UHGV virus genome: UHGV-0716684
Length of the DNA stretch: 44,840 nucleotides
Origin: a virus
Direction: 5' to 3' (one strand)
In this document: piece by piece, positions 1-44,840 of the stretch
Numbering within the stretch: the stretch's first letter is position 1
Layout of the letters: each line of letters begins with the position of its first letter
The notes under the pieces: model-generated
What the model saw: the letters and a program-made list of their open reading frames with translations, nothing else
Databases searched by the model: none
What the model was told of the DNA's origin: nothing
Made by a program: the position numbers and the translations under genes

Positions 1-73
1 CACGGTCTTTTTCGCGTTCGAATACGTTAACCCATGCAGTGTTTACTTTACGCAGATTCAGTTTAATGCCCAT
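1..73 (-). CDS. hypothetical protein, 5-prime part only (N-terminus MGIKLNLRKVNTAWVNVFEREKDR; continues past window start)
   Basis: ATG at 73..71 on minus strand, 24 open codons to the window edge; promoter immediately upstream. Confidence 0.4.
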   Translation of the reverse strand, partial: MGIKLNLRKVNTAWVNVFEREKDR

Positions 74-127
74 CTTGATTTCTCGCTTTTAAGATTACTC
101 CGGGAAGCTGCCCGGCCAGTGATTAGA

Positions 128-156
128 ACTATAATAGCTAACTATTCAGATGTCAA
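128..156 (-). promoter_or_regulatory. sigma70-like promoter TTGACA-N17-TATAGT with operator-like GAATAG-N4-CTATT in the spacer
   Basis: Reverse complement of 128-156 reads TTGACAtctgaatagttagctatTATAGT; lies between two minus-strand genes. Confidence 0.5.
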
Positions 157-160
157 CACT

Positions 161-1423
161 TTATTCTAAATCTTCTTCACTAACCTTATTCCACTCAGGA
201 CGTTTGTCGTCCGCTGTTGTGACGCATGGCGCCCCCGGCTTACGTGTGATGAAGTCTTTCAGTTCTTCTTCTGGTATTACTTTAACCGCTTCGGTCGGCG
301 TCAGGAGCACTTCTTTAGTCAGCTTGTCGCCGTAGAGTTCTGCTACTTTCTCTGCGTCTTTCCACGCACGATTACCTGGGCGACCTTCCACCAGCTTGTA
401 CCCTGGCACTTTCTTACCGGAATGCAACGCAGCAGCCATAGCTTTTTCGACCTTATCGATGTGCTGGCGCAACAACGGCAACTTCTCATATTCAGCTACG
501 AGTTGCTCCGGCGTAAGTTCCAGCGCAAAGTCGTCCTCCAGTTCTTCGGCAAGTACAGAATTAACCGTCTTTGTACGCGCTGCGCACTGTTCAGAGAACC
601 GACACCACTGACAACCGTCGACAGACGGCTTAAAGTCCGACGCTTTCAGGTTCTTCTTGCCTCGGAAATACGCATCAAGGGCTAACAGTGCGCGTTTCTG
701 TGCGAACTTAGCGAACAGTTCCAGACCTTCAACCGAGATGTCCCACTCCGACGCGCCCCCGGCGTACGGCTGGAAGATGACCAGGCGCACTACTGATATG
801 TTATAACGTCTCTTGAGTCGGCGGTAAACACCGAGAGCGTAGAGCATAAGCTGCTTGTTTTCTTTCGCTTCGACATGATGCCGTCCTGTTTTCAGGTCGC
901 CGATAATGAGCATATGCTCGTCAGTGTTCGCCAGTTCCTGAACGGCAACAAGGTCAGCGGTTCCGAACGTCTCAACGCCTTCGTAACCCGGATGCAATAC
1001 CTCAGTAAGATTTACCCGCATTTCCAGCTTGGCGTAAGTCGCTACGTCGATAATCGCTTTGCAGTAGTCGGTGTACTTGCGCACCTGCTCAATCATGTCA
1101 GCCGTAATCAGTACCGCGCCTTTCATCTGGCTAATTAGCGCCTTAATCTGGCCTTTACCCTCGTCCAGCACGTAAGCGCCGACTTCACGCTCCAACGGCA
1201 ACGCAGTGCCGCGTATATAGGCGTTGAGATGGACCTCAGCTATGGTGTGCATGGCGGTTCCTGATACAGCGGCTTTACCCGACGTGTTAGGGATATCTTT
1301 TTCACACGCCAGCGACGCAGCGCATGACAGCCACTTTTTAGCGCCTGACGGTGACAGTAAGGCGTGTACATCATTATTGCCGCCTCGTTCTTTTAGTTTC
1401 ATGCTCTTAAACTCCCACCCCAT
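161..1423 (-). CDS. PD-(D/E)XK superfamily exonuclease (RecB/Cas4-like, DUF2800-like)
   Basis: 420 aa ORF; N-terminal HALLSPSGAKKWLSC motif, nuclease-core-like GTADLV / IIGDLKTG / QLMLYA segments, C-terminal cysteine cluster CQWCRFSEQC. Confidence 0.65.
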   Translation of the reverse strand: MGWEFKSMKLKERGGNNDVHALLSPSGAKKWLSCAASLACEKDIPNTSGKAAVSGTAMHTIAEVHLNAYIRGTALPLEREVGAYVLDEGKGQIKALISQMKGAVLITADMIEQVRKYTDYCKAIIDVATYAKLEMRVNLTEVLHPGYEGVETFGTADLVAVQELANTDEHMLIIGDLKTGRHHVEAKENKQLMLYALGVYRRLKRRYNISVVRLVIFQPYAGGASEWDISVEGLELFAKFAQKRALLALDAYFRGKKNLKASDFKPSVDGCQWCRFSEQCAARTKTVNSVLAEELEDDFALELTPEQLVAEYEKLPLLRQHIDKVEKAMAAALHSGKKVPGYKLVEGRPGNRAWKDAEKVAELYGDKLTKEVLLTPTEAVKVIPEEELKDFITRKPGAPCVTTADDKRPEWNKVSEEDLE

Positions 1424-1553
1424 TTAACTTTACGCGTTTTGCGCTTGTAGGCGCACGTGTCACCGCTACGGTTGAATATAATCAGCCAAGTCGAGTTGCT
1501 TACTCGAAAAGGCTGGTGACATTTAATAAAGAGAAGTCGCGCTTTACGGTTCG

Positions 1554-1703
1554 TCATTCTGCAATCTCCACAATACGCGCATTAGTGAAACTGCGTGCGA
1601 AGCCGAATGTGTAGAAGATGTACTGGGCTTCGTCCAAACGTGCGTAGCGGCTGTGTTCCTGGTCTTTACCGTCTATTTCTACAATTATCGCGTACCTTGT
1701 CAT
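1554..1703 (-). CDS. small hypothetical protein (49 aa)
   Basis: Hand-translated ORF MTRYAIIVEIDGK...; ATGA start/stop overlap with upstream gene; below ORF-track size cutoff. Confidence 0.3.
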   Translation of the reverse strand: MTRYAIIVEIDGKDQEHSRYARLDEAQYIFYTFGFARSFTNARIVEIAE

Positions 1704-1972
1704 ACCCTGCTCTCCCACTGGTCGATTAAATGTCGCGTCTTATGTTCGCAGTGCATAGCCCACCCATACATCGACTCAAAGACATAAAAGTCTGGCTTGG
1801 CGAATGTCGTGCGCTTAATCTGTGACACGTGACGGCCTATATCTTTAGGCCGCGGTACTTTGCCTAAGTAAGCCATCTCTTCCATCTGGTGCGCTCCGGA
1901 CGGCGCACGCAACAGCCATAGTGCCTCTGTGTTGTCCCGCCTGTCGACGGCGCGGTAGAGTTGGTAAATCAT
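1700..1972 (-). CDS. hypothetical protein
   Basis: 90 aa ORF in tightly packed minus-strand operon. Confidence 0.5.
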   Translation of the reverse strand: MIYQLYRAVDRRDNTEALWLLRAPSGAHQMEEMAYLGKVPRPKDIGRHVSQIKRTTFAKPDFYVFESMYGWAMHCEHKTRHLIDQWESRV

Positions 1973-2172
1973 TTCCTTACCCTCGCAGAATTAATCCACG
2001 TGAAAACATCGTCAATAGAAAAATCGCCGTCGAAAACCTTCTCAACTTTGCTGGCCTTCTTGACCGTCGTAGGGTGTTTGTTGTCTACCGCCTGAAATAC
2101 GTAAACCAAATCATTTTCAGCGACAACGCTGCCAGAAATCATAAGACCACTTTTCTTAGCTAAAATAGCCAT
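1969..2172 (-). CDS. hypothetical protein
   Basis: 67 aa ORF, start/stop overlap with neighbour. Confidence 0.5.
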   Translation of the reverse strand: MAILAKKSGLMISGSVVAENDLVYVFQAVDNKHPTTVKKASKVEKVFDGDFSIDDVFTWINSARVRK

Positions 2173-2183
2173 AATTCCGACCC

Positions 2184-2399
2184 TCAGTAGTACGGCGCAA
2201 ATTCACCTTTAACGGCGGGACGAATTGTATGTACCGCCGTTTTATCGGTTGGGTACATGTCCGCCCAATATTCGCCAGCGGCATAGTCAAGAGTCCCGCG
2301 CCACGCACCATTCAAAACAAAGAATTGCTGACAACCCACATATGAGTCACTTATTTCTACAACTATTTGTTCGTTTATTACTTTGTATACGTTACTCAT
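2184..2399 (-). CDS. hypothetical protein
   Basis: 71 aa ORF in operon context. Confidence 0.5.
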   Translation of the reverse strand: MSNVYKVINEQIVVEISDSYVGCQQFFVLNGAWRGTLDYAAGEYWADMYPTDKTAVHTIRPAVKGEFAPYY

Positions 2400-2442
2400 T
2401 ATTACGACCCTCAGTTAAAGCGGCCCGAAGGCCGCCAGATAA

Positions 2443-2943
2443 TTATTCTTCTTCGAAATACTTGTTCTTGATTGCTGTCAAGCGTTCCAGGTATTCAGCC
2501 AGGTCTTCGTCTTTAATCGCTGCAATCTTCATTTTCTTACCAGTGAACTCTTCCAGCAGTTCATCAGAATCGTCGCACGCGGCATCGCTAGGACCTTCAT
2601 TAATTGCATCGTCGATGGCCTGAATCTGGTCACGCAGAGACTTGTAATCGACTTCTTCTTTCTCTTCTTCCGGTTCTGGCGCAGGTTCCTCTACTTTAGC
2701 TTTACGCGGCTTGCGTTTTGGCTTCTCTTCCTCCGCCGGTTTAGTGTCAACTACGTCTTCACCTTCAACCGGGATTTCTTTTGTTGCTTCTTCAGCGCAC
2801 TCAGCTACCGCTTCTTTGGTGTACGATACCGTCTCTACTTCCAGCGGCGTGGCAACCTGAACAACTTGTTTCGCACTGTTCGCGGCAATCAGTTCATGTG
2901 CAACTACGAAACGTTCCAGCAATACTAAGAATTTCTCTAACAT
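2443..2943 (-). CDS. highly acidic low-complexity protein (E/K/P-rich linker)
   Basis: 166 aa ORF with long acidic stretches (EEEKPKRKPRKAKVEEPAPEPEEEKEE, DDSDELLEEF). Confidence 0.55.
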   Translation of the reverse strand: MLEKFLVLLERFVVAHELIAANSAKQVVQVATPLEVETVSYTKEAVAECAEEATKEIPVEGEDVVDTKPAEEEKPKRKPRKAKVEEPAPEPEEEKEEVDYKSLRDQIQAIDDAINEGPSDAACDDSDELLEEFTGKKMKIAAIKDEDLAEYLERLTAIKNKYFEEE

Positions 2944-2967
2944 TTGTTTCTCTCCTGTTTGTGTAAG

Positions 2968-3195
2968 TTACTCACCGTCGCCTTCAGTAAGGCTATCGTC
3001 TATTAGTTCAAATTTACCGTTTGAGTGTTGAATAGCTTCTTGCCCGCAATGGTCACAGACAACAAGTTTATCGAACCCATCAAACTCATCCCCTACTACG
3101 CAAGAAAGTACAAATTTATGTTTTGTGCACACTTCTTGCGGAGCGCCGAAAATTGCTCGAAAACCTTTAGCTATGGCCCCAGTGATTGTGTTCAT
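2968..3195 (-). CDS. small zinc-ribbon-like protein
   Basis: 75 aa ORF with C..H and CDHCGQ motifs; GAGGGG Shine-Dalgarno upstream; first gene after promoter at 3224-3252. Confidence 0.55.
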   Translation of the reverse strand: MNTITGAIAKGFRAIFGAPQEVCTKHKFVLSCVVGDEFDGFDKLVVCDHCGQEAIQHSNGKFELIDDSLTEGDGE

Positions 3196-3223
3196 ATCTG
3201 CCCCTCTCGTTTGGTATGGGCTA

Positions 3224-3252
3224 ACTATAATAGCGAACTATTCACATGTCAA
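3224..3252 (-). promoter_or_regulatory. sigma70-like promoter TTGACA-N17-TATAGT with GAATAG-N4-CTATT operator-like palindrome
   Basis: Reverse complement reads TTGACAtgtgaatagttcgctatTATAGT; near-identical to the element at 128-156; divergent from the HTH gene at 3317. Confidence 0.5.
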
Positions 3253-3316
3253 TGGGCTTTTCTAAAATAATTAATATGGTACTATTCACATATCAACTGA
3301 CTAAGGAGTAACTGAC

Positions 3317-3532
3317 ATGCAACCATCTGAACTAGGCATCCGTGTAGAGCAACGCCGTAAAGAACTCGGTATCTCCCAGCGCCGTCTGGCTGTTCTGGCC
3401 GGCGTTTCCCAGGGCGCGATTAACCAGCTTGCACTCGGGGTAACTCAGGACGTACGCCCGGCAACGCTGTTTAAACTGGCGGAAGTGCTGGAAGTAGACG
3501 CCAAGTGGCTGGCGCTAGGTGAAGGGGCGTAA
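3317..3532 (+). CDS. XRE/Cro-family helix-turn-helix transcriptional regulator
   Basis: 71 aa; HTH signature ISQRRLAVLAGVSQGAINQL; AGGAG Shine-Dalgarno; operator-like palindromes in its own upstream region. Confidence 0.8.
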   Translation: MQPSELGIRVEQRRKELGISQRRLAVLAGVSQGAINQLALGVTQDVRPATLFKLAEVLEVDAKWLALGEGA

Positions 3533-3548
3533 CGCCCCTTTCTTTTTA
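3522..3548 (+). terminator. rho-independent terminator (stem aggggcg / cgcccct, then T-run)
   Basis: GC hairpin whose loop is the TAA stop of the HTH gene, followed by tttcttttt. Confidence 0.5.
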
Positions 3549-3549
3549 C

Positions 3550-5772
3550 CTATTCCAAATCCTCCTCTGTCACCACCAGCATCTCATTTGGTTCGTATAG
3601 TGTCTTCGGCCTTAATCTATCACCTATTCTTTCGGGTATACGATATGTTCTCGGTACTACTTCGCCGTTAGCATCGCAACCAAGCATTAGTTCTCCATCT
3701 TTCAACATTTTATCAAGATGGGTGTTAGTCACAGAGAAGTCACCGGAACGAGCCACTATCTGCTGCTGAGTAAAACCGCGACCTGTGTCATCTGACTGTT
3801 GCAGGTCTTCCAGTGCCGAAAGTATTGACTCCTTCCTTACTTCATCCCTGCCGCGTTTAACTTCTTCCTTTACTTTTTGCTTACCTTCTTTCGTCAACCC
3901 TTCTTCCCGCTCTTTCTCCTCGTCAGTTTTGAACGGCTCGAAACCCCACGGCATCAACACAAGCGCCTTGTGTGGTTCAGGCAGGTCCAGGTTTACGATT
4001 GTGCCGTATTCCTCTGTGCTACCCAGGAACTCAACCGCTCGGTATTCTTTAGGCGGCGGCGCTTCACGGAACTGTACCGACTCCAGCACCATGCCAACCG
4101 TCTTCTGCTGAGGCCCGTGCTTGAATTTCGAGTGATATACGTTTATCTGACGGTCGGTTGCACGTTCGATTGTCAGTTCCACGTCAACACCCGCATACAG
4201 CGCCCCACTGCCGCGTGCTTTCTTTCCACCCTTCGGCGTATGGTGGACAACGCCTACTGCGGCTTTAGTTGCATCGCGTACTTCTTTCAGAATGGCGATA
4301 ACTTTACCCATGCCGATTGCTGTTGATGAACTGTTCTCGTCGAACTTATCAATCGTCAGTGCCAGGGTCTGGTTAAGGGTGTCGAACGCAACCATGCCAA
4401 TTGGCTCGTCGCCAGCAGTTTCGCGCATTAACTTAATCAGGCTTTTAAGTTTGCCGACTTCGCCCATATCGATGACGTGTACATAATCTTTACCTTCCCC
4501 GCCATATTTAGCCGCTAGTGCATCAATACGGGTGCGTGTAGCTGCGCCACCCTCACCATCAATATAGAAATGGTGGCAACGCTGGGTATCCGCCCCCGCA
4601 AACCTGTACCCGGCGGCGCTGAGGTACATCATCCCCAGCGTATAGAACGATTTGTACGTGCCAGATTCCCCGACGATATCCCAGATACAATCCGACGGCA
4701 TGTACCCCTCAACGACGAAATCAGCCTTTACCGGCTCCGGTAACTCGTCCTCCTCTGAGTCCTCGTCGTCTTCCAGGTCGTCGAGGCTGCAAGTTACTGG
4801 GTCCTCGTTCTCTGTGCGGTGTAGTTCTTCAATCTCTTCTTCCGGTAAATCAGGCAGAGCCGCACGAATGCTGTTAATGCTGATAGGTTGCTTATCTATG
4901 TTAAGCTCGTCGGGTAGGCCACACATACGCAGGGCCAAATGCTGCCTACGGTTAAGCTCGGTGCAAGCGCCGTTGTTTGTATGCTGGCAGACAAAGCGCA
5001 CTTCTTTACCGTCGAGCATTATGCTGGTGGAGCCCTTGCCTGTATGCAGATGTTCGTTAGGGCATGGCACTTCGTACCCGCGCCCGGAAGATAAAGCGTC
5101 AAGGCCAAGCTCGGCTTCGCAGAAGTGTGCTATATCCGCGTTAAGCCCATGCTCATCAGCGGCAAGTGTTTTAGCCTCACGCTTACGCAACCCCATCTCT
5201 TCGGCTTTCTTGATGTACCGCTCAGCACGGATAACACGCCCTTCTGTAACCGTTATCTTCGACTCTTTATGCGGCAGGTAGATAAGGCGGTTGCCGTCTT
5301 CTGTGCAGTGGTCGCGCAACGCTTCGTCTATTTCTAACTCTGCACAAATAGCACGTTGCACCATCCACGCGTCGTTAGAGTTAAACGGCGTGCGAGCTGG
5401 AACCAGAACGCGGAAAGCGTAATCTCCGTTTTTACATGCGTGCTGATGCGATGCCGTTGTGTGCAGAATATTGAAGAACGGCGCGTTCTTGAATTTGCGT
5501 GTCAGGTCGCGGTACTGAGTACGGTTGAGATGGTCGAAATCGAACTTAACCACACTGTCTTCCAGGATAGCGTTTTTACGGCGACCACCAACAGGCGCAA
5601 TAGCTTTCTGTTTAATCTTGGCAGCGTCGTACTCTTCCTTAGTCCATGACGGGTCCACGGATAAACGCTTCGATGTATCGCAGACATACTCGACAAACTG
5701 CTCCAGCGGCATTTCACGCGCTACAGGGTTTTTATCGAATGTGTTACGCAGCGTTGCAAAAACAATATTCAT
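3550..5772 (-). CDS. putative primase-helicase (primase-polymerase-like N-terminal domain, Zn-binding motif, C-terminal RecA/AAA_25-type ATPase)
   Basis: 740 aa; DFDH and SHQH motifs, CPNEHLH..C..C zinc motif, Walker A GESGTYKS, RecA-like C-terminal region. Confidence 0.7.
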   Translation of the reverse strand: MNIVFATLRNTFDKNPVAREMPLEQFVEYVCDTSKRLSVDPSWTKEEYDAAKIKQKAIAPVGGRRKNAILEDSVVKFDFDHLNRTQYRDLTRKFKNAPFFNILHTTASHQHACKNGDYAFRVLVPARTPFNSNDAWMVQRAICAELEIDEALRDHCTEDGNRLIYLPHKESKITVTEGRVIRAERYIKKAEEMGLRKREAKTLAADEHGLNADIAHFCEAELGLDALSSGRGYEVPCPNEHLHTGKGSTSIMLDGKEVRFVCQHTNNGACTELNRRQHLALRMCGLPDELNIDKQPISINSIRAALPDLPEEEIEELHRTENEDPVTCSLDDLEDDEDSEEDELPEPVKADFVVEGYMPSDCIWDIVGESGTYKSFYTLGMMYLSAAGYRFAGADTQRCHHFYIDGEGGAATRTRIDALAAKYGGEGKDYVHVIDMGEVGKLKSLIKLMRETAGDEPIGMVAFDTLNQTLALTIDKFDENSSSTAIGMGKVIAILKEVRDATKAAVGVVHHTPKGGKKARGSGALYAGVDVELTIERATDRQINVYHSKFKHGPQQKTVGMVLESVQFREAPPPKEYRAVEFLGSTEEYGTIVNLDLPEPHKALVLMPWGFEPFKTDEEKEREEGLTKEGKQKVKEEVKRGRDEVRKESILSALEDLQQSDDTGRGFTQQQIVARSGDFSVTNTHLDKMLKDGELMLGCDANGEVVPRTYRIPERIGDRLRPKTLYEPNEMLVVTEEDLE

Positions 5773-5897
5773 TTCTTTTTCTCCGCACGTTCTAAGGCTT
5801 CCTGCATACGGCGCATTGCGCGGTTCATCTTTACCGGCGCGAAGAAATCGGCGCCGTGTTTCTGTCGGCGCAGCTGTGGAACTATTAACTTCGTCAT
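5769..5897 (-). CDS. small basic hypothetical protein (42 aa)
   Basis: Hand-translated ORF MTKLIVPQLRRQKHG...; ATGA overlap with primase-helicase start. Confidence 0.3.
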   Translation of the reverse strand: MTKLIVPQLRRQKHGADFFAPVKMNRAMRRMQEALERAEKKK

Positions 5898-5966
5898 TGT
5901 ATAATCCTTGTGCTTACTTTGATGATTTGTGCTTTGGCCCCGACGTTCTTGCGTTGGGGTTTCTTT

Positions 5967-6257
5967 TTACCGTTTAGCCAACCCTTCCAGCAAATTTTTA
6001 TACTCTTCAAAATATTCCTCGACCAAATCATCGCCGAAATAGAAGTCGATATACTCGAGATTATCTCTTACGTTAAGCGATGCCGACATGGTGCTTAGTT
6101 GGCGTAAGCTAATTAGCTTCATTTCTGTTTCTACGCAGAAAGGCCGGTAGGTATCAAGATGGCAAGAGATATTGAAGCATAAAGCGAACTCTCCTGCCAC
6201 GGAGTGAACCATATACACTTCGTTTTCTGCTTTATTGTGGAAAATTACGCCTTTCAT
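5967..6257 (-). CDS. hypothetical protein
   Basis: 96 aa ORF. Confidence 0.5.
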   Translation of the reverse strand: MKGVIFHNKAENEVYMVHSVAGEFALCFNISCHLDTYRPFCVETEMKLISLRQLSTMSASLNVRDNLEYIDFYFGDDLVEEYFEEYKNLLEGLAKR

Positions 6258-6436
6258 TTCACGTTCTCCTTAATCCATGCTTCGACTTTATTACGGTCAA
6301 ATGTTCCCGGTAAACGGCGGCCCATAACCTTAATACAGCAGTCAGGGAATTTGCCGCTGCGCAACCAGTTATTAATTGTCTGACGTGTCACCCCGATACG
6401 TTCAGCTACTTCATTCTGCGTCATATAATGCGACAT
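6254..6436 (-). CDS. AlpA/excisionase-like small HTH DNA-binding protein
   Basis: Start placed at internal ATG (MSHYMTQNEVAERIGVTRQTINNWLRSGKFP...) preceded by GGAG; ORF track extends to 6550. Confidence 0.6.
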   Translation of the reverse strand: MSHYMTQNEVAERIGVTRQTINNWLRSGKFPDCCIKVMGRRLPGTFDRNKVEAWIKENVK

Positions 6437-6467
6437 TTTTATATCTCCTGTTTGTTTGGTGAAACTG

Positions 6468-6496
6468 AGTATAGGATAGCGGGAATGTAAAAGCAA
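6468..6496 (-). promoter_or_regulatory. candidate leftward promoter TTGCTT-N17-TATACT
   Basis: Reverse complement of 6468-6496; upstream of the AlpA-like gene. Confidence 0.4.
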
Positions 6497-6533
6497 CCAA
6501 TCTCTGTAATATTTAATCTTTACAAAAATGTTA

Positions 6534-6563
6534 TTGAAAGTTCTTGACACATGTTTGTATAAT
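6534..6563 (+). promoter_or_regulatory. candidate rightward promoter TTGAAA-N18-TATAAT
   Basis: Consensus -10 TATAAT at 6558-6563 with TTGAAA 18 bp upstream. Confidence 0.45.
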
Positions 6564-6762
6564 GGTTTTGGGACTTGTATATATTACGGAGTTGACGAAC
6601 CCTCCCCGAGGGATTCGTCAACCCCTCCCAGACAGCTGAGATGCTTGCCTTGGGGTTTAAGGATAAGTGTATCTAAATCTCATTTAAAGAAGTAACCCGC
6701 TGAAATATCTACTGTTTCTTAATGTGCCGTAGATTCGCAACCGTAAAAATGTAACGATTATT

Positions 6763-6789
6763 GGGCAGGCTTAAGCCTGCCCTTTAGTT
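6763..6789 (+). terminator. terminator-like hairpin (gggcaggc-ttaa-gcctgccc, then tttagtt)
   Basis: Perfect 8 bp GC-rich stem followed by a T-rich tract, inside the noncoding switch region. Confidence 0.4.
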
Positions 6790-6854
6790 ACCAAGTAATA
6801 AGAATAAAGGCACAACCCTCCCCGAAGAATCACAACGGCAACGTAACTATTCTC

Positions 6855-6883
6855 TTGCACACCCCAACATAATAGGTTACTAT
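6855..6883 (+). promoter_or_regulatory. conserved phage promoter TTGCAC-N17-TACTAT with AATAG-N4-CTATT operator-like palindrome
   Basis: TTGCACaccccaacataataggtTACTATtcac; near-identical copies at 20383-20411 and 29690-29718 (minus strand). Confidence 0.5.
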
Positions 6884-6917
6884 TCACTTATCGAAACGAG
6901 ACATAAGGAATTTAGAA

Positions 6918-7136
6918 ATGAACAAAGCGACCGCAAGCGTAGTTTCCGCAATCAAAGAAGTTTACGGCATCGATATCTCAGAGCGCGTAATTATCGGGAA
7001 CAAGCGCAACTTCTTTACGTTCGACACCGACGGAATGGATGAAAATGATTTTGTTAACGTACAACGTTTCGCTAACGGTAAAGGACTTCGTAACGAGCCA
7101 GCGGGTTACAAGAAATTTGCTATCTACTTTAAATAA
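6918..7136 (+). CDS. hypothetical protein
   Basis: 72 aa ORF; AGGAA upstream. Confidence 0.5.
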   Translation: MNKATASVVSAIKEVYGIDISERVIIGNKRNFFTFDTDGMDENDFVNVQRFANGKGLRNEPAGYKKFAIYFK

Positions 7137-7145
7137 GACAGAGGA

Positions 7146-7340
7146 GTGATGGTTATGTTTAAGAAGGGTCAGTTGGTTAAAACAAAACGCGGCGGACAGT
7201 ACGTAATAGTTACCCAGAATGAGGATGAATATAGTACCGCTGTAGACGTATGGGGTCTTGTACGAAAGAAACATGGTTACGCTTTCAGAGATAATTTAAC
7301 ACTCATCGGCAACAATTTTAAATTCAAAGGGGCGAAGTGA
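7146..7340 (+). CDS. hypothetical protein
   Basis: 64 aa ORF; GGAG upstream. Confidence 0.5.
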   Translation: MMVMFKKGQLVKTKRGGQYVIVTQNEDEYSTAVDVWGLVRKKHGYAFRDNLTLIGNNFKFKGAK

Positions 7341-7558
7341 TGATTAAGCTAGAGATTAAATCGAAAGAGACAAAACAAACCATAGCCAGTAAAGAATTCA
7401 ACAGTAAATCCGAAATCGGTCCCTGGCTAAAACAGTACGCACATTTGCGGACGGTTTACATCCTTCTGACGAAGGAAAGTGGTGTGGTCACTTTACTCGA
7501 ACCGGCATCGAATCATGATGCTCGTGCCGACGACTCTGAGGGAGGTTGCCGTGAATAA
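7337..7558 (+). CDS. hypothetical protein
   Basis: 73 aa ORF overlapping neighbour stop. Confidence 0.45.
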   Translation: MMIKLEIKSKETKQTIASKEFNSKSEIGPWLKQYAHLRTVYILLTKESGVVTLLEPASNHDARADDSEGGCRE

Positions 7559-7600
7559 GTTTGTTTTAATCATCAGCGCCGTTTATGTGGTGCACGCGTT

Positions 7601-7807
7601 GTGGAGGTTGGTATGAGTCCGTATAACGAATTCCGCTTACGCCGTCTGATTGGCGGTCTGCGCGCCGCCGAGTTTGGTGTTGAATGCTGGGAAAAGGCGA
7701 AGTACACCCCGTTGAAGTCGTGGCATTTGGCTCATGCTAAGGAGGTAGCACAGTACCGTGAGTACAAGTTAAACAGTTTTCTTAAGCACCACGGGGTTGA
7801 GTTATGA
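7601..7807 (+). CDS. hypothetical protein
   Basis: 68 aa ORF; start may be the internal ATG (MSPYNEF). Confidence 0.45.
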   Translation: MEVGMSPYNEFRLRRLIGGLRAAEFGVECWEKAKYTPLKSWHLAHAKEVAQYREYKLNSFLKHHGVEL

Positions 7808-7947
7808 GAGAAGCATTCGAACGGTGGGCCATCGTCGAGGGTCTGCCGGTTAACAAGGGTTCAAAGAAAGAGTACCTGAACGTTAAGACACGTCTCGCGT
7901 GGCGGGCGTGGAAAGCTGGTGTTCAAACTGCGATGAATACGAGGTGA
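7804..7947 (+). CDS. small hypothetical protein (47 aa)
   Basis: Hand-translated MREAFERWAIVEGLPVNKG...; ATGA overlap with upstream gene. Confidence 0.35.
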   Translation: MREAFERWAIVEGLPVNKGSKKEYLNVKTRLAWRAWKAGVQTAMNTR

Positions 7948-7950
7948 GAT

Positions 7951-8151
7951 ATGGGTGAGTGGATTAAGTGTAGTGAGATGCTGCCGGGCAACGGTAGTAC
8001 AGATAAAGAATTCCTGGTGTATGAAACGTTAAATAACGCAGTTCAACACGATTATTACATCGTTCCTGATGACGGGAGAAAGCCTTTCTGGAATCACTAC
8101 GATAAGTACGTGACTCACTGGATGCCGTTACCTGAGCCGCCGGAAGTGTGA
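7951..8151 (+). CDS. DUF551-like small protein
   Basis: 66 aa; N-terminal MGEWIKCSEMLP resembles the DUF551 pattern (M.EWI....LP). Confidence 0.45.
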   Translation: MGEWIKCSEMLPGNGSTDKEFLVYETLNNAVQHDYYIVPDDGRKPFWNHYDKYVTHWMPLPEPPEV

Positions 8152-8285
8152 TGTTCAATAGTTTGGGATTTTACTGAGTGACTTACGCTGCTACACAGCA
8201 GCGTACAACTTTAACTTAGTGTCGTCAAAAGGCGACACTTTCACCAAACGCAACAATCGAAGCGACTATTGCAGGAGACGCAACA

Positions 8286-8456
8286 ATGAAACTGAATGAC
8301 ATCGTAACCTGGACCGGTAGAAACGGAGAAAAGCGATTCGGGCTTATTGTTGCGTCAGACGGCAACAAGTACCGTGTTATGCGCTGGTGCCAGTGGGCCA
8401 GACGCCCGAGGTACTACTGGATTCGTGGCGAACGATTATCTTTAAAACACCAATAA
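8286..8456 (+). CDS. small hypothetical protein (56 aa)
   Basis: Hand-translated MKLNDIVTWTGRNGEKRFG...; AGGAG upstream. Confidence 0.4.
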   Translation: MKLNDIVTWTGRNGEKRFGLIVASDGNKYRVMRWCQWARRPRYYWIRGERLSLKHQ

Positions 8457-8463
8457 AATTTAC

Positions 8464-8492
8464 TTGCACACTAAGATAGAATAGGCTACTAT
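8464..8492 (+). promoter_or_regulatory. promoter TTGCAC-N17-TACTAT with GAATAG-N4-CTATT operator-like palindrome
   Basis: TTGCACactaagatagaataggcTACTATtcat upstream of gene at 8525. Confidence 0.5.
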
Positions 8493-8524
8493 TCATTTAC
8501 ACAGACGAGACAGAGGAAAACGAA

Positions 8525-8710
8525 ATGTTAGAAGTTAAAGTTACAAAAAGAGACAGTGAACTGACTAAAGGCATCTTCAAAGTAGGAACCGTTATAGACC
8601 TGGATTTAGATGACATGGTTGTGTACCACGGTGGGATTGAGTGGAACGTGGCGCGGACCGACAACGGCTTCAAGTTACCAGGAAGTGAGACTCACTTTGC
8701 AGCAGTTTGA
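8525..8710 (+). CDS. hypothetical protein
   Basis: 61 aa ORF; GAGGAAAA upstream. Confidence 0.5.
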   Translation: MLEVKVTKRDSELTKGIFKVGTVIDLDLDDMVVYHGGIEWNVARTDNGFKLPGSETHFAAV

Positions 8711-9170
8711 AATATGGTTCCGGAGCCGGTTTGGGTTCACCCCGGCCCGGAAAGACAATGGCTACGCTGAACCAGAGGTTCAGCGGATGTGGGTACGGTG
8801 GAGTATCGACCGTAGTATCGTGGGTCGCGGTATCTATACTGACGAGGAAAACGCTATAATCGACGCTTACATCGGCCTGGAGCACAACCCGTACAAGCAA
8901 CAGTGCGAAGACCTGGCGCATGGGGTGCTGTCACTTAAAAACCAGTTACGTGATGCGTCGGCGCAGATTAAGGATTTGCATCTGGCGCTGGTTAAGGCCA
9001 CCGGTGACGTTGAGGCGTACAAACTTATCCGGGAACAGGAGCAATCCGGTTGCCGTAAGGGAGATACTCAGGAATGTGAACATGATTGGAGGGTAGTGCA
9101 GTATTCCGCCGGGGTAGAGACGAATAAGTGCCGCCTTTGCGGAGAAGAAAAAGAGGTTCGCTACAAATGA
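8697..9170 (+). CDS. hypothetical protein with C-terminal Cys-rich zinc-finger-like motif
   Basis: Frame open from 8610; start uncertain (TTG at 8697 or ATG at 8787); C-terminal C..H..C..C. Confidence 0.45.
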   Translation: MQQFEIWFRSRFGFTPARKDNGYAEPEVQRMWVRWSIDRSIVGRGIYTDEENAIIDAYIGLEHNPYKQQCEDLAHGVLSLKNQLRDASAQIKDLHLALVKATGDVEAYKLIREQEQSGCRKGDTQECEHDWRVVQYSAGVETNKCRLCGEEKEVRYK

Positions 9171-9370
9171 CCAGCATCCTCTTTATCTGGGTGTTATCTG
9201 CGGGTCAGATGCACCTGGCGGCAACAGAAACGTTTTATTCTATGGAGGCGTGCCAGTCAGCGGCACGCGCCGCAGAGAACGCGCACTTCTTGTTTCAGGG
9301 CGACAAGCCTAACGATTCAGAGGTACGCGCTATCTGCTCACCTAAGCGACTTGGTAAACAGGAGAAGTGA
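9167..9370 (+). CDS. small predicted secreted protein
   Basis: 67 aa from ATGA-overlapped ATG; hydrophobic signal-peptide-like N-terminus MTSILFIWVLSAGQMHLAA. Confidence 0.45.
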   Translation: MTSILFIWVLSAGQMHLAATETFYSMEACQSAARAAENAHFLFQGDKPNDSEVRAICSPKRLGKQEK

Positions 9371-9372
9371 TT

Positions 9373-9636
9373 ATGGTACAGAGATATTTATTACAAGGCG
9401 GTTTAATAGGGCCGCACGACGATGGTGACTGGGTTGGTTACGAAGACTACGCGGAACTTGAGCGTAAGTTCAATGAACTCAGGACATGGCGTACGCAGAT
9501 GCTCAATGCCGCTTTCGACTTTTTAGCGTGGGCAGAAAAAGCGGAAGCCGAGTTACAGAAATACAAAGACCAGTTCCCTGATTACGTCGAGTGCGCGAAC
9601 TGTGGGTCAGTTACACATGCGGAAGGGGTGGAGTGA
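9373..9636 (+). CDS. hypothetical protein, paralog 1 (W/Y-VGYEDYAELE motif)
   Basis: ATG preceded by gtgattATGGT context shared with the next gene. Confidence 0.5.
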   Translation: MVQRYLLQGGLIGPHDDGDWVGYEDYAELERKFNELRTWRTQMLNAAFDFLAWAEKAEAELQKYKDQFPDYVECANCGSVTHAEGVE

Positions 9637-9638
9637 TT

Positions 9639-9869
9639 ATGGTTATTCGTAAAGGCTTTTATGAAGATGGTAATTTCGATAGTAAAGTAAATGGGGAGTA
9701 CGTAAGCTACGAAGACTACGCGAAACTCGAAGCCAAACTTCTGGAAATAAAAGCAGCAGCCAGTTGTCTTGTGCGAGAAGCGAGTAAGGTGTATAGCGAT
9801 TATAGTGACGTTATAGCGCCTGAGTTTGTAGACCAGCAAACCATATACGAACTAGGTATTCTGCTATGA
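9639..9869 (+). CDS. hypothetical protein, paralog 2 (YVSYEDYAKLE motif)
   Basis: ATG at 9639 with GGAAGGGG upstream; shares motif and start context with previous gene. Confidence 0.5.
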   Translation: MVIRKGFYEDGNFDSKVNGEYVSYEDYAKLEAKLLEIKAAASCLVREASKVYSDYSDVIAPEFVDQQTIYELGILL

Positions 9870-10159
9870 GCCTCGCAACTGACATCCTGAAACGAAGCGG
9901 CCTTGCGCCGCTGTCGCCGAGAGCTAAAACACAGATATACAAGCGTCGGGGTAACGCGCTGTACCCAGAGATTCAGGCCAGGCGCAAAGCTGTCCGCGCC
10001 TGTGGATTCCAGAACGGGAAGGCCGTGAATCTCGGTGAGTTCAGGACAAAGGAACGCGCTGCAATCTCTAATCGGTTATTTAATTACTGGAAATCGCTGG
10101 GATACGATGATATCCCGACGAAACCACAGAGACGACAATACATCTGGAGACATAAATAA
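9866..10159 (+). CDS. basic hypothetical protein
   Basis: 97 aa ORF. Confidence 0.5.
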   Translation: MSLATDILKRSGLAPLSPRAKTQIYKRRGNALYPEIQARRKAVRACGFQNGKAVNLGEFRTKERAAISNRLFNYWKSLGYDDIPTKPQRRQYIWRHK

Positions 10160-10234
10160 ACCGCTATTAGGATAATTCCTACCCGTGGTATCCTCCAGTT
10201 ACTGCATACTTAATATGCACCTGGAGGATTCATC

Positions 10235-10543
10235 TTGGATAAATTTACTGAAACAGTGACGGGGTGGCTTCTCGCTGCCGCACTAGCCGGAGGGGTAATC
10301 GGCCTACGGCAACATAAGTCCGTTATTTCTGGCCCTATTGATGGCTTCTGCTTTATCGCTACCGGCTTCACCTGCGCCGTATTTGGTGCGCCTCTCGCGG
10401 CCCAATGGTTTGGTATTACCGGCGAACGCGAGATAGCTGGCCTGGGCTTCATTATCGCTATTCTCTGGATGCCTATCTATTCCCGCCTCTCCGGTATCGT
10501 CGCCGGAGAATACATCGCACGTCGAGGAGACCCGGATGAATGA
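10235..10543 (+). CDS. putative holin (three hydrophobic segments)
   Basis: 102 aa membrane protein immediately upstream of lysozyme; TTG start 6 nt after GGAGGA. Confidence 0.55.
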   Translation: MDKFTETVTGWLLAAALAGGVIGLRQHKSVISGPIDGFCFIATGFTCAVFGAPLAAQWFGITGEREIAGLGFIIAILWMPIYSRLSGIVAGEYIARRGDPDE

Positions 10544-10808
10544 GTTATTCTGGTTCGGCGGTATGCTGGCAATCGGTGGCACATCGCTGTTTAATGTATA
10601 CCACCCCAGTGTTGACGATGGGTTATTTGGTCGGGTGCTCTACATCCTGACCGCTATCGTTTGCGCTGCCGGATGCATCCACCTGTTACAGGGCAGCATG
10701 TCGCCAACGCTGCCTGGGACATTAATCACATTAGTTGCGCTGCGCCAGATTCGTCAGGCGTGGCTGTCATACGGAGGACATAAGCGTGTCTCGAAACATT
10801 TCAGATAA
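10536..10808 (+). CDS. putative holin/antiholin-like membrane protein (two hydrophobic segments)
   Basis: 90 aa; overlaps holin stop and lysozyme start. Confidence 0.5.
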   Translation: MNELFWFGGMLAIGGTSLFNVYHPSVDDGLFGRVLYILTAIVCAAGCIHLLQGSMSPTLPGTLITLVALRQIRQAWLSYGGHKRVSKHFR

Positions 10809-11271
10809 TGGGTTGCATTTTACCGCTGCATTTGAGGGATTCCGCGGAACTGCGTATCGCGCTACACCGAATGAGAAGTACCTTACAATAGGCTACGGAA
10901 GCTATGGCCCTCATGTTAAGGCTGGGCGGACCATCACTCCAGGGCAAGGCCTCCTGTTACTGAATCGTGATATGGCTAAGGCCGTAGCTGCGGTTGACGC
11001 AGCAGCGCACCATTCACTGACGCAGGCGCAGTTTGATGCTGTTTGCGACCTGGTCTATAACGCGGGCGCTGGCGTGATTGCTGCTACTACGGGCACGGGT
11101 AAGGCGCTGCGTTCTGGTGATATCACGACGCTGCGGGCTAAGCTGGCGCTGTTCATCAACCAGAATGGTAAACCGTTACTTGGTCTGCGTCGCCGTACTG
11201 CGGGTCGTCTGGCGTTGTTCGACGGTAAACAGTGGCAGGAGGCGGAGGCTATCGGGAGGGCTGTTAAATGA
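10786..11271 (+). CDS. endolysin, lysozyme (glycoside hydrolase family 24-like)
   Basis: GTG start 8 nt after GGAGG; motifs AAFEGFRGTAY and TIGYG typical of phage lysozymes. Confidence 0.8.
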   Translation: MSRNISDNGLHFTAAFEGFRGTAYRATPNEKYLTIGYGSYGPHVKAGRTITPGQGLLLLNRDMAKAVAAVDAAAHHSLTQAQFDAVCDLVYNAGAGVIAATTGTGKALRSGDITTLRAKLALFINQNGKPLLGLRRRTAGRLALFDGKQWQEAEAIGRAVK

Positions 11272-11397
11272 TGGACGAATACGAAGGCGTTTAGTAAACT
11301 TACATCACGCTGCTTGTGCTTGCATACTAAGCCCTGGTAAACCTGAAGCAGCAGCCCAGGCGGTGGAGACTGCGTAGGGTTCAGGGGCTTATGCCCG

Positions 11398-11428
11398 AAA
11401 CCCGGACCGCGAATCCGGGTTTTATTTT
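11398..11428 (+). terminator. rho-independent terminator
   Basis: cccgga-ccgcgaa-tccggg followed by ttttatttt. Confidence 0.6.
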
Positions 11429-11501
11429 ACCAATTGACACCTAAGACTAATCAGACGATACTTAAATCACCTCCTGTTCCATCCCTCTGCTCTCCAGTTT
11501 T

Positions 11502-11534
11502 ATCCCGGCCCTGACCCAGCCGGGATTTTTTTTA
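11502..11534 (+). terminator. rho-independent terminator (second, tandem)
   Basis: atcccggc...gccgggat followed by tttttttt. Confidence 0.6.
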
Positions 11535-11555
11535 TCTGTTTTCTGTAATGACTAG

Positions 11556-11584
11556 TTGACTATTATCCTCGACCCTATTATATT
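11556..11584 (+). promoter_or_regulatory. sigma70-like promoter TTGACT-N17-TATATT
   Basis: Located after the tandem terminators and before the small-gene block at 11619. Confidence 0.45.
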
Positions 11585-11618
11585 TACTTCATCGACAACG
11601 AGAACGGAGTAGAGAGAA

Positions 11619-11816
11619 ATGGGCAACGTATCGACGATAGAAATAACCGAAGAACTCGAAGTTAAATGTATCGCATCAGTTATAGGGAATGGTTCGGTGG
11701 AAAAACTACAGATGAGGGCTGCTGCGGGCTACATACGCAGGGCTAATAGCGCGCAGACTGATGTTTTACGTAAACGTTACCTCGTGAAAGCGTTAGAAAT
11801 ACTGGAGAATAACTAA
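11619..11816 (+). CDS. hypothetical protein
   Basis: 65 aa ORF; GGAG upstream. Confidence 0.5.
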   Translation: MGNVSTIEITEELEVKCIASVIGNGSVEKLQMRAAAGYIRRANSAQTDVLRKRYLVKALEILENN

Positions 11817-11965
11817 TGAAAATTACAGATATCGAAGCATTCAAAGACGCACAACTGATGGCACGCATCGCCGTTAGCAACCTGAGCAACAGCATCCCAG
11901 CGGCTGCATTCTGGTTCGCCGCGATGCAGACACTGAAAGCAGCTTATGCAGGAGAGAAGAAATGA
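11816..11965 (+). CDS. small hypothetical protein (49 aa, ends AGEKK)
   Basis: Hand-translated MKITDIEAFKDAQ...; start/stop overlaps both neighbours. Confidence 0.4.
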   Translation: MKITDIEAFKDAQLMARIAVSNLSNSIPAAAFWFAAMQTLKAAYAGEKK

Positions 11966-12171
11966 TCGACGTTATCGTTGGTGGCATCTATAAGAGTAAT
12001 TACTCGTGGGGTGATGTAGGTGAAGTTAGTTTCATTGTAACTGCGGTTGGGTTGGACCACGTACTTATCGCCGACTACCCATTGATGAAATTCAATGAAT
12101 CCTATTCAGAATATTGTGTTGGTAGAAAGGAGTTCGAGGCTAAATTTAAGTTTGCAGGAGAGAAGAAATGA
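11962..12171 (+). CDS. hypothetical protein (ends FAGEKK)
   Basis: 69 aa ORF; 18-nt junction gcaggagagaagaaatga repeated at both ends. Confidence 0.5.
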   Translation: MIDVIVGGIYKSNYSWGDVGEVSFIVTAVGLDHVLIADYPLMKFNESYSEYCVGRKEFEAKFKFAGEKK

Positions 12172-12365
12172 AAGTTAAAGCCGCTAAAATTCTCTGGTTA
12201 GCCGCCCTTGACTATGTGACAGAGGGTAAAGTGTACGATGTGTACAACCCGACAGCTACTGGTTTCGGTTATATAGACTCCGACGACGACTGCTATATTT
12301 TCATAGACTTTGGTAACGATGAAGGTGATGGCTTCCACGGCGTTAAATGGGAGATTGTAGAATGA
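12168..12365 (+). CDS. hypothetical protein
   Basis: 65 aa ORF, ATGA coupling. Confidence 0.5.
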   Translation: MKVKAAKILWLAALDYVTEGKVYDVYNPTATGFGYIDSDDDCYIFIDFGNDEGDGFHGVKWEIVE

Positions 12366-12520
12366 GCGAACAAGGTCAAGTAAGCCAACCATTACGAGTA
12401 GGCCGTAAAGTCAGTCACACCTCGTTCCCGACACGAGAGGAGCTTATGAAACGTAACAGTTTCCCGGGGCCGGACAAGAACAAGTATCTAAATCGCATGT
12501 GGGGAGAGCGTAAAGAATGA
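12362..12520 (+). CDS. small hypothetical protein (52 aa)
   Basis: Hand-translated MSEQGQVSQPLRVGRK...; ATGA coupling at both ends. Confidence 0.4.
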   Translation: MSEQGQVSQPLRVGRKVSHTSFPTREELMKRNSFPGPDKNKYLNRMWGERKE

Positions 12521-12714
12521 CTGACCGTGAATATGAAAAGATGATGGTGGAGGCTGTTAACGGCGGCGTAGACATCAGTCACGTGATGCACGTCCTGAAT
12601 ACTAAAATCGCTGTAGCCGAGCAAATGGTTGAGTCACTTTACGAGACACGTCGTGAACTGATTAACCGCTTCAACCTGAACAAAGCATCCGGTGATGGGC
12701 ATGAAAGCGCCTGA
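12517..12714 (+). CDS. hypothetical protein
   Basis: 65 aa ORF. Confidence 0.5.
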   Translation: MTDREYEKMMVEAVNGGVDISHVMHVLNTKIAVAEQMVESLYETRRELINRFNLNKASGDGHESA

Positions 12715-12883
12715 ACCGGTAGTGATTGATGGCGTCCTGTGGAAACCATACTCTGTTAACCATATCGACGCCGACGGGAAGAAGTTTAGCTTCTACATTT
12801 TTGCAATTAGCCGTGAGCACGCCGCGTGTGTGGTCGATGATATACGAGAGACGGCGTGGCTCGGTGATGAAATAGTGGGGTAG
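12692..12883 (+). CDS. hypothetical protein
   Basis: 63 aa ORF; true start probably ATG at 12695 or 12701. Confidence 0.45.
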   Translation: MMGMKAPEPVVIDGVLWKPYSVNHIDADGKKFSFYIFAISREHAACVVDDIRETAWLGDEIVG

Positions 12884-12885
12884 AT

Positions 12886-13056
12886 ATGTTCAGTGACATC
12901 AACGCAGCAATCGAAGAGGCAATCTGGCGTCGCTACAACGGCGAGCAACAACGGCACTTCTGCCTGGTGCAACGTGGAAACATGATTGCTGTAGTGCAGG
13001 ACCGCGATAACAAATATCCGAATGCGATGTGGACAACGAGGAATTTCTTAGGATGA
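12886..13056 (+). CDS. small hypothetical protein (56 aa)
   Basis: Hand-translated MFSDINAAIEEAIWRRY... Confidence 0.4.
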   Translation: MFSDINAAIEEAIWRRYNGEQQRHFCLVQRGNMIAVVQDRDNKYPNAMWTTRNFLG

Positions 13057-13289
13057 TTACCAGCATTCCTAACCTGATTAAAGAATTTGGCACGATGGCC
13101 GAGACGTGCCGACAAACCGGCATCAACGAAATGACGATTGCGAAGTACAGCAAAGACGTGGACTGCGAGCGCCACGTAATTTATAACAACCGTCTGATGA
13201 CGCACGTTAAAACAAGCCCGGTGTTATTCACGCGCCGGGGTATCACTAAAACTGAGCAACGTATCGCACGAGAGGAGAGCGGGGAATGA
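13053..13289 (+). CDS. small HTH-containing protein
   Basis: ATGA-coupled start MITSIPNLIKEFGTMAETCRQTGINEMTIAKYSK (HTH-like). Confidence 0.45.
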   Translation: MITSIPNLIKEFGTMAETCRQTGINEMTIAKYSKDVDCERHVIYNNRLMTHVKTSPVLFTRRGITKTEQRIAREESGE

Positions 13290-13390
13290 GACTACTAATC
13301 ATCCCTAACGCCCGGGCCATTCCCGTAGCTAACGACCATTACGGCGGCGACGGTAAAAGAGCACCACGCCACGGCCTATACAACTGATAC

Positions 13391-13414
13391 AAGCCCTCTA
13401 CCGAGGGCTTTTCT
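13391..13414 (+). terminator. rho-independent terminator
   Basis: aagccctc-tacc-gagggctt followed by ttctgt. Confidence 0.5.
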
Positions 13415-13508
13415 GTACATCCCGCCCAATCCCCTTATATAATCCATTTAGACGCGTAGGGCGCGTCTGGTGCGCTCTGATGGTCAGACGCATATGCAAG
13501 GGGATTCT

Positions 13509-14021
13509 ATGAAGCTGAAACTCAAGCAGCCATCACCAGAGGTGGTGCAAGCTGCACATGAAGAAGCTGTTAGCGCAAACCGTCGCCGTAAACGACCGCG
13601 CGGTAAACAGAGCCTTTATCAATCATCCCGTAATTCCGCCGCGTTGTGGGACCCGGACTATTGTGACGAATTGATTCGTTTCTTCGACCGCACGTCGTGG
13701 GAGGCTATGCCGACCGGTGCGCACGGAGACTACAAAGCAGTCATTGCGGATAAACCGCCATCACTGGCTCGCTTCGCCTTACACATCGGTGTCACTATCC
13801 CGATTATTAAGCTGTGGCTGCGCGAGATTCCCTCATTTGCAGAAGCCTATGAAACGGCACAGGCGCTGGAAGAGGCGTATTTCACTGAGAATGGGGCCGC
13901 CGGTATCTCTGCTACGTTCGCCGCCGCTAAGCTGGGGCTGAATAAAACAGTTGTCGCCGAAGAAGTACGCGACGAGCCAATCAGTGAAGTAACAATTAAG
14001 GTGGTGTCCGGTGAACGTTAA
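13509..14021 (+). CDS. terminase small subunit
   Basis: HTH region SLARFALHIGVTIPIIKLWLREIPSFAEAYE typical of small terminase subunits; directly upstream of and overlapping the large subunit. Confidence 0.65.
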   Translation: MKLKLKQPSPEVVQAAHEEAVSANRRRKRPRGKQSLYQSSRNSAALWDPDYCDELIRFFDRTSWEAMPTGAHGDYKAVIADKPPSLARFALHIGVTIPIIKLWLREIPSFAEAYETAQALEEAYFTENGAAGISATFAAAKLGLNKTVVAEEVRDEPISEVTIKVVSGER

Positions 14022-15282
14022 TATCACGGCAACGGAACCTCAAGGCGCATTTCTTGGGATGCATTGCAAGTTCCCTGCGTTCGTGGCTGGCTTCGGCACC
14101 GGGAAATCAGAGGTTATGTGTAACTCCGCGCTACTGGACAGCATGGAGGGTGGCAGCGATTCTATCATCGCCATGTATGAGCCTACTTATGACCTGGTAC
14201 GCCTTATCCTTGCGCCCCGTATGGAAGAGAAGCTGACGGACTGGGGTATCCGGTACAAATACAATAAGTCCGACAACATAATCTATACGTCATCCGGTCA
14301 ATTTGGGGATTTTGTCCTGCGTACATTAGATAATCCAGCACGAATCGTTGGTTACGAGTCATTTCGTGCAAAAATCGACGAGTTGGATACCCTGAACATG
14401 GAACACGCGGAGCACGCATGGAACAAAGTCATCGCCCGTAACCGTCAGTTGCCGAGGACGTATAAACCTATTACGCCAAAACCTGCTAATACCGTTTCCG
14501 TGTTCACTACGCCGGAAGGATTCCGTTTCGTGCATGACCGCTGGGTTGTTAAAAAGAATCCTGGTTACGAGATGATTCAGGCGTCCACCCTGTCTAACCC
14601 GTTCCTGCCAGAAGATTATGTGCAGTCCTTACGAGATACCTACCCCGGGCAGTTGATTGATGCCTACATCAACGGCGAGTTCGTAAACCTCACGGCTGGG
14701 ACGGTCTACTACGCTTACGACCGCAGGAAAAACAGCAGTCGCGAAACAATCAAGCCTGGTGAGACTCTGTATATTGGGCAGGATTTTAACGTAGGCCATA
14801 TGGCGAGCACAGTCTACGTGCAACGCGGAAAGGTGTGGCACGCTGTCGCCGAGTTGGTTGATATGTTCGATACGCCGGATGTAGTGCGAGCCATAACGGA
14901 GCGCTGGAAAAGTAAGGGCCATTATATCGTTATGTACCCGGACGCCAGCGGCAAGAACCGTAAAAGCAACAACGCCAGCACCTCCGACATCGTCCAGCTA
15001 CAGCAGGCCGGTTTCGAAGTACGCGCTAAATCGACAAACCCACCGGTTAAAGACCGCGTATCTGCGATGAATAAGGCGCTTGAATCTGGTATGGTCATGA
15101 TTAACGAACAGGCTTGCCCGGTTACTGCTCGATGCCTGGAGCAGCAAGCCTACGACAAGAACGGCGAACCGGATAAATCAGGTGGTGTGGACCACCAGAA
15201 TGATGGAACCACATACCCTATCGCGTATGAAATGCCGATTCGCAAACCAGTTATTAACGTCCCGGTGACTTTCGCACTTTAA
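14011..15282 (+). CDS. terminase large subunit
   Basis: 423 aa; Walker A GFGTGKS near N-terminus; position before portal. Confidence 0.85.
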   Translation: MNVNITATEPQGAFLGMHCKFPAFVAGFGTGKSEVMCNSALLDSMEGGSDSIIAMYEPTYDLVRLILAPRMEEKLTDWGIRYKYNKSDNIIYTSSGQFGDFVLRTLDNPARIVGYESFRAKIDELDTLNMEHAEHAWNKVIARNRQLPRTYKPITPKPANTVSVFTTPEGFRFVHDRWVVKKNPGYEMIQASTLSNPFLPEDYVQSLRDTYPGQLIDAYINGEFVNLTAGTVYYAYDRRKNSSRETIKPGETLYIGQDFNVGHMASTVYVQRGKVWHAVAELVDMFDTPDVVRAITERWKSKGHYIVMYPDASGKNRKSNNASTSDIVQLQQAGFEVRAKSTNPPVKDRVSAMNKALESGMVMINEQACPVTARCLEQQAYDKNGEPDKSGGVDHQNDGTTYPIAYEMPIRKPVINVPVTFAL

Positions 15283-15294
15283 GAGGATTATTCA

Positions 15295-16770
15295 ATGTTA
15301 ACTATGAACGGTCAGAATCAGGGTGTTAAGACTAAACACCGGGAATGGCTGCATCACTTCAATAAATGGCAGAAGGTACGCCACGCGCTGGAAGGCGACC
15401 TTATCCGTTACCTGCGCAACGTCGGGAAGAACGAACCAGACCCGACCTACGCGGCACAGCGTCAGGAAGAATACGAGAACGGCGCTATCTGCTACAACTT
15501 TACTAAACGTACCCTGGCGGGGATGGTTGGGTCCGTGATGCGCAAAGACCCCGAGCAGATTATCCCGCCTGAACTGGAGTACCTGTTACGTAATGCCGAC
15601 GGCTCCGGTGTTGGTCTGTGGCAGCACGCGCAGGACACGCTGATGGAGATTGACTCGGTGGGCCGTGGTGGGTTGCTGGTTGACGCCCCGGAGACCGCCG
15701 CGGCAACGGCGGCAGAGCAGAACGCGGGGTTATTAAACCCGGTCATCGCTTTCTATACCGCAGAGAACATCATCAACTGGCGACTGACTCGCGTCGGTTC
15801 AGTTAACCGCGTGACGATGGTTGTATTGCGTGAGGTATGGGAATACTCAGAACCGGGCGCAGAGTTCGAAACAAAGTTCGGTGAGCAATACCGCGTTCTC
15901 GATTTGATTGACGGTCGCTACCGTCAGCGCATTTACCGCTTTGACGCAGAAGGTGGCGCACAGGGTGAAGTAATCGAAATCTTCCCGGAACTCGGCGAAC
16001 AGTTACGTGGCAAAATCCCGTTCACGTTCATTGGTGCAAGCAACAACGACGCTACTATCGACGATGCGCCTTTGCTGCCGTTGGCTGAGCTTAATATCGG
16101 ACATTTCCGTAACAGCGCAGACAATGAGGAATCCAGCTTCGTTGTAGGCCAGCCAACTCTGTTCATCGCCCCCGGTGAGAACATGAGCATGGAACAGTGG
16201 AAAGAAGCTAACCCTCACGGCGTGCGCATGGGGTCACGTTCAGGCCATAACATCGGCTACGGCGGCAATGCATTTCTTGTTCAGGCAGGAGAGAACAACC
16301 TCGCCAAACAGAATATGCTGGATAAAGAGAATCAGGCCATTCAGATTGGCGCGCAGCTTATCACCCCGACGCAGCAAATCACCGCCGAATCCGCCCGCCT
16401 GCAACGCGGCGCCGATACGTCAGTCATGGCAACAATCGCGCGTAACGTAAGCATGGCGTATACCGATGCATTGCGCTGGGTAGCGGCGATGCTAGGGTTG
16501 CGCGAAGACACAGAGATTGAATTCAAGCTGAACATGGAGTTCTTCCTACAACCGATGACAGCTCAGGACCGCGCCCAGTGGATGGCAGACATTAACGCTG
16601 GCTTGCTGCCCGCCACCGCTTACTATGCTGCGTTGCGCAAGGCGGGTGTAACTGACTGGAAGGATGAAGACATTCAGAACGCTATCGAGGATGCACCATT
16701 GCCGTTGGGGGCCGTTACTCAGGTGACGGGGGAGATTCCGCAGTCGGCGCAGCAGCAACAGCAGGAGTAA
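15295..16770 (+). CDS. portal protein
   Basis: 491 aa ORF directly after terminase large subunit; size and position typical. Confidence 0.75.
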   Translation: MLTMNGQNQGVKTKHREWLHHFNKWQKVRHALEGDLIRYLRNVGKNEPDPTYAAQRQEEYENGAICYNFTKRTLAGMVGSVMRKDPEQIIPPELEYLLRNADGSGVGLWQHAQDTLMEIDSVGRGGLLVDAPETAAATAAEQNAGLLNPVIAFYTAENIINWRLTRVGSVNRVTMVVLREVWEYSEPGAEFETKFGEQYRVLDLIDGRYRQRIYRFDAEGGAQGEVIEIFPELGEQLRGKIPFTFIGASNNDATIDDAPLLPLAELNIGHFRNSADNEESSFVVGQPTLFIAPGENMSMEQWKEANPHGVRMGSRSGHNIGYGGNAFLVQAGENNLAKQNMLDKENQAIQIGAQLITPTQQITAESARLQRGADTSVMATIARNVSMAYTDALRWVAAMLGLREDTEIEFKLNMEFFLQPMTAQDRAQWMADINAGLLPATAYYAALRKAGVTDWKDEDIQNAIEDAPLPLGAVTQVTGEIPQSAQQQQQE

Positions 16771-16799
16771 ATATTAAGGCCCCTATTGGGGCCTTAATC

Positions 16800-18212
16800 T
16801 CACTTATTCCATACCAATTTCTCTTGTCCGCTATCCCATATGCGGGATACACCTTCCGCAGCGTACCATTCCGACTGTGTAAGCCCCTCTGGCGCTTTGT
16901 TCCATTTTTGCCGTGATTCTGTTTTAGTCGCATTGTTTACGACGATGCGGAATCCACATCTCACAGAAGCCTTTTTAAACCCCGCTGATAGGTATGATTC
17001 TCCGGTAAATAAATCCCGGTCAGTGTAGGTAAAACCGTCGGTGATGCTATAACGGCGCACGGCATAGGCCCATAGCTTCGACAGCCCGCCTACCACCGAA
17101 CACGACGTAGCGTACCGCACAAGCTCCCATTCACCTTTTCTACACGTCAGCGTCATTACCGCAACAATCTTTTCTTCATAAACGAGGCTGATATACCTCG
17201 TCGAGTTACGGAATCCTTGAATGTGGTTCTCCTCCAGGAAACGCTCTGCACATATTTTGTTAATCTCTTTTACATGGCATTTGCGGGCGAAAACTCGCAA
17301 AGAAGAGACGCCGACGGAATGGCCGATTATTTTCTTTATTATTTCTTTTTTATGCAGCCATAGCTCATCCCTTATTGACAGGAGCCGGAACCCTCTTTCC
17401 TCAACGGCGACTCTTTTCTCCATGTGATACTTTCTCCCCTTCCCGGCAGCTTCACTGTGCCAGTACAGGCCGTTTATTTCTATCGCCAGATTATGTTGCG
17501 GTATTAAAATATCTATCTCTCTTGGGTGGATAAGACTTCTATCATTCCGATGATATTCCACCCCCATGCTATCGAGAAATTCACAGACTTCATCCTCCAC
17601 TTTACTACGCCCGAACGACGCGCACCGCGGGCACCCTCTACCCTGAAAAATGTTACCAAGCGTAGAGGCCCATTCATGGCCTTTTTGACACCTCAGTGTC
17701 GATGGCGCACGGCAGATATCCCCTGAATAAGACACCAGTTCAAAACCAGTGCCGCGTAACCTTTCCTCTATTTCTCCGATCTCGAGCCTTTTTCTGTTAG
17801 TGCTGCAATTCGGGCAATGACTTTTACCCCTTAAAATGTCGCTGCCGGTAGCGGACCAGACGAACCCGCATTTACATCTGAACGTTGATTTCCCACTTAC
17901 AGCACCTGCGTAATTAAGGCATTCAACCCCATTAGGCCACTCTGTTACTTTCGCCCGTTTTTCCGCAGCGTAGCATTGGGGGCAACCATGACCGTTTAGG
18001 ACGGTATTGGCCTTTGTCTCCCACACATGGCCACTACGGCAGCGGAATTTAGACTTAAGTTTAGAGTGGCCTGCATACTCAATTACTACTATACCCCGTG
18101 ACGCCAGTCTCAGGTTTACATCTTCTTCAGTTAAACGTCTGGACCCCATTAAAATACCCTCCGCTTCTTCTAGTATAAAGATTGTGTATATACATGTACC
18201 ACAGCAAGACAT
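16800..18212 (-). CDS. putative multi-domain homing-type endonuclease (zinc-ribbon repeats plus PD-(D/E)XK Vsr/DUF559-like nuclease motif)
   Basis: Repeated C..GH.W...G.GCP.C units; motif EIDILIPQHNLAIEINGLYWHSE; opposite strand inside the packaging/head module. Confidence 0.55.
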   Translation of the reverse strand: MSCCGTCIYTIFILEEAEGILMGSRRLTEEDVNLRLASRGIVVIEYAGHSKLKSKFRCRSGHVWETKANTVLNGHGCPQCYAAEKRAKVTEWPNGVECLNYAGAVSGKSTFRCKCGFVWSATGSDILRGKSHCPNCSTNRKRLEIGEIEERLRGTGFELVSYSGDICRAPSTLRCQKGHEWASTLGNIFQGRGCPRCASFGRSKVEDEVCEFLDSMGVEYHRNDRSLIHPREIDILIPQHNLAIEINGLYWHSEAAGKGRKYHMEKRVAVEERGFRLLSIRDELWLHKKEIIKKIIGHSVGVSSLRVFARKCHVKEINKICAERFLEENHIQGFRNSTRYISLVYEEKIVAVMTLTCRKGEWELVRYATSCSVVGGLSKLWAYAVRRYSITDGFTYTDRDLFTGESYLSAGFKKASVRCGFRIVVNNATKTESRQKWNKAPEGLTQSEWYAAEGVSRIWDSGQEKLVWNK

Positions 18213-18252
18213 CGCACCGCAATAAGAAAAAATTCCCTGAGATATTATTTTT

Positions 18253-19329
18253 ATGCGTTACACTGTCGATACTACAGGAGGGCTTATGAGCTTACTTACA
18301 TCTCTAATTAGCCACCAGATATGGCTGCAACGTACTGCATCCGGTGAGGTGAAAGACCTAGCACCGTTCATTCAGGAGATGCGGGACGAAATCAAACGGC
18401 AGGTGCTGTTATTCGGCGATGATGGCCGCAGCACCGCCCGGCTGAATAAACTGTTACGCGACCTTGAAGAAGCACTGGCTGGACTTACAGTTGACTGGCA
18501 AACAAAGCTGACAGAAGACCTTAAGGAACTGGCGGCATATGAGGCTGAGTGGAACGTAAAGACACTTACCACCAACGTTAACGCGGAATTTGTTACACCT
18601 ACCGCCGAGCAGGTGTGGGCCGCTGCCGAGTTTCAACCTCTGTCGCTAAGTGACAAGCCCGTTGACTTCACCAAGCTGATGTCAGGCTGGGGTGAAGCGG
18701 AGGTCGCGCGCCTTGTAACTGGCGTTAAGATGGGCTTTGTGCAAGGCCAAACCACACGGCAGATTGTTAAAGAAGTAGTTGGTAAAGGCGGCCTGGCTGA
18801 CGTATCAGAGAAACACGCTGCTACAGTAATCCGCACCGCGCTGTCCCACGTGTCCAACGAAGCCCGTAATGAGACGTACCGCCAGAACGACGACATTATC
18901 GAGAAATATGAGTGGGTGTCTACTCTTGATTCTAGGACCTCAGCCGTTTGCAAGGCCAGAGATGGGATGACGTGGGAAATCGGTAAAGGGCCGATGCCCC
19001 CCGCCCATCCGAACTGCCGGTCGTGCACGGCTCCGGTAATCAGTTCGGAGTTCGACTTCCTGGATAAAGGCGCAAAACGCGCGGCTAAGGGTGCGGACGG
19101 AGGTACTCAGGTAAGCGCAGACACCACTTACTACGAGTTCCTGAAACAACAACCGGCATGGTTTCAGGACCAGGCTCTAGGCCCGGTGCGGGGTAAGATT
19201 TTCCGTAACAGCGGTATATCGCCGGAAGAGTTTCGCGTAATATCTGTAGATGGTTTCGGGAATCCGCTCACGCTTAAGCAGATGGCGGAACTCGATAAAC
19301 GTGTTGCTGATTATCTGAAAGGGGAATAA
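18253..19329 (+). CDS. head morphogenesis protein (SPP1 gp7 / Mu F-like minor head protein)
   Basis: 358 aa; conserved PMPPAHPNCRSC region; position after portal. Confidence 0.75.
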   Translation: MRYTVDTTGGLMSLLTSLISHQIWLQRTASGEVKDLAPFIQEMRDEIKRQVLLFGDDGRSTARLNKLLRDLEEALAGLTVDWQTKLTEDLKELAAYEAEWNVKTLTTNVNAEFVTPTAEQVWAAAEFQPLSLSDKPVDFTKLMSGWGEAEVARLVTGVKMGFVQGQTTRQIVKEVVGKGGLADVSEKHAATVIRTALSHVSNEARNETYRQNDDIIEKYEWVSTLDSRTSAVCKARDGMTWEIGKGPMPPAHPNCRSCTAPVISSEFDFLDKGAKRAAKGADGGTQVSADTTYYEFLKQQPAWFQDQALGPVRGKIFRNSGISPEEFRVISVDGFGNPLTLKQMAELDKRVADYLKGE

Positions 19330-19790
19330 TGATGGGCTTTTTCAAAGTAACTGATGTACCGTCGCGTCGCGTAGTCCAGTACGCCCGTGTGCCTGGCTCC
19401 GGCGAGAACGTGGTATTTATTGAAGATGAAAGTGTACTGGGTGCGCCCGTAGACGATATGCCGTTTGCAGATAAAACCGGTATTGCGCTACCGGCGGCGG
19501 GCATGCTTTATGAGATTCAGTACCTGGCGGATGCTGGTGATGTGTATTTCTCCGTACAACCGCAGGACGCTGAACTGGCAGACGGCAGCGCAAATATCGC
19601 TGTCGAAGTTAAGGCGGGCAAAGCACCATATGCGCTGACCTGGTACAAAGACGGGAAGGAAGTGGTTAACGCCCCGGAAGAGGCTTTGTCTCTTACGGTT
19701 AATTCTGTTGGGGAATACTTCGTTAAAGTTACTGACGCCGATGGTGTAGAGGCTATGAGTAAAGCGGCGAAAGTTACTAAGCCAGAATGA
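19329..19790 (+). CDS. hypothetical head-associated protein with Ig-like C-terminal segment
   Basis: 153 aa; LTWYKDGKEV...GEYFVKVTD pattern reminiscent of Ig-like domains. Confidence 0.45.
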   Translation: MMGFFKVTDVPSRRVVQYARVPGSGENVVFIEDESVLGAPVDDMPFADKTGIALPAAGMLYEIQYLADAGDVYFSVQPQDAELADGSANIAVEVKAGKAPYALTWYKDGKEVVNAPEEALSLTVNSVGEYFVKVTDADGVEAMSKAAKVTKPE

Positions 19791-19793
19791 TAT

Positions 19794-19820
19794 AAGGCCC
19801 CGAAAGGGGCCTTAATTTTA
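19794..19820. terminator. conserved terminator hairpin aaggccccgaaaggggcctt
   Basis: Perfect 8 bp stem, GAAA loop, T-rich flank; same hairpin at 27155 and 39396. Confidence 0.6.
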
Positions 19821-20357
19821 ATAAGCTAACCAAGAACCTCTTTCTGTGAACATCAATTTATTTCCTTTTAAGAGATTCAGAACCGCAGGGATAACTTGTA
19901 TGTTTTCTGCGACGTGCAGCCCTGAGACAGTTTTAGCCCGCAACGGCAGCATGTGGTCGATATGCCATAAGAAACCTGTTTCACCCGCTCGCAGTTGACA
20001 TAGCTCCTGCGCTTCTTCGAATACTAATAGGTCAAATTCATCATTCCTGATGTTTATACTCCTGGCTCTTTTTGCCGTTTTATACTTCAACCTTTGGGCT
20101 TTCCTGGCGGTTTTGTTTTTCTTACGGTACTCCGCATCAATTTCGGCTAATCGGTCTTTATTTTCTTGCCTCCATTTTGCGTTTTTAGCCGCCCAAGAAA
20201 CAGCGTTTCGTTCTCGGTACGATTTTTGTATCTCTTTAGTGCACTCATAGCACCCGGTGCGAACATGCCTTTTCGCAACATGCCCGCGTTTACACGGTTT
20301 GCCAGTGAAGTAATAATCATCCCCCGCGGCTATGGCTTCTGAACGCTTAGTGAGCAT
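19818..20357 (-). CDS. HNH-type endonuclease
   Basis: 179 aa; CKRGH..C.EC zinc-binding N-terminus and WHIDHMLPL...N HNH-like core. Confidence 0.6.
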   Translation of the reverse strand: MLTKRSEAIAAGDDYYFTGKPCKRGHVAKRHVRTGCYECTKEIQKSYRERNAVSWAAKNAKWRQENKDRLAEIDAEYRKKNKTARKAQRLKYKTAKRARSINIRNDEFDLLVFEEAQELCQLRAGETGFLWHIDHMLPLRAKTVSGLHVAENIQVIPAVLNLLKGNKLMFTERGSWLAY

Positions 20358-20382
20358 AAAACCCCCTGTTTAAGTTAACCGA

Positions 20383-20411
20383 ATAGTACCCTATTATATT
20401 GGTGTGTGCAA
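20383..20411 (-). promoter_or_regulatory. promoter TTGCAC-N17-TACTAT with GAATAG-N4-CTATT palindrome
   Basis: Reverse complement TTGCACacaccaatataatagggTACTATtc; upstream of the HNH gene. Confidence 0.5.
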
Positions 20412-20686
20412 ACTATTTGTTTACATATTCCAGTTATTCCACTCAATTGTAAATGTTGGAATAAACTATTCGAATAGTTGACTTTTCACTAAAAATATGA
20501 TAAGCTCCACCTGAGCTTGTGAAGTATGAACAAGCGACCGCGGCGCGGGCAGGTAACGGAGCCGGATGTTAAGTCCGAGTGTAGTTACGCTGACGCGTTC
20601 GGAAGGGCCGTACTCTATTGCTTGTGTAAAAAGTAACTGGTTTACTGAGATTACGCCGTTTCTATGTTTAAATGATAAGGACTAGC

Positions 20687-20712
20687 GCCCCGCTTTAAGG
20701 CGGGGCTTTACT
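20687..20712 (+). terminator. terminator-like hairpin (gccccgc-tttaag-gcggggc, then tttacttat)
   Basis: GC stem followed by T-rich tract, located in the leader just upstream of the i-spanin RBS. Confidence 0.45.
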
Positions 20713-20730
20713 TATCGAGAAAGGAGAAAC

Positions 20731-21117
20731 ATGAATCTTAAAGCAACTGTCGTAGCGGGGGCATGTTTCATCGTCCTGTTATACGCACACGGCTACTTTC
20801 AATACCGCAGCGGTTGGGACGAAGGCCGGGCGAATCTCGTTTCGCAGCAACAGCAGGAAGCACAGGCTGAGTTAGCGAAGAAAACACAACGGCAGCAGCA
20901 GGATGAGTCGAAGGCCGCAGCCGCTGATAACGAAGGCAAGACGAAATCAGAGGTAATTACACGTGAAGTCGTTAAGTACATTAAAACGCCCGGTCGCAGC
21001 GTGTGCACTTTCGATGATGCTCGCGTCCTGCTCAAGTCCCGCGCCGTCGCAAACGCCAATTCCATCCCCGGATACGACAATGATGCAGCCGCCGTGCAAA
21101 CTGGCTCCGCCAAGTAA
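20731..21117 (+). CDS. i-spanin (Rz-like)
   Basis: 128 aa; N-terminal transmembrane segment, Q/E/K-rich coiled-coil-like middle; AAGGAGAAAC RBS. Confidence 0.6.
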   Translation: MNLKATVVAGACFIVLLYAHGYFQYRSGWDEGRANLVSQQQQEAQAELAKKTQRQQQDESKAAAADNEGKTKSEVITREVVKYIKTPGRSVCTFDDARVLLKSRAVANANSIPGYDNDAAAVQTGSAK

Positions 21118-21226
21118 CGACGCTGACGAGGATTTGGCTATCGACGTTCAGAACGCCGAATGCGTACGGCAACTGAGGCTGAAAGTGTTCATGTTGCAGG
21201 ACTACGTGAGGAATATTCTGGAATAG
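20963..21226 (+). CDS. o-spanin (Rz1-like lipoprotein), overlapping the i-spanin in another frame
   Basis: GTG start; signal peptide with lipobox LASC; proline-rich mature part; extends past the i-spanin stop. Confidence 0.55.
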   Translation: MKSLSTLKRPVAACALSMMLASCSSPAPSQTPIPSPDTTMMQPPCKLAPPSNDADEDLAIDVQNAECVRQLRLKVFMLQDYVRNILE

Positions 21227-21308
21227 TTGCCTTGCATGTTGGAATAATTTATTCTTGACATGTAAATCCGGGTGGCCCGGGTTCCAACGTCCAGGGGACA
21301 TACTGACT

Positions 21309-22010
21309 ATGAATCGTTTTTTACGTTATCCGTTCCAGGAAGAAGCTGGGGCAGAAGATAAAGCTGGTGGCGGTGACGCGCCAAAAATGTTCACCGCTGA
21401 AGAAGTTCAGGCGCTGATTGAGAAAGAAGTAGCCGGGCTTAAGGCCAATCAGGAAGCGTTGCTGGCGGAGAAGAAAGAAGCCGCTCGTAAAGCAAAAGAG
21501 GCCGAAGAAGAACGGCAGCGTGCCCACCAGGAGGCGTTAAAAGCCGCTGGTAAGATGGACGAGTTCGAAAAGACGATTCGTAGCCAGTATGACCCGGTGT
21601 TAGCTGAGAAAGATGGTCGCATCTCCAAAATGGCAGAGCGCATCCTCGGCAGCGAACGTAAAGCGGTGTTAGGCTCTTTCGCGGGCGACTTTATCACCCC
21701 TGAAGCAGTAGACATTCTTGCACCGTTCGTTAAGACTGAGTTCGAAGGCGATGATGTGGTTACTAAGTTTGTCGGCGCAGATGGCAATGTAATCACAACT
21801 GACCCGGAACAGTTCCGTAAATATTTGCGTGAACACAAAGCGTTTTCGCATTTGATTAAAGCAAATGCAGCTTCCGGCGGCGGGGCTTCCGGTGGCAAAG
21901 GCGGCGGGGCCGCACCAGCGTTTAAAGACATGAGTGAAGCAGAGCGTTTAGCCCTGTATAAATCGAACCCTGCCGAATTTGAACGGCAACTTAAAGCCCT
22001 GAGGAAATAA
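21309..22010 (+). CDS. putative capsid scaffolding protein
   Basis: Charged, helical-looking E/K/A-rich protein immediately upstream of major capsid gene; ORF track starts at 21255 (TTG), ATG at 21309 preferred. Confidence 0.55.
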   Translation: MNRFLRYPFQEEAGAEDKAGGGDAPKMFTAEEVQALIEKEVAGLKANQEALLAEKKEAARKAKEAEEERQRAHQEALKAAGKMDEFEKTIRSQYDPVLAEKDGRISKMAERILGSERKAVLGSFAGDFITPEAVDILAPFVKTEFEGDDVVTKFVGADGNVITTDPEQFRKYLREHKAFSHLIKANAASGGGASGGKGGGAAPAFKDMSEAERLALYKSNPAEFERQLKALRK

Positions 22011-22012
22011 TA

Positions 22013-23062
22013 ATGGCAATTACTACTATCGGCGATATCGTAACTGGCAACATCCCGGTCCTGGCGTCTTATATGACCGAGGACCCGGTAGAAAAAACCG
22101 CGTTCTTCCAGTCTGGTATTCTGACCCCGACCCCATACGCTGCCGAGATTGCCCGCGGCCCGTCCAACATCGCTAATATTCCTTTCTGGAAAGCGATTGA
22201 TACCTCTATCGAGCCAAACTACTCGAACGACGTATACCAGGATATCGCTACCCCGCGTAACGTGCGGACCGGTGAGATGATGGCGCGCGTTGCATACCTG
22301 AACGAAGGTTTCGGCCAGGCGGACCTGACTGTCGAACTGACCAGCCAGAACCCGCTGCAATCAGTAGCTTCTCGCCTGGATAACTTCTGGCAGCGCCAGG
22401 CACAACGCCGTCTGATTGCCACCGCGCTCGGTCTGTACAATGACAACGTGGCCGCTACCGACGCATACCACGAGCAGAACGACATGGTGATCGACGTGTC
22501 CGCTACTAAAGGCTTCGACGCGGGCGCGTTCATCGACGCTACCCAGACTATGGGTGATGCGCTGATGGGCAACGGCGGTGAAGTGCTGGGCGCTATCGCG
22601 ATGCACAGCTTCGTTTATGCGCAGGCCCGTAAGCAGCAGCTTATTGACTTCATCAAAAACGCTGACAACGATACCCTGTTCGCCACCTACCAGGGCTACC
22701 GCGTGATTGTTGATGACAGCATGACGGTAGTTGGTACAGGCCCGAGCCGTAAGTTCATCTCCATCATCTTCGGCAACGGCGCTATCGGTTACGGCGAAGG
22801 TAACCCGAAAAATCCGCTGGCATATGAGCGCGAAGAGTCCCGCGGCAATGGTGGCGGTGTCGAAACCTTGTGGACCCGTAAGACCTGGTTACTGCACCCA
22901 CTGGGCTACAGCTTCACCAGCGCAGTAATCACTGGCAACGGCACCGAGACTACCCCGCGCTCCGCTTCCTGGCAGGACCTGGCGAACGCCTCCAACTGGA
23001 ACCGTGTGGTTGAACGTAAGCATGTGCCTATTGCCTTCCTGGTAACTGGTGTAGGTGCTTAA
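22013..23062 (+). CDS. major capsid protein
   Basis: 349 aa ORF after scaffold gene, followed by a strong terminator; size and position typical. Confidence 0.8.
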   Translation: MAITTIGDIVTGNIPVLASYMTEDPVEKTAFFQSGILTPTPYAAEIARGPSNIANIPFWKAIDTSIEPNYSNDVYQDIATPRNVRTGEMMARVAYLNEGFGQADLTVELTSQNPLQSVASRLDNFWQRQAQRRLIATALGLYNDNVAATDAYHEQNDMVIDVSATKGFDAGAFIDATQTMGDALMGNGGEVLGAIAMHSFVYAQARKQQLIDFIKNADNDTLFATYQGYRVIVDDSMTVVGTGPSRKFISIIFGNGAIGYGEGNPKNPLAYEREESRGNGGGVETLWTRKTWLLHPLGYSFTSAVITGNGTETTPRSASWQDLANASNWNRVVERKHVPIAFLVTGVGA

Positions 23063-23078
23063 GGTTAAGCTATAATCG

Positions 23079-23104
23079 AGAGGGACTTCGGTCCCTCTTT
23101 TCAT
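23079..23104 (+). terminator. rho-independent terminator
   Basis: agagggac-ttcg-gtccctct followed by tttcattt. Confidence 0.6.
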
Positions 23105-23123
23105 TTACTAAGAGGATCCCTCA

Positions 23124-23468
23124 ATGGCAGACGTATTGAAACGACGCATCACCGGCGTCTCCGCTGACGCCCCGGGCGCTAAGATTGACATGGAGACTAT
23201 TTCTCCTGCGTCTTTTTCTACCCCACTTAACGCTACTACCGAGGTTACCGCACCCGCCGCATTGACTCTCGCCGTTGCGGTAACTGGCGGTCTGGAGCCA
23301 TATTCTTACCAGTGGTATAAGAATAACAACGCCATCGCCGGCGCTACCGCAGCTACGTACACCAAGTCCACTACTGTCGCTACTACCGACTCCGGCACGT
23401 ATAAAGTGGTTGTTCACGATGCGTATGGTAATATTATCTCCAGCAGCACTGTAGCAACTGTGTCTTAA
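23124..23468 (+). CDS. Ig-like domain protein (possible head decoration protein)
   Basis: 114 aa; YSYQWYKNNNAI...DSGTYKVVVHD Ig-like signature. Confidence 0.5.
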   Translation: MADVLKRRITGVSADAPGAKIDMETISPASFSTPLNATTEVTAPAALTLAVAVTGGLEPYSYQWYKNNNAIAGATAATYTKSTTVATTDSGTYKVVVHDAYGNIISSSTVATVS

Positions 23469-23504
23469 TACAACGGCCCTTCGGGGCCATAATAAGGAAA
23501 GGTC

Positions 23505-23684
23505 ATGGCAGATAATTATGTAATCCGTGAAAAGTACACTCACGTTGATGTTGTTGATGGTCAGGTGATGCCTGTTCGCGGTGTTGTAGACGCGGATGAA
23601 CTGGTTGCTACTCAACCGGACAACGAAGAAGCGCACAACAACGGTGGTGGTACTAAGCGTCGACGCCGTAAGTCAGAGGAATAA
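23505..23684 (+). CDS. small hypothetical protein (59 aa)
   Basis: Hand-translated MADNYVIREKYTHVDVVDGQ...; AAGGAAAGG RBS. Confidence 0.45.
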   Translation: MADNYVIREKYTHVDVVDGQVMPVRGVVDADELVATQPDNEEAHNNGGGTKRRRRKSEE

Positions 23685-23687
23685 TTC

Positions 23688-24200
23688 ATGCCGCTAATCG
23701 TGGAAACTGGGGCAATCGTCCCTAATGCCGACAGTTACATTAGTCTGGCTGACGCCCGCGCGTTAGCGGCTAATTATGGTCTGGAGTTGCCTGCGGACGA
23801 TACCGCCGCAGAGGTGGCCTTGCGCAACGGTGCTACTTATGTCGGGCTTGCAGAACCGCAGATGTGTGGTCGTCGTGTATCCGCCGAACAGTCACTGGCA
23901 TATCCTCGCACTGGTGTAACGTTGAACGGCTTCCCTGTAGCTAACAACGTCATCCCGAAGCAGGTAATTCTTGCGCAGGTAATTGCTGCTGTTACCTATG
24001 GCGCGGGTACTGAGGTGCGGGCTAACTCAGACGGGCGTTCCGTGCAGACTGAGCGTGTTGAGGGTGCGGTGACAGTGACCTACTTCAACAACGGCAACAG
24101 CGGGGCTACAACTGCTATTACCGCCGCGGACGACGCTTTACGCCCGTTACTGTGTGGCGGTCTTAACAACGGCTTCTCATTTAATGTGTACCGGGGTTAA
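23688..24200 (+). CDS. putative head-tail connector/adaptor protein
   Basis: 170 aa; position in head-to-tail joining block; call by synteny. Confidence 0.45.
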   Translation: MPLIVETGAIVPNADSYISLADARALAANYGLELPADDTAAEVALRNGATYVGLAEPQMCGRRVSAEQSLAYPRTGVTLNGFPVANNVIPKQVILAQVIAAVTYGAGTEVRANSDGRSVQTERVEGAVTVTYFNNGNSGATTAITAADDALRPLLCGGLNNGFSFNVYRG

Positions 24201-24202
24201 AA

Positions 24203-24817
24203 ATGGCGAAGACTAAAACAGAGATATTTACGCTAATCGGGTCCGAGCTACCTGACAACACGACCGGTCTTATTACCCCCGCCGCATTGCGCGAGGTAAT
24301 GACGCAGATGGCGGACTCGCCTATCTACGCCACTCCAGGCGTTAAAGAAGTTGAAGTTCTACGTGCTGCGTCTACCATAGCACAAGCACCAACCGCGGTA
24401 GATACAGCATTGCAGTTAACTTTTGGCTCCGCTCAGGGTAGCGCATCCGACCCAGTAACGATTAATGCCGCAGGGCTGGTTACGTTCAACACCCCCGGAA
24501 ACTACGCCGTTCGCATCAAGTTGCAGGCGGGGCGCACGGGTGCTAGCGGTACATCAATCTTGCTATCACGTATTTTAGTAAATGGCGCTCAGTACGGCTC
24601 GCCCGCCGCCACGAAACTAGTCAGCGCCGACGTAACGATTCCGATTGAATCCCGCGTTGTTATTAACCCGACAGCAGGCCAGACGTTTGCCGTTCAGATT
24701 ATGCGAGATAGCCCCGGAAGCAACTACGGCGGCGTATACCCGCAAGCGGCTACCGTGACCGCATGGGGCACAGCACCATCCGCGCTACTGGTTATCTCAA
24801 GACTGGAGGCCGCCTGA
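24203..24817 (+). CDS. hypothetical structural protein
   Basis: 204 aa ORF in head-tail joining block. Confidence 0.5.
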   Translation: MAKTKTEIFTLIGSELPDNTTGLITPAALREVMTQMADSPIYATPGVKEVEVLRAASTIAQAPTAVDTALQLTFGSAQGSASDPVTINAAGLVTFNTPGNYAVRIKLQAGRTGASGTSILLSRILVNGAQYGSPAATKLVSADVTIPIESRVVINPTAGQTFAVQIMRDSPGSNYGGVYPQAATVTAWGTAPSALLVISRLEAA

Positions 24818-25176
24818 TGAGCACCGCTTTCAGTAAGCGTATGCAAGGCGTGGGTACGCGCCTGCTAACCAAATTCGGCAGCACGGTGTCGCTGATTCGC
24901 GCTGGCTCGAAAGTGTGGGATGAAGCCCTCGGCGAGTACGTATGGTCTGACGATGAAGTGTTGCCGTTGAAGGCCGTTCCGGTTCCGGTAAACGCGGGAC
25001 TGGTAAATGGTACGACGATTCAGGCCGGCGACATGATTGTTAAAGCCGATTACAGTGTCGTACCGAAGATGGAAGACAAGGTTCAATTCGGCGGAGAGCA
25101 ATGGTCCGTCGTAACCATTGAGAAGAAGATGGTTAATGATGATGTCGTGGCCTACTTTATTCAGGTGAGAAAATGA
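24817..25176 (+). CDS. putative head closure / tail completion protein
   Basis: Start at ATG overlapping upstream stop (TGATG); call by synteny only. Confidence 0.45.
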   Translation: MSTAFSKRMQGVGTRLLTKFGSTVSLIRAGSKVWDEALGEYVWSDDEVLPLKAVPVPVNAGLVNGTTIQAGDMIVKADYSVVPKMEDKVQFGGEQWSVVTIEKKMVNDDVVAYFIQVRK

Positions 25177-25568
25177 GTTTCGCGCTCGATGTCTCTAAGT
25201 TCGTGGAAAAGGCGAAGAAGAACCCTGAGACGGTGATGCGCCAGGTGTCTATCAAGCTGTTTTCCGCTATTATAGAGGCGAGTCCGGTAGATACGGGTCG
25301 CTTTCGTATGAACTGGATGGCATCTGGCGGTACTCCTGCTTCCGGTATTACAGACGCTACGGATAAATCAGGAAACACGGCAACCGGAAACGCTACGAGT
25401 TTCGTACTGAAAGCCGCAGACTGGCACGAGTTCACGCTGACAAATAACCTGCCGTATGCACAACGGCTGGAGTATGGCTGGTCGCAACAGGCACCCGCCG
25501 GGGTGGTCAGGACTAACGTGTCCCGCTTCCAGCAACTCATTAACGAAGAAGCCAACAAGGTGAAATGA
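25173..25568 (+). CDS. HK97 gp10-like neck/tail-component protein
   Basis: 131 aa; motif SPVDTGRFRMNWM characteristic of the HK97 gp10 family. Confidence 0.55.
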   Translation: MSFALDVSKFVEKAKKNPETVMRQVSIKLFSAIIEASPVDTGRFRMNWMASGGTPASGITDATDKSGNTATGNATSFVLKAADWHEFTLTNNLPYAQRLEYGWSQQAPAGVVRTNVSRFQQLINEEANKVK

Positions 25569-25981
25569 TGGGCTACTTTGAGGACTTAACAAAAGCGTTT
25601 GATGTGCCGCTGGTAGCCTTCGGAACCGCCAACGGCATCAAAGTCGCGCTTGAAAATATCGGCGCACCGACGTCAACCGATACACCATATCTGGCAAGTT
25701 ACATGTTGCTGGCGGATACGGAACAGGCGGATTTGTTCTTCACGGAACAACGCGCTGGCGTCTATCAGGTAGATATTAACTACGCATCGGTGAAAGGTAG
25801 CGCGCCAATCAATAAAATGGCAGACTTACTTAACACGGCGTTTAAAGCAGGTAAGTCATTTTCACGTAACGACATCTGCGCCGAGGTTCAATCGGTTAGC
25901 CTGGGGCCGCTGATTGTAGAAAACGGATGGGCCAAACGACCATTGTCAATTAACTTTATTGCATTCACCAAGAGGCTGTGA
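25565..25981 (+). CDS. putative tail terminator / tail component
   Basis: 138 aa ORF immediately upstream of major tail protein gene. Confidence 0.45.
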   Translation: MMGYFEDLTKAFDVPLVAFGTANGIKVALENIGAPTSTDTPYLASYMLLADTEQADLFFTEQRAGVYQVDINYASVKGSAPINKMADLLNTAFKAGKSFSRNDICAEVQSVSLGPLIVENGWAKRPLSINFIAFTKRL

Positions 25982-27150
25982 ATATGGCTACAACTCCTTT
26001 TAAGGGCGCGAATACTGCGCAATTCTATGTGGCAGAAACTACCCCGGGCGTAACACCGGCTAACCCGGTATGGTCGCCGTTGCGCAACACGGGCGGCGTT
26101 CCTGCCATTACCCGCGACACGCTGACCTCCAACGAACTTGACGGCAGCCGAGAAACCACATCCATCCGCACCGGTAACAAGCAGGTTAGCGGAGAATACG
26201 CTATTGAGCTTAGCTCTAAAAGTCAGGACGACTGGTTAGCCGGGGCTTTAGGCTCTACGTGGCAATCCGGCGTTTCCCTGTCAGGACTATCGATTACCGT
26301 CGCACCCGCGGGCAAGACGTTCACACGCGCTACCGGCAGTTTTATCACTGACGGAGTTGGGGTAGGCGACCTGATTGCGTTTACCGATTTAACAGGCGAT
26401 AACGCAAAACCATTTATTGTTACTGCAGTAACGGCTACGGTTGTTACTGGTGCGGGCATCCAACACACCCTGACCACCGAGACAAAAACTAGTAAGGCTA
26501 AAACTGGCGACACGTTGGAAACCGGTAACGCGTGTAAGACGTTCTCTATCCTTACCTGGTACAAAGGCCAGTGCGGCGGTACTGACGCGTACACGTTAAC
26601 CAAAGGCGTGGAAGTTTCTGGTTTTACCATCGAACAGGCTGTTAACGCGATGGTAACTGGCAGCTTCCCGTTCATCGGTCGCAGTCAGGAGATTCTCACC
26701 ACGCAGCCGTCTGGTTCTGATTTCTCCTCTGTTACGTTTGGTGACGAGCCATTCTCCTCGGTCGATGTTTCTGTGTTCGACGGTTCTACGCCGTTGCGTT
26801 GCGACAGCCTGACCATCGCCAACGACAACAGCGCGTCGGCGCAGTTCGAACTCGGCAACACTAACGTAGCGTTTGTGGAACGTAGCCGCGCGGCTAACAC
26901 CTTCTCCATCTCCGGCAAGCTGTACGACATGGCTATGATTCAGAAGTTTATCAACGAACAGCAGGTGGAGATTAACTCTATTCTGGCGGGGGTAAACGGG
27001 GCTATGTCTTTTAGTTTGAAACGCGCAGAACTCACGGCGGTTACACCTGAGATTGGTGGGCCTGAGTCAATTACCCAAAGTATAGAAGGGCAGTCCACAG
27101 GCAACCAGTATCAGTCGTCTATCGTAATTCAACGTATTAGTTACGCATAA
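25978..27150 (+). CDS. putative major tail protein
   Basis: 390 aa; last gene of the plus-strand head-tail operon, followed by conserved terminator. Confidence 0.6.
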   Translation: MNMATTPFKGANTAQFYVAETTPGVTPANPVWSPLRNTGGVPAITRDTLTSNELDGSRETTSIRTGNKQVSGEYAIELSSKSQDDWLAGALGSTWQSGVSLSGLSITVAPAGKTFTRATGSFITDGVGVGDLIAFTDLTGDNAKPFIVTAVTATVVTGAGIQHTLTTETKTSKAKTGDTLETGNACKTFSILTWYKGQCGGTDAYTLTKGVEVSGFTIEQAVNAMVTGSFPFIGRSQEILTTQPSGSDFSSVTFGDEPFSSVDVSVFDGSTPLRCDSLTIANDNSASAQFELGNTNVAFVERSRAANTFSISGKLYDMAMIQKFINEQQVEINSILAGVNGAMSFSLKRAELTAVTPEIGGPESITQSIEGQSTGNQYQSSIVIQRISYA

Positions 27151-27154
27151 AACT

Positions 27155-27179
27155 AAGGCCCCGAAAGGGGCCTTTTCTT
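27155..27179. terminator. conserved bidirectional terminator hairpin aaggccccgaaaggggcctt
   Basis: T-rich tract on both strands; convergent gene ends. Confidence 0.65.
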
Positions 27180-27396
27180 ACTCACTTTTGAACGGCATTT
27201 CGTAGAAGTTAGTTAACTGGCCTCGGTCCCTTCGTTCTGTCATTTCTTTAGAGGCCTCTTCCTTACTACTAACGGCATAAATATCAACCCACTCGTCCCA
27301 TTCTTCGTCGTATACTCGGATTACATATATTGTTTTCATAATATTTTCACTCATCAATATTGCTTCGGTATTCCCGTAACTTCTCCAGACTTTCAA
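27178..27396 (-). CDS. hypothetical protein (accessory island)
   Basis: 72 aa ORF on opposite strand within tail module. Confidence 0.45.
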   Translation of the reverse strand: MKVWRSYGNTEAILMSENIMKTIYVIRVYDEEWDEWVDIYAVSSKEEASKEMTERRDRGQLTNFYEMPFKSE

Positions 27397-27577
27397 TTGC
27401 TTCTGCTAAGTCGGTTCCGGTGTCCTTGTGTCCGCGCAAGCCCATGCACAATAACTTCTTTAACGCATGCTGTAGCGCCGGGTCACGGATATCGAAAGCA
27501 CGGAGCACATCATAAACGTCTACTGTCATGGTGCTGCCGTGAGTGTTTGTCATTGTGCGGTTGTATTTTGAAGTCAT
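27347..27577 (-). CDS. hypothetical protein (accessory island)
   Basis: 76 aa ORF. Confidence 0.45.
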   Translation of the reverse strand: MTSKYNRTMTNTHGSTMTVDVYDVLRAFDIRDPALQHALKKLLCMGLRGHKDTGTDLAEAIESLEKLREYRSNIDE

Positions 27578-27586
27578 CTCTACACC

Positions 27587-28087
27587 CTATTTATAACCGT
27601 TGTTGAATGTTGTCAGTCCATGATTTATGTGAAACCTATTAGCCACAGACATGTAAATTCTTTCAGCGAAAGCGTCCTCTATTCTGTCAAATGTTTTACT
27701 AATCTGCTTACCGTTGACAACGGCATAAGCTCTCCACTTAGTTTTTCCTTTCCGCGCCACACCCGTAACTCCAGAGGTATTATCTTTGCGCCTTTTCACG
27801 TTAACCATGTTGTCCCTTCTAGATTTGCATGACAGGTTTTCAATTCTGTCGTCACAGGTATCATGGTTAGTATGGTCTATGACAAATCCTTTTGGAATCT
27901 TACCTGAGAACATCTCATACACCACCCTCGACCTTTTAAACTTACGGTTACCAAACATGACATACCAATAGCCGTTTTTACACAAACTCCCGGCCACATC
28001 ACCTATATTCACATCGTTACGGCGACATGATTTGACTTTCCAGTATAGGACGCCATTTTTGTAGCTAAAAACCTCACTCCAATCCAT
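27587..28087 (-). CDS. HNH homing endonuclease with AP2 DNA-binding domain
   Basis: HNH_3 motif VIDHTNHDTCDDRIENLSCKSRRDN; AP2-like SGVTGVARKGKTKWRAYAVVNGKQISKTFDRIEDA. Confidence 0.75.
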   Translation of the reverse strand: MDWSEVFSYKNGVLYWKVKSCRRNDVNIGDVAGSLCKNGYWYVMFGNRKFKRSRVVYEMFSGKIPKGFVIDHTNHDTCDDRIENLSCKSRRDNMVNVKRRKDNTSGVTGVARKGKTKWRAYAVVNGKQISKTFDRIEDAFAERIYMSVANRFHINHGLTTFNNGYK

Positions 28088-28102
28088 ACTTTCACCTATA
28101 TT

Positions 28103-29257
28103 TTAGTATGTCGATTTTGGGTTTATGTCTCGCAGCATTTCGACAGGTATACTTATGCGGGACACCTCCCCGTAACGTTTGTGGTATGTAATCACATTTG
28201 CGCTTCTACCTGAATAATAGCCGCCCTTACTAGAATACTCATCTTTAGCCGCTAATGTCTGGTGTTGCTCAACAATTAGCAGATTAGTCTCTTTAACCGC
28301 CCTGTGATGGAGGTGCCCCGTATGGACATATGTGAACTTACACCGCCCGTACATCTCCCGGTACTTACCGATTATAGCCTGCTCTACCTTAGCAAAGTTA
28401 GAACAATGCCCGTGATGTGCTGAAATCATACAATCCCCGAACTTGTACGCATAATACGGTGACACCTCCCGGTTAACCTCGACGCGAGGCTCATTTGTGT
28501 ATACCTCGTAGAACATCTCCCGGAGCCACAGAGAAGAACTAAGGTCGTGGTTACCTTCACAGATAAGAAGTTTAACCTTCTTGTGTTTTCGCAAGCACAG
28601 TGAGACAGCCAGCTTGATAACCTTAATGGCCGTGCGTATCATTTTAAACAGGCGACTATCCGCTGAAAGAATATGACCGCTCATAGGGGTCATTGCCTTC
28701 ATGCCGTCGTAGTGCATTTGGTCCCCTAAGAAGTTAATGATACATTCACCACTCTGTGGACTCATACAAACCGCACTGTTGAACCAGTCAACCGCGAGAG
28801 ATTCCGCGATTGTGGTGTCGTAATCATCCCCGCCTTCTTCTTGACACGCCAACATCCCTATGTGATGGTCTGTTATTGTGTAAAGATTTAATAAGTCGTC
28901 ATCTGTCCCATTTTTGGCCAAAGTGACTGGCTTATACTTGGGTAAATCTTTTTTCATCTCGTCCACAACGGCTTTCATTAACTCGACCTGACGTTCCGCA
29001 TCGGTGTCGGTCTTAACCCATTGCAGTTTAGTGTTGCCTAACTCATCAACCAGAGACGATGTACCCTTAATCTTGTAGCCGTCCGGCACAAGGTGGCTAA
29101 CGTCACGCCCGTGGCCTACGCCTTTCTTCGCTAGTTTCGCTTTACGGATACGAATAACGCGGTCTGAGATGCCGTATTTACGAGCAATGTCGATATTCTT
29201 CATCCCAGCGTTCAATTCTTCCTGTAACTGTTCGTCGGTTATTTTCTTCTGGGCCAT
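28103..29257 (-). CDS. HTH-fused calcineurin-like metallophosphoesterase
   Basis: N-terminal HTH (IDIARKYGISDRVI); phosphoesterase motifs TDHH, GDQMHYDG, GNHD, HTGHLHH. Confidence 0.65.
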   Translation of the reverse strand: MAQKKITDEQLQEELNAGMKNIDIARKYGISDRVIRIRKAKLAKKGVGHGRDVSHLVPDGYKIKGTSSLVDELGNTKLQWVKTDTDAERQVELMKAVVDEMKKDLPKYKPVTLAKNGTDDDLLNLYTITDHHIGMLACQEEGGDDYDTTIAESLAVDWFNSAVCMSPQSGECIINFLGDQMHYDGMKAMTPMSGHILSADSRLFKMIRTAIKVIKLAVSLCLRKHKKVKLLICEGNHDLSSSLWLREMFYEVYTNEPRVEVNREVSPYYAYKFGDCMISAHHGHCSNFAKVEQAIIGKYREMYGRCKFTYVHTGHLHHRAVKETNLLIVEQHQTLAAKDEYSSKGGYYSGRSANVITYHKRYGEVSRISIPVEMLRDINPKSTY

Positions 29258-29322
29258 GCCTATTTCCTCGTGTTTAGGATTTGTCCTATTTAACCACAGT
29301 GCATTCCTTTAAATAAAGGCAA

Positions 29323-29649
29323 CTATTTACTTTCTGCGCCTATTGACCATCCGGTTGTAACCATTTGCAAACGAGTGGCTAACAGTAGGCTGCTGAAAGT
29401 GGGGCTGTTAACATCTACAGACTCAACAACAAGGGATGTCATCAATTCAAGACCAAGGCCAGACCCGCCAGCGCGCACGGCAGCATTACATTCGCGAATA
29501 GCAGCGGTTTTAAACGCACTAACGGCAGACGGAGGGGCTGAATCAAGCACCCCGGAAGTTACTAAAGGGGTTTCACTATATACTTGCTCACACTGGGACC
29601 CTACCGCGCAAAAAGAAATAAGACCCATGGCTATGATTAATTTACGCAT
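29323..29649 (-). CDS. small secreted/periplasmic protein
   Basis: 108 aa; N-terminal signal peptide MRKLIIAMGLISFCAVG; first gene downstream of promoter at 29690-29718. Confidence 0.5.
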   Translation of the reverse strand: MRKLIIAMGLISFCAVGSQCEQVYSETPLVTSGVLDSAPPSAVSAFKTAAIRECNAAVRAGGSGLGLELMTSLVVESVDVNSPTFSSLLLATRLQMVTTGWSIGAESK

Positions 29650-29689
29650 TTTAATTCCTTATTTAAGTTAATAACGTTGGTGTAAGTGA

Positions 29690-29718
29690 ATAGTACCCTA
29701 TTATATTGGGGTGTGCAA
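29690..29718 (-). promoter_or_regulatory. promoter TTGCAC-N17-TACTAT with GAATAG-N4-CTATT palindrome
   Basis: Reverse complement TTGCACaccccaatataatagggTACTATtcac; essentially identical to 6855-6883. Confidence 0.5.
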
Positions 29719-29826
29719 GTAGTGTGTTAGAATAATTTTGCACCTAGTGTCGCGCACGAAAAGCGGTTGGTTACCGCCTGGTGCATTTCTCTTTAACCAA
29801 CAACCTCTTAACCAAAGGATTAAAGA

Positions 29827-30243
29827 ATGAAACTTTCTGATTTTTATTTCGCGTCCCGCCACGCTGCGGGAACTAAGATGCCTATCCTGCTACCGGACGG
29901 CAGTGACTCAGGGGAGTGGTTGCAGGTGATGGGGCCTGACTGCGACGACTCAATCGCCGCAGCTAAGGATTTTATCTCCGCTTACCGCGACATCCTTGAC
30001 CGCCTGAAACCGCTCGACGCGGAGTGCCGCGAGAAAGGGGACTGGGCGCGCTATAACACGGAATTAAACAGTGAATTGGCTAAACTTAACGATGCACTTG
30101 CTGCCGTTGTTGTTGTAGGGTGGTCCTTCGAGGAGAAGTTCACTAAGAAAGCGTTGGTCAAGCTGTTGAAGGAGTATAAAGGGTTGGGAGGGGCTGTCGC
30201 TCAACACCATGCTGAGAGCCGCAAAGCTTTATCTGTAAAGTAG
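29827..30243 (+). CDS. putative tail assembly chaperone
   Basis: 138 aa ORF directly upstream of tape measure gene; AAGGA RBS. Confidence 0.5.
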   Translation: MKLSDFYFASRHAAGTKMPILLPDGSDSGEWLQVMGPDCDDSIAAAKDFISAYRDILDRLKPLDAECREKGDWARYNTELNSELAKLNDALAAVVVVGWSFEEKFTKKALVKLLKEYKGLGGAVAQHHAESRKALSVK

Positions 30244-30602
30244 AAGCGCTTTACGAATATGCGAGGTATCGCTGGGTTATACGGCAAAGGAGACGTGAGT
30301 TCGACTCCATCGCCGACGGGCACAAGGCCGCTATGGCGGCTATGGGGTTACCTGTACCGAAGGAGCCTGAGGAAACCCCGCCGGAATGCCCGAGCGATAT
30401 GATGAAAATAATGGATAAATACTACGCATTGAAGTTTGTAAGCCGCAATAATGTGCTAATACCAAGGGAAATGCTCCAATATCACCACCTTACAGCGTAC
30501 GCAGAGTTGCATAAACAGCCGTTCTCGTTGCTTGAGGTAGACTTAATAATGGGCCTAGACGCACTGTTCGAAGGCCGTAATGAGGACGATTATAATGGCT
30601 GA
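30216..30602 (+). CDS. possible frameshift extension of tail assembly chaperone (GT-like), or separate small ORF from ATG 30333
   Basis: Frame is open from 30216, overlapping the last 28 nt of the chaperone ORF in the -1 frame, and ends just inside the tape measure gene. Confidence 0.35.
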   Translation, partial: EPQSFICKVEALYEYARYRWVIRQRRREFDSIADGHKAAMAAMGLPVPKEPEETPPECPSDMMKIMDKYYALKFVSRNNVLIPREMLQYHHLTAYAELHKQPFSLLEVDLIMGLDALFEGRNEDDYNG

Positions 30603-32598
30603 TACCGCGAGTTTAATGGTGCGAGTCCAGGCAACTGGAGCGGAGCAAGCAGCAAAGCAGTTAGATAACCTTAGTAGTTCCGCTGGGAAAGCGGATTCCA
30701 GCACAAAGAAACTAACGGACACCACCTCCGCGGCAACCCCGAAGATGAACGCGATGCGGGCGTCAATAGGTAATGCTGGGTATCAGGTACAGGACTTTAT
30801 CGTACAAATCCAAGGGGGGCAGTCCGCCCTCACGGCTTTCACGCAACAAGGTAGTCAGTTAGTGTCCGCATTCAATCCAATTGCGGGCACGGTATTGACT
30901 ATCGCCACCGTAATCGGCGGCGCGCTGTACGCGTCTTTGAGTAACTCAACGGATACCGCTAAACAACTGGAGGAAGCTACTAAGTTCCTTGATGACGCTC
31001 TTAATGAGGCCACACCCGGTGTGTATGACATGAATGACGCACTGGAAAAACTGGACGCTGTCGGGGCAACAACAGCGGAGAAGATGGCATTTCTTAATAA
31101 GGCACTAGAGGCAACCGCCATACAGGCTAACTCCACCGCAGATAAGATTGTTGAAGCTATTGATAAGGTAACAAAAGCCCAATCTCTGTTTCAGAAGTTG
31201 ACCACCAACCTTGCCGCATCACAGATAGCCCAAGGCGGGGACGCTGCCGGGGCCGTGGCTTTCCAGTACGAATCCGCTGCGGAAGCTGCGGGGTTGACCG
31301 CCAAAGAGTTACGCAGTATTGAAGTTGCTCAGAAAGCAATCGCAGCTGGGGTTCCTGGAGCTCGAGAAGGGCTGGTCGCCTACCTGGACGGCATAAACGC
31401 CAAAACGCCAGAAGCGCAGATGGAAATAAATAAACTGCGAAATGAACTTAACTACCTTGGTGTGGAGGAAAAGACCCGCGCAGCCGAGCGAAAAGGGGTA
31501 GAGCAATCTGAGAAGACGTATGAAAAGGATAAGGCGGACAGGGCACAGAAGGAAATAGACAGGCAGAATCGTATCGCTGCCGCAGCTAAGAAACGAGCAG
31601 ATGCTCAAGCCCGCGCCGACGCTCGCGCGCAGGAAAGCGCACAGAAAGCCGCAGACCAGTTTATAGCTCAAATAGACACAAACACCGGAACAGAGTTAGA
31701 ACGGATAGACGCCAAAGAGAAACAGAAACTGGCTAAATTGCAGGAGTTCCACGACAAGCAACTCGTAAGCGACGCTGACTACGAGAAGTCGAAAAGTGAC
31801 ATCATGGCGGAGTTTCAGGCACAACGAGATGCGCTGTATAACAATGCTGATGCATATCTGGAGAAACTACAGGCGCTTGGTGGCACAGAGTTCGAGGAAA
31901 TCCAACGGCAGAATGACGCCAAACTTAAGCAACTGGACGATTTCCTTAAACAGAAACTAATCAGCGAAGAAGAATACGCTAATGCAGTGCGTAACCTGAA
32001 CGAACAGAGCAATATTGCACAAGCCAACGCCACCGCCGACGCATTCGGCAGCATGGCAGCGGATGCTAAATCCGCACTGGGGGAGACGTCCGCTGCGTAC
32101 AAAGCGTTCGCCATAACGCAAGCGACTATTGCCACTTACACGGCTGCTATCGAAGCCTATAAATCAACTGCTGCTATTCCAATTGTCGGCCCGGCACTCG
32201 CTCCGGTTGCCGCGGGTCTGGCTGTCGCGGCGGGGGTGGCGAACATCGCCAAGATTAGCGGCGCGCGTGAGCAAGGCGGGCAAATGAACGCTGGCGGTAG
32301 TTACCTGGTTGGTGAACGCGGCCCTGAGATTATCAAGATGGCGGGTTCTGGCAGGGCGACCAATGCAAGTCAAACACGGCAGCAGTTAAACGGTAATAAT
32401 AGCGGAAATAGTGGCCCATCTAATGTTACTATCGTAAACAACACGAGTTCTCAAATCGGCAACGTATCCACTGAGCAAGATGATGAGGGCCGTTTGCGTA
32501 TCATCATTGAAGAACAGGTTGCCGCGTCTTTGCAGAACAGCAACAGTAAGATTAGCAAGGCTCGCAAGGCCACAAGAAACGCGCCGGGGTTCAAATAA
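30595..32598 (+). CDS. tail tape measure protein
   Basis: About 670 aa, long coiled-coil-like A/E/K/Q-rich sequence with Gly/Ala-rich hydrophobic segment near C-terminus; canonical position. Confidence 0.8.
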   Translation: MADTASLMVRVQATGAEQAAKQLDNLSSSAGKADSSTKKLTDTTSAATPKMNAMRASIGNAGYQVQDFIVQIQGGQSALTAFTQQGSQLVSAFNPIAGTVLTIATVIGGALYASLSNSTDTAKQLEEATKFLDDALNEATPGVYDMNDALEKLDAVGATTAEKMAFLNKALEATAIQANSTADKIVEAIDKVTKAQSLFQKLTTNLAASQIAQGGDAAGAVAFQYESAAEAAGLTAKELRSIEVAQKAIAAGVPGAREGLVAYLDGINAKTPEAQMEINKLRNELNYLGVEEKTRAAERKGVEQSEKTYEKDKADRAQKEIDRQNRIAAAAKKRADAQARADARAQESAQKAADQFIAQIDTNTGTELERIDAKEKQKLAKLQEFHDKQLVSDADYEKSKSDIMAEFQAQRDALYNNADAYLEKLQALGGTEFEEIQRQNDAKLKQLDDFLKQKLISEEEYANAVRNLNEQSNIAQANATADAFGSMAADAKSALGETSAAYKAFAITQATIATYTAAIEAYKSTAAIPIVGPALAPVAAGLAVAAGVANIAKISGAREQGGQMNAGGSYLVGERGPEIIKMAGSGRATNASQTRQQLNGNNSGNSGPSNVTIVNNTSSQIGNVSTEQDDEGRLRIIIEEQVAASLQNSNSKISKARKATRNAPGFK

Positions 32599-33998
32599 TG
32601 AGCGACTTATATTTCCCACGTAGCCTTAAGCCAATTGTATCGAAAGGCTACTCGATGACCAGACGTAACAACGTCTGGAGCGTTGATTTAGCTGGTGGCG
32701 GTGTACGTCAGGGGCGCGACACGTATTACGACGTGTTCCCGGTGAGCGTAACCCTGATTACATCCGCAATGGGGCGACAGGCGTTTCTGTCGTTCCTCGA
32801 AAAAGTAGACGGCGGTGCGTCAAGTTTCTGGATGGCGCACGACTTCGGCATGGGCATCGAAGATTATCAGGTAACCATTACGTCCACTATCGCCGAGTCC
32901 ACCGAAGACGGGATTAACTGGACAATTACCTTCACGGCAACCGCCGAGAAATCGCCGTTCCAGGACCTTGAGAACCAGTGCCTGATTAACAATCTTCCGG
33001 ATTTGTACGGCTGTTACGGGGATTGTCTGGGTAGTTTCCTGAAAATATACGCGAACTATGAGACGACGTTCCCTCGCATCTGGAGCAATGAAGGCCCCGC
33101 CGGGTATCCGCCGATTAACCTTCTGGCGTCGACTCTTGATAGCCGCATTGTGTATGAGGGGCCACAGGTTTATTACATCAACCGCAATGGTAATCTTGTA
33201 CAGTCCGCCGCCAATGAATGGCCTCTTACGTTTATTGACGGGGTTGCCGCCGGGCGCGTGCCACCAGAGGTATCAGTAACTAACAGATTCCTATATTCAA
33301 GCAATTTCTCTTCGTCAAACTGGAACAAAGGTTTGGTGAGTGTATCAGTATCTGAAACAGGTGTTTTAACAGCCGCTGGCACGTACGACGTAACTGCTAC
33401 CGCCGCACGCGGTAACCACCTAATAAACCAGACTGTAGATGTTAGCGTTGGTGTTGGCGACATGGTTACTTTTAGTTTCTTCGCAAAAGCAAACGGATAC
33501 AATTTCATACGGATGTACGTGCGAGAACTTCCTACAGTATTAGGCTCGGCAGTTGTTGATTTGCGGGATGGTAGCATTTATTCCGGCCCAGGCGGTACAG
33601 ATGTAACCGACGTAGGCGGAGGGTGGTTCCGAATATCGGAGACGATCACCGCGACAGAAGATAAAACAATGAGCATACGGATGGACGCATGGATATATTC
33701 AGACGGAGTTACCGGATCCTTTACGGGGGATGGCGTTTCAGGGATTAAATTATCCGCGGCTACTGTAGAGGTAAACCAAAATACAACATCACCAATAATT
33801 ACGTCGGCGTCTCCTGTAACACGCCCAGCGCCATCGGCAAAAGTAGTAATGAACGGCGCGACAAGTATCGACATCACCTATTCCGACGGCTCCGTGATAA
33901 ACGTTCAGGCTGTAGATGATTACGCGACTATCCCTCAGGCCGATTCTGCGTGGGGTAGTAAATATATCACTCGTATTGATTTTAATGTGGACGGCTAA
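32598..33998 (+). CDS. distal tail protein (lambda gpM-like N-terminal domain with C-terminal extension)
   Basis: 466 aa; N-terminus MSDLYFPRSLKPIVSKGYSMTRRNNVWSVDLAGGG resembles the minor tail protein M family; directly after tape measure. Confidence 0.55.
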   Translation: MSDLYFPRSLKPIVSKGYSMTRRNNVWSVDLAGGGVRQGRDTYYDVFPVSVTLITSAMGRQAFLSFLEKVDGGASSFWMAHDFGMGIEDYQVTITSTIAESTEDGINWTITFTATAEKSPFQDLENQCLINNLPDLYGCYGDCLGSFLKIYANYETTFPRIWSNEGPAGYPPINLLASTLDSRIVYEGPQVYYINRNGNLVQSAANEWPLTFIDGVAAGRVPPEVSVTNRFLYSSNFSSSNWNKGLVSVSVSETGVLTAAGTYDVTATAARGNHLINQTVDVSVGVGDMVTFSFFAKANGYNFIRMYVRELPTVLGSAVVDLRDGSIYSGPGGTDVTDVGGGWFRISETITATEDKTMSIRMDAWIYSDGVTGSFTGDGVSGIKLSAATVEVNQNTTSPIITSASPVTRPAPSAKVVMNGATSIDITYSDGSVINVQAVDDYATIPQADSAWGSKYITRIDFNVDG

Positions 33999-34001
33999 CT
34001 T

Positions 34002-34517
34002 ATGAGTCAGGAATCAGTAGAAGCTGCCTATCGCCGTAAGTTGGCATCAAATCCCGACGGCGAGATAGACTACATCACGTTGCAAATCAGCCACCCGTTG
34101 TTGTCAAAGACGTACTATCTTGTTCGTGGGCTACAGGAACTTACGGCGACACTGGAAACCGGCGAAACTATCACATTCGAACCCACCCCGATGGAGGCGT
34201 CCGGGGCCGCTAACAACAGCGATATGGACCAGACGACGACGTTTACACTACCGGATATTCTCAATCAACTTGATGATGAGATGGATAAAATCCCGATGAG
34301 TAACACCGAGTTGCCGAAGTTTGTATTCCGCCGTTACGTCGGCACCGACCTGTCTTATCCTGCGGACGGCCCTGTCGTGTACGAGTTACAGGCCATCAAT
34401 CAGGAGAAAGGCGAGTTTTCCGCAGATGTCGGTACACCTATGCTGAACCAACGAAGCACTGGTATACTGATGACACCTAAAGAGATACCGTTATTACGCG
34501 GCCTGTTGACCACATGA
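34002..34517 (+). CDS. minor tail protein
   Basis: 171 aa ORF in tail tip block. Confidence 0.45.
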   Translation: MSQESVEAAYRRKLASNPDGEIDYITLQISHPLLSKTYYLVRGLQELTATLETGETITFEPTPMEASGAANNSDMDQTTTFTLPDILNQLDDEMDKIPMSNTELPKFVFRRYVGTDLSYPADGPVVYELQAINQEKGEFSADVGTPMLNQRSTGILMTPKEIPLLRGLLTT

Positions 34518-34879
34518 ATATTAACGACTACACGGGCATACCTTACGACTTTCGCAAACGCAATTGCTGGCATCACGTGCGCATTGTCCGCGCGGATGCC
34601 GGGTTAGAAACCCCTGCGTTCGACGTTACAAGCCCAACGGCAATTAACGAAGCGTTTGACGAAGGCCGCCGTGACACGAAGGGGCTTACAAAAATTGATA
34701 AGCCTGAAAACTTCTGCGCGGTGCTTATGGGTTATCGCCGCGGGGGTCGTATCGTGTGGCATGCGGGAGTTTACTTCGACGGGATGGTGAGTCATTGCGA
34801 GCTTGCATCCCGCCAGGTACGGCTTGACAGGCTGGCGGACCTCAGAGACACGTACACGGAGATTGAATTTTGGCGATAA
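34514..34879 (+). CDS. tail assembly protein with NlpC/P60-like Cys-His motif (gpK-like)
   Basis: 121 aa; NCWHHV and HAGVYFDGMVSHCE motifs. Confidence 0.45.
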   Translation: MNINDYTGIPYDFRKRNCWHHVRIVRADAGLETPAFDVTSPTAINEAFDEGRRDTKGLTKIDKPENFCAVLMGYRRGGRIVWHAGVYFDGMVSHCELASRQVRLDRLADLRDTYTEIEFWR

Positions 34880-37425
34880 TCCTGCACTACTCGCGAAACG
34901 CTGATGGCGCTTTCGACCGTACAAAACACGTCGGGATGCCGATGGAGTTTGTTGTTAGCCGTATTCCGGACGGTGTGCCTGTGCGCGTCTACCTCGGCGA
35001 GATTGGCGATGATACTGATGTTACAGACGACTTCGAAGCGCTTAAAGACGAAGACGCCGTGTACCATATTATTGAGGGTGCGGGTAGCGGGGCGCTTGGT
35101 GCAGTTAGTAAGGTATTTGGTTTTATCCTTAAGCCAATCGCTAAGTTGTTTGGCCTGAACATGTCCGCAAACGCCAACTATACGGCGACTAACAACCAGA
35201 CAACATCGCCAAATAACAGCCTCACGGACCGCTCAAACAAACCACGCCCTTACGAGCGCTCTTATGACATCTGCGGGACTGTGCAGACAATCCCTAACGA
35301 CCTTATGCAGACGTATAAAGCGTTCAACTCCACTGGTGCTTTGCTGGAGTATTCGTACTACGACGCCGGGCGCGGACATCTGTATATTGAGGCCGATGGC
35401 GTCACGGAAGGCGACACCCTGATAAGCGACATCACAGGTTCCTCTGTTGCCGTGTACGCGCCGTATACGTCACCGAACAACACCACATCGCCGCAGGTAC
35501 AAATCGGCGACGTCATTGATCAGAAGCTCTATGTGACGTACTCCAATGACGACGTTGACGGTATTGTGCTCAAAGCGCCAAACGACATTGGGGCTAACCC
35601 AAGCTCCGGTGGAACCGCCAAACGTACTTCGACCACCGGCTACATCTATGACCCGTCGGGCGACTCTGCTTTTTCTGAGTTTCTTAGCGTCGGTGATGTC
35701 GCGGTGCTGAGCAACTTTGACGTTGCTGATGTCACTAACCTGAACGGCTCGTTTGAGGTTTTATACGTTGATGACTTCGAAGTAAGATTAGCGGTAAACG
35801 GTGCGTCTAACTGGGCGGCGTTGACCAGCGGGCAGACGTACGCCCTAACAGAGCGTTCAGATACGTTTATCGGCCCGAGCGACACCTATGACGTATCCCT
35901 GACAGACTGGTATTACATGGTGCGCGGAGAAGTTGACCGGGTGCTTGCGAACGTTGCCGGGCAGAACGGCATCTACAAATACGACGGCGGCTATAACCGC
36001 ACCAGCGTAACGGTGGAACTCCAGTACCAGATGATTGACTCTCAGCGTAACCCGTTGAGCGATATTTACACGGTACAGGCTACGATTACTGGTAATAGCA
36101 CGGATTACGTTGGTACGTCTATCTACGGGCAGTTGCCGACCGCGTCTCGTTTCCGCGCCCGTATGCGCCGTATAACGAATTTTGATAAGGACTATGACGG
36201 AACGGTAAGCGACGAGATAACATTCATTAACCTGTATGGGCAGTCTCTGGACACCACTCCACACTACGGCAACCGAACTACCGTACATTGCGCCCGTAAA
36301 CAGACGCCGCGGGCCGCCAGTATCGATAACCCTGAACTGCGCATGATTGCGACCGAGATGTGCTACAAATACCTCGGCAATGGGGTATTCGATACAGTAA
36401 TGACACCGAACACGCAAGCCGTACAATCTCTAATTCGACTGGCGCGCGACCCCGCAGTAGGCAATCTGGAACTGACAACGGCAAACATGGACAAGTTACT
36501 TGCTGTGCAGGAAGAAATTGAGTCCTATTTCGGAAGTGAATTAGCAGGGCAATTCTGCTACACGTTCGACGACTATGACACAACCATGCAGGACATCGTC
36601 CAGACCATAGCGGAAGCCGTTTTCTGTACTGCGTACCGTAAAGGTGCGGATATTATGCTGCGATTCGACCGTCCTGTCGCGGGGCCTGAAATGGTGTTCA
36701 CCCACCGCAGCAAAACTACCGGTACTGAGAAATGGACCCGCACGTTCAACGATTCGACAACCTACGATAGCCTGTCGTTCTCATACATCGACCCGGATAC
36801 GAACGTACAGGAAACTATTTATATCCCGGAAGAACTAGGGGCAAACACCGAGGAATACGAATCGAAGGGCGTGCGCAACTATCAGCAAGCGTACTGGCTG
36901 GCGTGGCGTCGCTACCAGCGCAATGCGTTAAGTAAAGTTGTCGTAGAGTTTGAAGCTACCGAAGAAGGTGCGCTCGCTACCCCAGGCGGTGTAATCAGCG
37001 TAGTTAAAGGCTCGCGTATTGCGCCACAGGACGGCTATGTTGCTGCCGTTAATGGGCTTACGCTGACACTGTCACAGCCGGTTGCGTTTACTCCGGGTGA
37101 TGACCACTCCATCATCCTCAAGAAGCGCGATGGCTCTGTACAGAGTATCTCCGTTATCAAAGGAAGCCACGACCGCGAAGTGATTATGCTCTCCGCGCCG
37201 GAAGAAGCAATCTACACGGGGAATAGCGCACTAAAAACTGAGTTTTCATTCGGCAACGAAGCAAGGCATAATGCTCAGAAGATAGTTGTTTCTTCAATCG
37301 ACCCCGGCGACGACCGCACGGTCAAGATTACAGGCTACAACTATGACGACGGATTCTATAAATACGACGGCGTCGCGCCATACGGCAGCGGTTTCTCCGA
37401 CGGATTCAGCAATGGTTTTAATTAA
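34870..37425 (+). CDS. tail tip / host specificity protein (gpJ-like)
   Basis: 851 aa ORF after the M/L/K-like genes; start uncertain (TTG 34870 or ATG 34936). Confidence 0.6.
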   Translation: MAIILHYSRNADGAFDRTKHVGMPMEFVVSRIPDGVPVRVYLGEIGDDTDVTDDFEALKDEDAVYHIIEGAGSGALGAVSKVFGFILKPIAKLFGLNMSANANYTATNNQTTSPNNSLTDRSNKPRPYERSYDICGTVQTIPNDLMQTYKAFNSTGALLEYSYYDAGRGHLYIEADGVTEGDTLISDITGSSVAVYAPYTSPNNTTSPQVQIGDVIDQKLYVTYSNDDVDGIVLKAPNDIGANPSSGGTAKRTSTTGYIYDPSGDSAFSEFLSVGDVAVLSNFDVADVTNLNGSFEVLYVDDFEVRLAVNGASNWAALTSGQTYALTERSDTFIGPSDTYDVSLTDWYYMVRGEVDRVLANVAGQNGIYKYDGGYNRTSVTVELQYQMIDSQRNPLSDIYTVQATITGNSTDYVGTSIYGQLPTASRFRARMRRITNFDKDYDGTVSDEITFINLYGQSLDTTPHYGNRTTVHCARKQTPRAASIDNPELRMIATEMCYKYLGNGVFDTVMTPNTQAVQSLIRLARDPAVGNLELTTANMDKLLAVQEEIESYFGSELAGQFCYTFDDYDTTMQDIVQTIAEAVFCTAYRKGADIMLRFDRPVAGPEMVFTHRSKTTGTEKWTRTFNDSTTYDSLSFSYIDPDTNVQETIYIPEELGANTEEYESKGVRNYQQAYWLAWRRYQRNALSKVVVEFEATEEGALATPGGVISVVKGSRIAPQDGYVAAVNGLTLTLSQPVAFTPGDDHSIILKKRDGSVQSISVIKGSHDREVIMLSAPEEAIYTGNSALKTEFSFGNEARHNAQKIVVSSIDPGDDRTVKITGYNYDDGFYKYDGVAPYGSGFSDGFSNGFN

Positions 37426-37437
37426 AGAGGACTCTAT

Positions 37438-39390
37438 ATGTCAAGCGGATGCGGTGACGTTTTAAGCCTGGTGGATTTACAGACCGCCAAGAAACACCAA
37501 ATTTTTGAAGCCGAGGTTATCACCGGCAAATCCGGCGGTGTTGCTACTGGTGCTGATATTGATTATGCAACAAATCAGGTTACCGGACAGACACAGAAGA
37601 CGTTACCCGCCGTGTTGCGTGGCGCGGGATTTTCTCCCGTGTCGTGGGACTTTTCTACAGGCGGGACATTAACAGTTAATGACCGAGACAAAGTGGTGTA
37701 TGACCCTGTAAGCAAGACGTGGTACTCGTATACCGGGACTCTGCCGGTTGTTGTCCCCGCATCGTTTAACCCGGTTGGTAACGCTAACTGGAAGCCGCAG
37801 ACTGACCCGGATTTGCGCAATGAGCTAGCAGATCTATCCGGCGCATCTTTGGTGGGATTCAATTCTGGGTATTCCGATTCGGTTTCACTCACCGTAATGG
37901 ATAAACTCAAACAGGAGATTAACGTTGATGATTTTGGCGCATACGGTGACGCCTACCTGGTAAACGGAAGCCCAAACCCTAGTCGCCATGACGACACATC
38001 GGCGTTTCAGGCGGCTATAGTCGCCGCGTGGCGCGCGGGTGGTGTTAAAGTTGTTGCTACTCCGTGGAAAAGCTACTACATCGCCGGTAAAGTTTATGTG
38101 TTGGCTTCAGAATCTCCATCTGACATTGAAGCAACTAATTTCCCTAAGCGTAGGATGCAAGTGATCGATTTTCAGGGCGCTCGTATCGTAGGGCGTGACG
38201 ACACTTCTGACACAACTAACGTGTTCATTGAGACTGGCTATATAACTTCTACTGGCACTATCTCTTCGGTTTTTGGAAAATCTGGTGAAGAGTATCTAAC
38301 TATAGGGACAACAATTCGCAATGCTACACTGATTAATTTCTATCAAGGCTTTCGTCTGCGGGACCATGTATTTGGCTGCGAAGTTACAGATATTGTTGGT
38401 GTAAACGTCCAGCAGTTGATTTACACTCAGCGCTGTTTTTACTCCATGTTCAGGAACCTACAGTGTAACGGTACATACACTAACGGCTTGCACCGTTACC
38501 ACTTTACCGATGAATGTAACATTCAGCCATTAGTATCAGTTCATACAGGCCAGTGTGATGTCGGCATTAAGTTCGAAGGGGCTGTTGAAGCTCTTACGCT
38601 GTTCAACTGCGGCATTGAAAGTTTTCGTACCCATGGCGTTTGGATTGCAGGAGCATATAACATCAAGTTTGATTCATGCTACATAGAGTCAGACGAAAGT
38701 GGTGTATATGGCGTCATAGCAACGAGCGCCAATAATATCACTATGGATAACTGTTGGATTTACGGCAGTAGTATGAAAATGTTTGGCGCATTTGACGATA
38801 ATACTAACGTGCGTATTCTTCCTAATAACCGTATTGGGGGAGGGGCCGTTTGGTGGAACCTTAACGAAGGGTCGCCGTACAACCTTTCTGACATTCACTG
38901 GCAAACAGATATAAAACCCGGCGGTACAACACTACCCGCTGCATCCGCTAAAGAGGCCAGCACAGTAGACCAGACTATAGTCTTCTACCACCCGGATTTA
39001 GGACTTAGTTCAGTTGTAGGGAAAGCCAAGCAGACCAGTAAATACCACCCGCAGCTTGTTAACGGGAAGATGAGCAATGGTAGCTCCGCAGGGTACACAG
39101 TTGGCGCGAGCGTCTCTACAGAGATTTCTGGCTCAGACACCCGAGCAAAATGGACAACACAGATTCAATACTCAGATACCCAATTACTGTTCCTCGCCCT
39201 TAAAATAGACCATAACTTGGGGACATGGTTTTGGCTCGGGCATGTAGCCGGTGGGACCGCGGTGGCGCTTTCTACATCCGATGTATCGAAGCCGCCGGTG
39301 GTGAGCAACGAAAATGGCTTCGTTGTGGTAAAAAGTCCTTATTTGGCTACTCCTGTCGCCATACACGGCGGGGAAATACGCATACTCTAA
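37438..39390 (+). CDS. tailspike / tail fibre, candidate receptor-binding depolymerase with beta-helix-like body
   Basis: 650 aa; N-terminal anchor-like domain, then repeated Asn/Cys-containing rungs (NCGIESF, DSCYIESD, MDNCWIYG); last structural gene. Confidence 0.65.
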   Translation: MSSGCGDVLSLVDLQTAKKHQIFEAEVITGKSGGVATGADIDYATNQVTGQTQKTLPAVLRGAGFSPVSWDFSTGGTLTVNDRDKVVYDPVSKTWYSYTGTLPVVVPASFNPVGNANWKPQTDPDLRNELADLSGASLVGFNSGYSDSVSLTVMDKLKQEINVDDFGAYGDAYLVNGSPNPSRHDDTSAFQAAIVAAWRAGGVKVVATPWKSYYIAGKVYVLASESPSDIEATNFPKRRMQVIDFQGARIVGRDDTSDTTNVFIETGYITSTGTISSVFGKSGEEYLTIGTTIRNATLINFYQGFRLRDHVFGCEVTDIVGVNVQQLIYTQRCFYSMFRNLQCNGTYTNGLHRYHFTDECNIQPLVSVHTGQCDVGIKFEGAVEALTLFNCGIESFRTHGVWIAGAYNIKFDSCYIESDESGVYGVIATSANNITMDNCWIYGSSMKMFGAFDDNTNVRILPNNRIGGGAVWWNLNEGSPYNLSDIHWQTDIKPGGTTLPAASAKEASTVDQTIVFYHPDLGLSSVVGKAKQTSKYHPQLVNGKMSNGSSAGYTVGASVSTEISGSDTRAKWTTQIQYSDTQLLFLALKIDHNLGTWFWLGHVAGGTAVALSTSDVSKPPVVSNENGFVVVKSPYLATPVAIHGGEIRIL

Positions 39391-39395
39391 AAACT

Positions 39396-39419
39396 AAGGC
39401 CCCGAAAGGGGCCTTTTCT
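39396..39419. terminator. conserved bidirectional terminator hairpin aaggccccgaaaggggcctt
   Basis: Identical to hairpins at 19794 and 27155; between convergent genes. Confidence 0.65.
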
Positions 39420-39557
39420 CTACTCTTCTGATAACTTCTCCAGTACAAACGCCAGTTGCGCATTAGCGGCATCTCTCTGCTGGCGTAGACGTAGAACCTC
39501 TTCTTCGAGTTCCTTGATACGTTTTTGCAATGCCGGAATCGGGGCTATGATGTTCAT
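39420..39557 (-). CDS. small coiled-coil protein (45 aa)
   Basis: Hand-translated MNIIAPIPALQKRIKELEEEVLRLRQQ...; ATGA overlap with helicase stop. Confidence 0.35.
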   Translation of the reverse strand: MNIIAPIPALQKRIKELEEEVLRLRQQRDAANAQLAFVLEKLSEE

Positions 39558-40978
39558 TTCTTACCTCGTCTCTTCATGTAATTAAGCAATTCTTCCTGCA
39601 CCGATTTCTTCTCGTCTGTACGCGCGGCAACAACCTCGTCCAGCGTGTCTTTAGCAACGATGTGATAGAGGAACACCGGCCGCTCGCGCCCTGCCTGTTT
39701 CTGGCGGACCGGGCCTATACGCTCGACAACCTGCAAATAGTGCTCAAGGTTCCAGCCTTGCGAGATGAATGCCAGATGATGCCCGCCGTCCTGTAAATTC
39801 AAACCATGCCCGGCTGACGCAGGATGCACGCATAAGATTTCGATTTCCCCTCGGTTCCATGCTTCCATCTGCTTATTGCCCTTAGCGCCTTTGGCAAACG
39901 CCTGGGCCTGCGGGAATCGCTTAAGGATGCGCTCCAGTTCGTGCTTAAACTGATAGGCCACCAATAACGGAGCGCCCTGTAACTCCTCAACAATCGACTC
40001 AAGCGCATCCAGTTTCGTGTCGTGAACTTTCTCCCAGTCTTTGGTTGCTTCTCCGTCTGGCCCCGATACATACACGGCACCGGATGCAATCTGTAGGCAC
40101 TTCGACGTCTTCGCCGCAGCGTTAGCCGCTTCCACTTCCCCGCTCTCCAGTTCTGCGAATAGCTTCTCCTCCATATCGATGTACGCCTGACGCGCCTTCT
40201 TCGGTAGGTCGATTTCAACCGGTACAATAATCGGCGCTTCACAACCAAACCACTCGGCCGCGTCAATCGTGAGACTAATGTCTTTCATCTTCTGATGAAT
40301 CTCATTATCTGCGCCAGGGCGGGCGTGGTATTCACGTGCCATCGCCGATTTGCCCTTCTGTACCGAGTTAAACCAGCGGTCTGTGAATGCTGTGTATGAA
40401 GAACCGAGGCGCTCTCCAGCGTCGATAAACCAGTTCTGACCCCACAAGTCCTTAAGGCCGTTCGGTGACGGTGTACCGGTAAGGTTAATGAAACGCTTAA
40501 CCTTACCGAACGCCACTTTGCTTAACGCCTTTGCTCTCTTACTACCGCCAGAACGACTACGGAATGATTTCAACTTCGTGCTTTCATCGGCGACGATAAC
40601 CGTAAAAGGCCAGTCGTCTTTGCCGTAGTAGTCGATAAGCCACTCGATAACTTCGTAGTTGGTGCACACCACGTTAGCGTCTGACTCCAGCGCCGCGATG
40701 CGGCGCTTCTCTGAACCGGTCGCATCGACGACACGCAGACAAGGGAAGTTCCATTTCTCTTGTTCTGCAGGCCATGTACCTGACGCAACACGCAACGGCG
40801 CGAGGATTAACACGCGGTCATCATCATTAAGTTGGCCGTTGCGGAACAGTCTGTTTAACGCCCACAGTACGCTGCCAGTCTTACCCGCACCCATGCTCGC
40901 CCATATGTTACAGCGATGGTGCCGCAGCATGAACGAGGTCATAAGCTTCTGGTACTCGCGCCTTTGAAACTTACTCAT
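39554..40978 (-). CDS. superfamily II DNA helicase (SNF2/RAD54-like)
   Basis: 474 aa; Walker A GAGKTG, DEST box (VADESTKLK), motif III LTGTP. Confidence 0.8.
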   Translation of the reverse strand: MSKFQRREYQKLMTSFMLRHHRCNIWASMGAGKTGSVLWALNRLFRNGQLNDDDRVLILAPLRVASGTWPAEQEKWNFPCLRVVDATGSEKRRIAALESDANVVCTNYEVIEWLIDYYGKDDWPFTVIVADESTKLKSFRSRSGGSKRAKALSKVAFGKVKRFINLTGTPSPNGLKDLWGQNWFIDAGERLGSSYTAFTDRWFNSVQKGKSAMAREYHARPGADNEIHQKMKDISLTIDAAEWFGCEAPIIVPVEIDLPKKARQAYIDMEEKLFAELESGEVEAANAAAKTSKCLQIASGAVYVSGPDGEATKDWEKVHDTKLDALESIVEELQGAPLLVAYQFKHELERILKRFPQAQAFAKGAKGNKQMEAWNRGEIEILCVHPASAGHGLNLQDGGHHLAFISQGWNLEHYLQVVERIGPVRQKQAGRERPVFLYHIVAKDTLDEVVAARTDEKKSVQEELLNYMKRRGKK

Positions 40979-41465
40979 TGGGTCGTATTCCTTTGTCTAA
41001 TGTTTCAAGTGCCGATACCCTGGCGGCTATTGCTTCTTCTCTTGTAGAGTAATAGCCTAAATGCTTCTTTATTCCGTCAATAGTCATATACGCGGCCCAT
41101 TTATTATGCGACTCTCGCCACCTAACGCCAGGAAAGCCGCTTTTATTACTCGACCTAATTTTCTGCCATCCAGCTTTTGCGACGTTACCTTGTTGTGTCA
41201 CTAACTGTAGATTTTCCAATCGGTTATCATCGTACACGCCATTTATGTGGTCAATTTGCATTCCTTCTGGAATCTTGCCGTTGTGCATCTCCCAGACTAT
41301 TCTATGCGCTTGGTATATTTTACCTTTGAACTTAATACGCCTATGACCCTTGTTTACCGAGCTTCCTGCTGTACTGCCTACCGATACTCTCGGCCCCGGT
41401 CTTACTCGCCAAATGAGGGTGCCGTTGTCGTAGGTGAATATCCTTCCCCATGCTATTTCACACAT
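40971..41465 (-). CDS. HNH homing endonuclease with AP2 DNA-binding domain (paralog of 27587-28087)
   Basis: HNH_3 motif QIDHINGVYDDNRLENLQLVTQQGN; AP2-like SGFPGVRWRESHNKWAAYMTIDGIKKHLGYY. Confidence 0.75.
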   Translation of the reverse strand: MCEIAWGRIFTYDNGTLIWRVRPGPRVSVGSTAGSSVNKGHRRIKFKGKIYQAHRIVWEMHNGKIPEGMQIDHINGVYDDNRLENLQLVTQQGNVAKAGWQKIRSSNKSGFPGVRWRESHNKWAAYMTIDGIKKHLGYYSTREEAIAARVSALETLDKGIRPNE

Positions 41466-41644
41466 AATACTAATTCCTTACGCCCAAACGCTGTAACGTT
41501 ACCAGTTACATCTTCGATAACCAGTTTACCGTTCGACTCGACGAACACCGTATCAACGGCAACAGGCTGGCGTGTCTTAACGTTGAAAATCATGTCGCCA
41601 GGTACGATGTCACGTGCTGGTTTGCGGTCATATTCGTGTTTCAT
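41453..41644 (-). CDS. hypothetical protein
   Basis: 63 aa ORF downstream of promoter at 41677-41705. Confidence 0.45.
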   Translation of the reverse strand: MKHEYDRKPARDIVPGDMIFNVKTRQPVAVDTVFVESNGKLVIEDVTGNVTAFGRKELVLCVK

Positions 41645-41674
41645 TTCTCAATTCCTTATATTGTTGGTGTAGGA

Positions 41675-41959
41675 CTAACTATAATAGTTAGCTATTAGGT
41701 CGTCAACCTGTTTAAACGAACCTACGACAAAAACATTCGCGCCACGTTTACGCATCCGCTCGTGCTCTCGTAGTTGGTGCGGGTCTGGCTTCGTATTTTC
41801 GTCTTTCTTCACCTCTACGAACCAGATGATGCCACCGGGGAGAATTACCAGCAGGTCAGGAGCACCCGAACGTCCTTCGTAGGAGAGCTTACGAACGAGG
41901 CCCCCCAGGGCCTCGAATCGGTCTTTTGCGTATTTCTGAATCTTGCCTTCCGGGGTCAT
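41675..41959 (-). CDS. VRR-NUC domain nuclease
   Basis: 94 aa; PDLLVILPGGIIWFVEVKK core typical of VRR-NUC / PD-(D/E)XK. Confidence 0.65.
   Translation of the reverse strand: MTPEGKIQKYAKDRFEALGGLVRKLSYEGRSGAPDLLVILPGGIIWFVEVKKDENTKPDPHQLREHERMRKRGANVFVVGSFKQVDDLIANYYS
41677..41705 (-). promoter_or_regulatory. sigma70-like promoter TTGACG-N17-TATAGT with AATAG-N4-CTATT palindrome
   Basis: Reverse complement TTGACGacctaatagctaactatTATAGT; overlaps a 17-bp perfect palindrome ctaactataatagttag. Confidence 0.45.
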
Positions 41960-42108
41960 GAGCGCAGAATCCAGGTAAGGAAAGCCCCGCCTAGAACGGC
42001 AACACCGACAAACTTAAAGAACAGGCCATAACAGAACATCGCAGCTATTCCAGCGCCGAATAACAGTGCGAGCATGGTTACTATCGCCCAAAATACAAAC
42101 ATTGTCAT
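41956..42108 (-). CDS. tiny hydrophobic membrane protein (about 50 aa)
   Basis: Hand-translated MTMFVFWAIVTMLALLFGAGIAAMFCYGLFFKFVG...; ATGA overlap with VRR-NUC start. Confidence 0.3.
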   Translation of the reverse strand: MTMFVFWAIVTMLALLFGAGIAAMFCYGLFFKFVGVAVLGGAFLTWILRS

Positions 42109-42190
42109 AATACGCACCCCTCACGTTTCGTGTGCTCAATCCCGCAGCGCGGGCAGATTCGACAGTCTTCTTCGTAGAACCAGTAAATTT

Positions 42191-42322
42191 TCATTCCAGC
42201 ACCCACAGATAAATTGCGATGAACATACCAAATATGGCAACCATCATGCCGTATTGACCCTCGTGACAGTAGACACCGGCGGCGAATCCCGCCAGTACCG
42301 CGATACTCAGTTTACTTGGCAT
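42191..42322 (-). CDS. tiny hydrophobic membrane protein (44 aa)
   Basis: Hand-translated MPSKLSIAVLAGFAAGVYCHEGQYGMMVAIFGMFIAIYLWVLE; overlaps the DNA polymerase 3-prime end. Confidence 0.3.
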   Translation of the reverse strand: MPSKLSIAVLAGFAAGVYCHEGQYGMMVAIFGMFIAIYLWVLE

Positions 42323-44492
42323 AACGCTTCATCTCCGCACCTTCTGCTACAAGAGGGAACCCCTCCGCCCATTCAGGTAATTCGCACATCAACCGCTCAA
42401 GCTCTGCAACATTGTATTCCGGTAAATCTGGTGTCTCGCAGATAATCTCATCGTGAACATGAAGCACAATCGGGTAGCCGTTTGCTTCGACGTTCAGCAG
42501 CGCATTAGCCAGCAAATCACGGCACAGCGCCTGTGTGCAGTTTTCCACGAGTTTACCGGAATATGTGTACTGGAAGCCCCACTGACGGGTTAACTGATTT
42601 TCTCCCTGGTACTTTATGCGCACGTTAGTAGACACCTTCCCATCTTCGTCTGTCTCTTTCGATACGCTCAACCCTACGCCTGGGTAAGACATAACGCGGC
42701 CCGACGGCAACGTCATGCGCAGCCACCAACCGGCGACTTTGTTGCTGTTGTTGTCTGTCTCTACGTTGCGCGAAAACTTAACTCCCCGCGGCCCCGCGGT
42801 GAACTCTTTGCCCGGATTGCGGATAGCCGCCATAGCCGCATCTTCAATATCACGCCAGAAAGCTACTGTTTCCGGGTGTGACTCACGCCACATACGCTTG
42901 ATAGCGTCGCAGGTACGCCACACTTTCTTATCAAGAATATAAGATGGTCGGTCATCTTTTTCACCAGGACGTGGCGGTCGCTTGGCTTCCTGAATACGCG
43001 CCCACTCATATCCACGTGCGGTAGCAGCCCAGATGTGGTCGGGGAAAGTCCCGTCCATTGTTTTTGCCATATCAACAAGGTCAAGGCCGAGGTTTTTGGC
43101 GAACTGTACGAATGCGCCGACACCACCCGCGTAGCCAAGTCCCAGTTCGCAGGCCTTACCAATCTGGCGTAAGTCTTTACGTTCTTTCTTAATGTAATCC
43201 GACTCCATGCCAAACATCTTGCCTGCGGTTACGCAGTAAATATCCAGCCCGGCACGGAACGTATCAAGCGCGGTTTCTTCGCCAGCCAGCCACGCCAAAC
43301 CGCGGCCTTCAACGTTAGAGTAATCGGCGACGACAAACTTATGCCCGGCTTCAGGTATAATGCAGCTGCGCACCGTCGATGCCGTTAGTTTGGCTACATC
43401 GAAACGGCGGTGCGCACGGCCTTTAAGTAACGCAGAAATGCCTTTATCCAGTTCGTCGTCGTGATAGTACCCGCGAGCCAGGTTCTGCGGCTGGAAGCCT
43501 TTACCCGCAAATCGTAACGTACGTTTAGCTCCACCATACTGGATGCAACCGCGACGGCGGTCGTCAGACGAGCGGCCTAACAGCAGCGGGTTATATTTCG
43601 TTGACGCAGTGGATGCCGCCCCGAGGCGCATTTCGATAATCGTGCGGGCGTCGTCCGGTAAATCATCATCCGCCAACAGGTCATTTAGCGTCGACTTCTG
43701 CGCGTTGTGGATTCGGTGCGCTGGCGCAAGTTCACGCAGAATAGGAAGGAAGTCTTTACCAGTAAGCGAGCCGCCGTATTTACGTTGGGCTTCTTCCTGC
43801 AACTGCGCTTTGTGTTTCTCTACCGCTTCAATCGCGGCTTCCGCCAACGCAACGTCGACCTTAAACCCGCGGTCGTTGATTAACTGGTCCAGTTCCAGTA
43901 CACGGTCCTCAAACTCCGAGTTACCCCACCGCGGTAGCTTATGGAACACTTCACGCATCGCGGTGATGTCGCTAACTGCGTACTTGATGAACAGCGCCCA
44001 CTCGTCAGGGTGCGTTTCGGCGGTATAGCGGCGAATTTTGTAGTTCTTCGGTGTCGGTTTAGAGAAACGCTGAATCAGCGCCTTACCGCGTTTGTCTTTT
44101 GCGTTGTCAGCAGATACGCCCAGCACTTCGCACAGCGCATCGAGCGAACCCGGCAGCGCGTGACGAAACGCCCAAATCATCGTATCAATGGTGTTGCTTA
44201 CCGGAATGTCAAAACCCCAGCAGTGTTTCATGACGAGCCTATCGAACATTGAGCCGTTGTGCCACACCATCTTAACGCGGCTGTTCGGCTTAACCAGGCG
44301 GCGTAACGCGCGATACAAATCGCCCGGCATATCGCTGCCGTCGGTGCAATCCCATACCTGTACAGGCTGGTCGTTAAAAGCATATGTACAGATTAGCACT
44401 TCGGTAGTTGGATGTTCGGCGTAAGCGTAGGAACCGACTTTCTTCAAATCGGCTTCGGAGAATGTTTCAAAGTCTAAGAACAGGTAACTCAT
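42312..44492 (-). CDS. family A DNA polymerase with 3-prime to 5-prime exonuclease domain
   Basis: 726 aa; Exo I DFETFS, motif A DYSNVEGRGLAWL, motif B KACELGLGYAGG, motif C HVHDEIICE. Confidence 0.9.
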   Translation of the reverse strand: MSYLFLDFETFSEADLKKVGSYAYAEHPTTEVLICTYAFNDQPVQVWDCTDGSDMPGDLYRALRRLVKPNSRVKMVWHNGSMFDRLVMKHCWGFDIPVSNTIDTMIWAFRHALPGSLDALCEVLGVSADNAKDKRGKALIQRFSKPTPKNYKIRRYTAETHPDEWALFIKYAVSDITAMREVFHKLPRWGNSEFEDRVLELDQLINDRGFKVDVALAEAAIEAVEKHKAQLQEEAQRKYGGSLTGKDFLPILRELAPAHRIHNAQKSTLNDLLADDDLPDDARTIIEMRLGAASTASTKYNPLLLGRSSDDRRRGCIQYGGAKRTLRFAGKGFQPQNLARGYYHDDELDKGISALLKGRAHRRFDVAKLTASTVRSCIIPEAGHKFVVADYSNVEGRGLAWLAGEETALDTFRAGLDIYCVTAGKMFGMESDYIKKERKDLRQIGKACELGLGYAGGVGAFVQFAKNLGLDLVDMAKTMDGTFPDHIWAATARGYEWARIQEAKRPPRPGEKDDRPSYILDKKVWRTCDAIKRMWRESHPETVAFWRDIEDAAMAAIRNPGKEFTAGPRGVKFSRNVETDNNSNKVAGWWLRMTLPSGRVMSYPGVGLSVSKETDEDGKVSTNVRIKYQGENQLTRQWGFQYTYSGKLVENCTQALCRDLLANALLNVEANGYPIVLHVHDEIICETPDLPEYNVAELERLMCELPEWAEGFPLVAEGAEMKRYAK

Positions 44493-44505
44493 TATTTTCG
44501 ACCCT

Positions 44506-44532
44506 TAGTAAAAAGGCCCAATGAAGGGCCTT
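44506..44532 (-). terminator. terminator hairpin (aaggccc-aatgaa-gggcctt) with T-run on minus strand
   Basis: Between end of upstream minus-strand gene and DNA polymerase start. Confidence 0.5.
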
Positions 44533-44551
44533 AGTTAAATTGATTCAGATA

Positions 44552-44840
44552 TTAACGGCGGCGACGTTCGCGGCGCGGTGCTTCATCTTCTTCGTCGTCT
44601 TCCAGGTCGTCGACGCTTGCAGCAACTTTAGAGCCTCCAAACGCTTTACCTTCTCCGACGTATTTAATCGCCAGCAGGTTAACGCCGAGTACTTTATATT
44701 TCTGGCTGAACCAGATTTCGACGCTTACGTTAGCGACGCAGCCGCTGTAAACCTGTTCACCTTCAATCTGTTCACCGTCTACGTTGAAGTCCTGCTCCAC
44801 CTGAGTCTCACCTTTTTTAGAGGTTACAATCAGCGGCTGT
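44552..44840 (-). CDS. 3-prime part of a gene; acidic-tailed protein, possibly ssDNA-binding
   Basis: Frame open to window end on minus strand; C-terminus ...SVDDLEDDEEDEAPRRERRRR; adjacent to DNA polymerase. Confidence 0.45.
   Translation of the reverse strand, partial: QPLIVTSKKGETQVEQDFNVDGEQIEGEQVYSGCVANVSVEIWFSQKYKVLGVNLLAIKYVGEGKAFGGSKVAASVDDLEDDEEDEAPRRERRRR

Follow-up and report, generated by a model that had tools for sequence, protein, structure and literature searches.

The window analysed here, the whole stretch of 44,840 nucleotides of virus genome UHGV-0716684, is from a Kagunavirus (Guernseyvirinae) coliphage, and it carries the same 20-nt palindrome, AAGGCCCCGAAAGGGGCCTT, in three identical copies. 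This locus raises the question of what the repeated hairpin does at these places, and why one sequence is used at all of them. The explanation that we consider likely is that the hairpins belong to a conserved family of two-way terminators, that together with a promoter-like repeat they bracket leftward cassettes of the moron type, and that these brackets probably are crossover points.

Position and anatomy of the hairpins

A sequence-only reading had placed the 20-nt element at three sites between convergent plus- and minus-strand units and had described, at a fourth, a variant that carries a TATT loop on an 11-bp stem (Table 1). Exact matches were found at all three sites, each on the plus strand, compared to 0 matches expected by chance from 100 dinucleotide-preserving shuffles, and the variant was refound. 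The 20-mer is made up of a AAGGCCCC stem arm, a GAAA loop and a GGGGCCTT stem arm; the core of the variant, AAGGCCCCTATTGGGGCCTT, lies at 16776-16795. All four hairpins sit between convergent stop codons, as the earlier description of their setting had it, in intergenic gaps of just 27-29 nt and at a distance of 2-6 nt from the stop codon on either side. Beyond copy 3, the 45-aa minus-strand ORF precedes the helicase gene and ends the leftward replication operon. Copies 2 and 3 are identical over 30 bases (AAAACT, the 20-mer and TTCT); the flanks of copy 1 are unlike those of copies 2 and 3. A related 7-bp hairpin in the window is also present in phage DUEC01, and the convergent junction at 3522 uses a different stem. 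A scan of the whole window against Rfam at gathering thresholds returned no family, and a full-text literature search for the hairpin sequence returned no paper.

Table 1. Location of the hairpins, promoter-like repeats and associated genes in the window.
Feature	Position	Strand	Description
Variant hairpin	16773-16798		ATTAAGGCCCC TATT GGGGCCTTAAT, 11-bp stem; between portal stop 16770 and 470-aa gene stop 16800
Hairpin copy 1	19794-19813	+	Between Hoc-like gene stop 19790 and minus-strand endonuclease gene stop 19818
Hairpin copy 2	27155-27174	+	Between tail-tube stop 27150 and last-gene stop 27178 of the leftward recombination module
Hairpin copy 3	39396-39415	+	Between tailspike stop 39390 and stop 39420 of a 45-aa minus-strand ORF
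Related 7-bp hairpin	44513-44532		AAGGCCC AATGAA GGGCCTT; flanked by two minus-strand genes that run in the same direction, upstream of the DNA polymerase gene
Promoter-like repeat	20383-20411	-	TTGCAC-N17-TACTAT; just upstream of the 19818-20357 gene, 5' bracket of the cassette
Promoter-like repeat, second minus-strand copy	29690-29718	-	Precedes the leftward recombination module, which runs from 29649 down to 27178
Promoter-like repeat, third copy	6855-6883	+	Faces rightward genes starting at 6918
470-aa homing-endonuclease-like cargo gene	16800-18212	-	phrog_559/phrog_3339, Pfam DUF4379; ends at the variant hairpin
179-aa endonuclease-VII-like/HNH cargo gene	19818-20357	-	phrog_1035; between promoter-like repeat and hairpin copy 1
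Leftward recombination/repair module	27178-29649	-	Embedded in the tail region; from promoter-like repeat to hairpin copy 2
HNH_3 endonuclease	27587-28087	-	In the leftward module
DNA repair exonuclease	28103-29257	-	In the leftward module
Tailspike receptor-binding part	37900-39390	+	Unique to this phage; right divergence edge is the stop codon before copy 3

The stems are 8-11 bp long with six G-C pairs, that of copy 1 being extendable to 9 bp (19793-19814), and on the two strands they gave folding energies of -16.3 to -25.5 kcal/mol with z-scores of -3.3 to -5.7. For the plus and minus strands, respectively, the RNA folding energies were -17.9 and -17.0 kcal/mol for copy 1, -16.3 and -17.7 for copy 2, -16.3 and -17.1 for copy 3, and -25.5 and -23.7 for the variant. 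All four stems are perfect Watson-Crick palindromes with no G-U pair and therefore pair equally on either strand. T-rich tracts had been described on both sides of each copy; this was imprecise. In copies 2 and 3 the A-tract AAAACT upstream and the T-tract TTTTCT downstream provide a U-tract on each transcript, copy 1 has AATTTTAA downstream and only GATAT upstream, and neither side of the variant has a good tract. The U-tracts are short and interrupted, and a simple terminator scan with a threshold of at least 5 T in 8 flagged copy 1 on the plus strand only, copy 2 on both strands, copy 3 on the minus strand only and the variant on neither.

A perfectly palindromic stem between an A-tract and a T-tract would allow each hairpin to stop RNA polymerase from either direction. 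The four are predicted to constitute one conserved family of intrinsic (Rho-independent), largely bidirectional terminators in the Guernseyvirinae, and we infer that they terminate transcription in vivo. Placed where rightward structural units meet the 3' ends of leftward units, such two-way stops would keep each of two convergent units from being transcribed in antisense by polymerases that come from the other. For phages Golestan and fBC-Eco01, ARNold predicted the orthologous hairpins to act as terminators on either strand (Kagunavirus genome papers; fBC-Eco01, PMC9825357). A role of the hairpins as terminators is routine, having already been predicted in these published relatives. The literature search yielded no transcriptome of a Guernseyvirinae phage. 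Were termination on the plus strand efficient, expression of the structural region beyond each hairpin would require promoters or antitermination; no shared 9-mer, as a sign of possible late promoters, was found upstream of the rightward structural units past each hairpin.

Conservation of the hairpin across relatives

The exact AAGGCCCC...GGGGCCTT stem was present at the portal junction in 8 of 39 loci (a further 19 had the GCCCC core), at the Hoc junction in 29 of 42, at the tail-tube junction in 48 of 80 and at the tailspike junction in 34 of 40, where the loop is usually AAAC or GTTT. The loops in relatives differ in sequence, in orientation (flipped) and in length, which ranges from 3 to 7 nt, and loop-only inversions are frequent. 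GAAA/TTTC is the dominant loop at the tail-tube junction; in the plus orientation GAAA is rare among the exact-stem loci of the Hoc (1/29) and tailspike (2/34) junctions. Three identical copies were found in none of the sampled relatives and two identical copies in one relative only. On this comparison, the element that is reused is the stem plus its tracts, which is subfamily-wide, and the threefold 20-nt identity is peculiar to the window genome.

The tail-tube junction hairpin was kept in distant relatives with G/C-swapped stems, 5 of the 8 pairs having changed on both sides, and 97.5% of cells were paired, a value that reflects pairing partly by construction because the hairpins counted had been chosen by a hairpin finder. 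Variable or flipped loops together with covarying stems are the pattern expected for an intrinsic terminator that works largely in both directions. At the portal and Hoc junctions of cargo-free Kagunavirus genomes there is a one-way variant, AAGCCCCGAAAGGGGCTTTTT, with a T-run on a single side, and in cargo-free relatives, where the plus strand alone is in use, a G-T pair is tolerated in the stem. Cargo-bearing genomes have an A-tract, AAGGCCCC..GGGGCCTT and AGTTTTA. Chimeric hairpins with a GGCCCC 5' arm and a GGGGCT 3' arm occur in cargo-free genomes. The exact 20-mer was also found in more than 120 unrelated IMG/VR viral contigs with unrelated flanks, typically in the order stop codon, A-tract, hairpin and T-tract, and 1064 GenBank phage records contained near-matches, among them records of T4-like Klebsiella and Citrobacter phages with the site annotated 'terminator'.

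A promoter-like repeat and the hairpin bracket leftward units

A repeated, putative promoter element of sigma-70-like sequence lies at the 5' end of the leftward units (Table 1); its consensus is conserved in 55 distinct instances in relatives, and the window has three copies. The same repeat had been reported by PHIRE in phage fBC-Eco01 (PMC9825357), and the position equivalent to 29690-29718 is occupied in the mapped Kagunavirus loci. The repeat at the far end of leftward units had been absent from the sequence-only reading. The Kagunavirus hairpin would then be half of a standard bracket, of which the putative promoter is the other half, and each leftward unit so bracketed has the order promoter, gene(s) and terminator, set against the structural flow, that is, a cassette of the moron type.

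The map that recurs among relatives is 'gene> T cargo< P< gene>', where T is the hairpin and P the promoter-like repeat. Among Kagunavirus-like loci, all 24 cargo-free junctions lacked both T and P, and both were present at 21 of the 27 cargo-bearing junctions. At the portal|head-morphogenesis and Hoc|spanin junctions the AAGGCCCC hairpin was absent from 24 of 24 Kagunavirus relatives without a minus-strand gene; those with such a gene at the portal or Hoc junction usually carry the hairpin.

The 179-aa gene, a homolog of which occupies the same junction in one Jerseyvirus locus, is missing from the closest relative, XY1. The segment inserted relative to XY1 (19811-20425) consists, like a moron, of the putative promoter repeat, a gene and the hairpin; since homology to XY1 reaches 19810, the insert starts inside the 3' arm of copy 1. 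The 470-aa gene is likewise missing from XY1 and was found in no other sampled locus. The segment that holds it and the variant hairpin (16759-18284) replaces 86 bp of XY1, including the terminator of XY1 itself, and no copy of the promoter-like repeat lies upstream of this gene. The bracket is not universal: in addition to the 470-aa gene, the Jerseyvirus cargo is without the Kagunavirus promoter repeat, and relatives have a further, fourth site that carries cargo (tape measure|minor tail, in phage DUEC01), with another hairpin and no repeat.

The hairpins had been proposed to mark boundaries where opposite-strand cargo genes were inserted into the structural operon. This is supported for the portal and Hoc junctions, where the hairpin tracks cargo and the two genes, both homing-endonuclease-like, are absent from XY1. 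Recent cargo insertions are not what is marked by the tail-tube copy, which borders a leftward recombination module present in all relatives, or by the tailspike copy, which lies between the structural region and the end of the replication operon. Nor is the hairpin strictly a mark of cargo, since Jerseyviruses have it at the Hoc junction even without cargo and cargo-free Kagunavirus genomes have the one-way variant. Besides the two genes listed in Table 1, the leftward module holds small ORFs and a 108-aa gene; its exonuclease and bracket are conserved, and its hairpin-proximal genes differ between relatives. A 76-aa ORF in the module (27347-27577) was considered as the remnant of a longer ATPase gene cut by the HNH insertion; this was rejected, since the same 76-aa form is present in 25 loci and the ORF is thus a regular variant.

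Cassette mobility and recombination breakpoints

Two cargo genes, encoding products of 173 aa and 57 aa, each occupied the Hoc junction of one genome and the portal junction of a different one, with approximately 90% nucleotide homology that extends from the hairpin to just past the promoter repeat. At the tailspike, Kagunavirus matches to the right of the receptor-binding part all begin at 39387-39390. The best match of the spike body was a podovirus tail fibre (66.8%); the hairpin of the window was looked for after the podovirus tail-fibre gene most similar to the body and was not there. For the cassettes, the window insert and the tailspike, indel or replacement boundaries between relatives fall at the hairpin or promoter motifs. 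The bracket sequences are the sole conserved islands that edge unrelated cargo, and they therefore coincide with, and probably serve as, crossover points. Crossovers at the brackets would exchange cassettes and the tailspike receptor domain between co-infecting relatives. These breakpoints may also be passive, in that homology is bound to stop at a conserved element when an insertion lies next to it.

Loops were also compared among sites within the genomes of relatives for signs of concerted evolution. There was 1 same-orientation match in 77 pairs against 2.5 expected, and when flips were allowed there were 4 against 5.2. Loops match across sites no more than by chance, which gives no sign of ongoing exchange between sites, and general gene conversion was dropped as the source of the similarity on this result.

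A stronger proposal is that both the hairpin and the promoter repeat serve actively as substrates of recombination, forming a small cassette-exchange system in virulent Guernseyvirinae phages that moves units among three to four fixed docking junctions. Promoter-gene-terminator units carrying endonucleases, a DNA methylase, DpdA-like genes or other accessory genes would be excised, inserted and moved by short-homology recombination at the palindromic terminator, possibly via extruded hairpins. The loop-only inversions and the T-gene-T arrays that occur in Jerseyviruses hint at such exchange, and on these sequence patterns we offer the proposal only tentatively, as one that is probably too strong. 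The T-gene-T arrays are a possible substrate or product of mini-circle recombination. A separate reading of the hairpins as target sites of homing endonucleases or as a MITE-like element was rejected, since the hairpin also occurs where there is no endonuclease gene, the majority of the cargo genes are not endonucleases and there are no target-site duplications.

Weighing of alternative explanations

The hairpins could be ordinary terminators and nothing more, with accessory genes gathering in the short intergenic space behind a terminator because few other places tolerate an insertion, no role of the hairpin or promoter repeat in recombination and the triple identity a result of convergence. 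Such an account is in keeping with the occurrence of the 20-mer and its near-matches in so many unrelated phages, the dominance of GAAA/TTTC at the tail-tube junction, the lack of any within-genome excess of loop matching in relatives and the presence of other hairpins at some cargo sites. It does not readily explain why the same cargo gene, within the same hairpin-to-promoter limits, is found at two junctions, why T and P come and go with cargo, or why chimeric hairpins are present in cargo-free genomes; moreover, one of many possible G/C stems is used at four sites across the subfamily, for which independent convergence is hard to invoke. We therefore consider this account unlikely. Another possibility is that the three identical copies arose by recent copying within the genome, through gene conversion or imported cassettes carrying the same hairpin, in which case their identity would be a record of recent recombination in this lineage. 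The absence of three identical copies from all sampled relatives, and of two from all but one, the rarity of plus-orientation GAAA at the Hoc and tailspike junctions, the 30 nt common to copies 2 and 3, and the mosaic nature of the window, with its foreign tailspike domain and inserted endonuclease genes beside the copies, speak for such copying. However, the GAAA loop and 5' arm of copy 1 are continuous with the Hoc flank, as in GAAA-bearing cargo-free relatives, so that copying from another site is not needed; the flanks of copy 1 differ from those of the other copies; and finding three GAAA loops in a single genome is not particularly improbable when several hundred relatives have been sequenced. 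Recent copying is accordingly very unlikely, and the identity of the three copies is most likely explained by a favoured GAAA (GNRA) tetraloop combined with recombination history.

The palindrome might also act primarily as DNA, double-stranded or cruciform, that is recognised by a protein (a regulator, for example, a structure-specific nuclease, or a dedicated recombinase like that of integron attC sites), rather than as an RNA terminator. Loops that vary freely in length from 3 to 7 nt would alter half-site spacing, stems covary in distant relatives with no single sequence kept, and the sites without exception come immediately behind stop codons and have A/T tracts; these features are difficult to reconcile with a protein site, as is the spread of the same hairpin through unrelated phages. 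For an integron-like attC system, in which a dedicated tyrosine recombinase works on folded hairpins, no integrase or recombinase was annotated in two complete relatives or found among the window ORFs examined. We regard a protein site as extremely improbable, even though the stem sequence is conserved at several sites while the loops are free, the frequent loop-only inversions suggest that a DNA hairpin forms in vivo, and the phage encodes several nucleases and a recombination module. The family of two-way terminators that closes promoter-bracketed cassettes thus remains the preferred explanation.

Significance and comparison with known systems

The new part of these results is the architecture, in which leftward units are closed at their 3' end by a hairpin and opened at their 5' end by a promoter-like repeat. 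The useful outcome is a map of a few fixed junctions at which accessory genes that face backward have a standard putative promoter on one side and a standard predicted two-way terminator on the other, to which is added the predicted terminator that closes the swappable tailspike domain. For annotators, the map shows where accessory and anti-defence genes should be sought in Kagunavirus and Jerseyvirus genomes; for the engineering of therapeutic coliphages, the junctions are natural 'landing pads' with compact, insulated parts.

The hairpins resemble the bidirectional intrinsic terminators of convergent bacterial genes in their GC-rich perfect stem, tetraloop and very short gap between convergent stops and, for copies 2 and 3, in the A-tract and T-tract. 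In no essential respect are they distinct from these; what is unusual is that one stem sequence, of predicted activity, is used at up to four junctions across a phage subfamily, with three identical copies here. Lambdoid morons, reportedly defined by Juhala and Hendrix in 2000 as extra genes with their own promoter and terminator between resident genes, are similar in that a promoter-gene-terminator unit lies amid late operon genes and is present in some relatives only. In contrast to lambdoid morons, the Kagunavirus cassettes are found in a virulent siphophage, face against the operon, have their predicted terminator in common with the resident convergent gene and draw, at several sites, on one standardised pair of putative promoter and terminator; homing endonucleases, which can spread by means of their own, are among their cargo genes.

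In other genera, a conserved predicted terminator motif of approximately 20 nt that immediately follows the gene of the receptor-binding protein, the tailspike, has been put forward as a hotspot of recombination (Virol J 2023, PMC10408124). It was reported for Gamaleya-, Kutter- and Justusliebigviruses and for single Kayfuna- and Nouzillyviruses, and not for Kagunavirus (PMC10408124). That motif lies at the right edge of a swapped receptor-binding domain, as does copy 3, the likeness seen here being one of position.

The promoter-early stem-loops (PeSLs) of T4-type phages combine a repeated sigma-70-like promoter with a G/C-run stem-loop terminator, edge variable genes and have been proposed to mediate modular shuffling by homologous recombination; their promoter and terminator activity, as well as mini-circles, have been demonstrated (PMC2839356, PMC4122927). 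In both systems the indel or replacement boundaries coincide with the motifs. A PeSL unites its promoter and stem-loop in a single intergenic motif, of which a genome has approximately 50 copies, located in hyperplastic regions. In the window, the hairpin and the promoter repeat do not form such a composite motif; they are separate, lie at opposite ends of a cassette 0.2-2.5 kb apart and number three to four copies each. They offer a second, independent example, outside the T4-like phages, for testing regulatory motifs as guides of modular exchange.

Convergent hairpins in the window

The sequence-only reading had described a 20-nt element reused at three operon boundaries, together with a variant. 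These were confirmed: the 20-mer was present as three exact copies, where none is expected in shuffled sequence, and the hairpin census gave the variant an 11-bp stem and a TATT loop (16773-16798), while the stem of copy 1 could be extended to 9 bp. The convergent stop codons at all four junctions are 27-29 nt apart, a gap that is nearly filled by the hairpin. Identity between copies 2 and 3 extends over 30 bases (AAAACT, the hairpin and TTCT). The reported T-rich tracts on both sides are more correctly an A-tract upstream and a T-tract downstream, which is a good description of copies 2 and 3 alone.

Features of the window that are associated with the hairpins and the promoter-like repeat
Feature	Position	Strand	Details
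Copy 1, AAGGCCCCGAAAGGGGCCTT	19794-19813	+	Exact; Hoc-like decoration protein stop 19790, 179-aa gene stop 19818
Copy 2, AAGGCCCCGAAAGGGGCCTT	27155-27174	+	Exact; tail tube stop 27150, stop of last ORF of leftward module 27178
Copy 3, AAGGCCCCGAAAGGGGCCTT	39396-39415	+	Exact; tailspike stop 39390, 45-aa ORF stop 39420; ORF overlaps helicase gene start
Variant, AAGGCCCCTATTGGGGCCTT	16776-16795		Portal stop 16770, 470-aa minus-strand gene stop 16800
Promoter-like repeat	20383-20411	minus	Just upstream of 179-aa gene
Promoter-like repeat	29690-29718	minus	Upstream of leftward recombination module
Promoter-like repeat	6855-6883	+	Upstream of rightward genes from 6918
Homing-endonuclease-like gene	16800-18212	minus	phrog_559/3339; Pfam treble-clef domain DUF4379
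Homing-endonuclease-like gene	19818-20357	minus	phrog_1035; endonuclease VII-like
Leftward module after tail tube gene	27178-29649		DNA repair exonuclease, HNH_3 endonuclease, small ORFs
SNF2-type helicase gene	39554-40978		In replication operon, the unit ending at copy 3

RNA folding of both strands gave the expected hairpin at all four sites, with energies of -16.3 to -17.9 kcal/mol for copies 1-3 and of -25.5 and -23.7 kcal/mol for the two strands of the variant. The U-tracts were modest; a consensus scan scored copy 1 on the plus strand, copy 2 on both strands and copy 3 on the minus strand as terminator-like. Functionally, the hairpins are predicted to be bidirectional intrinsic terminators. 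The earlier interpretation was largely right, with corrections.

The stems of the other terminator-like hairpins in the census differ from the 20-mer family. One of these, at 3522-3540, lies at the convergent junction of a DicA-like repressor gene (3317-3532) and a helicase-primase gene (3550-5772), and also looks two-way (AAGGGGCG TAA CGCCCCTT, then TCTTTTT).

Conservation of the hairpin family

The window represents a Kagunavirus coliphage (Guernseyvirinae; Jersey/K1G-like). Its closest relative, vB_EcoS_XY1 (XY1), and many others were 88-94% identical to it in patches; no record reached 80% query coverage. The sample of relatives consisted of IMG/VR loci that surround homologs of the tail tube (80 loci) or of the helicase (73 loci), and the sequence directly 3' of the four orthologous genes was read. 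The exact stem, AAGGCCCC...GGGGCCTT, followed the portal gene in 8 of 39 loci (with a GCCCC...GGGGC core in 19 more), the Hoc-like gene in 29 of 42 and the tail tube gene in 48 of 80, and was present at the 45-aa ORF/tailspike junction in 34 of 40. Loop sequence and length varied freely (GAAA, TTTC, GTTAT, ATTAA, AAAC, GTTT, TTGAC and others). More distant relatives kept a tail-tube hairpin with G/C-swapped stems (AAGGGCC, AAGGGGC, AAGCCCCC, AAGGGGCC). Among 25 distinct tail-tube versions with 4-nt loops, both sides had changed in five of eight pairs and 97.5% of cells were paired, although this pairing is partly by construction because the hairpins were chosen by a hairpin finder. A conserved stem, a free loop, compensatory changes at a distance and a position after the stop codon are together the signature of a putative terminator, whose structure would be under selection as RNA. 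Orthologous hairpins have been predicted as Rho-independent terminators on both strands in the Kagunavirus phages Golestan (T06/T07 at the tail-tube and T09 at the tailspike junction; PMC7203180, Table S5) and fBC-Eco01 (T1/T2; PMC9825357, Table S2), and one Jerseyvirus record annotates the orthologous site as a repeat_region.

Inversions of the loop alone were also observed, GAAA to TTTC or the reverse at the tail-tube hairpin (loci L122-L201) and AAAC to GTTT or the reverse at the tailspike hairpin. They were as common as identical loops, even where the 600-nt upstream flanks were 94-97% identical; between L157 and L158 the loop was flipped and both flanks were conserved. This suggests that 4-nt flips within a perfect palindrome may be recurrent.

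Significance of the three identical copies

Exact matches to the 20-mer were found in at least 120 IMG/VR stretches; among the matches listed, the flanks were mostly unrelated to the window phage and the layout was stop codon, A-tract, hairpin, T-tract. A 32-nt query matched 1064 GenBank phage records, mostly Guernseyvirinae with 2-6 places each, and also T4-like Klebsiella and Citrobacter phages in which the site is annotated "terminator". Because it occurs so widely, the 20-mer is not special and is therefore a common terminator; it is probably a near-optimal terminator sequence. The window is unusual in having three identical copies. No sign of general gene conversion between hairpin sites was seen in the sampled relatives, where loops at different junctions of one genome matched in 1 of 77 pairs (2.5 expected by permutation). 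The GAAA loop in the window orientation was rare (1/29 at the Hoc junction, 2/34 at the tailspike junction). The triple identity has no apparent function and either arose by coincidence in this lineage or reflects recent recombination.

A promoter-like repeat upstream of leftward units

A conserved element (...TGAATAGTACCCTATTATATTGGTG...) occurs three times in the window, and its core was almost invariant in 55 distinct instances in relatives. In gene direction it reads TTGCAC-N17-TACTAT, with an overlapping alternative, AACAcA-N17-TATAAT. The repeat thus holds two overlapping candidate -35/-10 pairs, and an inverted repeat over the -10 region (AATAG-N4-CTATT) looks like an operator. In fBC-Eco01, PHIRE found the same repeat in seven copies (consensus tgAATAGTa-ccTATTat-T), which were attributed to a phage RNA polymerase (PMC9825357); no RNA polymerase gene was seen in the annotations of two relatives. 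No copy of the repeat accompanied the 470-aa endonuclease gene, and Jerseyvirus cargo (minus-strand accessory genes at the junctions) lacked this Kagunavirus repeat.

Breakpoints at the hairpins

XY1 lacks both homing-endonuclease-like genes. At the portal junction, window 16759-18284 (variant hairpin, endonuclease gene and upstream spacer) stands in place of 86 bp that include XY1's own terminator. The downstream head-morphogenesis ORF is listed from an ATG at 18253, and homology to the start annotated in XY1 sets in at 18285/18286 (ATGAGCTTACTTAC); translation therefore probably starts at 18286, which would make the spacer to the endonuclease gene 73 nt, not 40 nt.

At the Hoc junction, homology to XY1 extended as far as 19810, which is base 17 of the 20-mer, and resumed at 20426; this places the start of the insert (end of the 3' arm, gene and promoter repeat) within the hairpin. 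Chimeric hairpins (5' arm GGCCCC, 3' arm GGGGCT), the product that would be expected from a crossover within the hairpin, are present in XY1 and in two further cargo-free genomes. At copy 3, all Kagunavirus matches to 37900-39560 started at 39387-39390, the tailspike stop codon, and the best match to the spike body, a podovirus tail-fibre gene (vB_EcoP_P64441), reached only 66.8% nucleotide identity; this hairpin is thus the right edge of a swapped receptor-binding domain. In other genera, a 20-nt terminator motif that follows tailspike genes has been suggested to act in a similar way (PMC10408124). Breakpoints beside a conserved element can be passive in origin. No GenBank phage had a close relative of the receptor-binding part (37900-39390), in which Pfam recognises a right-handed beta-helix.

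The leftward recombination module also differed from that of XY1 in the part nearest the hairpin (27178-28102), which lacks the acid phosphatase and calcineurin-like phosphoesterase genes and contains one for an HNH_3 endonuclease (27587-28087). Relatives carry several alternative gene sets in this stretch.

Cargo bracketed by hairpin and promoter repeat

Among relatives, junction length ranged from 42 to 1434 nt (portal|head-morphogenesis) and from 317 to 1586 nt (Hoc|spanin), and the extra DNA always included minus-strand ORFs. Cargo-free Kagunavirus junctions carried a one-way terminator, AGCCCCGAAAGGGGCT-TTCTTAT or AAGCCCCGAAAGGGGCTT-TTTAG, with no upstream A-tract and in some a G-T pair, whereas cargo-bearing genomes had an A-tract, AAGGCCCC-loop-GGGGCCTT and AGTTTTA. 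This contrast supports the predicted two-way use of the hairpin where a convergent gene is present.

The recurring order in mapped loci was rightward gene, hairpin, leftward cargo, leftward promoter repeat, rightward gene. Hairpin and repeat were both absent from 24 of 24 cargo-free Kagunavirus-like junctions; the 27 cargo-bearing junctions had both (21), the repeat only (4) or the hairpin only (2), counts that are not independent events because the loci are phylogenetically related. Cargo formed 47 clusters in approximately 40 genomes, including N6/N4 DNA methylase, PAPS-reductase-like, DpdA-like transglycosylase (phrog_887) and KilA-N proteins, endonucleases and many small ORFs. Of the loci with a 173-aa gene (phrog_3007), seven had it at the Hoc junction and one at the portal junction, and a 57-aa gene (phrog_20712) was likewise split. 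When the two contexts were aligned, homology of approximately 90% started exactly at the A-tract/hairpin, ran through the gene and stopped just past the promoter-like element.

Hairpin-gene-hairpin arrays were found 3' of the tail tube gene in Jerseyviruses and one Kagunavirus. In these loci (L135, L150, L156, L157, L158, L170, L181, L187, L189) a minus-strand gene of 143-238 aa, annotated in GenBank relatives as DNA-binding or anti-repressor-like, lay approximately 0-800 nt after the tail tube gene; the two family hairpins on either side of the gene were 530-813 nt apart, with mutually reverse-complementary loops in five of seven clear cases. A fourth docking site, tape measure|minor tail, held a minus-strand gene in DUEC01 (L276, 17071-17977), with a different hairpin (TATGGCCC-TTTC-GGGCCATA) and no promoter repeat; the window site (32598) had no cargo.

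Comparison with known systems

If the hairpins are efficient on the plus strand, transcription of the structural region would have to restart or be antiterminated beyond each of them; no common motif that would account for transcription past them was found in this region. Earlier papers already predict the hairpin element itself. The bracket architecture, with the promoter-like repeat at the 5' and the hairpin at the 3' end of a leftward unit, and the sharing of cassettes between junctions appear undescribed for this phage group, as far as literature searches reach. The closest likeness is to the promoter-early stem-loop (PeSL) cassettes of T4-type phages, for which promoter and terminator action has been shown and a part in modular shuffling has been proposed (PMC2839356, PMC4122927). 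The window elements are not strict PeSLs, because promoter and stem-loop are separate and few in number. Their arrangement fits the moron concept, in which promoter-gene-terminator units are inserted in an operon.

Follow-up and report, generated by a model that had tools for sequence, protein, structure and literature searches.

The window analysed here (UHGV-0716684, 44,840 nucleotides) is a complete Kagunavirus genome of the subfamily Guernseyvirinae, and its gene order is co-linear with that of annotated E. coli phages, e.g. Bas70 and XY1. The region under study, 373 nt long, separates a minus-strand gene (19818-20357) from the ATG of the i-spanin gene (20731-21117, plus strand), which was identified from the annotation of near-identical phages and is the first gene behind the leader. 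The scaffold gene (21309-22010) lies 3' of the i-spanin and o-spanin genes and is followed by the major capsid gene (22013-23062), both on the plus strand. The terminator scan detected strong gene-end terminators at 19793-19814 and, after the capsid gene, at 23078-23099. Because these two terminators bracket the unit, the genes from spanin to capsid need a promoter of their own. No conserved promoter for the capsid genes was identified between the two terminators other than that at 20478-20506, which heads the spanin, scaffold and capsid genes together with a leader carrying a 36-codon ORF. The holin and endolysin genes are located elsewhere (10235-11271), and a tRNA scan found no tRNA in the window.

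PHROGs assigned a small protein to endonuclease VII, and homologues of the minus-strand gene at 19818-20357 carry the same annotation in RefSeq; the gene gave no Pfam match. It is an insertion at the exact left edge of the conserved block described below and is polymorphic among relatives; in Jerseyvirus Ent3, which is without the insertion, the terminator of the decoration gene runs straight into the block. The head genes of the plus strand are interrupted twice by minus-strand genes, namely by this one and by the gene at 16800-18212, whose 470-aa product contains treble-clef zinc fingers and has a weak, sub-threshold match to Vsr/restriction-endonuclease-like proteins. Many relatives lack the gene for the 179-aa endonuclease VII/HNH-like product, which has the appearance of a mobile insertion.

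Conservation of the non-coding block

Spanin-upstream DNA from 47 viral contigs and several GenBank phages was aligned. The alignment revealed a conserved non-coding block that starts at 20425 and ends at the spanin ATG (20425-20730). It was present in every Kagunavirus and Jerseyvirus relative examined, with or without the upstream endonuclease insertion, and the whole block was found in hundreds of phage records. Two diverged main alleles, K and J, were distinguished. Allele K is carried by the Kagunaviruses and some Jerseyviruses, is 90-100% identical among its carriers and is more conserved than the flanking genes (approximately 80-85% identical). Allele J, carried by the Ent3- and wksl3-type Jerseyviruses, is approximately 45-65% identical to K and less conserved than its own flanks, yet the fold of its leader is still kept. 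The variants L315 and L028 differ mostly within one hairpin. Part of the very high identity of K (97-100%) could be due to recent recombination or to co-conversion by the adjacent endonuclease gene, and not to selection.

The Cornellviruses and Pantoea phage AH01 have a different, highly structured leader of approximately 300 nt before the spanin gene, and a Klebsiella relative has yet another; the covariance models of the hairpins P1 and P2 (model R1) and of P4 (model R2) described below gave no match in the Cornellvirus, Pantoea or Klebsiella relatives. The 300-nt leader of Cornellvirus Shemara (L177), vB_CECAV_044 (L178) and Pantoea phage AH01 (L180) contains many conserved hairpins, and the promoter box of these phages, TTGACAC-N8-TGTATAATG, is like positions 6544-6565 of the window and unlike the promoter studied here. 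A 14-mer scan of viral contigs returned mostly unrelated contigs and no new alleles, and a 16-base pattern scan of metagenomes returned mostly chance matches, leaving after filtering only near-identical K-type copies and again no new alleles. The leader had no match in E. coli genomes. With Rfam, nothing reached the gathering score anywhere in the window, and the relaxed search gave chance-level matches only (E 1-10) in 20300-20800 and in the J allele; no paper describing the leader was found in the literature.

In three Jerseyvirus relatives, ARAGORN called a minus-strand tRNA-Ser (tga) just left of the block (L050, 1432-1510; L174, 1132-1210; L175, 981-1059). This tRNA is annotated in the L174 and L175 records and runs into the end of the decoration gene in those records in which that gene is annotated. 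The L050 locus, the one tested, gave no match to the Rfam tRNA model even at E <= 1, and the call in the Jerseyvirus records is probably false.

Promoter and upstream repeats

A sigma-70 promoter is predicted on the plus strand at 20478-20506, with the -35 element TTGACT (20478-20483), a 17-nt spacer and an extended -10 element composed of TG (20498-20499) and TAAGCT (20501-20506); transcription is predicted to start near 20513. These elements had been named in the original prediction, all of whose sequence features were found at their given positions, and the alignment confirmed that the promoter elements are kept in relatives. The -10 hexamer fits the consensus at only 3 of 6 positions, which is why the promoter was missing from the list of the consensus scan, and its credibility therefore rests on conservation and not on the consensus score. 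Over 47 distinct promoter variants, the TG, TA-GCT, most of the -35, the TATTC repeats and a GTAAA were nearly or fully invariant. The -35 element is TTGACT in K and either TAGACT or TTGACT in J.

Upstream of the promoter, the direct repeat TATTCC-AGT-TATTCC (20426-20440; approximately 73-87 bp upstream of the predicted start) is a candidate regulator site. Its two hexamers did not vary among the 47 distinct promoter variants from K and J, and the genome contains no further exact copy; a single match with two mismatches is at chance level. Next comes the inverted repeat GAATA-AAC-TATTC (20459-20471; centre at approximately -48), which in the K/J alignment takes the form GAATA-CTT-TATTC in J. 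The everted half-sites to which attention had been drawn earlier are indeed present at 20466-20477 as the palindrome CTATTCGAATAG, but this occurs in the K allele only (J has TTATTCAAAAAG), and as a 12-mer it is at chance level (2 matches at up to two mismatches versus 1.67 expected). The conserved DNA repeats are the neighbouring TATTCC-AGT-TATTCC and GAATA-N3-TATTC, not the everted palindrome. The half-site of CTATTCGAATAG is a member of the genome-wide motif GAATAGTNNNCTATT (21 matches versus 2.8 expected); as GAATAGT/ACTATTC, it belongs to a promoter/operator family, GAATAGT-N3-CTATT, most sites of which lie between -35 and -10. At 20472-20486, this operator motif is found with one mismatch, overlapping the -35 element. 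The proposed hairpin AAGCTC/GAGCTT was found at 20502-20518, but its loop is 5 nt (CACCT) and not 4 nt, and it is specific to K.

A further copy of the promoter/operator family, GAATAGTACCCTATTATATT...GTGTGCAA (20376-20411, plus strand), lies outside the conserved block and has a poor -35 element. This copy (repeat D9) is 92% identical to 29683-29718, matches the motif perfectly at 20381-20395, and occurs only in phages with an insertion at this place, here the minus-strand endonuclease gene. Operator-bearing promoters with the palindrome GAATAGT-N3-CTATT were found at 133, 3229, 3273, 6871, 8480, 20381, 29688 and 41682. Two of these operators adjoin a gene (3317-3532) for a 71-aa Cro/CI-type HTH protein, which would be a natural candidate regulator. 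The family probably corresponds to the seven PHIRE promoters described in phage Golestan (PMC7203180).

Structure of the leader RNA

The leader extends over approximately 218 nt from the predicted start (near 20513) to the spanin ATG and is non-coding. The 36-codon ORF (20526-20636, plus strand), which overlaps P1 and P2 and is listed as a 36-aa "hypothetical protein" in the annotation of some relatives, had been described as weak, and the alignment bore this out: in J an 11-nt deletion takes its ATG and the following 8 nt, in L028 the ATG is lost by substitution, and in the K phages L007, L010, L011 and L021 the frame is broken by 1-nt indels. Judged from these sequences, the ORF does not represent a gene. 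A 39-aa ORF at 20566 was rejected because its ATG is missing from the major K allele, and a mini-ORF within P4 (AUGUUUAAAUGA) because its start codon is missing in L042, L173, L337 and L199. No ORF conserved among relatives was found in the leader.

The 5'-terminal hairpin P1 (20515-20535, plus strand) is formed by GCUUGU and ACAAGC (-7.2 kcal/mol, z -3.3). Its counterpart in J, ACGCU-UUC-AGCGU, is located directly at the predicted 5' end, and in both alleles the hairpin begins within 3 nt of that end. Helix 1 of P1 was 99% paired, with both sides changed in 4 of its 6 pairs, and the stem reaches 8 bp in L028. The second hairpin, P2 (20538-20602, plus strand), is an irregular structure of 65 nt indicated by its folding energy and by the finding of J with a model built from K. 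It comprises the helices CCG/CGG, GGCGCG/CGCGUU, CAG/CUG, GUAAC/GUUAC and the apical CGGAU/GUCCG. The plus strand of P2 folds with -30.9 kcal/mol (z -3.0) and the minus strand with -20.0 kcal/mol (z -1.1). Because of this much weaker minus-strand fold and the many G-U pairs, the structure was assigned to the plus-strand RNA and not to DNA or an antisense RNA.

The covariance model of P1 and P2 made from K alone recovered all J alleles at full length (E 8e-6 to 3e-4). Standard pairs filled 95.9% of the pair cells, compared with 28-40% in slid controls, and the covariation score was reached by none of 500 shuffles. Both sides were changed in 14 of the 29 pairs (10 pairs in P2), and in 21 pairs when P4 is included, although these counts are inflated since the alignments were fitted to the models, and most of the covariation goes back to a small number of splits between lineages (K, J, L315 and L028). 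Double changes were also found within alleles (C-G to U-A in L318, G-C to A-U in L173 and L340, and U-A to G-C in L028), and in the apical stem in L315 and L028; pairs broken by single changes occur in L007, L278, L321 and L016. On the strength of this covariation, the leader is shown to be a structured RNA of the plus strand. In Salmonella phage SLMP1 (L176), P2 has lost precisely its upper part through a natural deletion of 41 nt, and a short basal hairpin remains; judging from the pattern of BLAST coverage, the deletion may be shared by a few other Salmonella phages. A long-range pairing of 20522-20527 with 20609-20614, present in the minimum free energy fold, was rejected as it is found only in K and is absent in J.

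The central leader (20603-20657) contains AAGGGCC, CUAUUGCUU and AGAUU.CGCC in both K and J, and is the most conserved stretch in the K-type phages (97-100% versus approximately 80-85% for the flanking genes). A small hairpin within it, P3 (AGUAA/UUACU, 20632-20646), is found in K only.

The composite hairpin P4 (20658-20730, plus strand; 73 nt, -28.9 kcal/mol, z -4.0) ends one base ahead of the spanin AUG. Its outer helix, P4a, pairs GUUUCU (20658-20663) with AGAAAC (20725-20730) in the spacer between the Shine-Dalgarno sequence and the AUG; the spanin Shine-Dalgarno sequence AAGGAG (20721-20726) lies partly within this helix and partly beside it. P4b pairs GAUAAG (20674-20679) with CUUAUC (20711-20716), and a 3-bp helix pairs UAG (20683-20685) with UUA (20708-20710); all three helices show compensatory changes. 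The apex, P4c, is an 8-bp stem with 7 GC pairs and a loop of 4 nt (20687-20694 with 20699-20706; -17.2 kcal/mol). The P4 model made from K alone likewise recovered all J alleles at full length, at approximately E 1e-6. Paired cells amounted to 98.3% compared with 38-54% after sliding, and both sides were changed in 7 of 23 pairs. In L317, a 3-nt deletion with adjacent substitutions produces a perfect 18-bp stem in place of the interrupted one.

The original prediction had described the locus as a promoter-leader-terminator unit. A single unit is indeed made up by the promoter, the long non-coding leader and the strong hairpin that immediately precedes the ribosome-binding site of the i-spanin gene, but the hairpin is not a simple terminator. 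It corresponds to GCCCCGCT-TTAA-GGCGGGGC at 20687-20706, followed by TTTACTTATC, and was the top terminator-like site in 18-24 kb (15 sites there versus 6.2 expected); together with the tail UUUACUUAUC (20687-20716), P4c is predicted to work as an intrinsic terminator of moderate or leaky strength, and this in the K allele alone. It resembles rho-independent terminators in its GC-rich 8-bp stem and its tetraloop followed by UUUA. However, the K tail UUUACUUAUC has just 3 consecutive U, a conserved U-run 3' of the stem was not found, and the tail nucleotides TTTA and CTTATC are the 3' strand of the conserved lower stems of P4, base-paired through compensatory changes with TAG and GATAAG in K and J. 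In J, an equally strong stem is followed by UUAGCGUAUA (J tail, UUAGCGUAU), and the U-run is lost; it is also absent from the Cornellvirus and Pantoea-phage leaders, where a long hairpin before the Shine-Dalgarno sequence is still present. The terminators at the gene ends of this genome (AAGGCCCC-GAAA-GGGGCCUU with a U-run) are of a different and stronger type than P4c. Since the tail is paired in helices and neither J nor the Cornellvirus-type leaders have the U-run, termination is unlikely to be the conserved function, and at P4c it would be at most leaky and confined to the K allele. What the leaders have in common is a long hairpin abutting the ribosome-binding site.

The energy for opening the spanin start region was 9.5 kcal/mol, ranking approximately 26th of 73 genes. 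Strong translational masking as the main role of P4 was rejected, as the spanin start region is no outlier, and from this unremarkable opening energy any masking by P4 would be mild at most.

Possible functions of the unit

The reading that we prefer, at a probability of about 45%, is that the spanins, the scaffold and the major capsid protein have here a late promoter of their own, together with a structured 5' UTR that acts in cis. Host RNA polymerase would start at the conserved extended -10 sigma-70 promoter, near 20513, and the array of TATTC half-sites upstream would probably be bound by a phage-encoded DNA-binding regulator; the late promoter is probably regulated. The hairpins of the leader would act after initiation, where they would most likely protect the 5' end of the mRNA and shield the long untranslated leader, and may also be processing or protein-binding sites. 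Owing to mild masking of the spanin ribosome-binding site by P4, spanins would be made more slowly than the scaffold and capsid proteins encoded on this mRNA. Some termination may occur in K at the GC-rich apex of P4 and its UUUA, as a side property and not a conserved function. Hairpins that stabilise mRNA and leaders that are processed by RNase III are known from the ompA 5' UTR, the T7 R-sites and the lambda N leader. Like these, the leader studied here carries a hairpin at its very 5' terminus and long irregular hairpins before highly expressed genes, one adjoining the ribosome-binding site. It is an element of a familiar kind and had no match in Rfam at the gathering score. A published RNA-seq study of a Kagunavirus reports its values at the gene level (PMC12645636).

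The original prediction had further proposed that late-gene expression depends on read-through by antitermination or attenuation. Most polymerase starting at 20513 would then stop at P4c, yielding an RNA of approximately 200 nt, and the late genes would need termination-resistant polymerase, produced either by a phage protein at the promoter, in the style of lambda Q, or by the nascent P1-P2 RNA, in the style of HK022 put. We consider this possible but unlikely, and not the best-supported reading, since the U-run is not conserved and no protein of the Q or N families was detected among 45 small proteins. The layout parallels the lambda late region, in which PR', 6S RNA and tR' are followed by lysis and head genes: common to both are the -35 element TTGACT, a non-coding leader of approximately 200 nt, a hairpin, and then Rz/Rz1-type and head genes. 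A -10-like hexamer also recurs just downstream of the -10 element, as TAAGCT..TGAGCT in K and TACGCT..TACGCT in J. The downstream copy (TGAGCT at 20512-20517 in K, the second TACGCT in J) is a possible counterpart of the -10-like pause element in the initially transcribed region that is known from lambda Q/qut antitermination, but it overlaps both the P1 stem and the predicted start. The hairpin of K had a terminator-like score, and a second promoter-leader-hairpin unit is present at 6534-6790. Unlike lambda, the phage has no Q-family gene that could be found, the U-run of its hairpin is short, base-paired and not conserved, its leader contains long conserved covarying hairpins, and its holin and endolysin are encoded elsewhere. 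A Pfam scan of the 45 small proteins gave no known antiterminator family among the matches listed (E <= 0.0067; three further families scored worse), nor was an antiterminator found among the PHROG families listed (25 of 69) or in the annotation of the close relative Bas70. By eye, no alternative pairing against the 5' arm of the P4c terminator was common to both alleles, and only a weak K-specific one was seen. Put RNA binds the zinc-binding domain of the RNA polymerase beta' subunit and suppresses termination in cis. It is a double stem-loop of approximately 65-73 nt, situated near the transcript start or further downstream (PMC9378689). P1 and P2 are also adjacent stem-loops, beginning at about +3 as in putL (PMC9378689), and like HK022 put they precede a terminator-like hairpin in a phage in which no dedicated antiterminator protein was identified (PMC9378689, PMC8632103). 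However, they span approximately 88 nt (about +3 to +90) instead of approximately 70 nt and consist of one short and one very long hairpin, model R1 found nothing in the HK022 genome at E <= 10, so that a similarity to putL/putR was not seen, and the viable phage SLMP1 dispenses with the upper half of P2. That P1-P2 is a novel type of protein-independent put-like RNA riding with the E. coli or Salmonella RNA polymerase through P4c and the partial terminators of the structural block of approximately 19 kb is rated as very improbable; if true, it would constitute an RNA-only late switch in strictly virulent siphoviruses.

The remaining explanations place the function in RNA processing, in a separate RNA or in the DNA. 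P2, P4 or both could be processing sites for RNase III or another nuclease, as at the T7 R-sites or in the lambda N leader; cutting there would separate the leader from the capsid mRNA, on which protective hairpins would remain. Each forms an irregular hairpin of approximately 24-27 bp with internal loops, and the two precede the late genes with the highest expression. This reading overlaps with the structured 5' UTR and does not exclude it; we rate it as decidedly unlikely. A stand-alone small RNA gene of approximately 200 nt, running from the promoter to P4c and acting in trans on host or phage targets, would account for the promoter, the structured RNA, the hairpin and the extreme conservation of the central segment, but its terminator tail would be weak in K and poor in J, the structure runs through the spacer between the spanin Shine-Dalgarno sequence and AUG and is thereby tied to the downstream gene, the capsid genes would be left with no other conserved promoter identified between the two terminators, and no match was found in E. 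coli genomes; we hold it to be very unlikely. Lastly, the block could be mainly a DNA-level element, such as a replication or packaging site, an endonuclease target or a recombination linker, kept by gene conversion. The iteron-like repeats beside an AT-rich stretch, the insertion of a polymorphic endonuclease gene exactly at the left edge, and an identity of K-type blocks above that of the flanking genes are consistent with such an element, but the G-U pairs and the strand asymmetry favour RNA, compensatory changes preserve the helices even where the alleles have diverged strongly, and J keeps the fold while being less conserved than its flanks. Its probability is rated as slighter still.

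Phage collections for therapy and food safety often contain Kagunaviruses and Jerseyviruses, and the region provides a precisely delimited candidate for the control of the timing and balance of their capsid-gene expression, namely a single-copy promoter with conserved repeats and an RNA leader supported by covariation. The leader would be a suitable addition to the RNA family databases.

Other promoter-hairpin arrangements were observed in the window. At 6534-6920, a leader of approximately 200 nt and a composite hairpin (6751-6790; GUAAC..GGGCAGGC-UUAA-GCCUGCCC-UUUA-GUUAC) come after a strong promoter on the plus strand (TTGAAA-18-TATAAT, matching at 11 of 12 positions), and the plus-strand early genes start at 6918. 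This unit faces a minus-strand promoter at 6890-6854, and the two transcripts would overlap by approximately 300 nt; the stretch 6700-6857 is 83-95% conserved in both genera. Model R2 matched 6722-6809 (E 5e-5), but homology of the studied unit with 6530-6930 was rejected, as BLAST gave E > 1 and the match reflects only a similar hairpin design. At 11381-11590, a terminator is followed by a promoter (TTGACA-17-GATACT, 11434-11462), approximately 45 nt, a strong terminator with 8 T (11502-11532) and another promoter (11556-11584). This is a possible short RNA gene, located just upstream of the small plus-strand genes (from 11619) that precede the terminase genes.

Follow-up and report, generated by a model that had tools for sequence, protein, structure and literature searches.

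Two open reading frames at positions 20731-21226 of the virus genome UHGV-0716684 overlap in different frames and raise two questions: whether they encode the two components of a spanin and, if so, how such a pair comes to lie away from the holin and endolysin genes of the same genome. A preliminary description of this DNA had read the ORFs as an i-spanin/o-spanin pair of overlapped architecture and had considered the division of lysis functions between two transcription units to be unusual. The stretch analysed (the window, 44,840 nt) is a whole Kagunavirus genome, in which gene order agrees with that of the genus.

Architecture of the overlapping gene pair

The pair comprises the following features:
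20731..21117, plus strand, i-spanin gene: ATG start, 128 aa; from the ORF list and phrog_2536
20963..21226, plus strand, o-spanin gene: GTG start, 87-aa precursor, predicted mature protein of 64 aa
20963..21117, plus strand, dual-coding overlap of 155 nt: the C-terminal 51 codons of the i-spanin gene in frame 0
20722..20726, plus strand, i-spanin Shine-Dalgarno AGGAG: from the sequence; AGGAG or AGGGG kept in all related loci
20950..20953, plus strand, o-spanin Shine-Dalgarno GAGG: 9 nt 5' of GTG 20963

The o-spanin ORF begins at a GTG codon located 232 nt inside the i-spanin ORF and is thus read in the +1 frame; its last 109 nt lie past the i-spanin stop, and within the overlap the +1 frame encodes the o-spanin signal peptide and linker. 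The overlapped architecture initially proposed for the locus is confirmed by these coordinates, and an o-spanin gene overlapping the i-spanin gene is among the features by which Kongari et al. (2018) recognise two-component spanins.

Conservation of this arrangement was followed in 47 related loci from IMG/VR. The i-spanin ORF encodes 128 aa in 41 of the loci and 118-129 aa in the others, and in 46/47 the +1 frame continues uninterrupted past the i-spanin stop. An o-spanin GTG or ATG is present at the identical position in 46/47 loci, as ATG in five Jerseyvirus loci, and is preceded by GAGG in 45/47, with L049 carrying GAGT. Locus L038, which has neither GAGG nor the start, represents the FSL SP-031 type, a known variant of 'separated' architecture. 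Thus, the assignment of GTG 20963 as the o-spanin start is borne out by a start codon and a GAGG conserved at the same position.

Predicted features of the two proteins

The N-terminus of the i-spanin is hydrophobic over residues 3-19 (LKATVVAGACFIVLLYA), with a mean Kyte-Doolittle value of 2.04 over these 17 residues, and the Kyte-Doolittle scan detected no second hydrophobic segment in the protein. A transmembrane helix is predicted at approximately residues 5-22, followed by a long periplasmic helix; the remainder of the protein is polar with abundant Gln, Ala, Lys and Glu, and a single cysteine, Cys92, is found outside the membrane segment in the predicted periplasmic portion. In the AF2 model a continuous helix extends over residues 3-84 (pLDDT ∼80 over residues 1-60), followed by a short helix of low confidence at residues 94-107, pLDDT being <50 beyond residue 82. 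A single N-terminal transmembrane domain, as characterises i-spanins, is therefore indicated by both hydrophobicity and the modelled helix, and an N-in/C-out topology would follow. For the i-spanin of the 'Jersey' family, to which we return below, two helices separated by a linker containing beta strands were predicted by Kongari et al. (PMC6139136).

The o-spanin precursor begins with MKSLSTLKRPVAACALSMMLAS, continued past the predicted cleavage point by CSS, a sequence consisting of a basic n-region (MKSLSTLKR), a hydrophobic core and the lipobox L-A-S-C, in which Cys23 is the lipobox cysteine. A signal peptidase II signal with an invariant lipobox cysteine is thus predicted, and the +2 position is occupied by Ser24 and not by Asp, as expected for sorting to the outer membrane. 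Nine prolines occur in the first 29 residues of the mature protein. Both the LASC lipobox and the proline-rich character noted previously were seen in the translation and in the lipobox scan, such that the two ORFs encode, respectively, a protein with a transmembrane segment and one with a lipoprotein signal. Besides Cys23, the o-spanin contains Cys45 and Cys67, which are invariant among relatives, and together with Cys92 of the i-spanin these provide cysteines available for intermolecular disulfides, as in spanins. In the AF2 model the Pro-rich linker is disordered and a C-terminal helix occupies residues 53-86 with pLDDT of 90-97, coinciding exactly with the segment under strong purifying selection described below. 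Hydrophobicity peaks in the signal peptide and the C-terminus forms a charged amphipathic helix; the C-terminal hydrophobic segment of a unimolecular spanin of the T1 gp11 type is therefore absent. Both AF2 models were generated from single sequences with low overall confidence (mean pLDDT of 63.6 and 62.5) and, at this modest confidence, fit a spanin pair.

Assignment to the 'Jersey' spanin family

Profile comparison placed both proteins in families annotated as 'Rz-like spanin'. The i-spanin matches phrog_2536 over residues 1-128 (E 2.7e-54), while the o-spanin matches phrog_5672, a profile of 47 positions, over residues 41-87 (E 1.4e-29) and phrog_1267 over residues 11-86 (E 4.2e-18). Weak but consistent profile links were also detected to the Rz-like spanin PHROGs 8821, 1152, 214 and 1403. 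A Pfam search of both spanins returned no model above the curated threshold, the best sub-threshold scores being 17.4 bits for DUF2514 (cut-off 26) and 13.3 bits for LysC (cut-off 27), and the Pfam Rz and Rz1 families were not matched at E up to 0.1. NCBIfam yielded nothing relevant, with no spanin model reached, and a sequence search of the PDB gave no curated-threshold match for the spanins or for the adjacent nuclease-like ORF. By these profile comparisons the pair is assigned to the spanin functional class and, within it, to a sequence family other than that of lambda or P2.

The locus is 94-95% identical at the nucleotide level to dozens of E. coli Kagunavirus (Guernseyvirinae) genomes, and amino acid identity to members of the genus is 88-95%, including 90.6% (i-spanin) and 88.5% (o-spanin) to the proteins of phage K1H. 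More distantly, tblastn identified the o-spanin product in 665 phage records with identity down to 35-40%. An i-spanin and an o-spanin are annotated at the same place in many Kagunavirus records, the annotation of phage Ivi being identical, with genes of 387 and 264 nt offset by 232 nt; an o-spanin CDS is absent from several GenBank records of close relatives.

Kongari et al. defined a 'Jersey' family of overlapped spanins with members including Jersey, SETP3, K1G, K1H, K1ind1-3, HK578, SO-1 and others, in which the Jersey genes overlap by 155 bp and Cys45 and Cys67 of the o-spanin are constant across the family (PMC6139136). Both proteins of the window are similar to those of this family, and the 155-bp overlap and the Cys45/Cys67 pair are reproduced. 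The position of the genes between head-morphogenesis/decoration and scaffold genes is likewise shared. Differences are limited to the lipobox, LASC in the window compared with LSAC in other Kagunaviruses and LSGC or LNGC in Jerseyviruses, and to the upstream minus-strand gene, which is a different mobile nuclease from that in most relatives; otherwise no difference of substance was found. On sequence grounds we place the pair in this 'Jersey' family of overlapped spanins. The earlier reading of the two ORFs as an i-spanin/o-spanin pair is therefore upheld, with coordinates, PHROG matches, signals and conservation in agreement.

Coding in two frames

Variation by codon position was determined in 40 unique gap-free sequences, with the following results for the three segments of the locus:
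Segment encoding i-spanin only: i-frame third position most variable (0.78 of sites); 53% of codon differences synonymous in the i-frame
Overlap: i-frame third position most variable (0.69); codon differences 45% synonymous in the i-frame and 20% in the o-frame
Segment encoding o-spanin only, past the i-spanin stop: o-frame third position variable at 0.78 of sites versus 0.17-0.37 at the other two positions; codon differences 82% synonymous in the o-frame and 12% in the other frame

Past the i-spanin stop, codon-position variation thus switches to the o-frame, in which 263 synonymous and 58 non-synonymous codon differences were counted. This pattern clearly indicates that the C-terminal part of the o-spanin is translated and constrained. 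It also bears directly on the proposition that 20963-21226 is an unexpressed frame, open by chance over a real gene, as could be suspected from its overlap with another gene, its GTG start and its omission from the GenBank records mentioned above. The substitution pattern past the i-spanin stop effectively refutes this proposition, and recovery of the product from the 665 phage records at such distant identity argues against it as well; we consider a chance frame next to impossible.

Within the 155-nt overlap the 40 sequences show no synonymous excess for the o-frame, which means that the case for the signal-peptide and linker portion rests on conservation of the open frame, the start, the Shine-Dalgarno sequence and the lipobox cysteine. 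The last of these is present in 46/46 loci of the overlapped type, within the sequences LASC, LTSC, LSAC, MSAC, LSGC or LNGC. The lack of a synonymous excess would also be expected if the downstream product began at ATG 21080 (MMQPPCK..., 48 aa); such a product would have neither lipobox nor signal peptide and would not be a lipoprotein of the outer membrane. This shorter product corresponds to the o-spanin CDS annotated in phage Schulenburg, equivalent to 21080-21226 of the window, and phrog_5672 similarly covers residues 41-87 only. However, the frame is open back to the conserved GTG or ATG in 46 of the 47 loci, with GAGG kept in 45, the lipobox cysteine is found in all 46, and phrog_1267 matches from residue 11. 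The full 264-nt gene is annotated in phage Ivi and the 155-bp overlap reported by Kongari et al. requires the upstream start; these authors also observed that o-spanin starts are often mis-called (PMC6139136). We therefore regard initiation at 21080 as highly improbable. GTG 20963 is the start to use when annotating the o-spanin, a point of practical relevance as a truncated o-spanin without signal peptide is found in many database records and in phrog_5672.

The distant lysis cassette and a search for other spanins

The lysis cassette contains the following genes:
10235..10543, plus strand, holin, class I-like: phrog_2359 'holin', E 3.6e-29; first gene of the cassette
10536..10808, plus strand, second holin or antiholin: phrog_2508 'holin', E 5.8e-33
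10735..11271, plus strand, endolysin of the lysozyme family: Pfam Phage_lysozyme, E 1.7e-25

The matches to PHROGs 2359 and 2508 and to Pfam thus confirm the holin, holin-like and lysozyme genes recognised previously at 10235-11271. The true endolysin start is probably GTG 10786, in register with the phage Ivi annotation, and the protein lacks a hydrophobic N-terminus, which suggests a soluble (non-SAR) endolysin. From the endolysin stop to the i-spanin ATG the distance is 9,459 nt (∼9.5 kb), close to the ∼10 kb originally given, and the pair is physically separated from the cassette.

In the ORF list between 11200 and 13500, past the endolysin gene, there is no ORF for a membrane protein or lipoprotein, and a lipobox regex scan of all six frames of the 44.8-kb window revealed no other credible lipoprotein ORF. 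The remaining regex matches were rejected as out-of-frame ORFs, all but one of 36-47 codons, the exception being a Cys- and Leu-rich out-of-frame ORF of 120 aa at 31671-31309 on the minus strand. A second spanin, two-component or unimolecular, near the endolysin or elsewhere was accordingly rejected, neither the six-frame scan nor the ORF list having yielded a candidate, and the pair remains the only Rz/Rz1-like candidate in the window, as had been proposed.

Separation from the lysis genes nevertheless allows a different interpretation of the pair. Phage lipoproteins also act in superinfection exclusion and receptor masking, as exemplified by T5 Llp and the Cor proteins, and the two proteins could have such a role in the envelope, with outer-membrane disruption accomplished otherwise or not needed. 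Neither gene adjoins the holin/endolysin cassette, some phages do not possess any spanins (PMC6139136), and no experimental test or proof of function for a spanin of the Jersey family was found in the literature searched. On the other hand, an overlapped pair consisting of a transmembrane-domain protein and a lipoprotein, with periplasmic cysteines and a constrained C-terminal helix, is the defining signature of spanins, and the links to PHROGs 8821, 1152, 214 and 1403, weak individually, consistently point to the same function. In addition, these genomes already carry a separate Imm-like superinfection immunity gene, and the genome offers no alternative spanin candidate. An envelope role other than lysis thus appears quite improbable, and the two ORFs very probably encode a two-component spanin of the 'Jersey' overlapped family in a Kagunavirus phage.

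Genomic position in related and unrelated phages

The spanin genes are located in the head-morphogenesis block, after a Hoc-like decoration gene and a slot occupied by a mobile nuclease and before the scaffold and major capsid genes. The neighbours had been named as an HNH endonuclease and the scaffold gene. The downstream scaffold gene (phrog_206) and the nuclease-like character of the upstream minus-strand ORF (phrog_1035 'endonuclease VII') were substantiated; this ORF has no Pfam HNH match. Identity of the ORF with the 'beta clamp' gene of relatives was also considered and rejected (BLASTP E 0.11).

The characterisation of this layout as unusual is not supported, since it is constant across Kagunavirus, Jerseyvirus and Cornellvirus, is found in Dhillonvirus as well, is catalogued (PMC6139136) and has a textbook precedent in T4. 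In the genome announcement of phage Schulenburg it is stated outright that the spanins lie apart from the holin and endolysin, and the separation is described for Golestan (PMC7203180), fBC-Eco01 (PMC9825357) and the Jerseyvirus SeF1 (PMC9409062). In Cornellvirus FSL SP-031 homologues of both spanins, annotated as hypothetical, precede the putative scaffold and coat protein genes. Dhillonvirus, a genus outside the Guernseyvirinae, has the spanins at the same position in the head module: in PaulFeyerabend and SO-1 the stop codon of the head-morphogenesis gene and the ATG of the i-spanin gene overlap, and in PaulFeyerabend holin, holin and endolysin genes are directly upstream of terminase. From the lysis cassette the order continues with terminase, portal, head morphogenesis, spanins, scaffold and capsid, and its occurrence across these genera indicates that these siphoviruses have kept the layout stably for a long time. 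Thus, an unlinked overlapped spanin pair is the already known and published norm for the lineage.

In T4, too, the spanin genes lie away from t, the holin gene, and e, the endolysin gene (PMC6139136, Fig. 8 legend). The T4 o-spanin resembles that of the window in having a predicted C-terminal helix; however, PseT.3/PseT.2 are of the 'separated' architecture, their sequence families are unrelated to those of the window pair, and all lysis genes are scattered in T4 whereas in the window the two holins and the endolysin are clustered and only the spanins lie elsewhere. P2 LysB/LysC, the prototype of the overlapped architecture, shares with the window pair an o-spanin which starts in the +1 frame inside the i-spanin gene and continues past its stop, and the combination of a transmembrane-domain protein with a lipoprotein. 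Significant sequence similarity between the two is lacking (the sub-threshold LysC score given above), and the P2 genes adjoin the holin and endolysin in a lysis cassette, in contrast to the head-module position ∼9.5 kb away observed here. The window pair resembles lambda Rz/Rz1, the experimentally characterised two-component spanin, in predicted topology, in its lipoprotein signal, in the abundance of proline in the o-spanin and in having periplasmic cysteines, and the membrane-fusion mechanism is presumed to be the same. Lambda Rz1 is, however, wholly embedded in Rz whereas the window genes merely overlap, the mature o-spanin is longer in the window (64 aa) with a predicted C-terminal helix, and the window pair does not adjoin the equivalents of S and R, nor does it match Pfam Rz or Rz1.

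The upstream region and possible transcription units

Candidate regulatory elements upstream of the i-spanin gene are:
20381..20397, plus strand, phage promoter-like motif GAATAGTACCCTATTAT: 350 nt upstream of i-spanin; repeat D9, with 29683-29718
20479..20507, plus strand, sigma-70-like promoter candidate TTGACT-17-TAAGCT with TG extension: read from the sequence
20687..20706, plus strand, G+C-rich hairpin GCCCCGC-loop-GCGGGGC followed by TTTACTTAT: 44 nt upstream of the i-spanin ATG

The window is enriched in the 17-nt motif GAATAGTNNNCTATTAT, with 16 matches at ≤3 mismatches against 3.3 expected, a number reached in 0/100 shuffles, and the motif agrees with the PHIRE 'phage promoter' consensus for fBC-Eco01 (PMC9825357). 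Plus-strand copies occur at 11550, just past the endolysin gene, at 20381, before the i-spanin gene, and at 29688, before the tail assembly chaperone gene; in most Kagunavirus loci a copy is found at -350 relative to the i-spanin gene. Strong hairpin terminators are located at block ends at 19793, 27154 and 39395. From these promoter-like and terminator-like motifs, the copy at 20381 is the probable start of a unit containing the spanin, scaffold and capsid genes. On that reading, the spanins would head a unit that includes scaffold, capsid and tail-tube genes and the holin and endolysin genes would end a separate unit starting near 8500, such that the two transcription units for lysis functions envisaged previously are plausible.

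The sigma-70-like candidate was not among the picks of the promoter scan, which applied stricter rules. Its -35 element abuts a perfect 16-bp palindrome at 20464-20479, and this block is near-invariant in relatives. The hairpin at 20687..20706 was the top-ranked terminator-like site in the scan, although its T-tract is weak; among 45 related loci scanned, 33 have it at the same position with an invariant stem and a variable loop. It is a candidate terminator-like or RNA-stability element of the leader.

The leader is 94-96% identical even in loci in which the spanins are 66-82% identical. It has diverged in typical Jerseyviruses, however, with 57% identity, and special 'ultra-conservation' was rejected for this reason; the data agree with mosaic recombination in which the breakpoint lies close to where the i-spanin gene begins. 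An Rfam search of the 370-nt region upstream of the spanins returned no match, either at the gathering threshold or with the limit relaxed to E 1, the fold z-score was only -1.8, and identity with a known RNA was likewise rejected. The 36-aa ORF at 20526-20636, a 'hypothetical protein' in Schulenburg, was rejected as coding as it lacks codon periodicity; frameshifts or stops interrupt it in 7/36 loci.

It is conceivable, but in our judgement unlikely, that the leader at 20431-20730 constitutes a regulated attenuator similar to the lambda pR'-tR' module, a suggestion made at the level of motifs. Such a module would combine the promoter-like elements with the 16-bp palindrome next to the -35 and with the hairpin of invariant stem. 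Were this the case, the attenuator would gate the scaffold and capsid genes as well as the spanins, whose timing would then be set apart from that of the holin and endolysin.

Proposed function in lysis

We infer the topology, lipidation, complex formation, lysis role and transcription of the pair from sequence, by analogy with lambda Rz/Rz1. The 128-aa i-spanin would be anchored in the inner membrane by its N-terminal helix with the long helical domain projecting into the periplasm. In the 87-aa o-spanin precursor, Cys23 would receive the lipid and signal peptidase II would remove the signal peptide, after which Ser at +2 would direct the mature protein to the outer membrane. The conserved C-terminal helix of the o-spanin may then bind the C-terminal part of the i-spanin, forming a complex which spans the periplasm through the peptidoglycan mesh and which is probably joined by intermolecular disulfides involving Cys92 of the i-spanin and Cys45 and Cys67 of the o-spanin. 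Once the holin and endolysin, encoded ∼9.5 kb upstream, have cleared the peptidoglycan, the complexes would fuse or disrupt the outer membrane and lysis would be complete. Expression would most likely occur with the late structural genes from the phage promoter ∼350 nt upstream.

In lambda, it is established that spanins build up in the envelope and do no harm before the peptidoglycan is broken down. If spanins are inert until that point, late expression would suffice, co-transcription with the holin would be needless and a location in the head operon would be unproblematic. The pair would complete the lysis set of this phage, consisting of a holin, a second holin or antiholin, a soluble endolysin and an i-/o-spanin. 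Beyond correct annotation the finding is of little importance; it illustrates that late synthesis may be the sole requirement of spanins with respect to timing.

Start codon of the o-spanin

Several database entries, including the o-spanin CDS annotated in the related phage Schulenburg and the PHROG family phrog_5672 (47 positions), begin the o-spanin at MMQPPC, corresponding to 21080-21226 here and to 6882-7028 in the related locus L001. A protein initiated at this position possesses neither signal peptide nor lipobox. The true start is likely the conserved GTG or ATG located 117 nt upstream.

Possible regulatory elements at the spanin genes and elsewhere in the genome

The spanin pair is bordered by two non-coding stretches:

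20431-20730, non-coding leader upstream of the spanins (palindrome, 36-codon ORF and hairpin)
21227-21308, short spacer from the o-spanin stop to the scaffold gene

In the leader, a perfect 16-bp palindrome, AACTATTCGAATAGTT, at 20464-20479 abuts a TTGACT -35. Frameshifts interrupt the 36-codon ORF in 7 of 36 relatives. The hairpin at -44 relative to the i-spanin start varies in its loop, and its stem is invariant. This layout recalls a promoter-leader-terminator module; an Rfam search of the leader returned no match. The ATGTTGGAATAA element found at 20453 recurs in the spacer, followed by TTGACA and a CCGGG-TGG-CCCGG hairpin, and no recognisable -10 accompanies the TTGACA there. The spacer is conserved at 91-100% in Kagunavirus loci.

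A promoter-like motif, GAATAGTNNNCTATTAT, is strongly enriched in the genome, with 16 matches against 3.3 expected. The motif scan located copies at:

131, 3227, 3271, 6869, 8478 and 41681, minus strand
11550, 20381 and 29688, plus strand

A TTGACA-type -35 is present at four minus-strand copies (TTGACA at 131, 3227 and 41681, TTGATA at 3271) and TCGATA occupies the -35 place at 6869. Those at 20381 and 29688 have a 36-nt block in common, which lacks a good -35. The motif copies may represent two candidate promoter classes, early and late, bearing an inverted repeat, AATAG/CTATT, to which a regulator could bind.

Near-identical hairpins of one family, with the form TAAGGCCCC(N4)GGGGCCTTA, are found at gene-block ends:

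16775-16798, hairpin
19793-19816, hairpin
27154-27177, hairpin
39395-39418, hairpin

Some of these separate convergent genes and resemble bidirectional terminators.

Mosaicism and putative mobile genes around the spanin locus

Region 20358-21226 was compared with four related IMG/VR loci, L035, L036, L038 and L049. The leader is 94-96% identical in these loci and the Hoc-like decoration gene 85-87%, with the spanin genes at just 66-82%. The disparity between leader and spanin genes implies a putative recombination breakpoint near the i-spanin start.

Two minus-strand ORFs lie upstream of the spanins:

16800-18212, minus strand, 470-aa ORF flanked by the portal gene at 15295-16770 and the head-morphogenesis gene at 18253-19329
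19818-20357, minus strand, nuclease-like ORF

The 1.4-kb insertion at 16800-18212 is specific to this genome, as megablast against 50,697 phage records matched its flanks alone. The ORF product carries DUF4379 treble-clef zinc fingers (Pfam, E 8e-13), shows weak similarity to REase_MTES_1575 and Vsr endonucleases, and is probably a free-standing homing-type nuclease.

The ORF at 19818-20357 had been labelled an HNH endonuclease in the preliminary description. A PHROG search assigned it to phrog_1035 ('endonuclease VII', E 8.5e-32), but searches of Pfam and PDB found no match. It is not homologous to the 'beta clamp' gene occupying the same slot in Schulenburg. Copies of 97% identity occur in some Salmonella Jerseyviruses, with weaker, scattered matches in Klebsiella, Vibrio and Xanthomonas phages. 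In the majority of related loci the content of this slot varies or is absent, which suggests a mobile-nuclease or moron hot spot adjoining the spanins.

Follow-up and report, generated by a model that had tools for sequence, protein, structure and literature searches.

We have examined here a block of five genes that runs against the direction of the tail genes in the phage genome UHGV-0716684 (the whole stretch of 44,840 nucleotides, hereafter the window), which belongs to a virulent E. coli phage of the genus Kagunavirus. We conclude that the region is probably an autonomously transcribed, backward-facing cargo operon at an insertion hot spot among the tail genes. The original prediction had placed five minus-strand genes between the genes for the tail tube and the tail assembly chaperone (TAC), and the open reading frames of the window bear this out, with the cassette occupying positions 27178-29649 (Table 1). 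From this standpoint, the cassette is a real and neatly built feature, but of a kind that is ordinary in phages.

Table 1. Features of the cassette and its borders, in window coordinates
Feature	Position	Strand	Description
Bidirectional intrinsic terminator hairpin	27155-27174	both	Common to tube gene (+) and cassette (-)
orf58	27178-27354	-	ATG start; small acidic protein; terminator-proximal slot
Jerseyvirus-like block	27344-29134		Centred on HNH gene; read as a co-conversion tract
orf76	27347-27577	-	Small phage domain, widespread, uncharacterised
HNH	27587-28087	-	Free-standing HNH_3 homing endonuclease; degenerate AP2-like C-terminal region
HTH-MPE	28103-29257	-	HTH-fused calcineurin-like metallophosphoesterase, phage T1 ST16 family
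sec108	29323-29649	-	Exported small all-helical protein; promoter-proximal slot
Palindromic operator-like motif	29689-29702		AATAG-N4-CTATT; overlaps -10 region
Leftward cassette promoter	29690-29718	-	TTGCAC-N17-TACTAT
Putative rightward restart promoter	29725-29733	+	Extended -10 (TGTTAGAAT); for TAC and tape measure
int-alpA-like structured RNA leader	29737-29802	+	Upstream of TAC gene; right edge of insertion site

The cassette is flanked on one side by the tail tube gene (PF18906, 5e-36) and on the other by the genes for TAC (PF08748 and PF23812) and the tape measure. Its GC content is 0.449, compared with 0.528 for the tube gene, 0.520 for the TAC-tape measure segment and 0.502 genome-wide. 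AGG/GGA-type ribosome sites are present in four of the five genes, and dN/dS values against relatives indicate purifying selection on all five, with the highest values in the cassette found for sec108 (0.26-0.40). In the arrangement that we propose, leftward transcription would start at a promoter of a phage-wide family, running from 29718 to 29690 and carrying AATAG-N4-CTATT. It would pass through sec108, HTH-MPE, HNH, orf76 and orf58 in that order, and stop at the hairpin where the tube transcript ends as well. Transcription would restart at an extended -10 promoter facing right, and continue into the int-alpA-like leader and on through TAC and tape measure.

The terminator was correctly foreseen as bidirectional, being called on both strands at a hairpin of the form AAGGCCCC-GAAA-GGGGCCTT, with folding energies of -16.3 and -17.7 kcal/mol (z -3.6 and -3.3) and, on the minus strand, a T-run 3' of the stem. 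The hairpin is one of four to five copies in the genome (identical at 19794 and 39396, variant at 16776 and 44511), all of which lie at convergent gene junctions, and in Jerseyviruses extra copies flank an antirepressor cassette. The loop reads either GAAA or TTTC among relatives. As regards recombination, these flips in loop orientation are suggestive only.

The promoter attributed to the island is likewise one of several copies of identical architecture. The window contains precisely four copies of TTGCAC-N17-TACTAT (6855 and 8464 on the plus strand, 20383-20411 and 29690-29718 on the minus strand). Each is embedded in an element of 36-47 nt, with 81-95% identity from copy to copy, and lies upstream of a correctly oriented gene. 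The element is kept upstream of the promoter-proximal gene in most relatives that have the cassette. These features of the sequence point to 29690-29718 as the inserted genes' own promoter. A generic sigma-70 scan made no call there because only 7 of the 12 consensus positions match. The palindrome AATAG-N4-CTATT is present in the window in eight exact copies, and in 13 with one mismatch allowed, against 1.2 expected. On reading the sequence, the exact copies all fall in promoter-like intergenic elements, among them the TTGACA-N17-TATAGT elements at 127-170, 3223-3266 and 41677-41720.

Arbiol et al. reportedly described in 2010 the PeSL mobile cassettes of T4-type phages, in which an early promoter and stem-loop repeats flank shuffled open reading frames. 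The window resembles this system in that near-identical promoters and hairpins border variable reverse cassettes at 16800-18212, 19818-20357 and 27178-29649. It differs in belonging to another phage family, and recombination at the cassette repeats is a suggestion drawn from the loop flips. The operator-promoter and hairpin-terminator repeats may be portable cassette ends.

Because the shared hairpin would cut off the tail genes downstream of it, the island would carry a rightward promoter, and it appears to supply such a restart for TAC and tape measure. The extended -10 was read directly from the sequence, has a weak -35 and was left uncalled by the generic scan. TAGAAT or TATTCT is kept in the same register in cassette-bearing relatives and is absent in relatives with an empty site, and divergent promoters are annotated at the matching place in Serratia phage Eta. 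An indirect indication of when the cassette may be expressed comes from RNA-seq of the Kagunavirus K1B4, in which an Imm-like gene beside TAC shares its temporal class with methylase and DNA polymerase genes and the one tail gene assigned to a class in the text peaked earlier, the classes being coarse and the one that holds the Imm-like gene being labelled late by the authors (PMC12645636).

The RNA leader in front of TAC matches Rfam RF02996 over its full length; it scores 35.0 bits where gathering requires 35.8, and E is 9e-5 when 3.5 kb is searched and 0.0012 over the whole window. No Rfam model passed a search in gathering mode. Among relatives, compensatory changes are seen in 11 of the 13 pairs, and pairing is 90.8%, whereas shuffles give 71.6% and slid controls 33-51%; none of 500 shuffles reached the observed values. 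The leader has the junction nucleotides of RF02996 (CCUAG...CGAAAAGCGG...CCGCCUGG) and its three-helix layout. It departs from that family in lying 0.8 bits under the gathering threshold and in its position as a 5' leader before a tail chaperone gene, the int-alpA motif being named for the integrase and alpA genes near its members. The leader is also found in relatives with an empty site.

The comparison of related genomes that had been proposed as a check supports the prediction and reveals a site of variable occupancy. The tube-TAC gap is empty (94-185 bp) in nine loci, all from distant relatives; it measures 344 to ~1600 bp in about 25 loci, where it holds one or a few small genes (a single one is usually exported), and 1.8-3.4 kb in 46 loci with the metallophosphoesterase (MPE) gene. 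Every Kagunavirus and Jerseyvirus locus examined has the full cassette, the MPE being at the site in 33 of 33 Kagunavirus-level loci (IMG/VR and GenBank) as well as in the Jerseyvirus loci. Since the MPE is in every one of these, the word accessory fits the surrounding slots better than it fits the MPE, which at genus level behaves as a resident gene and not as recent cargo. Nor is the cassette a single insertion: it is a mosaic built in layers, in which at least four slots exchange independently. The explanation that we favor, and judge likely as a whole, is that the cassette is a cargo operon at a long-standing hot spot for insertion and recombination, the tube-TAC junction of Guernseyvirinae-type phages.

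The description of the island as moron-like cargo holds for its promoter, terminator, low GC and variable site, and needs qualifying for the genus-resident MPE and the mosaic make-up. Like the morons of Hendrix and Juhala, the cassette has its own promoter and terminator, lies between late genes that are adjacent in relatives and has a GC content below that of its flanks. Unlike them, it contains DNA-metabolism and selfish genes and draws its promoter from the phage's own regulated family. The host phage is virulent, and so the classical argument for morons, that they can be expressed from a repressed prophage, does not apply. A single-gene candidate moron at this site is already known from Serratia phage Eta. 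Its gene 60 also lies at the tube-TAC junction and was described in print as a 'potential moron' that has a promoter and a terminator to itself (PMC3918226); the annotation places bidirectional terminators and divergent promoters on its borders. The present cassette differs from it in having five genes, all antisense to the late operon.

The MPE has intact catalytic motifs, with five metal-ligand motifs invariant in the family alignment, and it has an HTH and a fold like that of Mre11/SbcD, features that identify it as an HTH-fused enzyme of the MPE fold, as originally labeled. The Pfam Metallophos models gave no match to it at E up to 0.1, and one homologue cluster carries a precomputed PF12850 match. 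The family is that of the T1 ST16 'DNA repair exonuclease'; literature searches found no characterised member. In place of the capping domain of Mre11, the phage protein has an N-terminal HTH and a beta-hairpin linker, and there is no SbcC/Rad50 partner among the neighboring genes. It is an intact two-metal phosphoesterase whose Mre11/SbcD-like core is tethered to a DNA-binding HTH, and we infer that it cuts DNA or processes DNA ends in a Mn-dependent manner, either while the phage replicates or with the DNA of the host as its target. The usual location of the family is an early region or one for DNA metabolism. The gene is early or lysis-adjacent, and on the strand of its upstream neighbours, in T1 and in Webervirus, Jedunavirus, Dhillonvirus, Vibrio and Rhodobacter phages.

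These observations bear on a second reading, possible but distinctly less probable than the first, in which the five genes form a resident early operon whose HTH-MPE is a required enzyme of DNA replication, recombination or host-DNA degradation, with selfish or neutral genes coming and going around it. The constancy of the MPE at the site in Kagunavirus and Jerseyvirus loci is what this reading expects, as are the size of the family (2012 phage records, 1940 full length), the strong purifying selection on the gene (dN/dS 0.02-0.22 against relatives), the operator that the cassette promoter has in common with the replication-arm promoters, and the retention in Webervirus and Kagunavirus of a trio of MPE, HAD-PNKP phosphatase and P-loop kinase. 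It is harder to reconcile with relatives that have 63-78% identical tube proteins and lack the MPE at this site, in some of which it was found nowhere in a 15-kb stretch, with the location of the gene elsewhere in loci L048 and L079, and with the moron-like low GC, terminator and promoter. The MPE catalytic domain has moreover been swapped wholesale between genera, which argues for an interchangeable function and not for one co-adapted to the genome.

The swap is evident in the MPE of the window itself, a chimera in which residues 1 to ~98 follow the Kagunavirus allele and residues 99-384 the Jerseyvirus allele, and the exchanged tract is centred on the neighboring HNH gene. The earlier assignment of that gene as HNH-AP2 stands in its first half, with matches to PF13392 (6e-16, 58.2 bits, cut-off 24.8), to phrog_99 (1e-49) and to the PADLOC 'HEase' (homing endonuclease) model. 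Its second half is weakly supported, through a T1 orthologue and a paralogue in the window: the cassette protein gives no AP2 match even at E up to 10, and a weak AP2 match appears at E 0.0024 in the T1 orthologue, which is 63% identical, and at 3e-5 in the paralogue, which is 36% identical, both of which align with it over the AP2 region. The T1 orthologue is encoded directly 3' of a 40%-identical MPE.

The block of Table 1 is 92% identical in nucleotide sequence to loci L002 and L043 of Salmonella Jerseyviruses, although identity between their tube gene and that of the window is no more than 68-69%. Identity is highest in HNH (96-98%), falls to 94-96% in the catalytic part of the MPE and then to 89, 85 and 80% before the sequences become unrelated, and dS against L002 rises from 0.12 in HNH to 0.50 in the MPE and 1.14 in orf76. 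The identity gradient, the lowest dS at HNH and the chimeric MPE together are the sequence signature expected of co-conversion. The HNH gene is intact in the window and in L031, L002, L042 and L043, and is a remnant in L056 (an in-frame deletion), L067 and XY1 (truncated, a fused scar). It is absent from all 376-aa MPE alleles, where the MPE and orf76 genes overlap. Full-length copies have dN/dS of 0.02-0.06.

The cassette protein is like the phage HNH_3/AP2 homing endonucleases (e.g. T1 ST15 and, functionally, T4 Seg and Mob) in its HNH_3 motif and free-standing gene. As is typical of free-standing homing endonucleases, it is sporadic at one fixed intergenic position, decays to remnants and is surrounded by a co-conversion gradient of flanking markers. 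It differs from the HNH_3/AP2 class in an AP2 domain too degenerate for Pfam detection. We regard HNH as a selfish element and not as a host-interaction gene. It is lodged between the MPE gene and orf76, and its spread by homing would have brought the Jerseyvirus-type MPE catalytic domain into Kagunavirus.

The two remaining small genes encode conserved proteins. orf76 matches phrog_2452 (2e-36), covering only the C-terminal part of longer profiles. Its domain occurs in 3585 clusters at 50% identity, alone or fused N- or C-terminally, and the longer proteins have no Pfam match; dN/dS is 0.01-0.06. orf58, which shares 8 nt with the end of orf76, has no Pfam, PHROG or NCBIfam match, is found (as cluster C12) in only some relatives and has a dN/dS of 0.07-0.25. 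Its ATG start agrees with a 58-aa CDS annotated in XY1. The TTG start listed at 27396 was rejected as an over-extension.

The original prediction had also raised anti-defence functions for the island. This reading would have the MPE destroy the cyclic-nucleotide signals of host immunity or defence-encoding host DNA, and sec108 and the small open reading frames inhibit other defences. The locus is variable and fast-evolving, and gp48, the early MPE of mycobacteriophage A10ZJ24, is reported to cause damage to host DNA and silencing of defence genes (PMC12287305). gp48 lacks an HTH, its motif I starting from residue 10. The N-terminal HTH of the cassette enzyme points to a DNA substrate. The only PADLOC match among the cassette proteins is that of HNH to the homing endonuclease model, and sec108, orf76 and orf58 have no link to any defence system. 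We consider an anti-defence island improbable.

We give equally little credence to the idea that the cassette is what is left of an end-healing or nucleotide-salvage module, in which an ancestral MPE acted with a PNKP-type phosphatase and a P-loop kinase and two of the three were lost. In 14 Kagunavirus loci the MPE is directly followed by a HAD_PNKP phosphatase (3e-20) or a P-loop kinase, or by the two together, and the same placement is seen in T1-like Klebsiella phage Roth09 and in a Jedunavirus (pseT). RNA end healing by an MPE-fold phosphatase is reported for bacterial Pnkp (PMC3675462, PMC2190708). Such a module would repair nuclease-cut tRNA or DNA ends, or recycle nucleotides. The window, on the other hand, has neither the phosphatase nor the kinase, and in those annotated regions that were examined the module has no ligase gene beside it. 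P-loop matches of the kinase in Pfam are weak and sub-threshold and assign it to no kinase class, and the counterpart in one Klebsiella phage record is annotated 'phosphomevalonate kinase'.

Of the host-interaction and exclusion functions proposed for the island, exclusion has positional support, and this for the promoter-proximal gene of the cargo operon. Across relatives, the proximal slot almost always encodes a small envelope-targeted protein, sec108 in the window: of the 69 loci with a minus-strand open reading frame in the gap, 57 have a strongly hydrophobic segment in the protein encoded next to the promoter. These genes fall into three clusters without detected mutual similarity, namely small membrane proteins, the sec108 family and, in two loci, lipobox lipoproteins. 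Some of the membrane proteins belong to PF14373 Imm_superinfect (1e-13) and others are weakly YebO-like, and the alternative slot gene of sister phages matches PF14373 at 51.3 bits (cut-off 27.9).

sec108, correctly predicted to be secreted, belongs to phrog_14165 (2e-33) and has a signal peptide of the signal-peptidase I type and, in the alignment, invariant C20 and C54. Its AF2 model has a pLDDT of 84 with residues 1-16 disordered. No Pfam model matches it, PF14373 Imm included, and its fold has no specific PDB match and no similarity to a solved exclusion protein (T4 Spackle-like). Among the homologues encoded at this site are Cornellvirus gp51 and Eta gene 60 (hhalign probability 98% for the latter), and all 64 family members with a recorded size sit on contigs of at most ~45 kb. 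Three sec108 alleles are ~57% identical among Kagunaviruses that are otherwise >90% identical.

The slot proteins are small and envelope-targeted, as are the exclusion proteins T4 Imm (PF14373), T4 Spackle, T5 Llp, T1/phi80 Cor and TP-J34 Ltp, and sec108, like T4 Spackle, is small, exported and helical; in neither sequence nor fold is it similar to any of these proteins. It would be a periplasmic, disulfide-bearing protein acting at the cell envelope. Its slot position and export signal suggest superinfection exclusion as the most likely role, by analogy with the T4 Imm-like protein in the same slot of sister phages, for which that role is annotated. The tube-TAC junction may be a slot dedicated to exclusion, in which the three exported or membrane clusters, without detected mutual similarity, replace one another, and sec108 may found a new periplasmic exclusion class with no known fold relative.

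Taken together, an exclusion slot, portable cassette ends and a restart promoter feeding an int-alpA-class leader make up a joint reading that we offer tentatively and think rather unlikely to hold in full. If it is true, portable ends would let reverse-oriented cargo, including homing endonucleases, enter late operons without killing downstream expression, and the restart promoter with its leader would be the first defined cis-regulatory context for the orphan int-alpA RNA motif.

The window (44.8 kb) is in essence a complete Kagunavirus genome (Guernseyvirinae, E. coli siphophage), and its nearest GenBank relative is vB_EcoS_XY1, with 95.6% identity over 81% of the window's first 25 kb. The five minus-strand ORFs of the cassette are flanked by plus-strand genes, the tail tube gene (PF18906) on one side and two tail-assembly-chaperone (TAC) ORFs and the tape measure (TMP) gene on the other. 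All five ORFs are under purifying selection relative to their counterparts in related phages, four have recognisable ribosome sites, and the GC content of the cassette is 0.449 compared with 0.52-0.53 in the flanks. The hairpin that ends the cassette has a stability far above that of shuffled sequence. The leftward promoter lies under the threshold of a generic sigma-70 scan, which called neither it nor the rightward promoter of the cassette, and both predicted promoters rest instead on paralogous and orthologous conservation. The leftward promoter is an exact instance of an architecture found four times in the genome, always upstream of a correctly oriented gene and embedded in an element of 36-47 nt with 81-95% identity among the copies. 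The anatomy of the original prediction, five minus-strand ORFs with a promoter at this position and a terminator, is thus borne out by the ORF, terminator and promoter-repeat checks. Beyond the cassette, a single PHROG profile (phrog_15027, 259 positions) spans both TAC ORFs, which are ~90 nt apart, and a joined 'pre-tape measure frameshift protein' is annotated in a related Serratia phage record.

Features of the cassette, of the rest of the window and of related loci
Feature	Coordinates	Strand	Remarks
Cassette hairpin	27155-27174	both	called as terminator on each strand
Cassette, five ORFs	27178-29649	-	ORF calls
orf58	27178-27354	-	
orf76	27347-27577	-	
HNH	27587-28087	-	
HTH-MPE	28103-29257	-	
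sec108	29323-29649	-	
Leftward promoter	29690-29718	-	TTGCAC-N17-TACTAT
Extended -10	29725-29733		TGTTAGAAT
int-alpA-like RNA	29737-29802	+	Rfam RF02996, full-model match, 35.0 bits vs gathering score 35.8
TAC ORFs	29827-30243, 30333-30602	+	
Tract resembling Jerseyvirus loci	27344-29134		92% nucleotide identity
AATAG-N4-CTATT	133, 3229, 6871, 8480, 20382, 29689, 41683 and near-matches		promoter-like intergenic elements
Candidate palindrome-binding regulator	6918-7136		
HNH/homing-endonuclease-like gene	16800-18212	-	470 aa; terminator hairpin at 16776
Endonuclease VII-like gene	19818-20357	-	terminator hairpin at 19794
Promoter element of endonuclease VII-like gene	20376-20411		predicted
Non-coding stretch	20412-20730		~320 bp
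GC-rich hairpin	near 20686-20710		inside non-coding stretch
Second HNH_3 endonuclease	40971-41465	-	adjoins helicase gene
HNH remnant, L056	9200-9290		MDWSEVFSYKNGYK; 14 codons, in frame
HNH-MPE fusion, XY1 (L001)	4002-4565		
MPE/HAD_PNKP/P-loop kinase trio, L089 (Klebsiella phage Roth09)	2492-4726		also L001, L004 and 12 further IMG/VR loci

Matches to the 4.8 kb surrounding the cassette come from 402 phage records, nearly all belonging to Salmonella Jerseyvirus or Escherichia Kagunavirus. Using the tube protein as an anchor we fetched 80 IMG/VR loci and several GenBank loci, and measured what lies between tube and TAC genes. The gap is 94-185 bp in nine relatives (63-69% tube identity), with no room for a gene; in ~25 loci it spans 0.3-1.6 kb and holds one or a few small reversed genes; and in 46 loci, including all 33 at Kagunavirus level and those of Jerseyviruses, it spans 1.8-3.4 kb and includes the metallophosphoesterase (MPE). 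Two loci have an MPE homologue ~6.7 kb away rather than in the gap. A single reversed gene occupies the site in both Cornellvirus FSL SP-031 and Serratia phage Eta. In the Eta genome paper this site is annotated with divergent promoters and bidirectional terminators, gene 60 is described as a potential moron, and a 19-bp repeat present at four sites is mentioned as a possible regulatory element (PMC3918226). Eta gene 60 belongs to the sec108 family (hhalign probability 98%). This range, from empty sites through the single gene of Eta to the MPE cassette, indicates that the site is a long-standing hot spot. Comparison with relatives favours the accessory, moron-like locus that had been proposed, a reading already published for its minimal one-gene version (PMC3918226), and the cassette represents a familiar class of phage feature in a well-built form. 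Two qualifications apply: the locus as a whole is accessory but its central enzyme, the MPE, is resident at genus level; and the locus is layered, with separate slots, and not a single insertion. To the right of the island, TAC and TMP fall into several highly diverged alleles (42-57% or 97% identity to the window across loci L003-L037) among phages with tube proteins 88-98% identical, so that the island sits where the tail module has a major mosaic boundary.

The slots emerge from clustering of the gap ORFs across loci, and their order is a gene proximal to the leftward promoter, then MPE, then an optional HNH gene, then a distal slot. The proximal slot is occupied by one of three types: a small membrane-protein cluster, the sec108 family or, in two loci, a lipobox lipoprotein. 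Within the membrane-protein cluster, some proteins score above the Pfam cut-off for T4 Imm_superinfect (1e-13), and for others there is a weak YebO match; a strongly hydrophobic segment is present in the proximal gene at 57 of 69 occupied loci. The distal slot contains either orf76 or a HAD_PNKP phosphatase (3e-20) with a P-loop kinase, and may be followed by a Rha/ANT antirepressor or orf58. MPE, phosphatase and kinase are kept as a unit in one T1-like Klebsiella phage and in Kagunavirus genomes, which suggests a shared function in nucleic-acid end-processing or nucleotide salvage; the window has neither the phosphatase nor the kinase. PHROG matches of orf76 to the C-terminal part of longer profiles only had prompted the idea that it is a truncated kinase or 'ATPase' fragment. 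We rejected this because the kinase of relatives does not cluster with orf76 in an all-against-all comparison and the sequences look unrelated by eye, because orf76 has a constant length of 76 aa across at least 15 loci and a dN/dS of 0.01-0.06, and because the domain stands alone in thousands of clusters. The fusion partners of this domain gave no functional clue from Pfam or PHROG. NCBIfam and PADLOC searches with all five cassette proteins returned nothing useful except 'homing endonuclease', leaving the suggested anti-defence function unsupported.

The product of the window's proximal gene, sec108, begins with a positively charged segment followed by a hydrophobic core, and an AXA-like cleavage site immediately precedes C20, which together with C54 makes up its two invariant cysteines. 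The AF2 model has a confident all-helical bundle for the mature part (pLDDT 84) and a disordered signal peptide. A lipoprotein assignment was rejected, there being no lipobox and AXA-type cleavage sites lying ahead of the first conserved cysteine. A single-sequence search found only three near-identical proteins, and a profile made from locus-derived homologues was needed to recover the family (64 proteins, none with an informative name); all members with a recorded contig size are on contigs of at most ~45 kb, which fits phage-sized genomes. Among Kagunaviruses otherwise >90% identical there are three sec108 alleles, mutually only ~57% identical, and the dN/dS of sec108 (0.26-0.40) is the highest in the cassette. 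Because the protein has an export signal and its slot is occupied in other phages by a genuine Imm-family protein, an argument from position and not from homology, we infer that sec108 may act at the envelope, most likely in superinfection exclusion. Exclusion, one of the functions originally envisaged for the island, is thus plausible for the proximal gene only and not for the other cassette genes. The further idea of a cognate exclusion target, with proximal-gene allele linked to TAC/TMP allele, was dropped, as the window and locus L004 share TAC (97%) and TMP (91%) and yet have sec108 proteins only 57% identical. RNA-seq of K1B4, a related Kagunavirus, put a TAC-adjacent Imm-like gene in the temporal class of the methylase and DNA polymerase genes, and the only tail gene assigned a class in the text peaked earlier (PMC12645636); these classes are coarse, and are compatible with separate regulation of the cassette but no more.

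The MPE is homologous over its full length to T1 ST16 ('DNA repair exonuclease', 40% identity), and homologues occur in 2012 phage records spanning T1-like, Dhillonvirus, Jedunavirus, Vibrio and Rhodobacter phages. In the MPE-bearing representatives examined, the gene is in early or lysis-adjacent regions and is co-oriented with the genes upstream of it. The AF2 model (pLDDT 70) has three N-terminal helices, in agreement with weak LuxR/FixJ-type HTH matches, followed by a beta-hairpin and the MPE core, and all five MPE motifs are invariant in the alignment; the label of an HTH-fused metallophosphoesterase stands. Sequence searches of the PDB gave no match, and no T1-type HTH-MPE that has been characterised came up in the literature searches. 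A functional analogue of different architecture is an MPE from a mycobacteriophage, which damages host DNA. We regard the MPE with moderate confidence as a putative DNA-directed nuclease or end-processing enzyme.

The window's MPE is chimeric: over residues 1 to ~98 it does not differ from the common Kagunavirus allele, and over residues 99-384 it matches that of Jerseyviruses. The Jerseyvirus-like tract extends through much of the cassette, even though the tube genes of those loci are only 68-69% identical to that of the window. Identity peaks at 96-98% in the HNH gene, is 94-96% across the MPE catalytic domain, and beyond this drops to 89, 85 and 80% before being lost; in parallel, dS against the Salmonella Jerseyvirus locus L002 is 0.12 for HNH, 0.50 for MPE and 1.14 for orf76. 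In HNH-free alleles MPE and orf76 overlap. Locus L056 retains an HNH remnant, and in XY1 a fusion joins the first 61 HNH codons to the 3' part of a second MPE, a fragment of Kagunavirus type; both are scars of HNH turnover. In T1, too, the MPE gene is directly followed by an HNH gene, with 63% identity to that of the window. Because of this combination of chimerism, identity gradient, dS order, overlap, remnants and T1 arrangement, the traces appear as expected of a homing endonuclease at the 3' end of the MPE gene that would co-convert its flanks. On this reading the gene is simply selfish rather than host-interaction cargo, and of the HNH-AP2 label it had been given, the HNH part holds and the AP2 part has indirect support only. 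The second HNH_3 endonuclease of the window is 36% identical to the cassette HNH and has a weak AP2 match, and the genome has at least four homing-endonuclease-like genes in total.

The cassette's hairpin, the loop of which is GAAA or TTTC across relatives, also ends two other reversed genes in the window, the HNH/homing-endonuclease-like and endonuclease VII-like genes, both of which break into the head module. The latter is predicted to be driven by a promoter element of the cassette type, with a non-coding stretch between this element and the next plus-strand gene. In Jerseyviruses, two copies of the hairpin bracket the antirepressor gene. All four TTGCAC-N17-TACTAT elements contain the palindrome AATAG-N4-CTATT, of which the window has eight exact copies, or 13 with one mismatch allowed against ~1.2 expected. 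Three elements that resemble leftward promoters close to consensus (TTGACA-N17-TATAGT) contain it as well; they lie where the genome is transcribed leftward, in the part with the helicase and second HNH genes. The palindrome is probably the operator of a phage regulator; a candidate gene for this regulator has no obvious HTH by eye.

The right edge of the island abuts an RNA positioned immediately upstream of the TAC gene and just outside the interval originally assigned to the island. Twenty distinct versions from relatives share the same three-helix junction, with compensatory changes in 11 of 13 pairs. Across these versions 90.8% of cells are paired, compared with 71.6% in shuffles and 33-51% with partners slid, and the G-U pairs are compatible with the plus strand only. 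The RNA precedes the TAC gene in cassette-bearing and empty-site relatives alike, and its retention at empty sites places the insertion point between the tube stop codon and the RNA. An extended -10 lies just ahead of the RNA in genomes with the cassette and is absent from empty-site genomes. The island would thus bring a rightward restart promoter, offsetting the terminator that it itself introduces, and the annotated divergent promoters of Eta match this putative layout.

None of these results changes the general picture of phage organisation. They do give a clean anatomy for a variable locus that several hundred sequenced phages of Salmonella and E. coli carry, many of these being candidates for phage therapy, and at which gene names are now chaotic ('replication factor C', 'oxidoreductase', 'acid phosphatase', 'recombination endonuclease'). 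They assign an uncharacterised RNA motif of Rfam to a defined place ahead of the tail-assembly genes, document gene flow, linked to a homing endonuclease, between phage genera of Salmonella and E. coli, and nominate the sec108 family and its slot as candidates for superinfection exclusion.

Follow-up and report, generated by a model that had tools for sequence, protein, structure and literature searches.

Locus and Gene Content

The window, meaning the whole stretch of 44,840 nucleotides analysed here (UHGV virus genome UHGV-0716684), resembles the genomes of Guernseyvirinae (Jerseyvirus and Kagunavirus), which are siphophages of Salmonella and Escherichia; a megablast search with positions 27000-31000 matched 387 phage records. 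The gene under study is an open reading frame (ORF) encoding 108 amino acids on the minus strand, with its ATG at 29649 and its stop codon at 29323-29325. It stands at the head of a group of minus-strand genes that interrupts the tail genes. The features of this region are as follows.

25978-27150, plus strand: tail tube gene, on the low-coordinate side of the island
27155-27174, both strands: GC-rich hairpin AAGGCCCCGAAAGGGGCCTT with T-runs on both strands, found by a terminator scan
27178-29649, minus strand: island headed by the 108-aa gene, bounded by the tail tube gene on one side and by the chaperone and tape measure genes on the other
28103-29257, minus strand: DNA repair exonuclease gene (phrog_704; PHROG E = 1e-150), the next gene downstream in the island
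29290-29661, minus strand: exchangeable cassette, the exact interval in which homology to phage XY1 is missing before it returns on both sides
29323-29649, minus strand: the 108-aa ORF (108 codons and a stop), a member of phrog_14165
29656-29660, minus strand: Shine–Dalgarno sequence AAGGA, 6 nt upstream of the ATG, visible in the sequence itself
29690-29718, minus strand: promoter-like motif TTGCACACCCCAATATAATAGGGTACTAT of 29 nt, with a -35 element TTGCAC (29713-29718), a 17-nt spacer and a -10 element TACTAT (29690-29695)
29827-30243, plus strand: tail assembly chaperone gene (Phage_TAC_4; Pfam and PHROG matches), a divergent and constant neighbour of the family
30580-32598, plus strand: tape measure gene

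The original prediction had placed a 108-aa product at 29323-29649, inside the tail module and as the first gene downstream of a conserved TTGCAC promoter. All of these statements hold: the ORF is real and lies on the minus strand, the island occupies the space between the tube gene and the chaperone and tape measure genes, and the TTGCAC-N17-TACTAT motif lies 41 nt upstream of the ATG on the same strand.

An ORF of 98 aa overlaps the gene on the other strand (29375-29671, plus), which leaves the formal alternative that the 108-aa frame arose by chance or that the real gene is the plus-strand one. The sense frame is open in all nine homologous loci tested. The antisense ORF is open only in the window and in two loci (L047 and L048), which together are the three closest alleles; it is broken in all other alleles and is therefore probably not coding. 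Values of dN/dS lie far below 1, both within clades of the gene family (0.02-0.22) and for the mature part of the protein against its closest relatives (0.13-0.24), and close comparisons gave no sign of positive selection in dN/dS. A ribosome-binding site and a promoter motif are present, and 44 family sequences share a conserved length. The non-gene reading is refuted by this evidence and its probability is negligible; the comparisons indicate a real and conserved gene that evolves under purifying selection.

The 108-aa gene is probably co-transcribed with the DNA repair exonuclease gene, and the terminator scan detected no terminator-like site in the 65-nt gap that precedes the latter. At the far end of the island, the hairpin at 27155-27174 is likely to serve as a bidirectional terminator for the convergent tail tube gene and the reverse island.

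The remainder of the island may bear marks of gene replacement. The 76-aa ORF at 27347-27577 (minus) matches phrog_2452 in its C-terminal third alone (positions 150-220 of 235). Phages XY1 and K1H carry a full-length gene of 184-189 aa and a kinase-phosphatase gene at that place, and the window has an HNH_3 endonuclease gene (27587-28087, minus) instead, so that the 76-aa ORF looks like a remnant of an HNH-associated replacement. In total, the window contains three dispersed genes for HNH or homing endonucleases (16800-18212, 27587-28087 and 40971-41465, all minus), two of which belong to reverse-strand islands of the structural module. At the corresponding sites of related phages, the gene is absent or replaced, for example by an amidase gene in Ent3.

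The phrog_14165 Family and Its Predicted Fold

The protein matches the phrog_14165 profile, annotated as of unknown function, over its full length (E = 1.8e-33, residues 1-108 on positions 1-109 of 109). Full-length homologues with 47-60% identity were found by tblastn in 99 phage records; family members are present in Bas70 and Bas73, two isolates of the BASEL collection. A large protein collection contributed 25 clusters at 90% identity, to which 7 representatives at 50% identity are added. An exhaustive HMM search of 1.84 billion representatives and a third profile search extended the family to members as remote as about 20% identity. The set used for family analysis comprised 44 distinct sequences of 108-123 aa. 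One match of the exhaustive search, P0030 (744 aa), is a repetitive adhesin-like protein and was dropped as spurious.

The family is held together by few residues. Two cysteines, spaced 34-37 residues apart, occur in all 44 members, and only five columns are invariant, namely C20, C54, G64, W101 and G104. This pattern of two cysteines, two glycines and a tryptophan is that of a disulfide-stabilised exported domain, and C20 and C54 probably form a disulfide bond in the periplasm, as judged from their conservation. The protein can be divided into two parts.

29599-29649, minus strand: predicted signal peptide, residues 1-17 MRKLIIAMGLISFCAVG, based on hydropathy and the -3/-1 rule
29326-29598, minus strand: predicted mature domain of about 90 aa, all-helical, with C20 at 29590-29592 and C54 at 29488-29490

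The AlphaFold2 model is all-helical, with a pLDDT of 79.6 for the full length and of 90.5 (pTM 0.81) for residues 19-108. The mature domain can thus be predicted confidently to form a helical bundle.

Searches for a relative of known function were negative. Neither the protein nor diverse family members matched Pfam, NCBIfam or PADLOC, the last of which returned 0 families for 5 diverse members at E values up to 1. A PDB sequence search with the family profile gave T5 Llp (8a60_B) as its sole match, at E = 1.9 and over the signal peptide only. Foldseek comparison of the mature-domain model with the PDB found nothing below an E value of 4.9, and comparison with BFVD returned only the family itself and weak matches to small uncharacterised phage proteins. 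In the literature on superinfection in Guernseyvirinae, Jerseyvirus and Kagunavirus, nothing was found on phrog_14165, and the Imm-type gene described below appears at the level of annotation only. On the evidence of these profile searches and of the model, phrog_14165 is an uncharacterised orphan family with an apparently orphan helical fold.

Predicted Export Signal and Lipobox-Bearing Relatives

The N-terminus has the organisation of a Sec signal peptide. The n-region is MRK, the h-region reaches a 10-residue Kyte–Doolittle (KD) mean of 2.64, and the -3/-1 site heuristically assigned is A15-V-G17|S18; signal peptidase I is predicted to cleave after G17 or after S18. A second hydrophobic segment is absent, the maximum 19-residue KD mean after residue 30 being 1.13. 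The signal peptide proposed originally is in this way upheld by heuristics (hydropathy and the -3/-1 rule) and it is kept throughout the family: all 44 sequences have a positive N-terminus followed by a hydrophobic stretch (10-residue KD mean 2.1-2.9) and no later membrane-like segment, and distant members show canonical AXA cleavage sites. Export to the periplasm, as predicted from these properties, is the best-supported step of the mechanism discussed below.

Neither the window protein nor its 35 closest relatives contain a lipobox of the PROSITE type, [LVI][ASTVI][GAS]C. In 9 of the 44 members, all of them distant (P0029, P0035-P0040, P0045 and P0046; for example L042 2617-2982 and L050 4001-4372), a lipobox ..[LI]-G-C17-S-Y-V-G is conserved ahead of the two conserved cysteines and carries Ser at position +2. 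These nine members suggest that the phrog_14165 domain works on the periplasmic side of a membrane, and the domain appears to occur in both soluble and lipid-anchored forms.

Elsewhere in the window, the ORF at 9128-9370 (plus) gives, from an internal Met onwards (MTSILFIWVLSAGQMHLAATE...), a product that resembles another small exported protein containing two cysteines. It sits just upstream of the lysis genes at 10235-11271.

A Recurrent Promoter-Like Motif

The TTGCAC motif is present in four copies in the window, at 6855-6883 (plus), 8464-8492 (plus), 20383-20411 (minus) and 29690-29718 (minus). Three of them (6855 plus, 20411 minus and 29718 minus) are found when at most 3 mismatches are allowed, against 0.00 expected, each of them having 2 or fewer, and the copy at 8464 (plus) is a looser fourth one. 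The other copies precede a block of small genes and an endonuclease VII-like gene; the small genes are presumably early genes. Moreover, in more than 20 related loci, the motif lies upstream of whichever cassette occupies the place of the 108-aa gene.

A generic sigma-70 scan made no call at the TTGCAC-N17-TACTAT motif, as TTGCAC fits only three of the six positions of TTGACA. Because of this missing call, we infer both the strength of the promoter and its timing, and the motif is regarded as a putative strong promoter. The 17-nt spacer is nearly unchanged between motif copies and between phages, and it contains a perfect TATAAT and a CCC...GGG dyad, which is unusual for a plain sigma-70 promoter. 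A regulator may also bind at this 29-nt motif.

A Cassette Site Beside the Tail Genes

The clearest view of how this locus varies comes from the comparison with phage XY1 (L001). In a blastn alignment, the two genomes are 98.7% identical up to position 29289 and 89.3% identical from 29662, and the XY1 exonuclease is 99.7% identical to that of the window. Between these clean breakpoints (29290 and 29661), XY1 carries a different gene, whose 63-aa product matches the Pfam family PF14373 (Imm_superinfect) at 51.8 bits against a cut-off of 27.9. Such an exchange indicates that the slot is a cassette site beside the tail genes.

The position is maintained across the family. In every sister-phage locus, the gene is the first or second after a divergent promoter, between the divergent chaperone gene and the DNA repair exonuclease gene. 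For other family members, all ten contexts fetched have the gene first or second after a divergent promoter, between the tube and chaperone genes. In two loci (L045 and L052), the phrog_14165 gene is alone in its island.

Among 40 loci, the slot holds a phrog_14165 gene, an Imm-type gene or, in L006, L038 and L019, a gene for a different small protein carrying a signal peptide or a membrane segment. The slot proteins of L006 (2558-2947, minus) and L038 (2515-2838, minus) have a signal peptide, two cysteines and a length of about 107-111 aa, and that of L019 (2527-3036, minus) has an N-terminal membrane anchor. L006 is the contig IMGVR_UViG_2595698350_000001, with a chaperone identity of 60.1%. 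Alignment by hhalign of the family with the L006 protein was weak (probability 8%), with both cysteines in register, and with the L038 protein the probability was 5%. Additionally, L046 encodes an extra 65-aa protein with two membrane segments (4794-4991, plus) ahead of its phrog_14165 member.

No co-occurrence of phrog_14165 and Imm-type cassettes was seen among the 40 loci, and each of three complete genomes checked has one cassette type without the other. In the phage collection, the chaperone homologue was present in 492 records, phrog_14165 in 99 and the Imm-type gene in about 350, the last figure being derived from 353 hits in total, of which a few are in unrelated phages. About 90% of sequenced Guernseyvirinae have one of two alternative slot cassettes. 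The Imm-type protein is presumably a functional alternative to the phrog_14165 protein.

Linkage to the Chaperone and Tape Measure Genes

The type of cassette in the slot agrees almost perfectly with the clade of the neighbouring chaperone. One clade of 15 loci has 14 Imm-type cassettes and one unknown, and the other clades carry phrog_14165 in 12 of 12, 4 of 4 and 4 of 5 loci. The identity of phrog_14165 copies correlates with that of the chaperone (Spearman 0.74) and the tape measure protein (0.68), the values for the exonuclease and the tube protein being 0.53 and 0.50.

Strict co-variation with the tape measure protein was also considered and is ruled out by two loci. In Esher4, the chaperone is 97% and the tape measure protein 90% identical to those of the window, and the phrog_14165 copy is only 57% identical. 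In L043, the chaperone is 97% identical to that of L002, with a phrog_14165 copy of only 38% identity.

Exchange appears to take place within the gene as well. In Esher4 (L049 3995-4321), the only interval in which the DNA no longer aligns with the window is 29299-29556, the part encoding the mature domain; the DNA of the signal peptide, promoter, chaperone and tape measure is 79% identical and the start of the exonuclease gene 90%. The L047 gene (6001-6327) has a signal peptide of the Kagunavirus type joined to a mature domain of the window type. Both cases point to recombination inside the phrog_14165 gene.

Proposed Role and Alternative Explanations

The properties described above can be combined into a role in superinfection exclusion. 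The phage is a virulent siphophage of the Guernseyvirinae type. Judged from the sequence, the 108-aa gene is transcribed from the sigma-70-like promoter as the first gene of an operon with the DNA repair exonuclease gene. Its product is predicted to be exported by a Sec signal peptide, cut at a signal peptidase I site and not lipidated, and the mature helical bundle of about 90 aa, its cysteines probably disulfide-bonded, to reside in the periplasm. In the infected cell, the protein would block a post-adsorption step when another phage, identical or related in type, infects; the candidate steps are passage through the periplasm mediated by the tail tip or tape measure protein, or the transfer of DNA to the inner membrane. 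The T4-Imm-type protein found in the slot of sister phages would do this from the inner membrane. The claim that a small periplasmic protein blocks related superinfecting phages after adsorption is put forward with a confidence that falls a little short of an even chance.

Several observations argue for such a role. The gene alternates with genes of the Imm family and of other small envelope proteins behind the same promoter, its promoter and operon context are of an early type, and its linkage to the chaperone and tape measure genes is persistent. A precedent is provided by phage T4, in which Imm acts at the inner membrane and Spackle in the periplasm (PMC7677548). The argument is built on location, export and position, and the PF14373 proteins of this group are themselves predicted immunity proteins. 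No similarity to known exclusion proteins was detected in sequence or fold by Pfam, PADLOC, NCBIfam, PDB, Foldseek or hhalign searches. Also on the opposing side are the lack of any sign of positive selection in close comparisons and the loose matching to the tape measure protein seen in Esher4 and L043. As regards timing, a Kagunavirus transcriptome contains a late-peaking gene annotated as 'superinfection immunity protein', which is perhaps, not certainly, the slot gene (PMC12645636).

The original prediction had named the gene a candidate superinfection-exclusion factor, with Cor and Llp as its models. The general role is supported by the alternation with Imm_superinfect genes in the slot; the analogy with Cor and Llp is not supported. 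These two are lipoproteins of the outer membrane; they plug a receptor that is itself a protein, and their genes adjoin the one for receptor binding. If the 108-aa protein acted likewise, it would have to reach the outer membrane, mask the receptor and block adsorption or receptor triggering. Its small size, export and location in the tail region would suit this reading, the lipobox of the nine distant members, with Ser at +2, would target those proteins to the outer membrane, and some terminal receptor might still be recognised by the J-like 851-aa tail protein. No lipobox is present, however, in the window protein or its 35 closest relatives, and homology to Cor or Llp is absent in Pfam searches, the Llp match being confined to the signal peptide. 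The gene adjoins the chaperone and tape measure genes and lies about 8 kb from the tailspike gene (37438-39390). Furthermore, phage K1H, whose host is O18:K1:H7, is presumably dependent on the K1 capsule, and its copy differs from that of the O16-dependent Bas70 at only 2 of 108 residues despite the different glycan receptors. Guernseyvirinae depend on glycans (O-antigen or K1 capsule, K1-capsule dependence being stated for K1G), and no terminal protein receptor is known for them (PMC11990801). Taken together, the missing lipobox and homology, the glycan receptors and the near-identical K1H and Bas70 copies render receptor masking very unlikely, and a periplasmic block after adsorption is the more likely of the two.

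The main rival to exclusion is a periplasmic effector that serves the phage's own cycle, with resistance to secondary phages absent or incidental; it might inhibit a host periplasmic enzyme (a protease, nuclease or peptidoglycan hydrolase) or stabilise the envelope until lysis. Any periplasmic function would fit export and purifying selection, the lack of homology to any known exclusion protein agrees with this reading, and co-transcription with a DNA-metabolism gene says only that the gene is not a late structural one. Nevertheless, it leaves unexplained both the alternation of the slot with Imm_superinfect and small envelope protein genes and why the family has stayed beside the chaperone and tape measure genes through deep divergence, and it is considered unlikely. 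Another reading, in which the protein would be a periplasmic regulator of lysis, such as an antiholin like T4 RI or a spanin modulator, is highly improbable. T4 RI, of about 100 aa, is likewise small and helical with an N-terminal export signal, and Spackle mutants are annotated as also affecting lysis; against this, the complete lysis set of holins, endolysin and spanins is encoded elsewhere (10235-11271 in the window; Bas70 annotation) and never linked to the gene, and the holins are small with no evident periplasmic domain to bind.

Beyond the exclusion of related phages by a periplasmic protein, a broader and more speculative proposal, possible rather than probable, is that phrog_14165 constitutes a new class of periplasmic exclusion proteins with an orphan helical fold and with soluble and lipoprotein forms, and that it was the ancestral occupant of the slot. 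Recombination would then have exchanged alleles of the family as well as unrelated cassettes such as those of the Imm type, and the competitors excluded would differ between sister phages. The conserved promoter with the signal-peptide flank on one side and the exonuclease flank on the other would have served as exchange sites, and the slot would be a dedicated 'exclusion cassette' beside the tape-measure chaperone gene of Guernseyvirinae-like siphophages.

Implications for Phage Applications

Guernseyvirinae, including Jerseyvirus and Kagunavirus, rank with the most frequently isolated phages and with those most often suggested for biocontrol and therapy against Salmonella and E. coli, usually as components of cocktails. 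If entry of related phages into an infected cell does depend on the slot cassettes, antagonism between the members of a cocktail could be predicted from their cassette types. In that case, a new family and fold would be added to the few periplasmic exclusion proteins known, such as Spackle and Sim. A mechanism would also become available for a siphophage with a glycan receptor, for which the passage of DNA through the envelope is poorly understood. This would amount to a new family within a known kind of system, with the slot as a marker of interference among these phages. On the features of its sequence and locus, the phrog_14165 protein is a good candidate for a new kind of blocker of secondary infection.

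Comparison with Known Exclusion Systems

A close parallel in general design is T4 Spackle (also Sp or gp61.3; structures PDB 6X6O and 6XC0). Spackle is a periplasmic helical bundle of 75 aa with one disulfide that excludes superinfecting phages (PMC7677548). Both are small early phage proteins with a cleaved signal peptide and a compact mature helical bundle of 75-90 aa, features that are predictions for the protein described here. Both also have two cysteines, which form a proven disulfide in Spackle and are invariant in phrog_14165, and T4 pairs Spackle with Imm; in sister phages, Imm-type proteins fill the slot. Similarity in sequence or fold was not found by hhalign (probability 5%) or Foldseek. 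In addition, Pfam and PHROG searches revealed no muralytic domain in the tape measure protein, the 466-aa, 171-aa, 121-aa and 851-aa proteins or the tailspike protein. A Spackle-like lysozyme target is therefore unsupported, though a cryptic domain is possible.

T4 Imm offers a parallel through the PF14373 proteins, which about 350 related phages encode at this very position, downstream of the same promoter motif. These Imm-type proteins, of about 63 aa, look like inner-membrane proteins with two segments, whereas the window protein is predicted to be a soluble exported domain with a single hydrophobic segment and has no PF14373 match; the two are not homologous. Cor (of T1, phi80 and N15) and Llp (of T5) share with it the small size, export and a gene position within or close to the tail genes, are believed to guard against re-infection, and find a counterpart in the lipoprotein subgroup of phrog_14165 (9 of 44). 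They differ in that the window protein has neither lipobox nor homology to them, that no FhuA-type receptor is known for this phage group, and that the gene adjoins chaperone and tape measure genes rather than a receptor-binding gene.

A last group comprises P1 Sim, HK97 gp15 and TP-J34 Ltp, which block DNA entry after adsorption, from the periplasm or the membrane. They have no homology to the window protein detectable in Pfam, PADLOC, NCBIfam or the PDB; gp15 resides in the inner membrane, and Ltp, a lipoprotein, acts in a Gram-positive host. With both gp15 and Ltp, the sensitivity of an incoming phage has been mapped to its tape measure protein, and sensitivity of this kind would give a rationale for the linkage between the cassette and the tape measure gene.

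Follow-up and report, generated by a model that had tools for sequence, protein, structure and literature searches.

How is a reading frame translated when its beginning holds no start codon? The question is raised by a locus in a viral genome of 44,840 nucleotides (UHGV-0716684; the window), in which a frame that we call T overlaps the end of a tail assembly chaperone gene, G, and runs in the -1 frame up to the tape measure gene. From comparison of the window with its relatives, we think it very probable that T is translated as the second part of a fusion protein, GT, made by a -1 shift on the tetramer A_AAG (30237-30240) at the last sense codon of G, and that the adjacent stop codon probably helps.

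The G and T frames and their neighborhood

The arrangement of the locus is that of the lambda G/GT paradigm. Between the tail tube gene and the tape measure gene lies a pair of overlapping ORFs (Table 1). The upstream one belongs to a chaperone family; the downstream one is in a shifted frame and has no conserved start, and its protein sequence is conserved from the overlap on. The tube gene is the upstream landmark of a tube-chaperone-tape measure module of the siphovirus tail type. Gene G scored 27.7 bits against Pfam Phage_TAC_4 (cut-off 21.1) and aligned with positions 1-138 of the 259-position fusion profile phrog_15027, 'tail assembly chaperone' (E=1e-50). The -1 frame is closed by a TGA at 30213-30215 and is open from 30216 to the TGA at 30600-30602. 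An earlier note on this DNA had described a -1 frame at 30216-30602 that overlaps the last 28 nt of the chaperone ORF, placed like G/GT in front of the tape measure gene; every coordinate holds, and the matches of the flanking genes to Phage_TAC_4 and phrog_1538 bear out the placement. The same two-frame arrangement was found in every relative examined.

Joined, G and T would give a predicted 258-aa fusion with the junction ...ALSVK|VEALYEYAR...; the stretch across this junction reads ...SRKALSVKVEALY.... The stop of T overlaps the start of the tape measure gene in ATGGCTGA (30595-30602), a motif present in nearly all relatives, which suggests that translation of the tape measure gene is coupled to that of T or GT.

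Table 1. Positions of the features discussed, from the tail tube gene to the tape measure gene.
Feature	Position	Strand	Details
Tail tube (major tail) gene	25978..27150	+	390 aa; Pfam Phage_tube_2, E=5e-36; phrog_290
Reverse-strand gene block	27178-29649	-	Separates the tube gene from gene G; same in K1H
Gene G, tail assembly chaperone	29827..30243	+	ATG 29827 to TAG 30241-30243; 138 aa; zero frame
G/T overlap	30216..30243	+	28 nt, stop codon counted in; where a shift would have to occur
Proposed slip site A_AAG	30237..30240	+	tRNA-Lys on AAG (30238-30240) would re-pair with AAA (30237-30239)
T segment	30240..30602	+	120 codons plus TGA; -1 frame
UAG stop of G	30241..30243	+	Directly 3' of the slip codon; proposed 'shifty stop' stimulator
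GCG, Ala141 of the fusion	30246..30248	+	3 to 5 nt past the stop; invariant
ATG in T	30333..30335	+	Met170 of the fusion; first ATG/GTG/TTG of the -1 frame; gives 89 aa
Tape measure protein gene	30595..32598	+	Start ATG 30595; phrog_1538, E=3e-106

Two features of the surroundings were observed along the way. The reverse-strand block contains an ORF for an HNH_3 endonuclease (27587-28087, -; Pfam E=6e-16). At this place phages K1H and Esher4 carry other genes, for an ATP-binding protein and a polynucleotide kinase, so the difference looks like a replacement of the homing-endonuclease type. In the leader of G, 25 nt upstream of the chaperone start, positions 29737-29802 (+) gave a full-length match to the Rfam int-alpA RNA (RF02996) at 35.0 bits, against a gathering score of 35.8 (E=3e-5), and sub-threshold int-alpA matches occur at the equivalent place in relatives L021 (1411-1475) and L035 (1414-1477). 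The leader and the start of G are the stretch most conserved at the DNA level relative to more than 100 Kagunavirus records.

The locus belongs to a large phage family. The DNA closest to the region is that of Escherichia phage MirsaeidiM_Esher4 (81% identity), with shorter matches to more than 100 Kagunavirus records. Homologs of T were found in 494 phage records, almost all from Guernseyvirinae of Salmonella and Escherichia, with a few from Serratia, Klebsiella, Hafnia and Shewanella.

Conservation at the end of gene G

The end of G lacks the canonical slippery heptamer of the lambda paradigm. The earlier note had said that the overlap contains no X XXY YYZ site, and we likewise found no in-phase heptamer either within the overlap or in 30200-30243; the site reads U_GUA_AAG. 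Only two in-phase Z_ZZN tetramers lie in the overlap, U_UUA (30228-30231) and A_AAG. In the latter, AAG is the zero-frame codon, cognate re-pairing with AAA is available, and the stop abuts the codon whose tRNA could re-pair (AAG_UAG). The first two bases of this stop also belong to the Val codon GUA (30240-30242) that would be read after a shift. The window has 89 stop-to-stop ORFs with 100 codons or more; among these the chaperone gene is the only one that ends in AAAG plus a stop, and behind it 119 codons are open in the -1 frame. This architecture exceeds chance expectation.

A_AAG directly followed by UAG or UAA is invariant in the family. From 115 loci gathered from IMG/VR we obtained 76 distinct intact sequences, 42-97% identical in protein to the chaperone of the window, and gene G ended in A_AAG_UAR in 76 of 76. 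The codon before AAG varies (GAA, GCA, GUA, AAA, UCA or GGA) and the tetramer alone is kept. The same site is present in five more GenBank phages, one of them from Hafnia; in total, all six GenBank records whose sequence was read have it. In a 77th relative, Salmonella phage SS3e, G is broken upstream and yet GGAAAAGTAG is kept. The SS3e locus (L114 1098-1470; IMG/VR UViG 638275545; NC_006940.2) has a mid-gene frame break that leaves an 85-aa ORF and a tblastn match in two pieces, reflecting either a sequencing error or a real disruption in that record.

Synonymous variation is near saturation over most of the gene and absent at the junction. We examined 109 conserved degenerate codon columns of the fusion alignment, and only five had zero synonymous variation, four of them at the junction (codons 137, 138, 139 and 141). 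Glu137 was GAA in 56 of 56 sequences, with Glu codons outside the junction freely mixed. Lys138 was AAG in 75 of 75, and other conserved Lys codons mix AAA and AAG. Val139, composed of the G of AAG and the UA of the stop, was GUA in 75 of 75, with mixed Val codons elsewhere. Ala141 was GCG in 75 of 75, and conserved Ala codons elsewhere use all four synonyms. The fifth invariant codon, that of the C-terminal Gly, has no synonymous variation because the tape measure start ATGGCTGA overlaps it.

The stop codon and the base after it are also biased. The stop that adjoins A_AAG was TAG in 56 of the 76 sequences, TAA in 20 and TGA in none; among the long ORFs of the window, 24 of 65 end in TGA. The base 3' of the G stop was A or C in 72 of 74 sequences. 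These biases fit weak termination, but neither can be separated from shared ancestry or from coding in the overlapping -1 frame, and we therefore demoted them from evidence of a requirement for weak termination to hints of one.

A shift at this junction has already been deposited for Escherichia phage K1H (Kagunavirus). ORF19A and ORF19B of K1H (ADA82315.1 and ADA82316.1) are homologous to G (57% identity) and T (about 38-44%). Both phages have a 138-aa G, a T in the -1 frame and the junction at the last sense codon, with A_AAG and then the stop; the K1H site is GAA_AAG_UAA and that of the window GUA_AAG_UAG. A K1H fusion built with the junction ...SEK|VKALY... is identical, residue for residue (259 aa), to ADA82316.1 / YP_009168853.1 / UniRef D2XJD7, and the RefSeq record of K1H gives the chaperone as a joined CDS. 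The fusion of the window itself was unannotated in any collection searched, and a PDB sequence search with it gave no meaningful match. We conclude that the window holds an unannotated case of a known event.

The relatives form a series with respect to the slip site. The Shewanella sp. phage 3/49 proteins S349_37/38, a joined CDS in RefSeq, are distant homologs (G 27.6% identical). Like the window, this phage has AAG directly before UAG, followed by a K-V-D-A-L continuation; unlike it, it has a full dnaX-type heptamer, A_AAA_AAG_UAG, and the Ala codon is GCC rather than GCG. The heptamer A_AAA_AAG is also found at the same position in relatives L038 and L039. In two more distant relatives, a Vibrio phage of the Queuovirinae and L115, U_UUU_UUC lies in phase 20-33 nt before the stop. 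The series thus comprises U_UUU_UUC, A_AAA_AAG_UAG and, in the rest including the window, NNA_AAG_UAR. A search of viral contigs gave no further relatives of the L115 chaperone, and a scan of genome contigs for more outgroups gave only a Jerseyvirus-like contig in a Taishania assembly. That 13-kb contig (L121; NZ_JACVEL010000023.1, Taishania pollutisoli) is from a Bacteroidota assembly, has a Jerseyvirus-type G/T junction that matches Salmonella phages, and is probably assembly contamination.

Coding of T and the ways in which it could be translated

The startless 5' part of T is under coding selection. From 30216 up to ATG 30333, the -1 frame of the window contains no ATG, GTG or TTG. Translated from 30216, this frame aligned with positions 137-258 of the 259 in phrog_15027 and matched phrog_4557 from residue 12, well upstream of Met170. 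The window and its nearest relative differ at 13 of the 31 codons before ATG 30333. In the -1 frame, 12 of these differences are synonymous and one changes R to K; read in each other frame, the same differences give 1 synonymous change and 12 replacements. Across 22 lineages, pN/pS from the G stop to ATG 30333, minus the first two post-shift codons, was 0.34 in the -1 frame versus 1.48 and 1.21 in the other two. Third-position entropy over the 31 codons was 1.31 bits, versus 0.67 and 0.63 at the first and second codon positions taken together as the other two. The residues that follow the G stop are conserved among 75 distinct relatives (K-V-x-A-L-Y ... F-D-x-I ... G-H). Judged by these substitution patterns, selection acts on the protein that the 31 codons encode in the -1 frame.

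In the AlphaFold model of T (pLDDT 87), a predicted helix of 33 residues, nearly all of it upstream of Met170, is followed by a linker and a compact domain that corresponds to Pfam Phage_TAC_18 (T residues 52-111). The Pfam family covers the C-terminal 80 residues of T, and the top structural match of the model was the K1H fusion protein.

These findings bear on whether T might be a separate 89-aa protein that starts at ATG 30333, with no frameshift. This ATG has an AAGG 7-10 nt upstream, the compact domain lies wholly downstream of it and would stay intact, and gene callers yield exactly this 89-aa ORF. A start there, however, would leave the 31 upstream codons outside the protein even though their -1 translation is conserved, the lineage of the window included, and would lose the confidently modeled, conserved long helix. 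The ATG is not conserved as a start: most relatives have a Leu codon at the Met170 position, the first start codon of the T frame lies 8 to 323 nt past the G stop depending on lineage, and the ORFs that gene callers report for T range from 64 to 122 aa. The invariance of A_AAG_UAR would also be left unaccounted for. We consider this explanation improbable, although in this phage ATG 30333 may serve as an extra start beside the shift. Of the two options that the earlier note had offered, the results support the frameshift product that arises without a canonical heptamer; the other, a separate start at ATG 30333, is disfavored by the conserved, startless 31 codons and by the Leu that usually replaces the Met.

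Ribosomes might instead re-initiate past the UAG on a near-cognate codon in the -1 frame, which would make T a separate protein of about 117 aa. Codon 142, 5 nt past the stop, is CUG or UUG in 73 of 75 relatives, the GenBank records of SE2, Ent2, Snoke and Bas73 begin T there, and a GGA lies just upstream in many lineages. In the window, however, codon 142 is CUU, and in its nearest relative it is CUC, neither of which is a start codon, and no ATG, GTG or TTG precedes 30333. Re-initiation would also leave unexplained why A always precedes AAG and why AAG is used instead of AAA. We regard it as very unlikely.

There is just as little to be said for a -1 shift at U_UUA (30228-30231) or elsewhere in the 28-nt overlap. 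U_UUA is in phase and within the overlap, and in E. coli reporters it shifted 1.8- to 3.6-fold over background (PMC4066793), but it is not conserved, and the bases upstream of A_AAG vary freely. The -1 frame opens 16 nt before the stop in six lineages and only 7 nt before it (GCA_AAG) in L073, which leaves no room for an alternative slip site. The junction in the deposited K1H fusion is K|V, and slippage on UUA would read ...KAL-YL....

RNA polymerase slippage or a sequencing error is a scarcely credible source of the frame change: there is a short A run at the site, but it has three A residues in the window and three to six in relatives, well below the length for productive transcriptional slippage, and error is excluded because the identical two-frame architecture occurs throughout, in 76 distinct intact sequences and six GenBank records, with a homologous T in about 490 phage records.

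Proposed mechanism and its context

A -1 shift on A_AAG would yield two proteins, G and GT, from one start. The majority of ribosomes would end at UAG 30241 and produce the 138-aa chaperone. A minority would slip one base back on A_AAG, with the peptidyl-tRNA-Lys leaving AAG and re-pairing with AAA, and would then read GUA next and continue to TGA 30600, producing the 258-aa GT. Most likely the slip would take place while AAG occupies the P site and the A site holds the stop, which is decoded slowly (a 'shifty stop'). We favor slippage of the P-site tRNA-Lys in competition with termination because the adjacency of the stop is unbroken, Shewanella phage 3/49 included; slippage of an A-site tRNA would yield the identical protein. 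That ribosomes really shift here, and how efficiently, we infer from the sequences; we found no experimental evidence for the fusion for any family member. By analogy with lambda G/GT, the G part would bind the tape measure protein and the T part would recruit the tail tube protein.

The site has known properties that fit this proposal. A_AAG is the most shift-prone Z_ZZN tetramer for -1 shifting in E. coli; in reporter assays it gave 5.6% with a strong pseudoknot and was barely over background without a stimulator (PMC4066793). Since bare A_AAG is near background and we found no stimulator, its efficiency here would rest on putative effects of the stop codon and the 3' context. A slow stop beside a P-site tRNA that can re-pair is shift-prone (PMC3082878). 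In E. coli, AAA and AAG are both read by a single tRNA-Lys (UUU) (PMC5009743), and the host of this phage is presumed from its nearest relatives. No tRNA genes are encoded in the window.

The proposed shift resembles that of lambda in its setting and differs from it in its signal. In lambda G/GT (Levin, Hendrix & Casjens 1993; Xu, Hendrix & Duda 2004), as here, an overlapping ORF pair precedes the tape measure gene, and a -1 shift near the end of G gives a minor fusion protein with the T domain (PMC5009743). Lambda uses tandem slippage on the heptamer G_GGA_AAG, and the stop is not adjacent, whereas here A_AAG alone is kept and the stop abuts it. The lambda proteins have no detectable sequence similarity to those of the window, and, unlike in lambda, a reverse-strand block parts the tube gene from G.

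Slippage of a single tRNA-Lys from AAG to AAA, as we propose, occurs in IS1222 (G_CGA_AAG) and in B. subtilis cdd (A_CGA_AAG) (PMC5009743, PMC4066793). IS1222 uses its A_AAG site, and the shift in B. subtilis cdd is incidental (PMC5009743). Sites of the A_AAG type give a low level of frameshifting that depends on the 5' flanking codon (PMC5009743, PMC4066793), which is CGA in IS1222 and cdd, GUA in the window and GAA in most of its relatives. Unlike these two sites, those of the family have the stop directly adjacent, and no structure or SD-like element was detected. The 'shifty stops' CCC_UGA (major tail genes of Listeria phages, and pheL) and CCC_UAA (phage SPP1) also combine a P-site tRNA that can re-pair with a slow stop, and phages use such sites to produce a longer protein of the structural module, as the shift in the window would (PMC3082878). 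Those are +1 shifts on a proline codon, and here the shift would be -1 on a lysine codon, with a role for the stop that its conservation suggests.

We found no flanking stimulator of the usual kinds, that is, a structure 5-9 nt downstream or an upstream SD-like element; the tests covered structures other than pseudoknots. No conserved downstream structure emerged when 62 distinct junction sequences (-12 to +118) were folded together with RNAalifold (-0.3 kcal/mol, a 3-bp helix). Two candidate helices were rejected. A long-range helix of GCGCUGU with GCGGCGC about 80 nt downstream, seen in single-sequence folds, had no compensatory change and was no better than shuffled columns, and a second helix, in three lineages (alignment columns 33-41 with 85-93), had no covariation and pairs no better than shuffles. 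There was no conserved SD-like motif upstream of the site in relatives; the GGA found in many lineages, directly before AAAG, is missing from the window. Rfam gave no frameshift element at the junction, the only motif being that in the leader upstream of G. A note in GenBank refers to Anany et al. 2015 for a secondary structure predicted here.

The invariant GCG may be a 3' context element; the protein does not account for its invariance. We offer one tentative and rather doubtful extension of this, in which A_AAG_UAR_NNGCG would be a minimal, structure-free -1 cassette: termination at UAR in competition with slippage of the P-site tRNA-Lys would set the G:GT ratio, and GCG would be a previously undescribed 3' stimulator. 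UAG is read by RF1 only. If this were true, about 490 Guernseyvirinae genomes would share, in A_AAG_UAR_NNGCG, a natural -1 equivalent of the +1 'shifty stop' sites that spans the whole family. Events of this kind and their biological role are well established, and the remaining interest lies in how the tetramer is stimulated and in the role of GCG. For the question of how a bare tetramer reaches a useful level of shifting, the family is a natural series, with the tetramer, a heptamer at the same position and a heptamer elsewhere.

The site also matters for annotation. In most records T appears as a separate hypothetical protein whose start is arbitrary, in many the UUG or CUG 5 nt past the stop, and one genome announcement reports 'no canonical slippery sequence' (PMC6776780). 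A_AAG plus a stop would be a simple rule for annotating the fusion in the about 490 Guernseyvirinae records with a homologous T, a family with many phages of Salmonella and E. coli that are under study for therapy and biocontrol.

Individual lineages differ in how the RNA past the stop folds. Fold z-scores ranged from +1.5 to -4.75 over lineages, with -0.73 for the window. In three lineages the 100 nt past the stop fold far better than shuffles (L016 1918-2017, z=-4.75; L040 1618-1717, z=-2.66; L090 1618-1717, z=-2.65), with a stem of GCCCGNUGG with CCGNCGGGC that is not kept family-wide. These stems may be lineage-specific stimulators.
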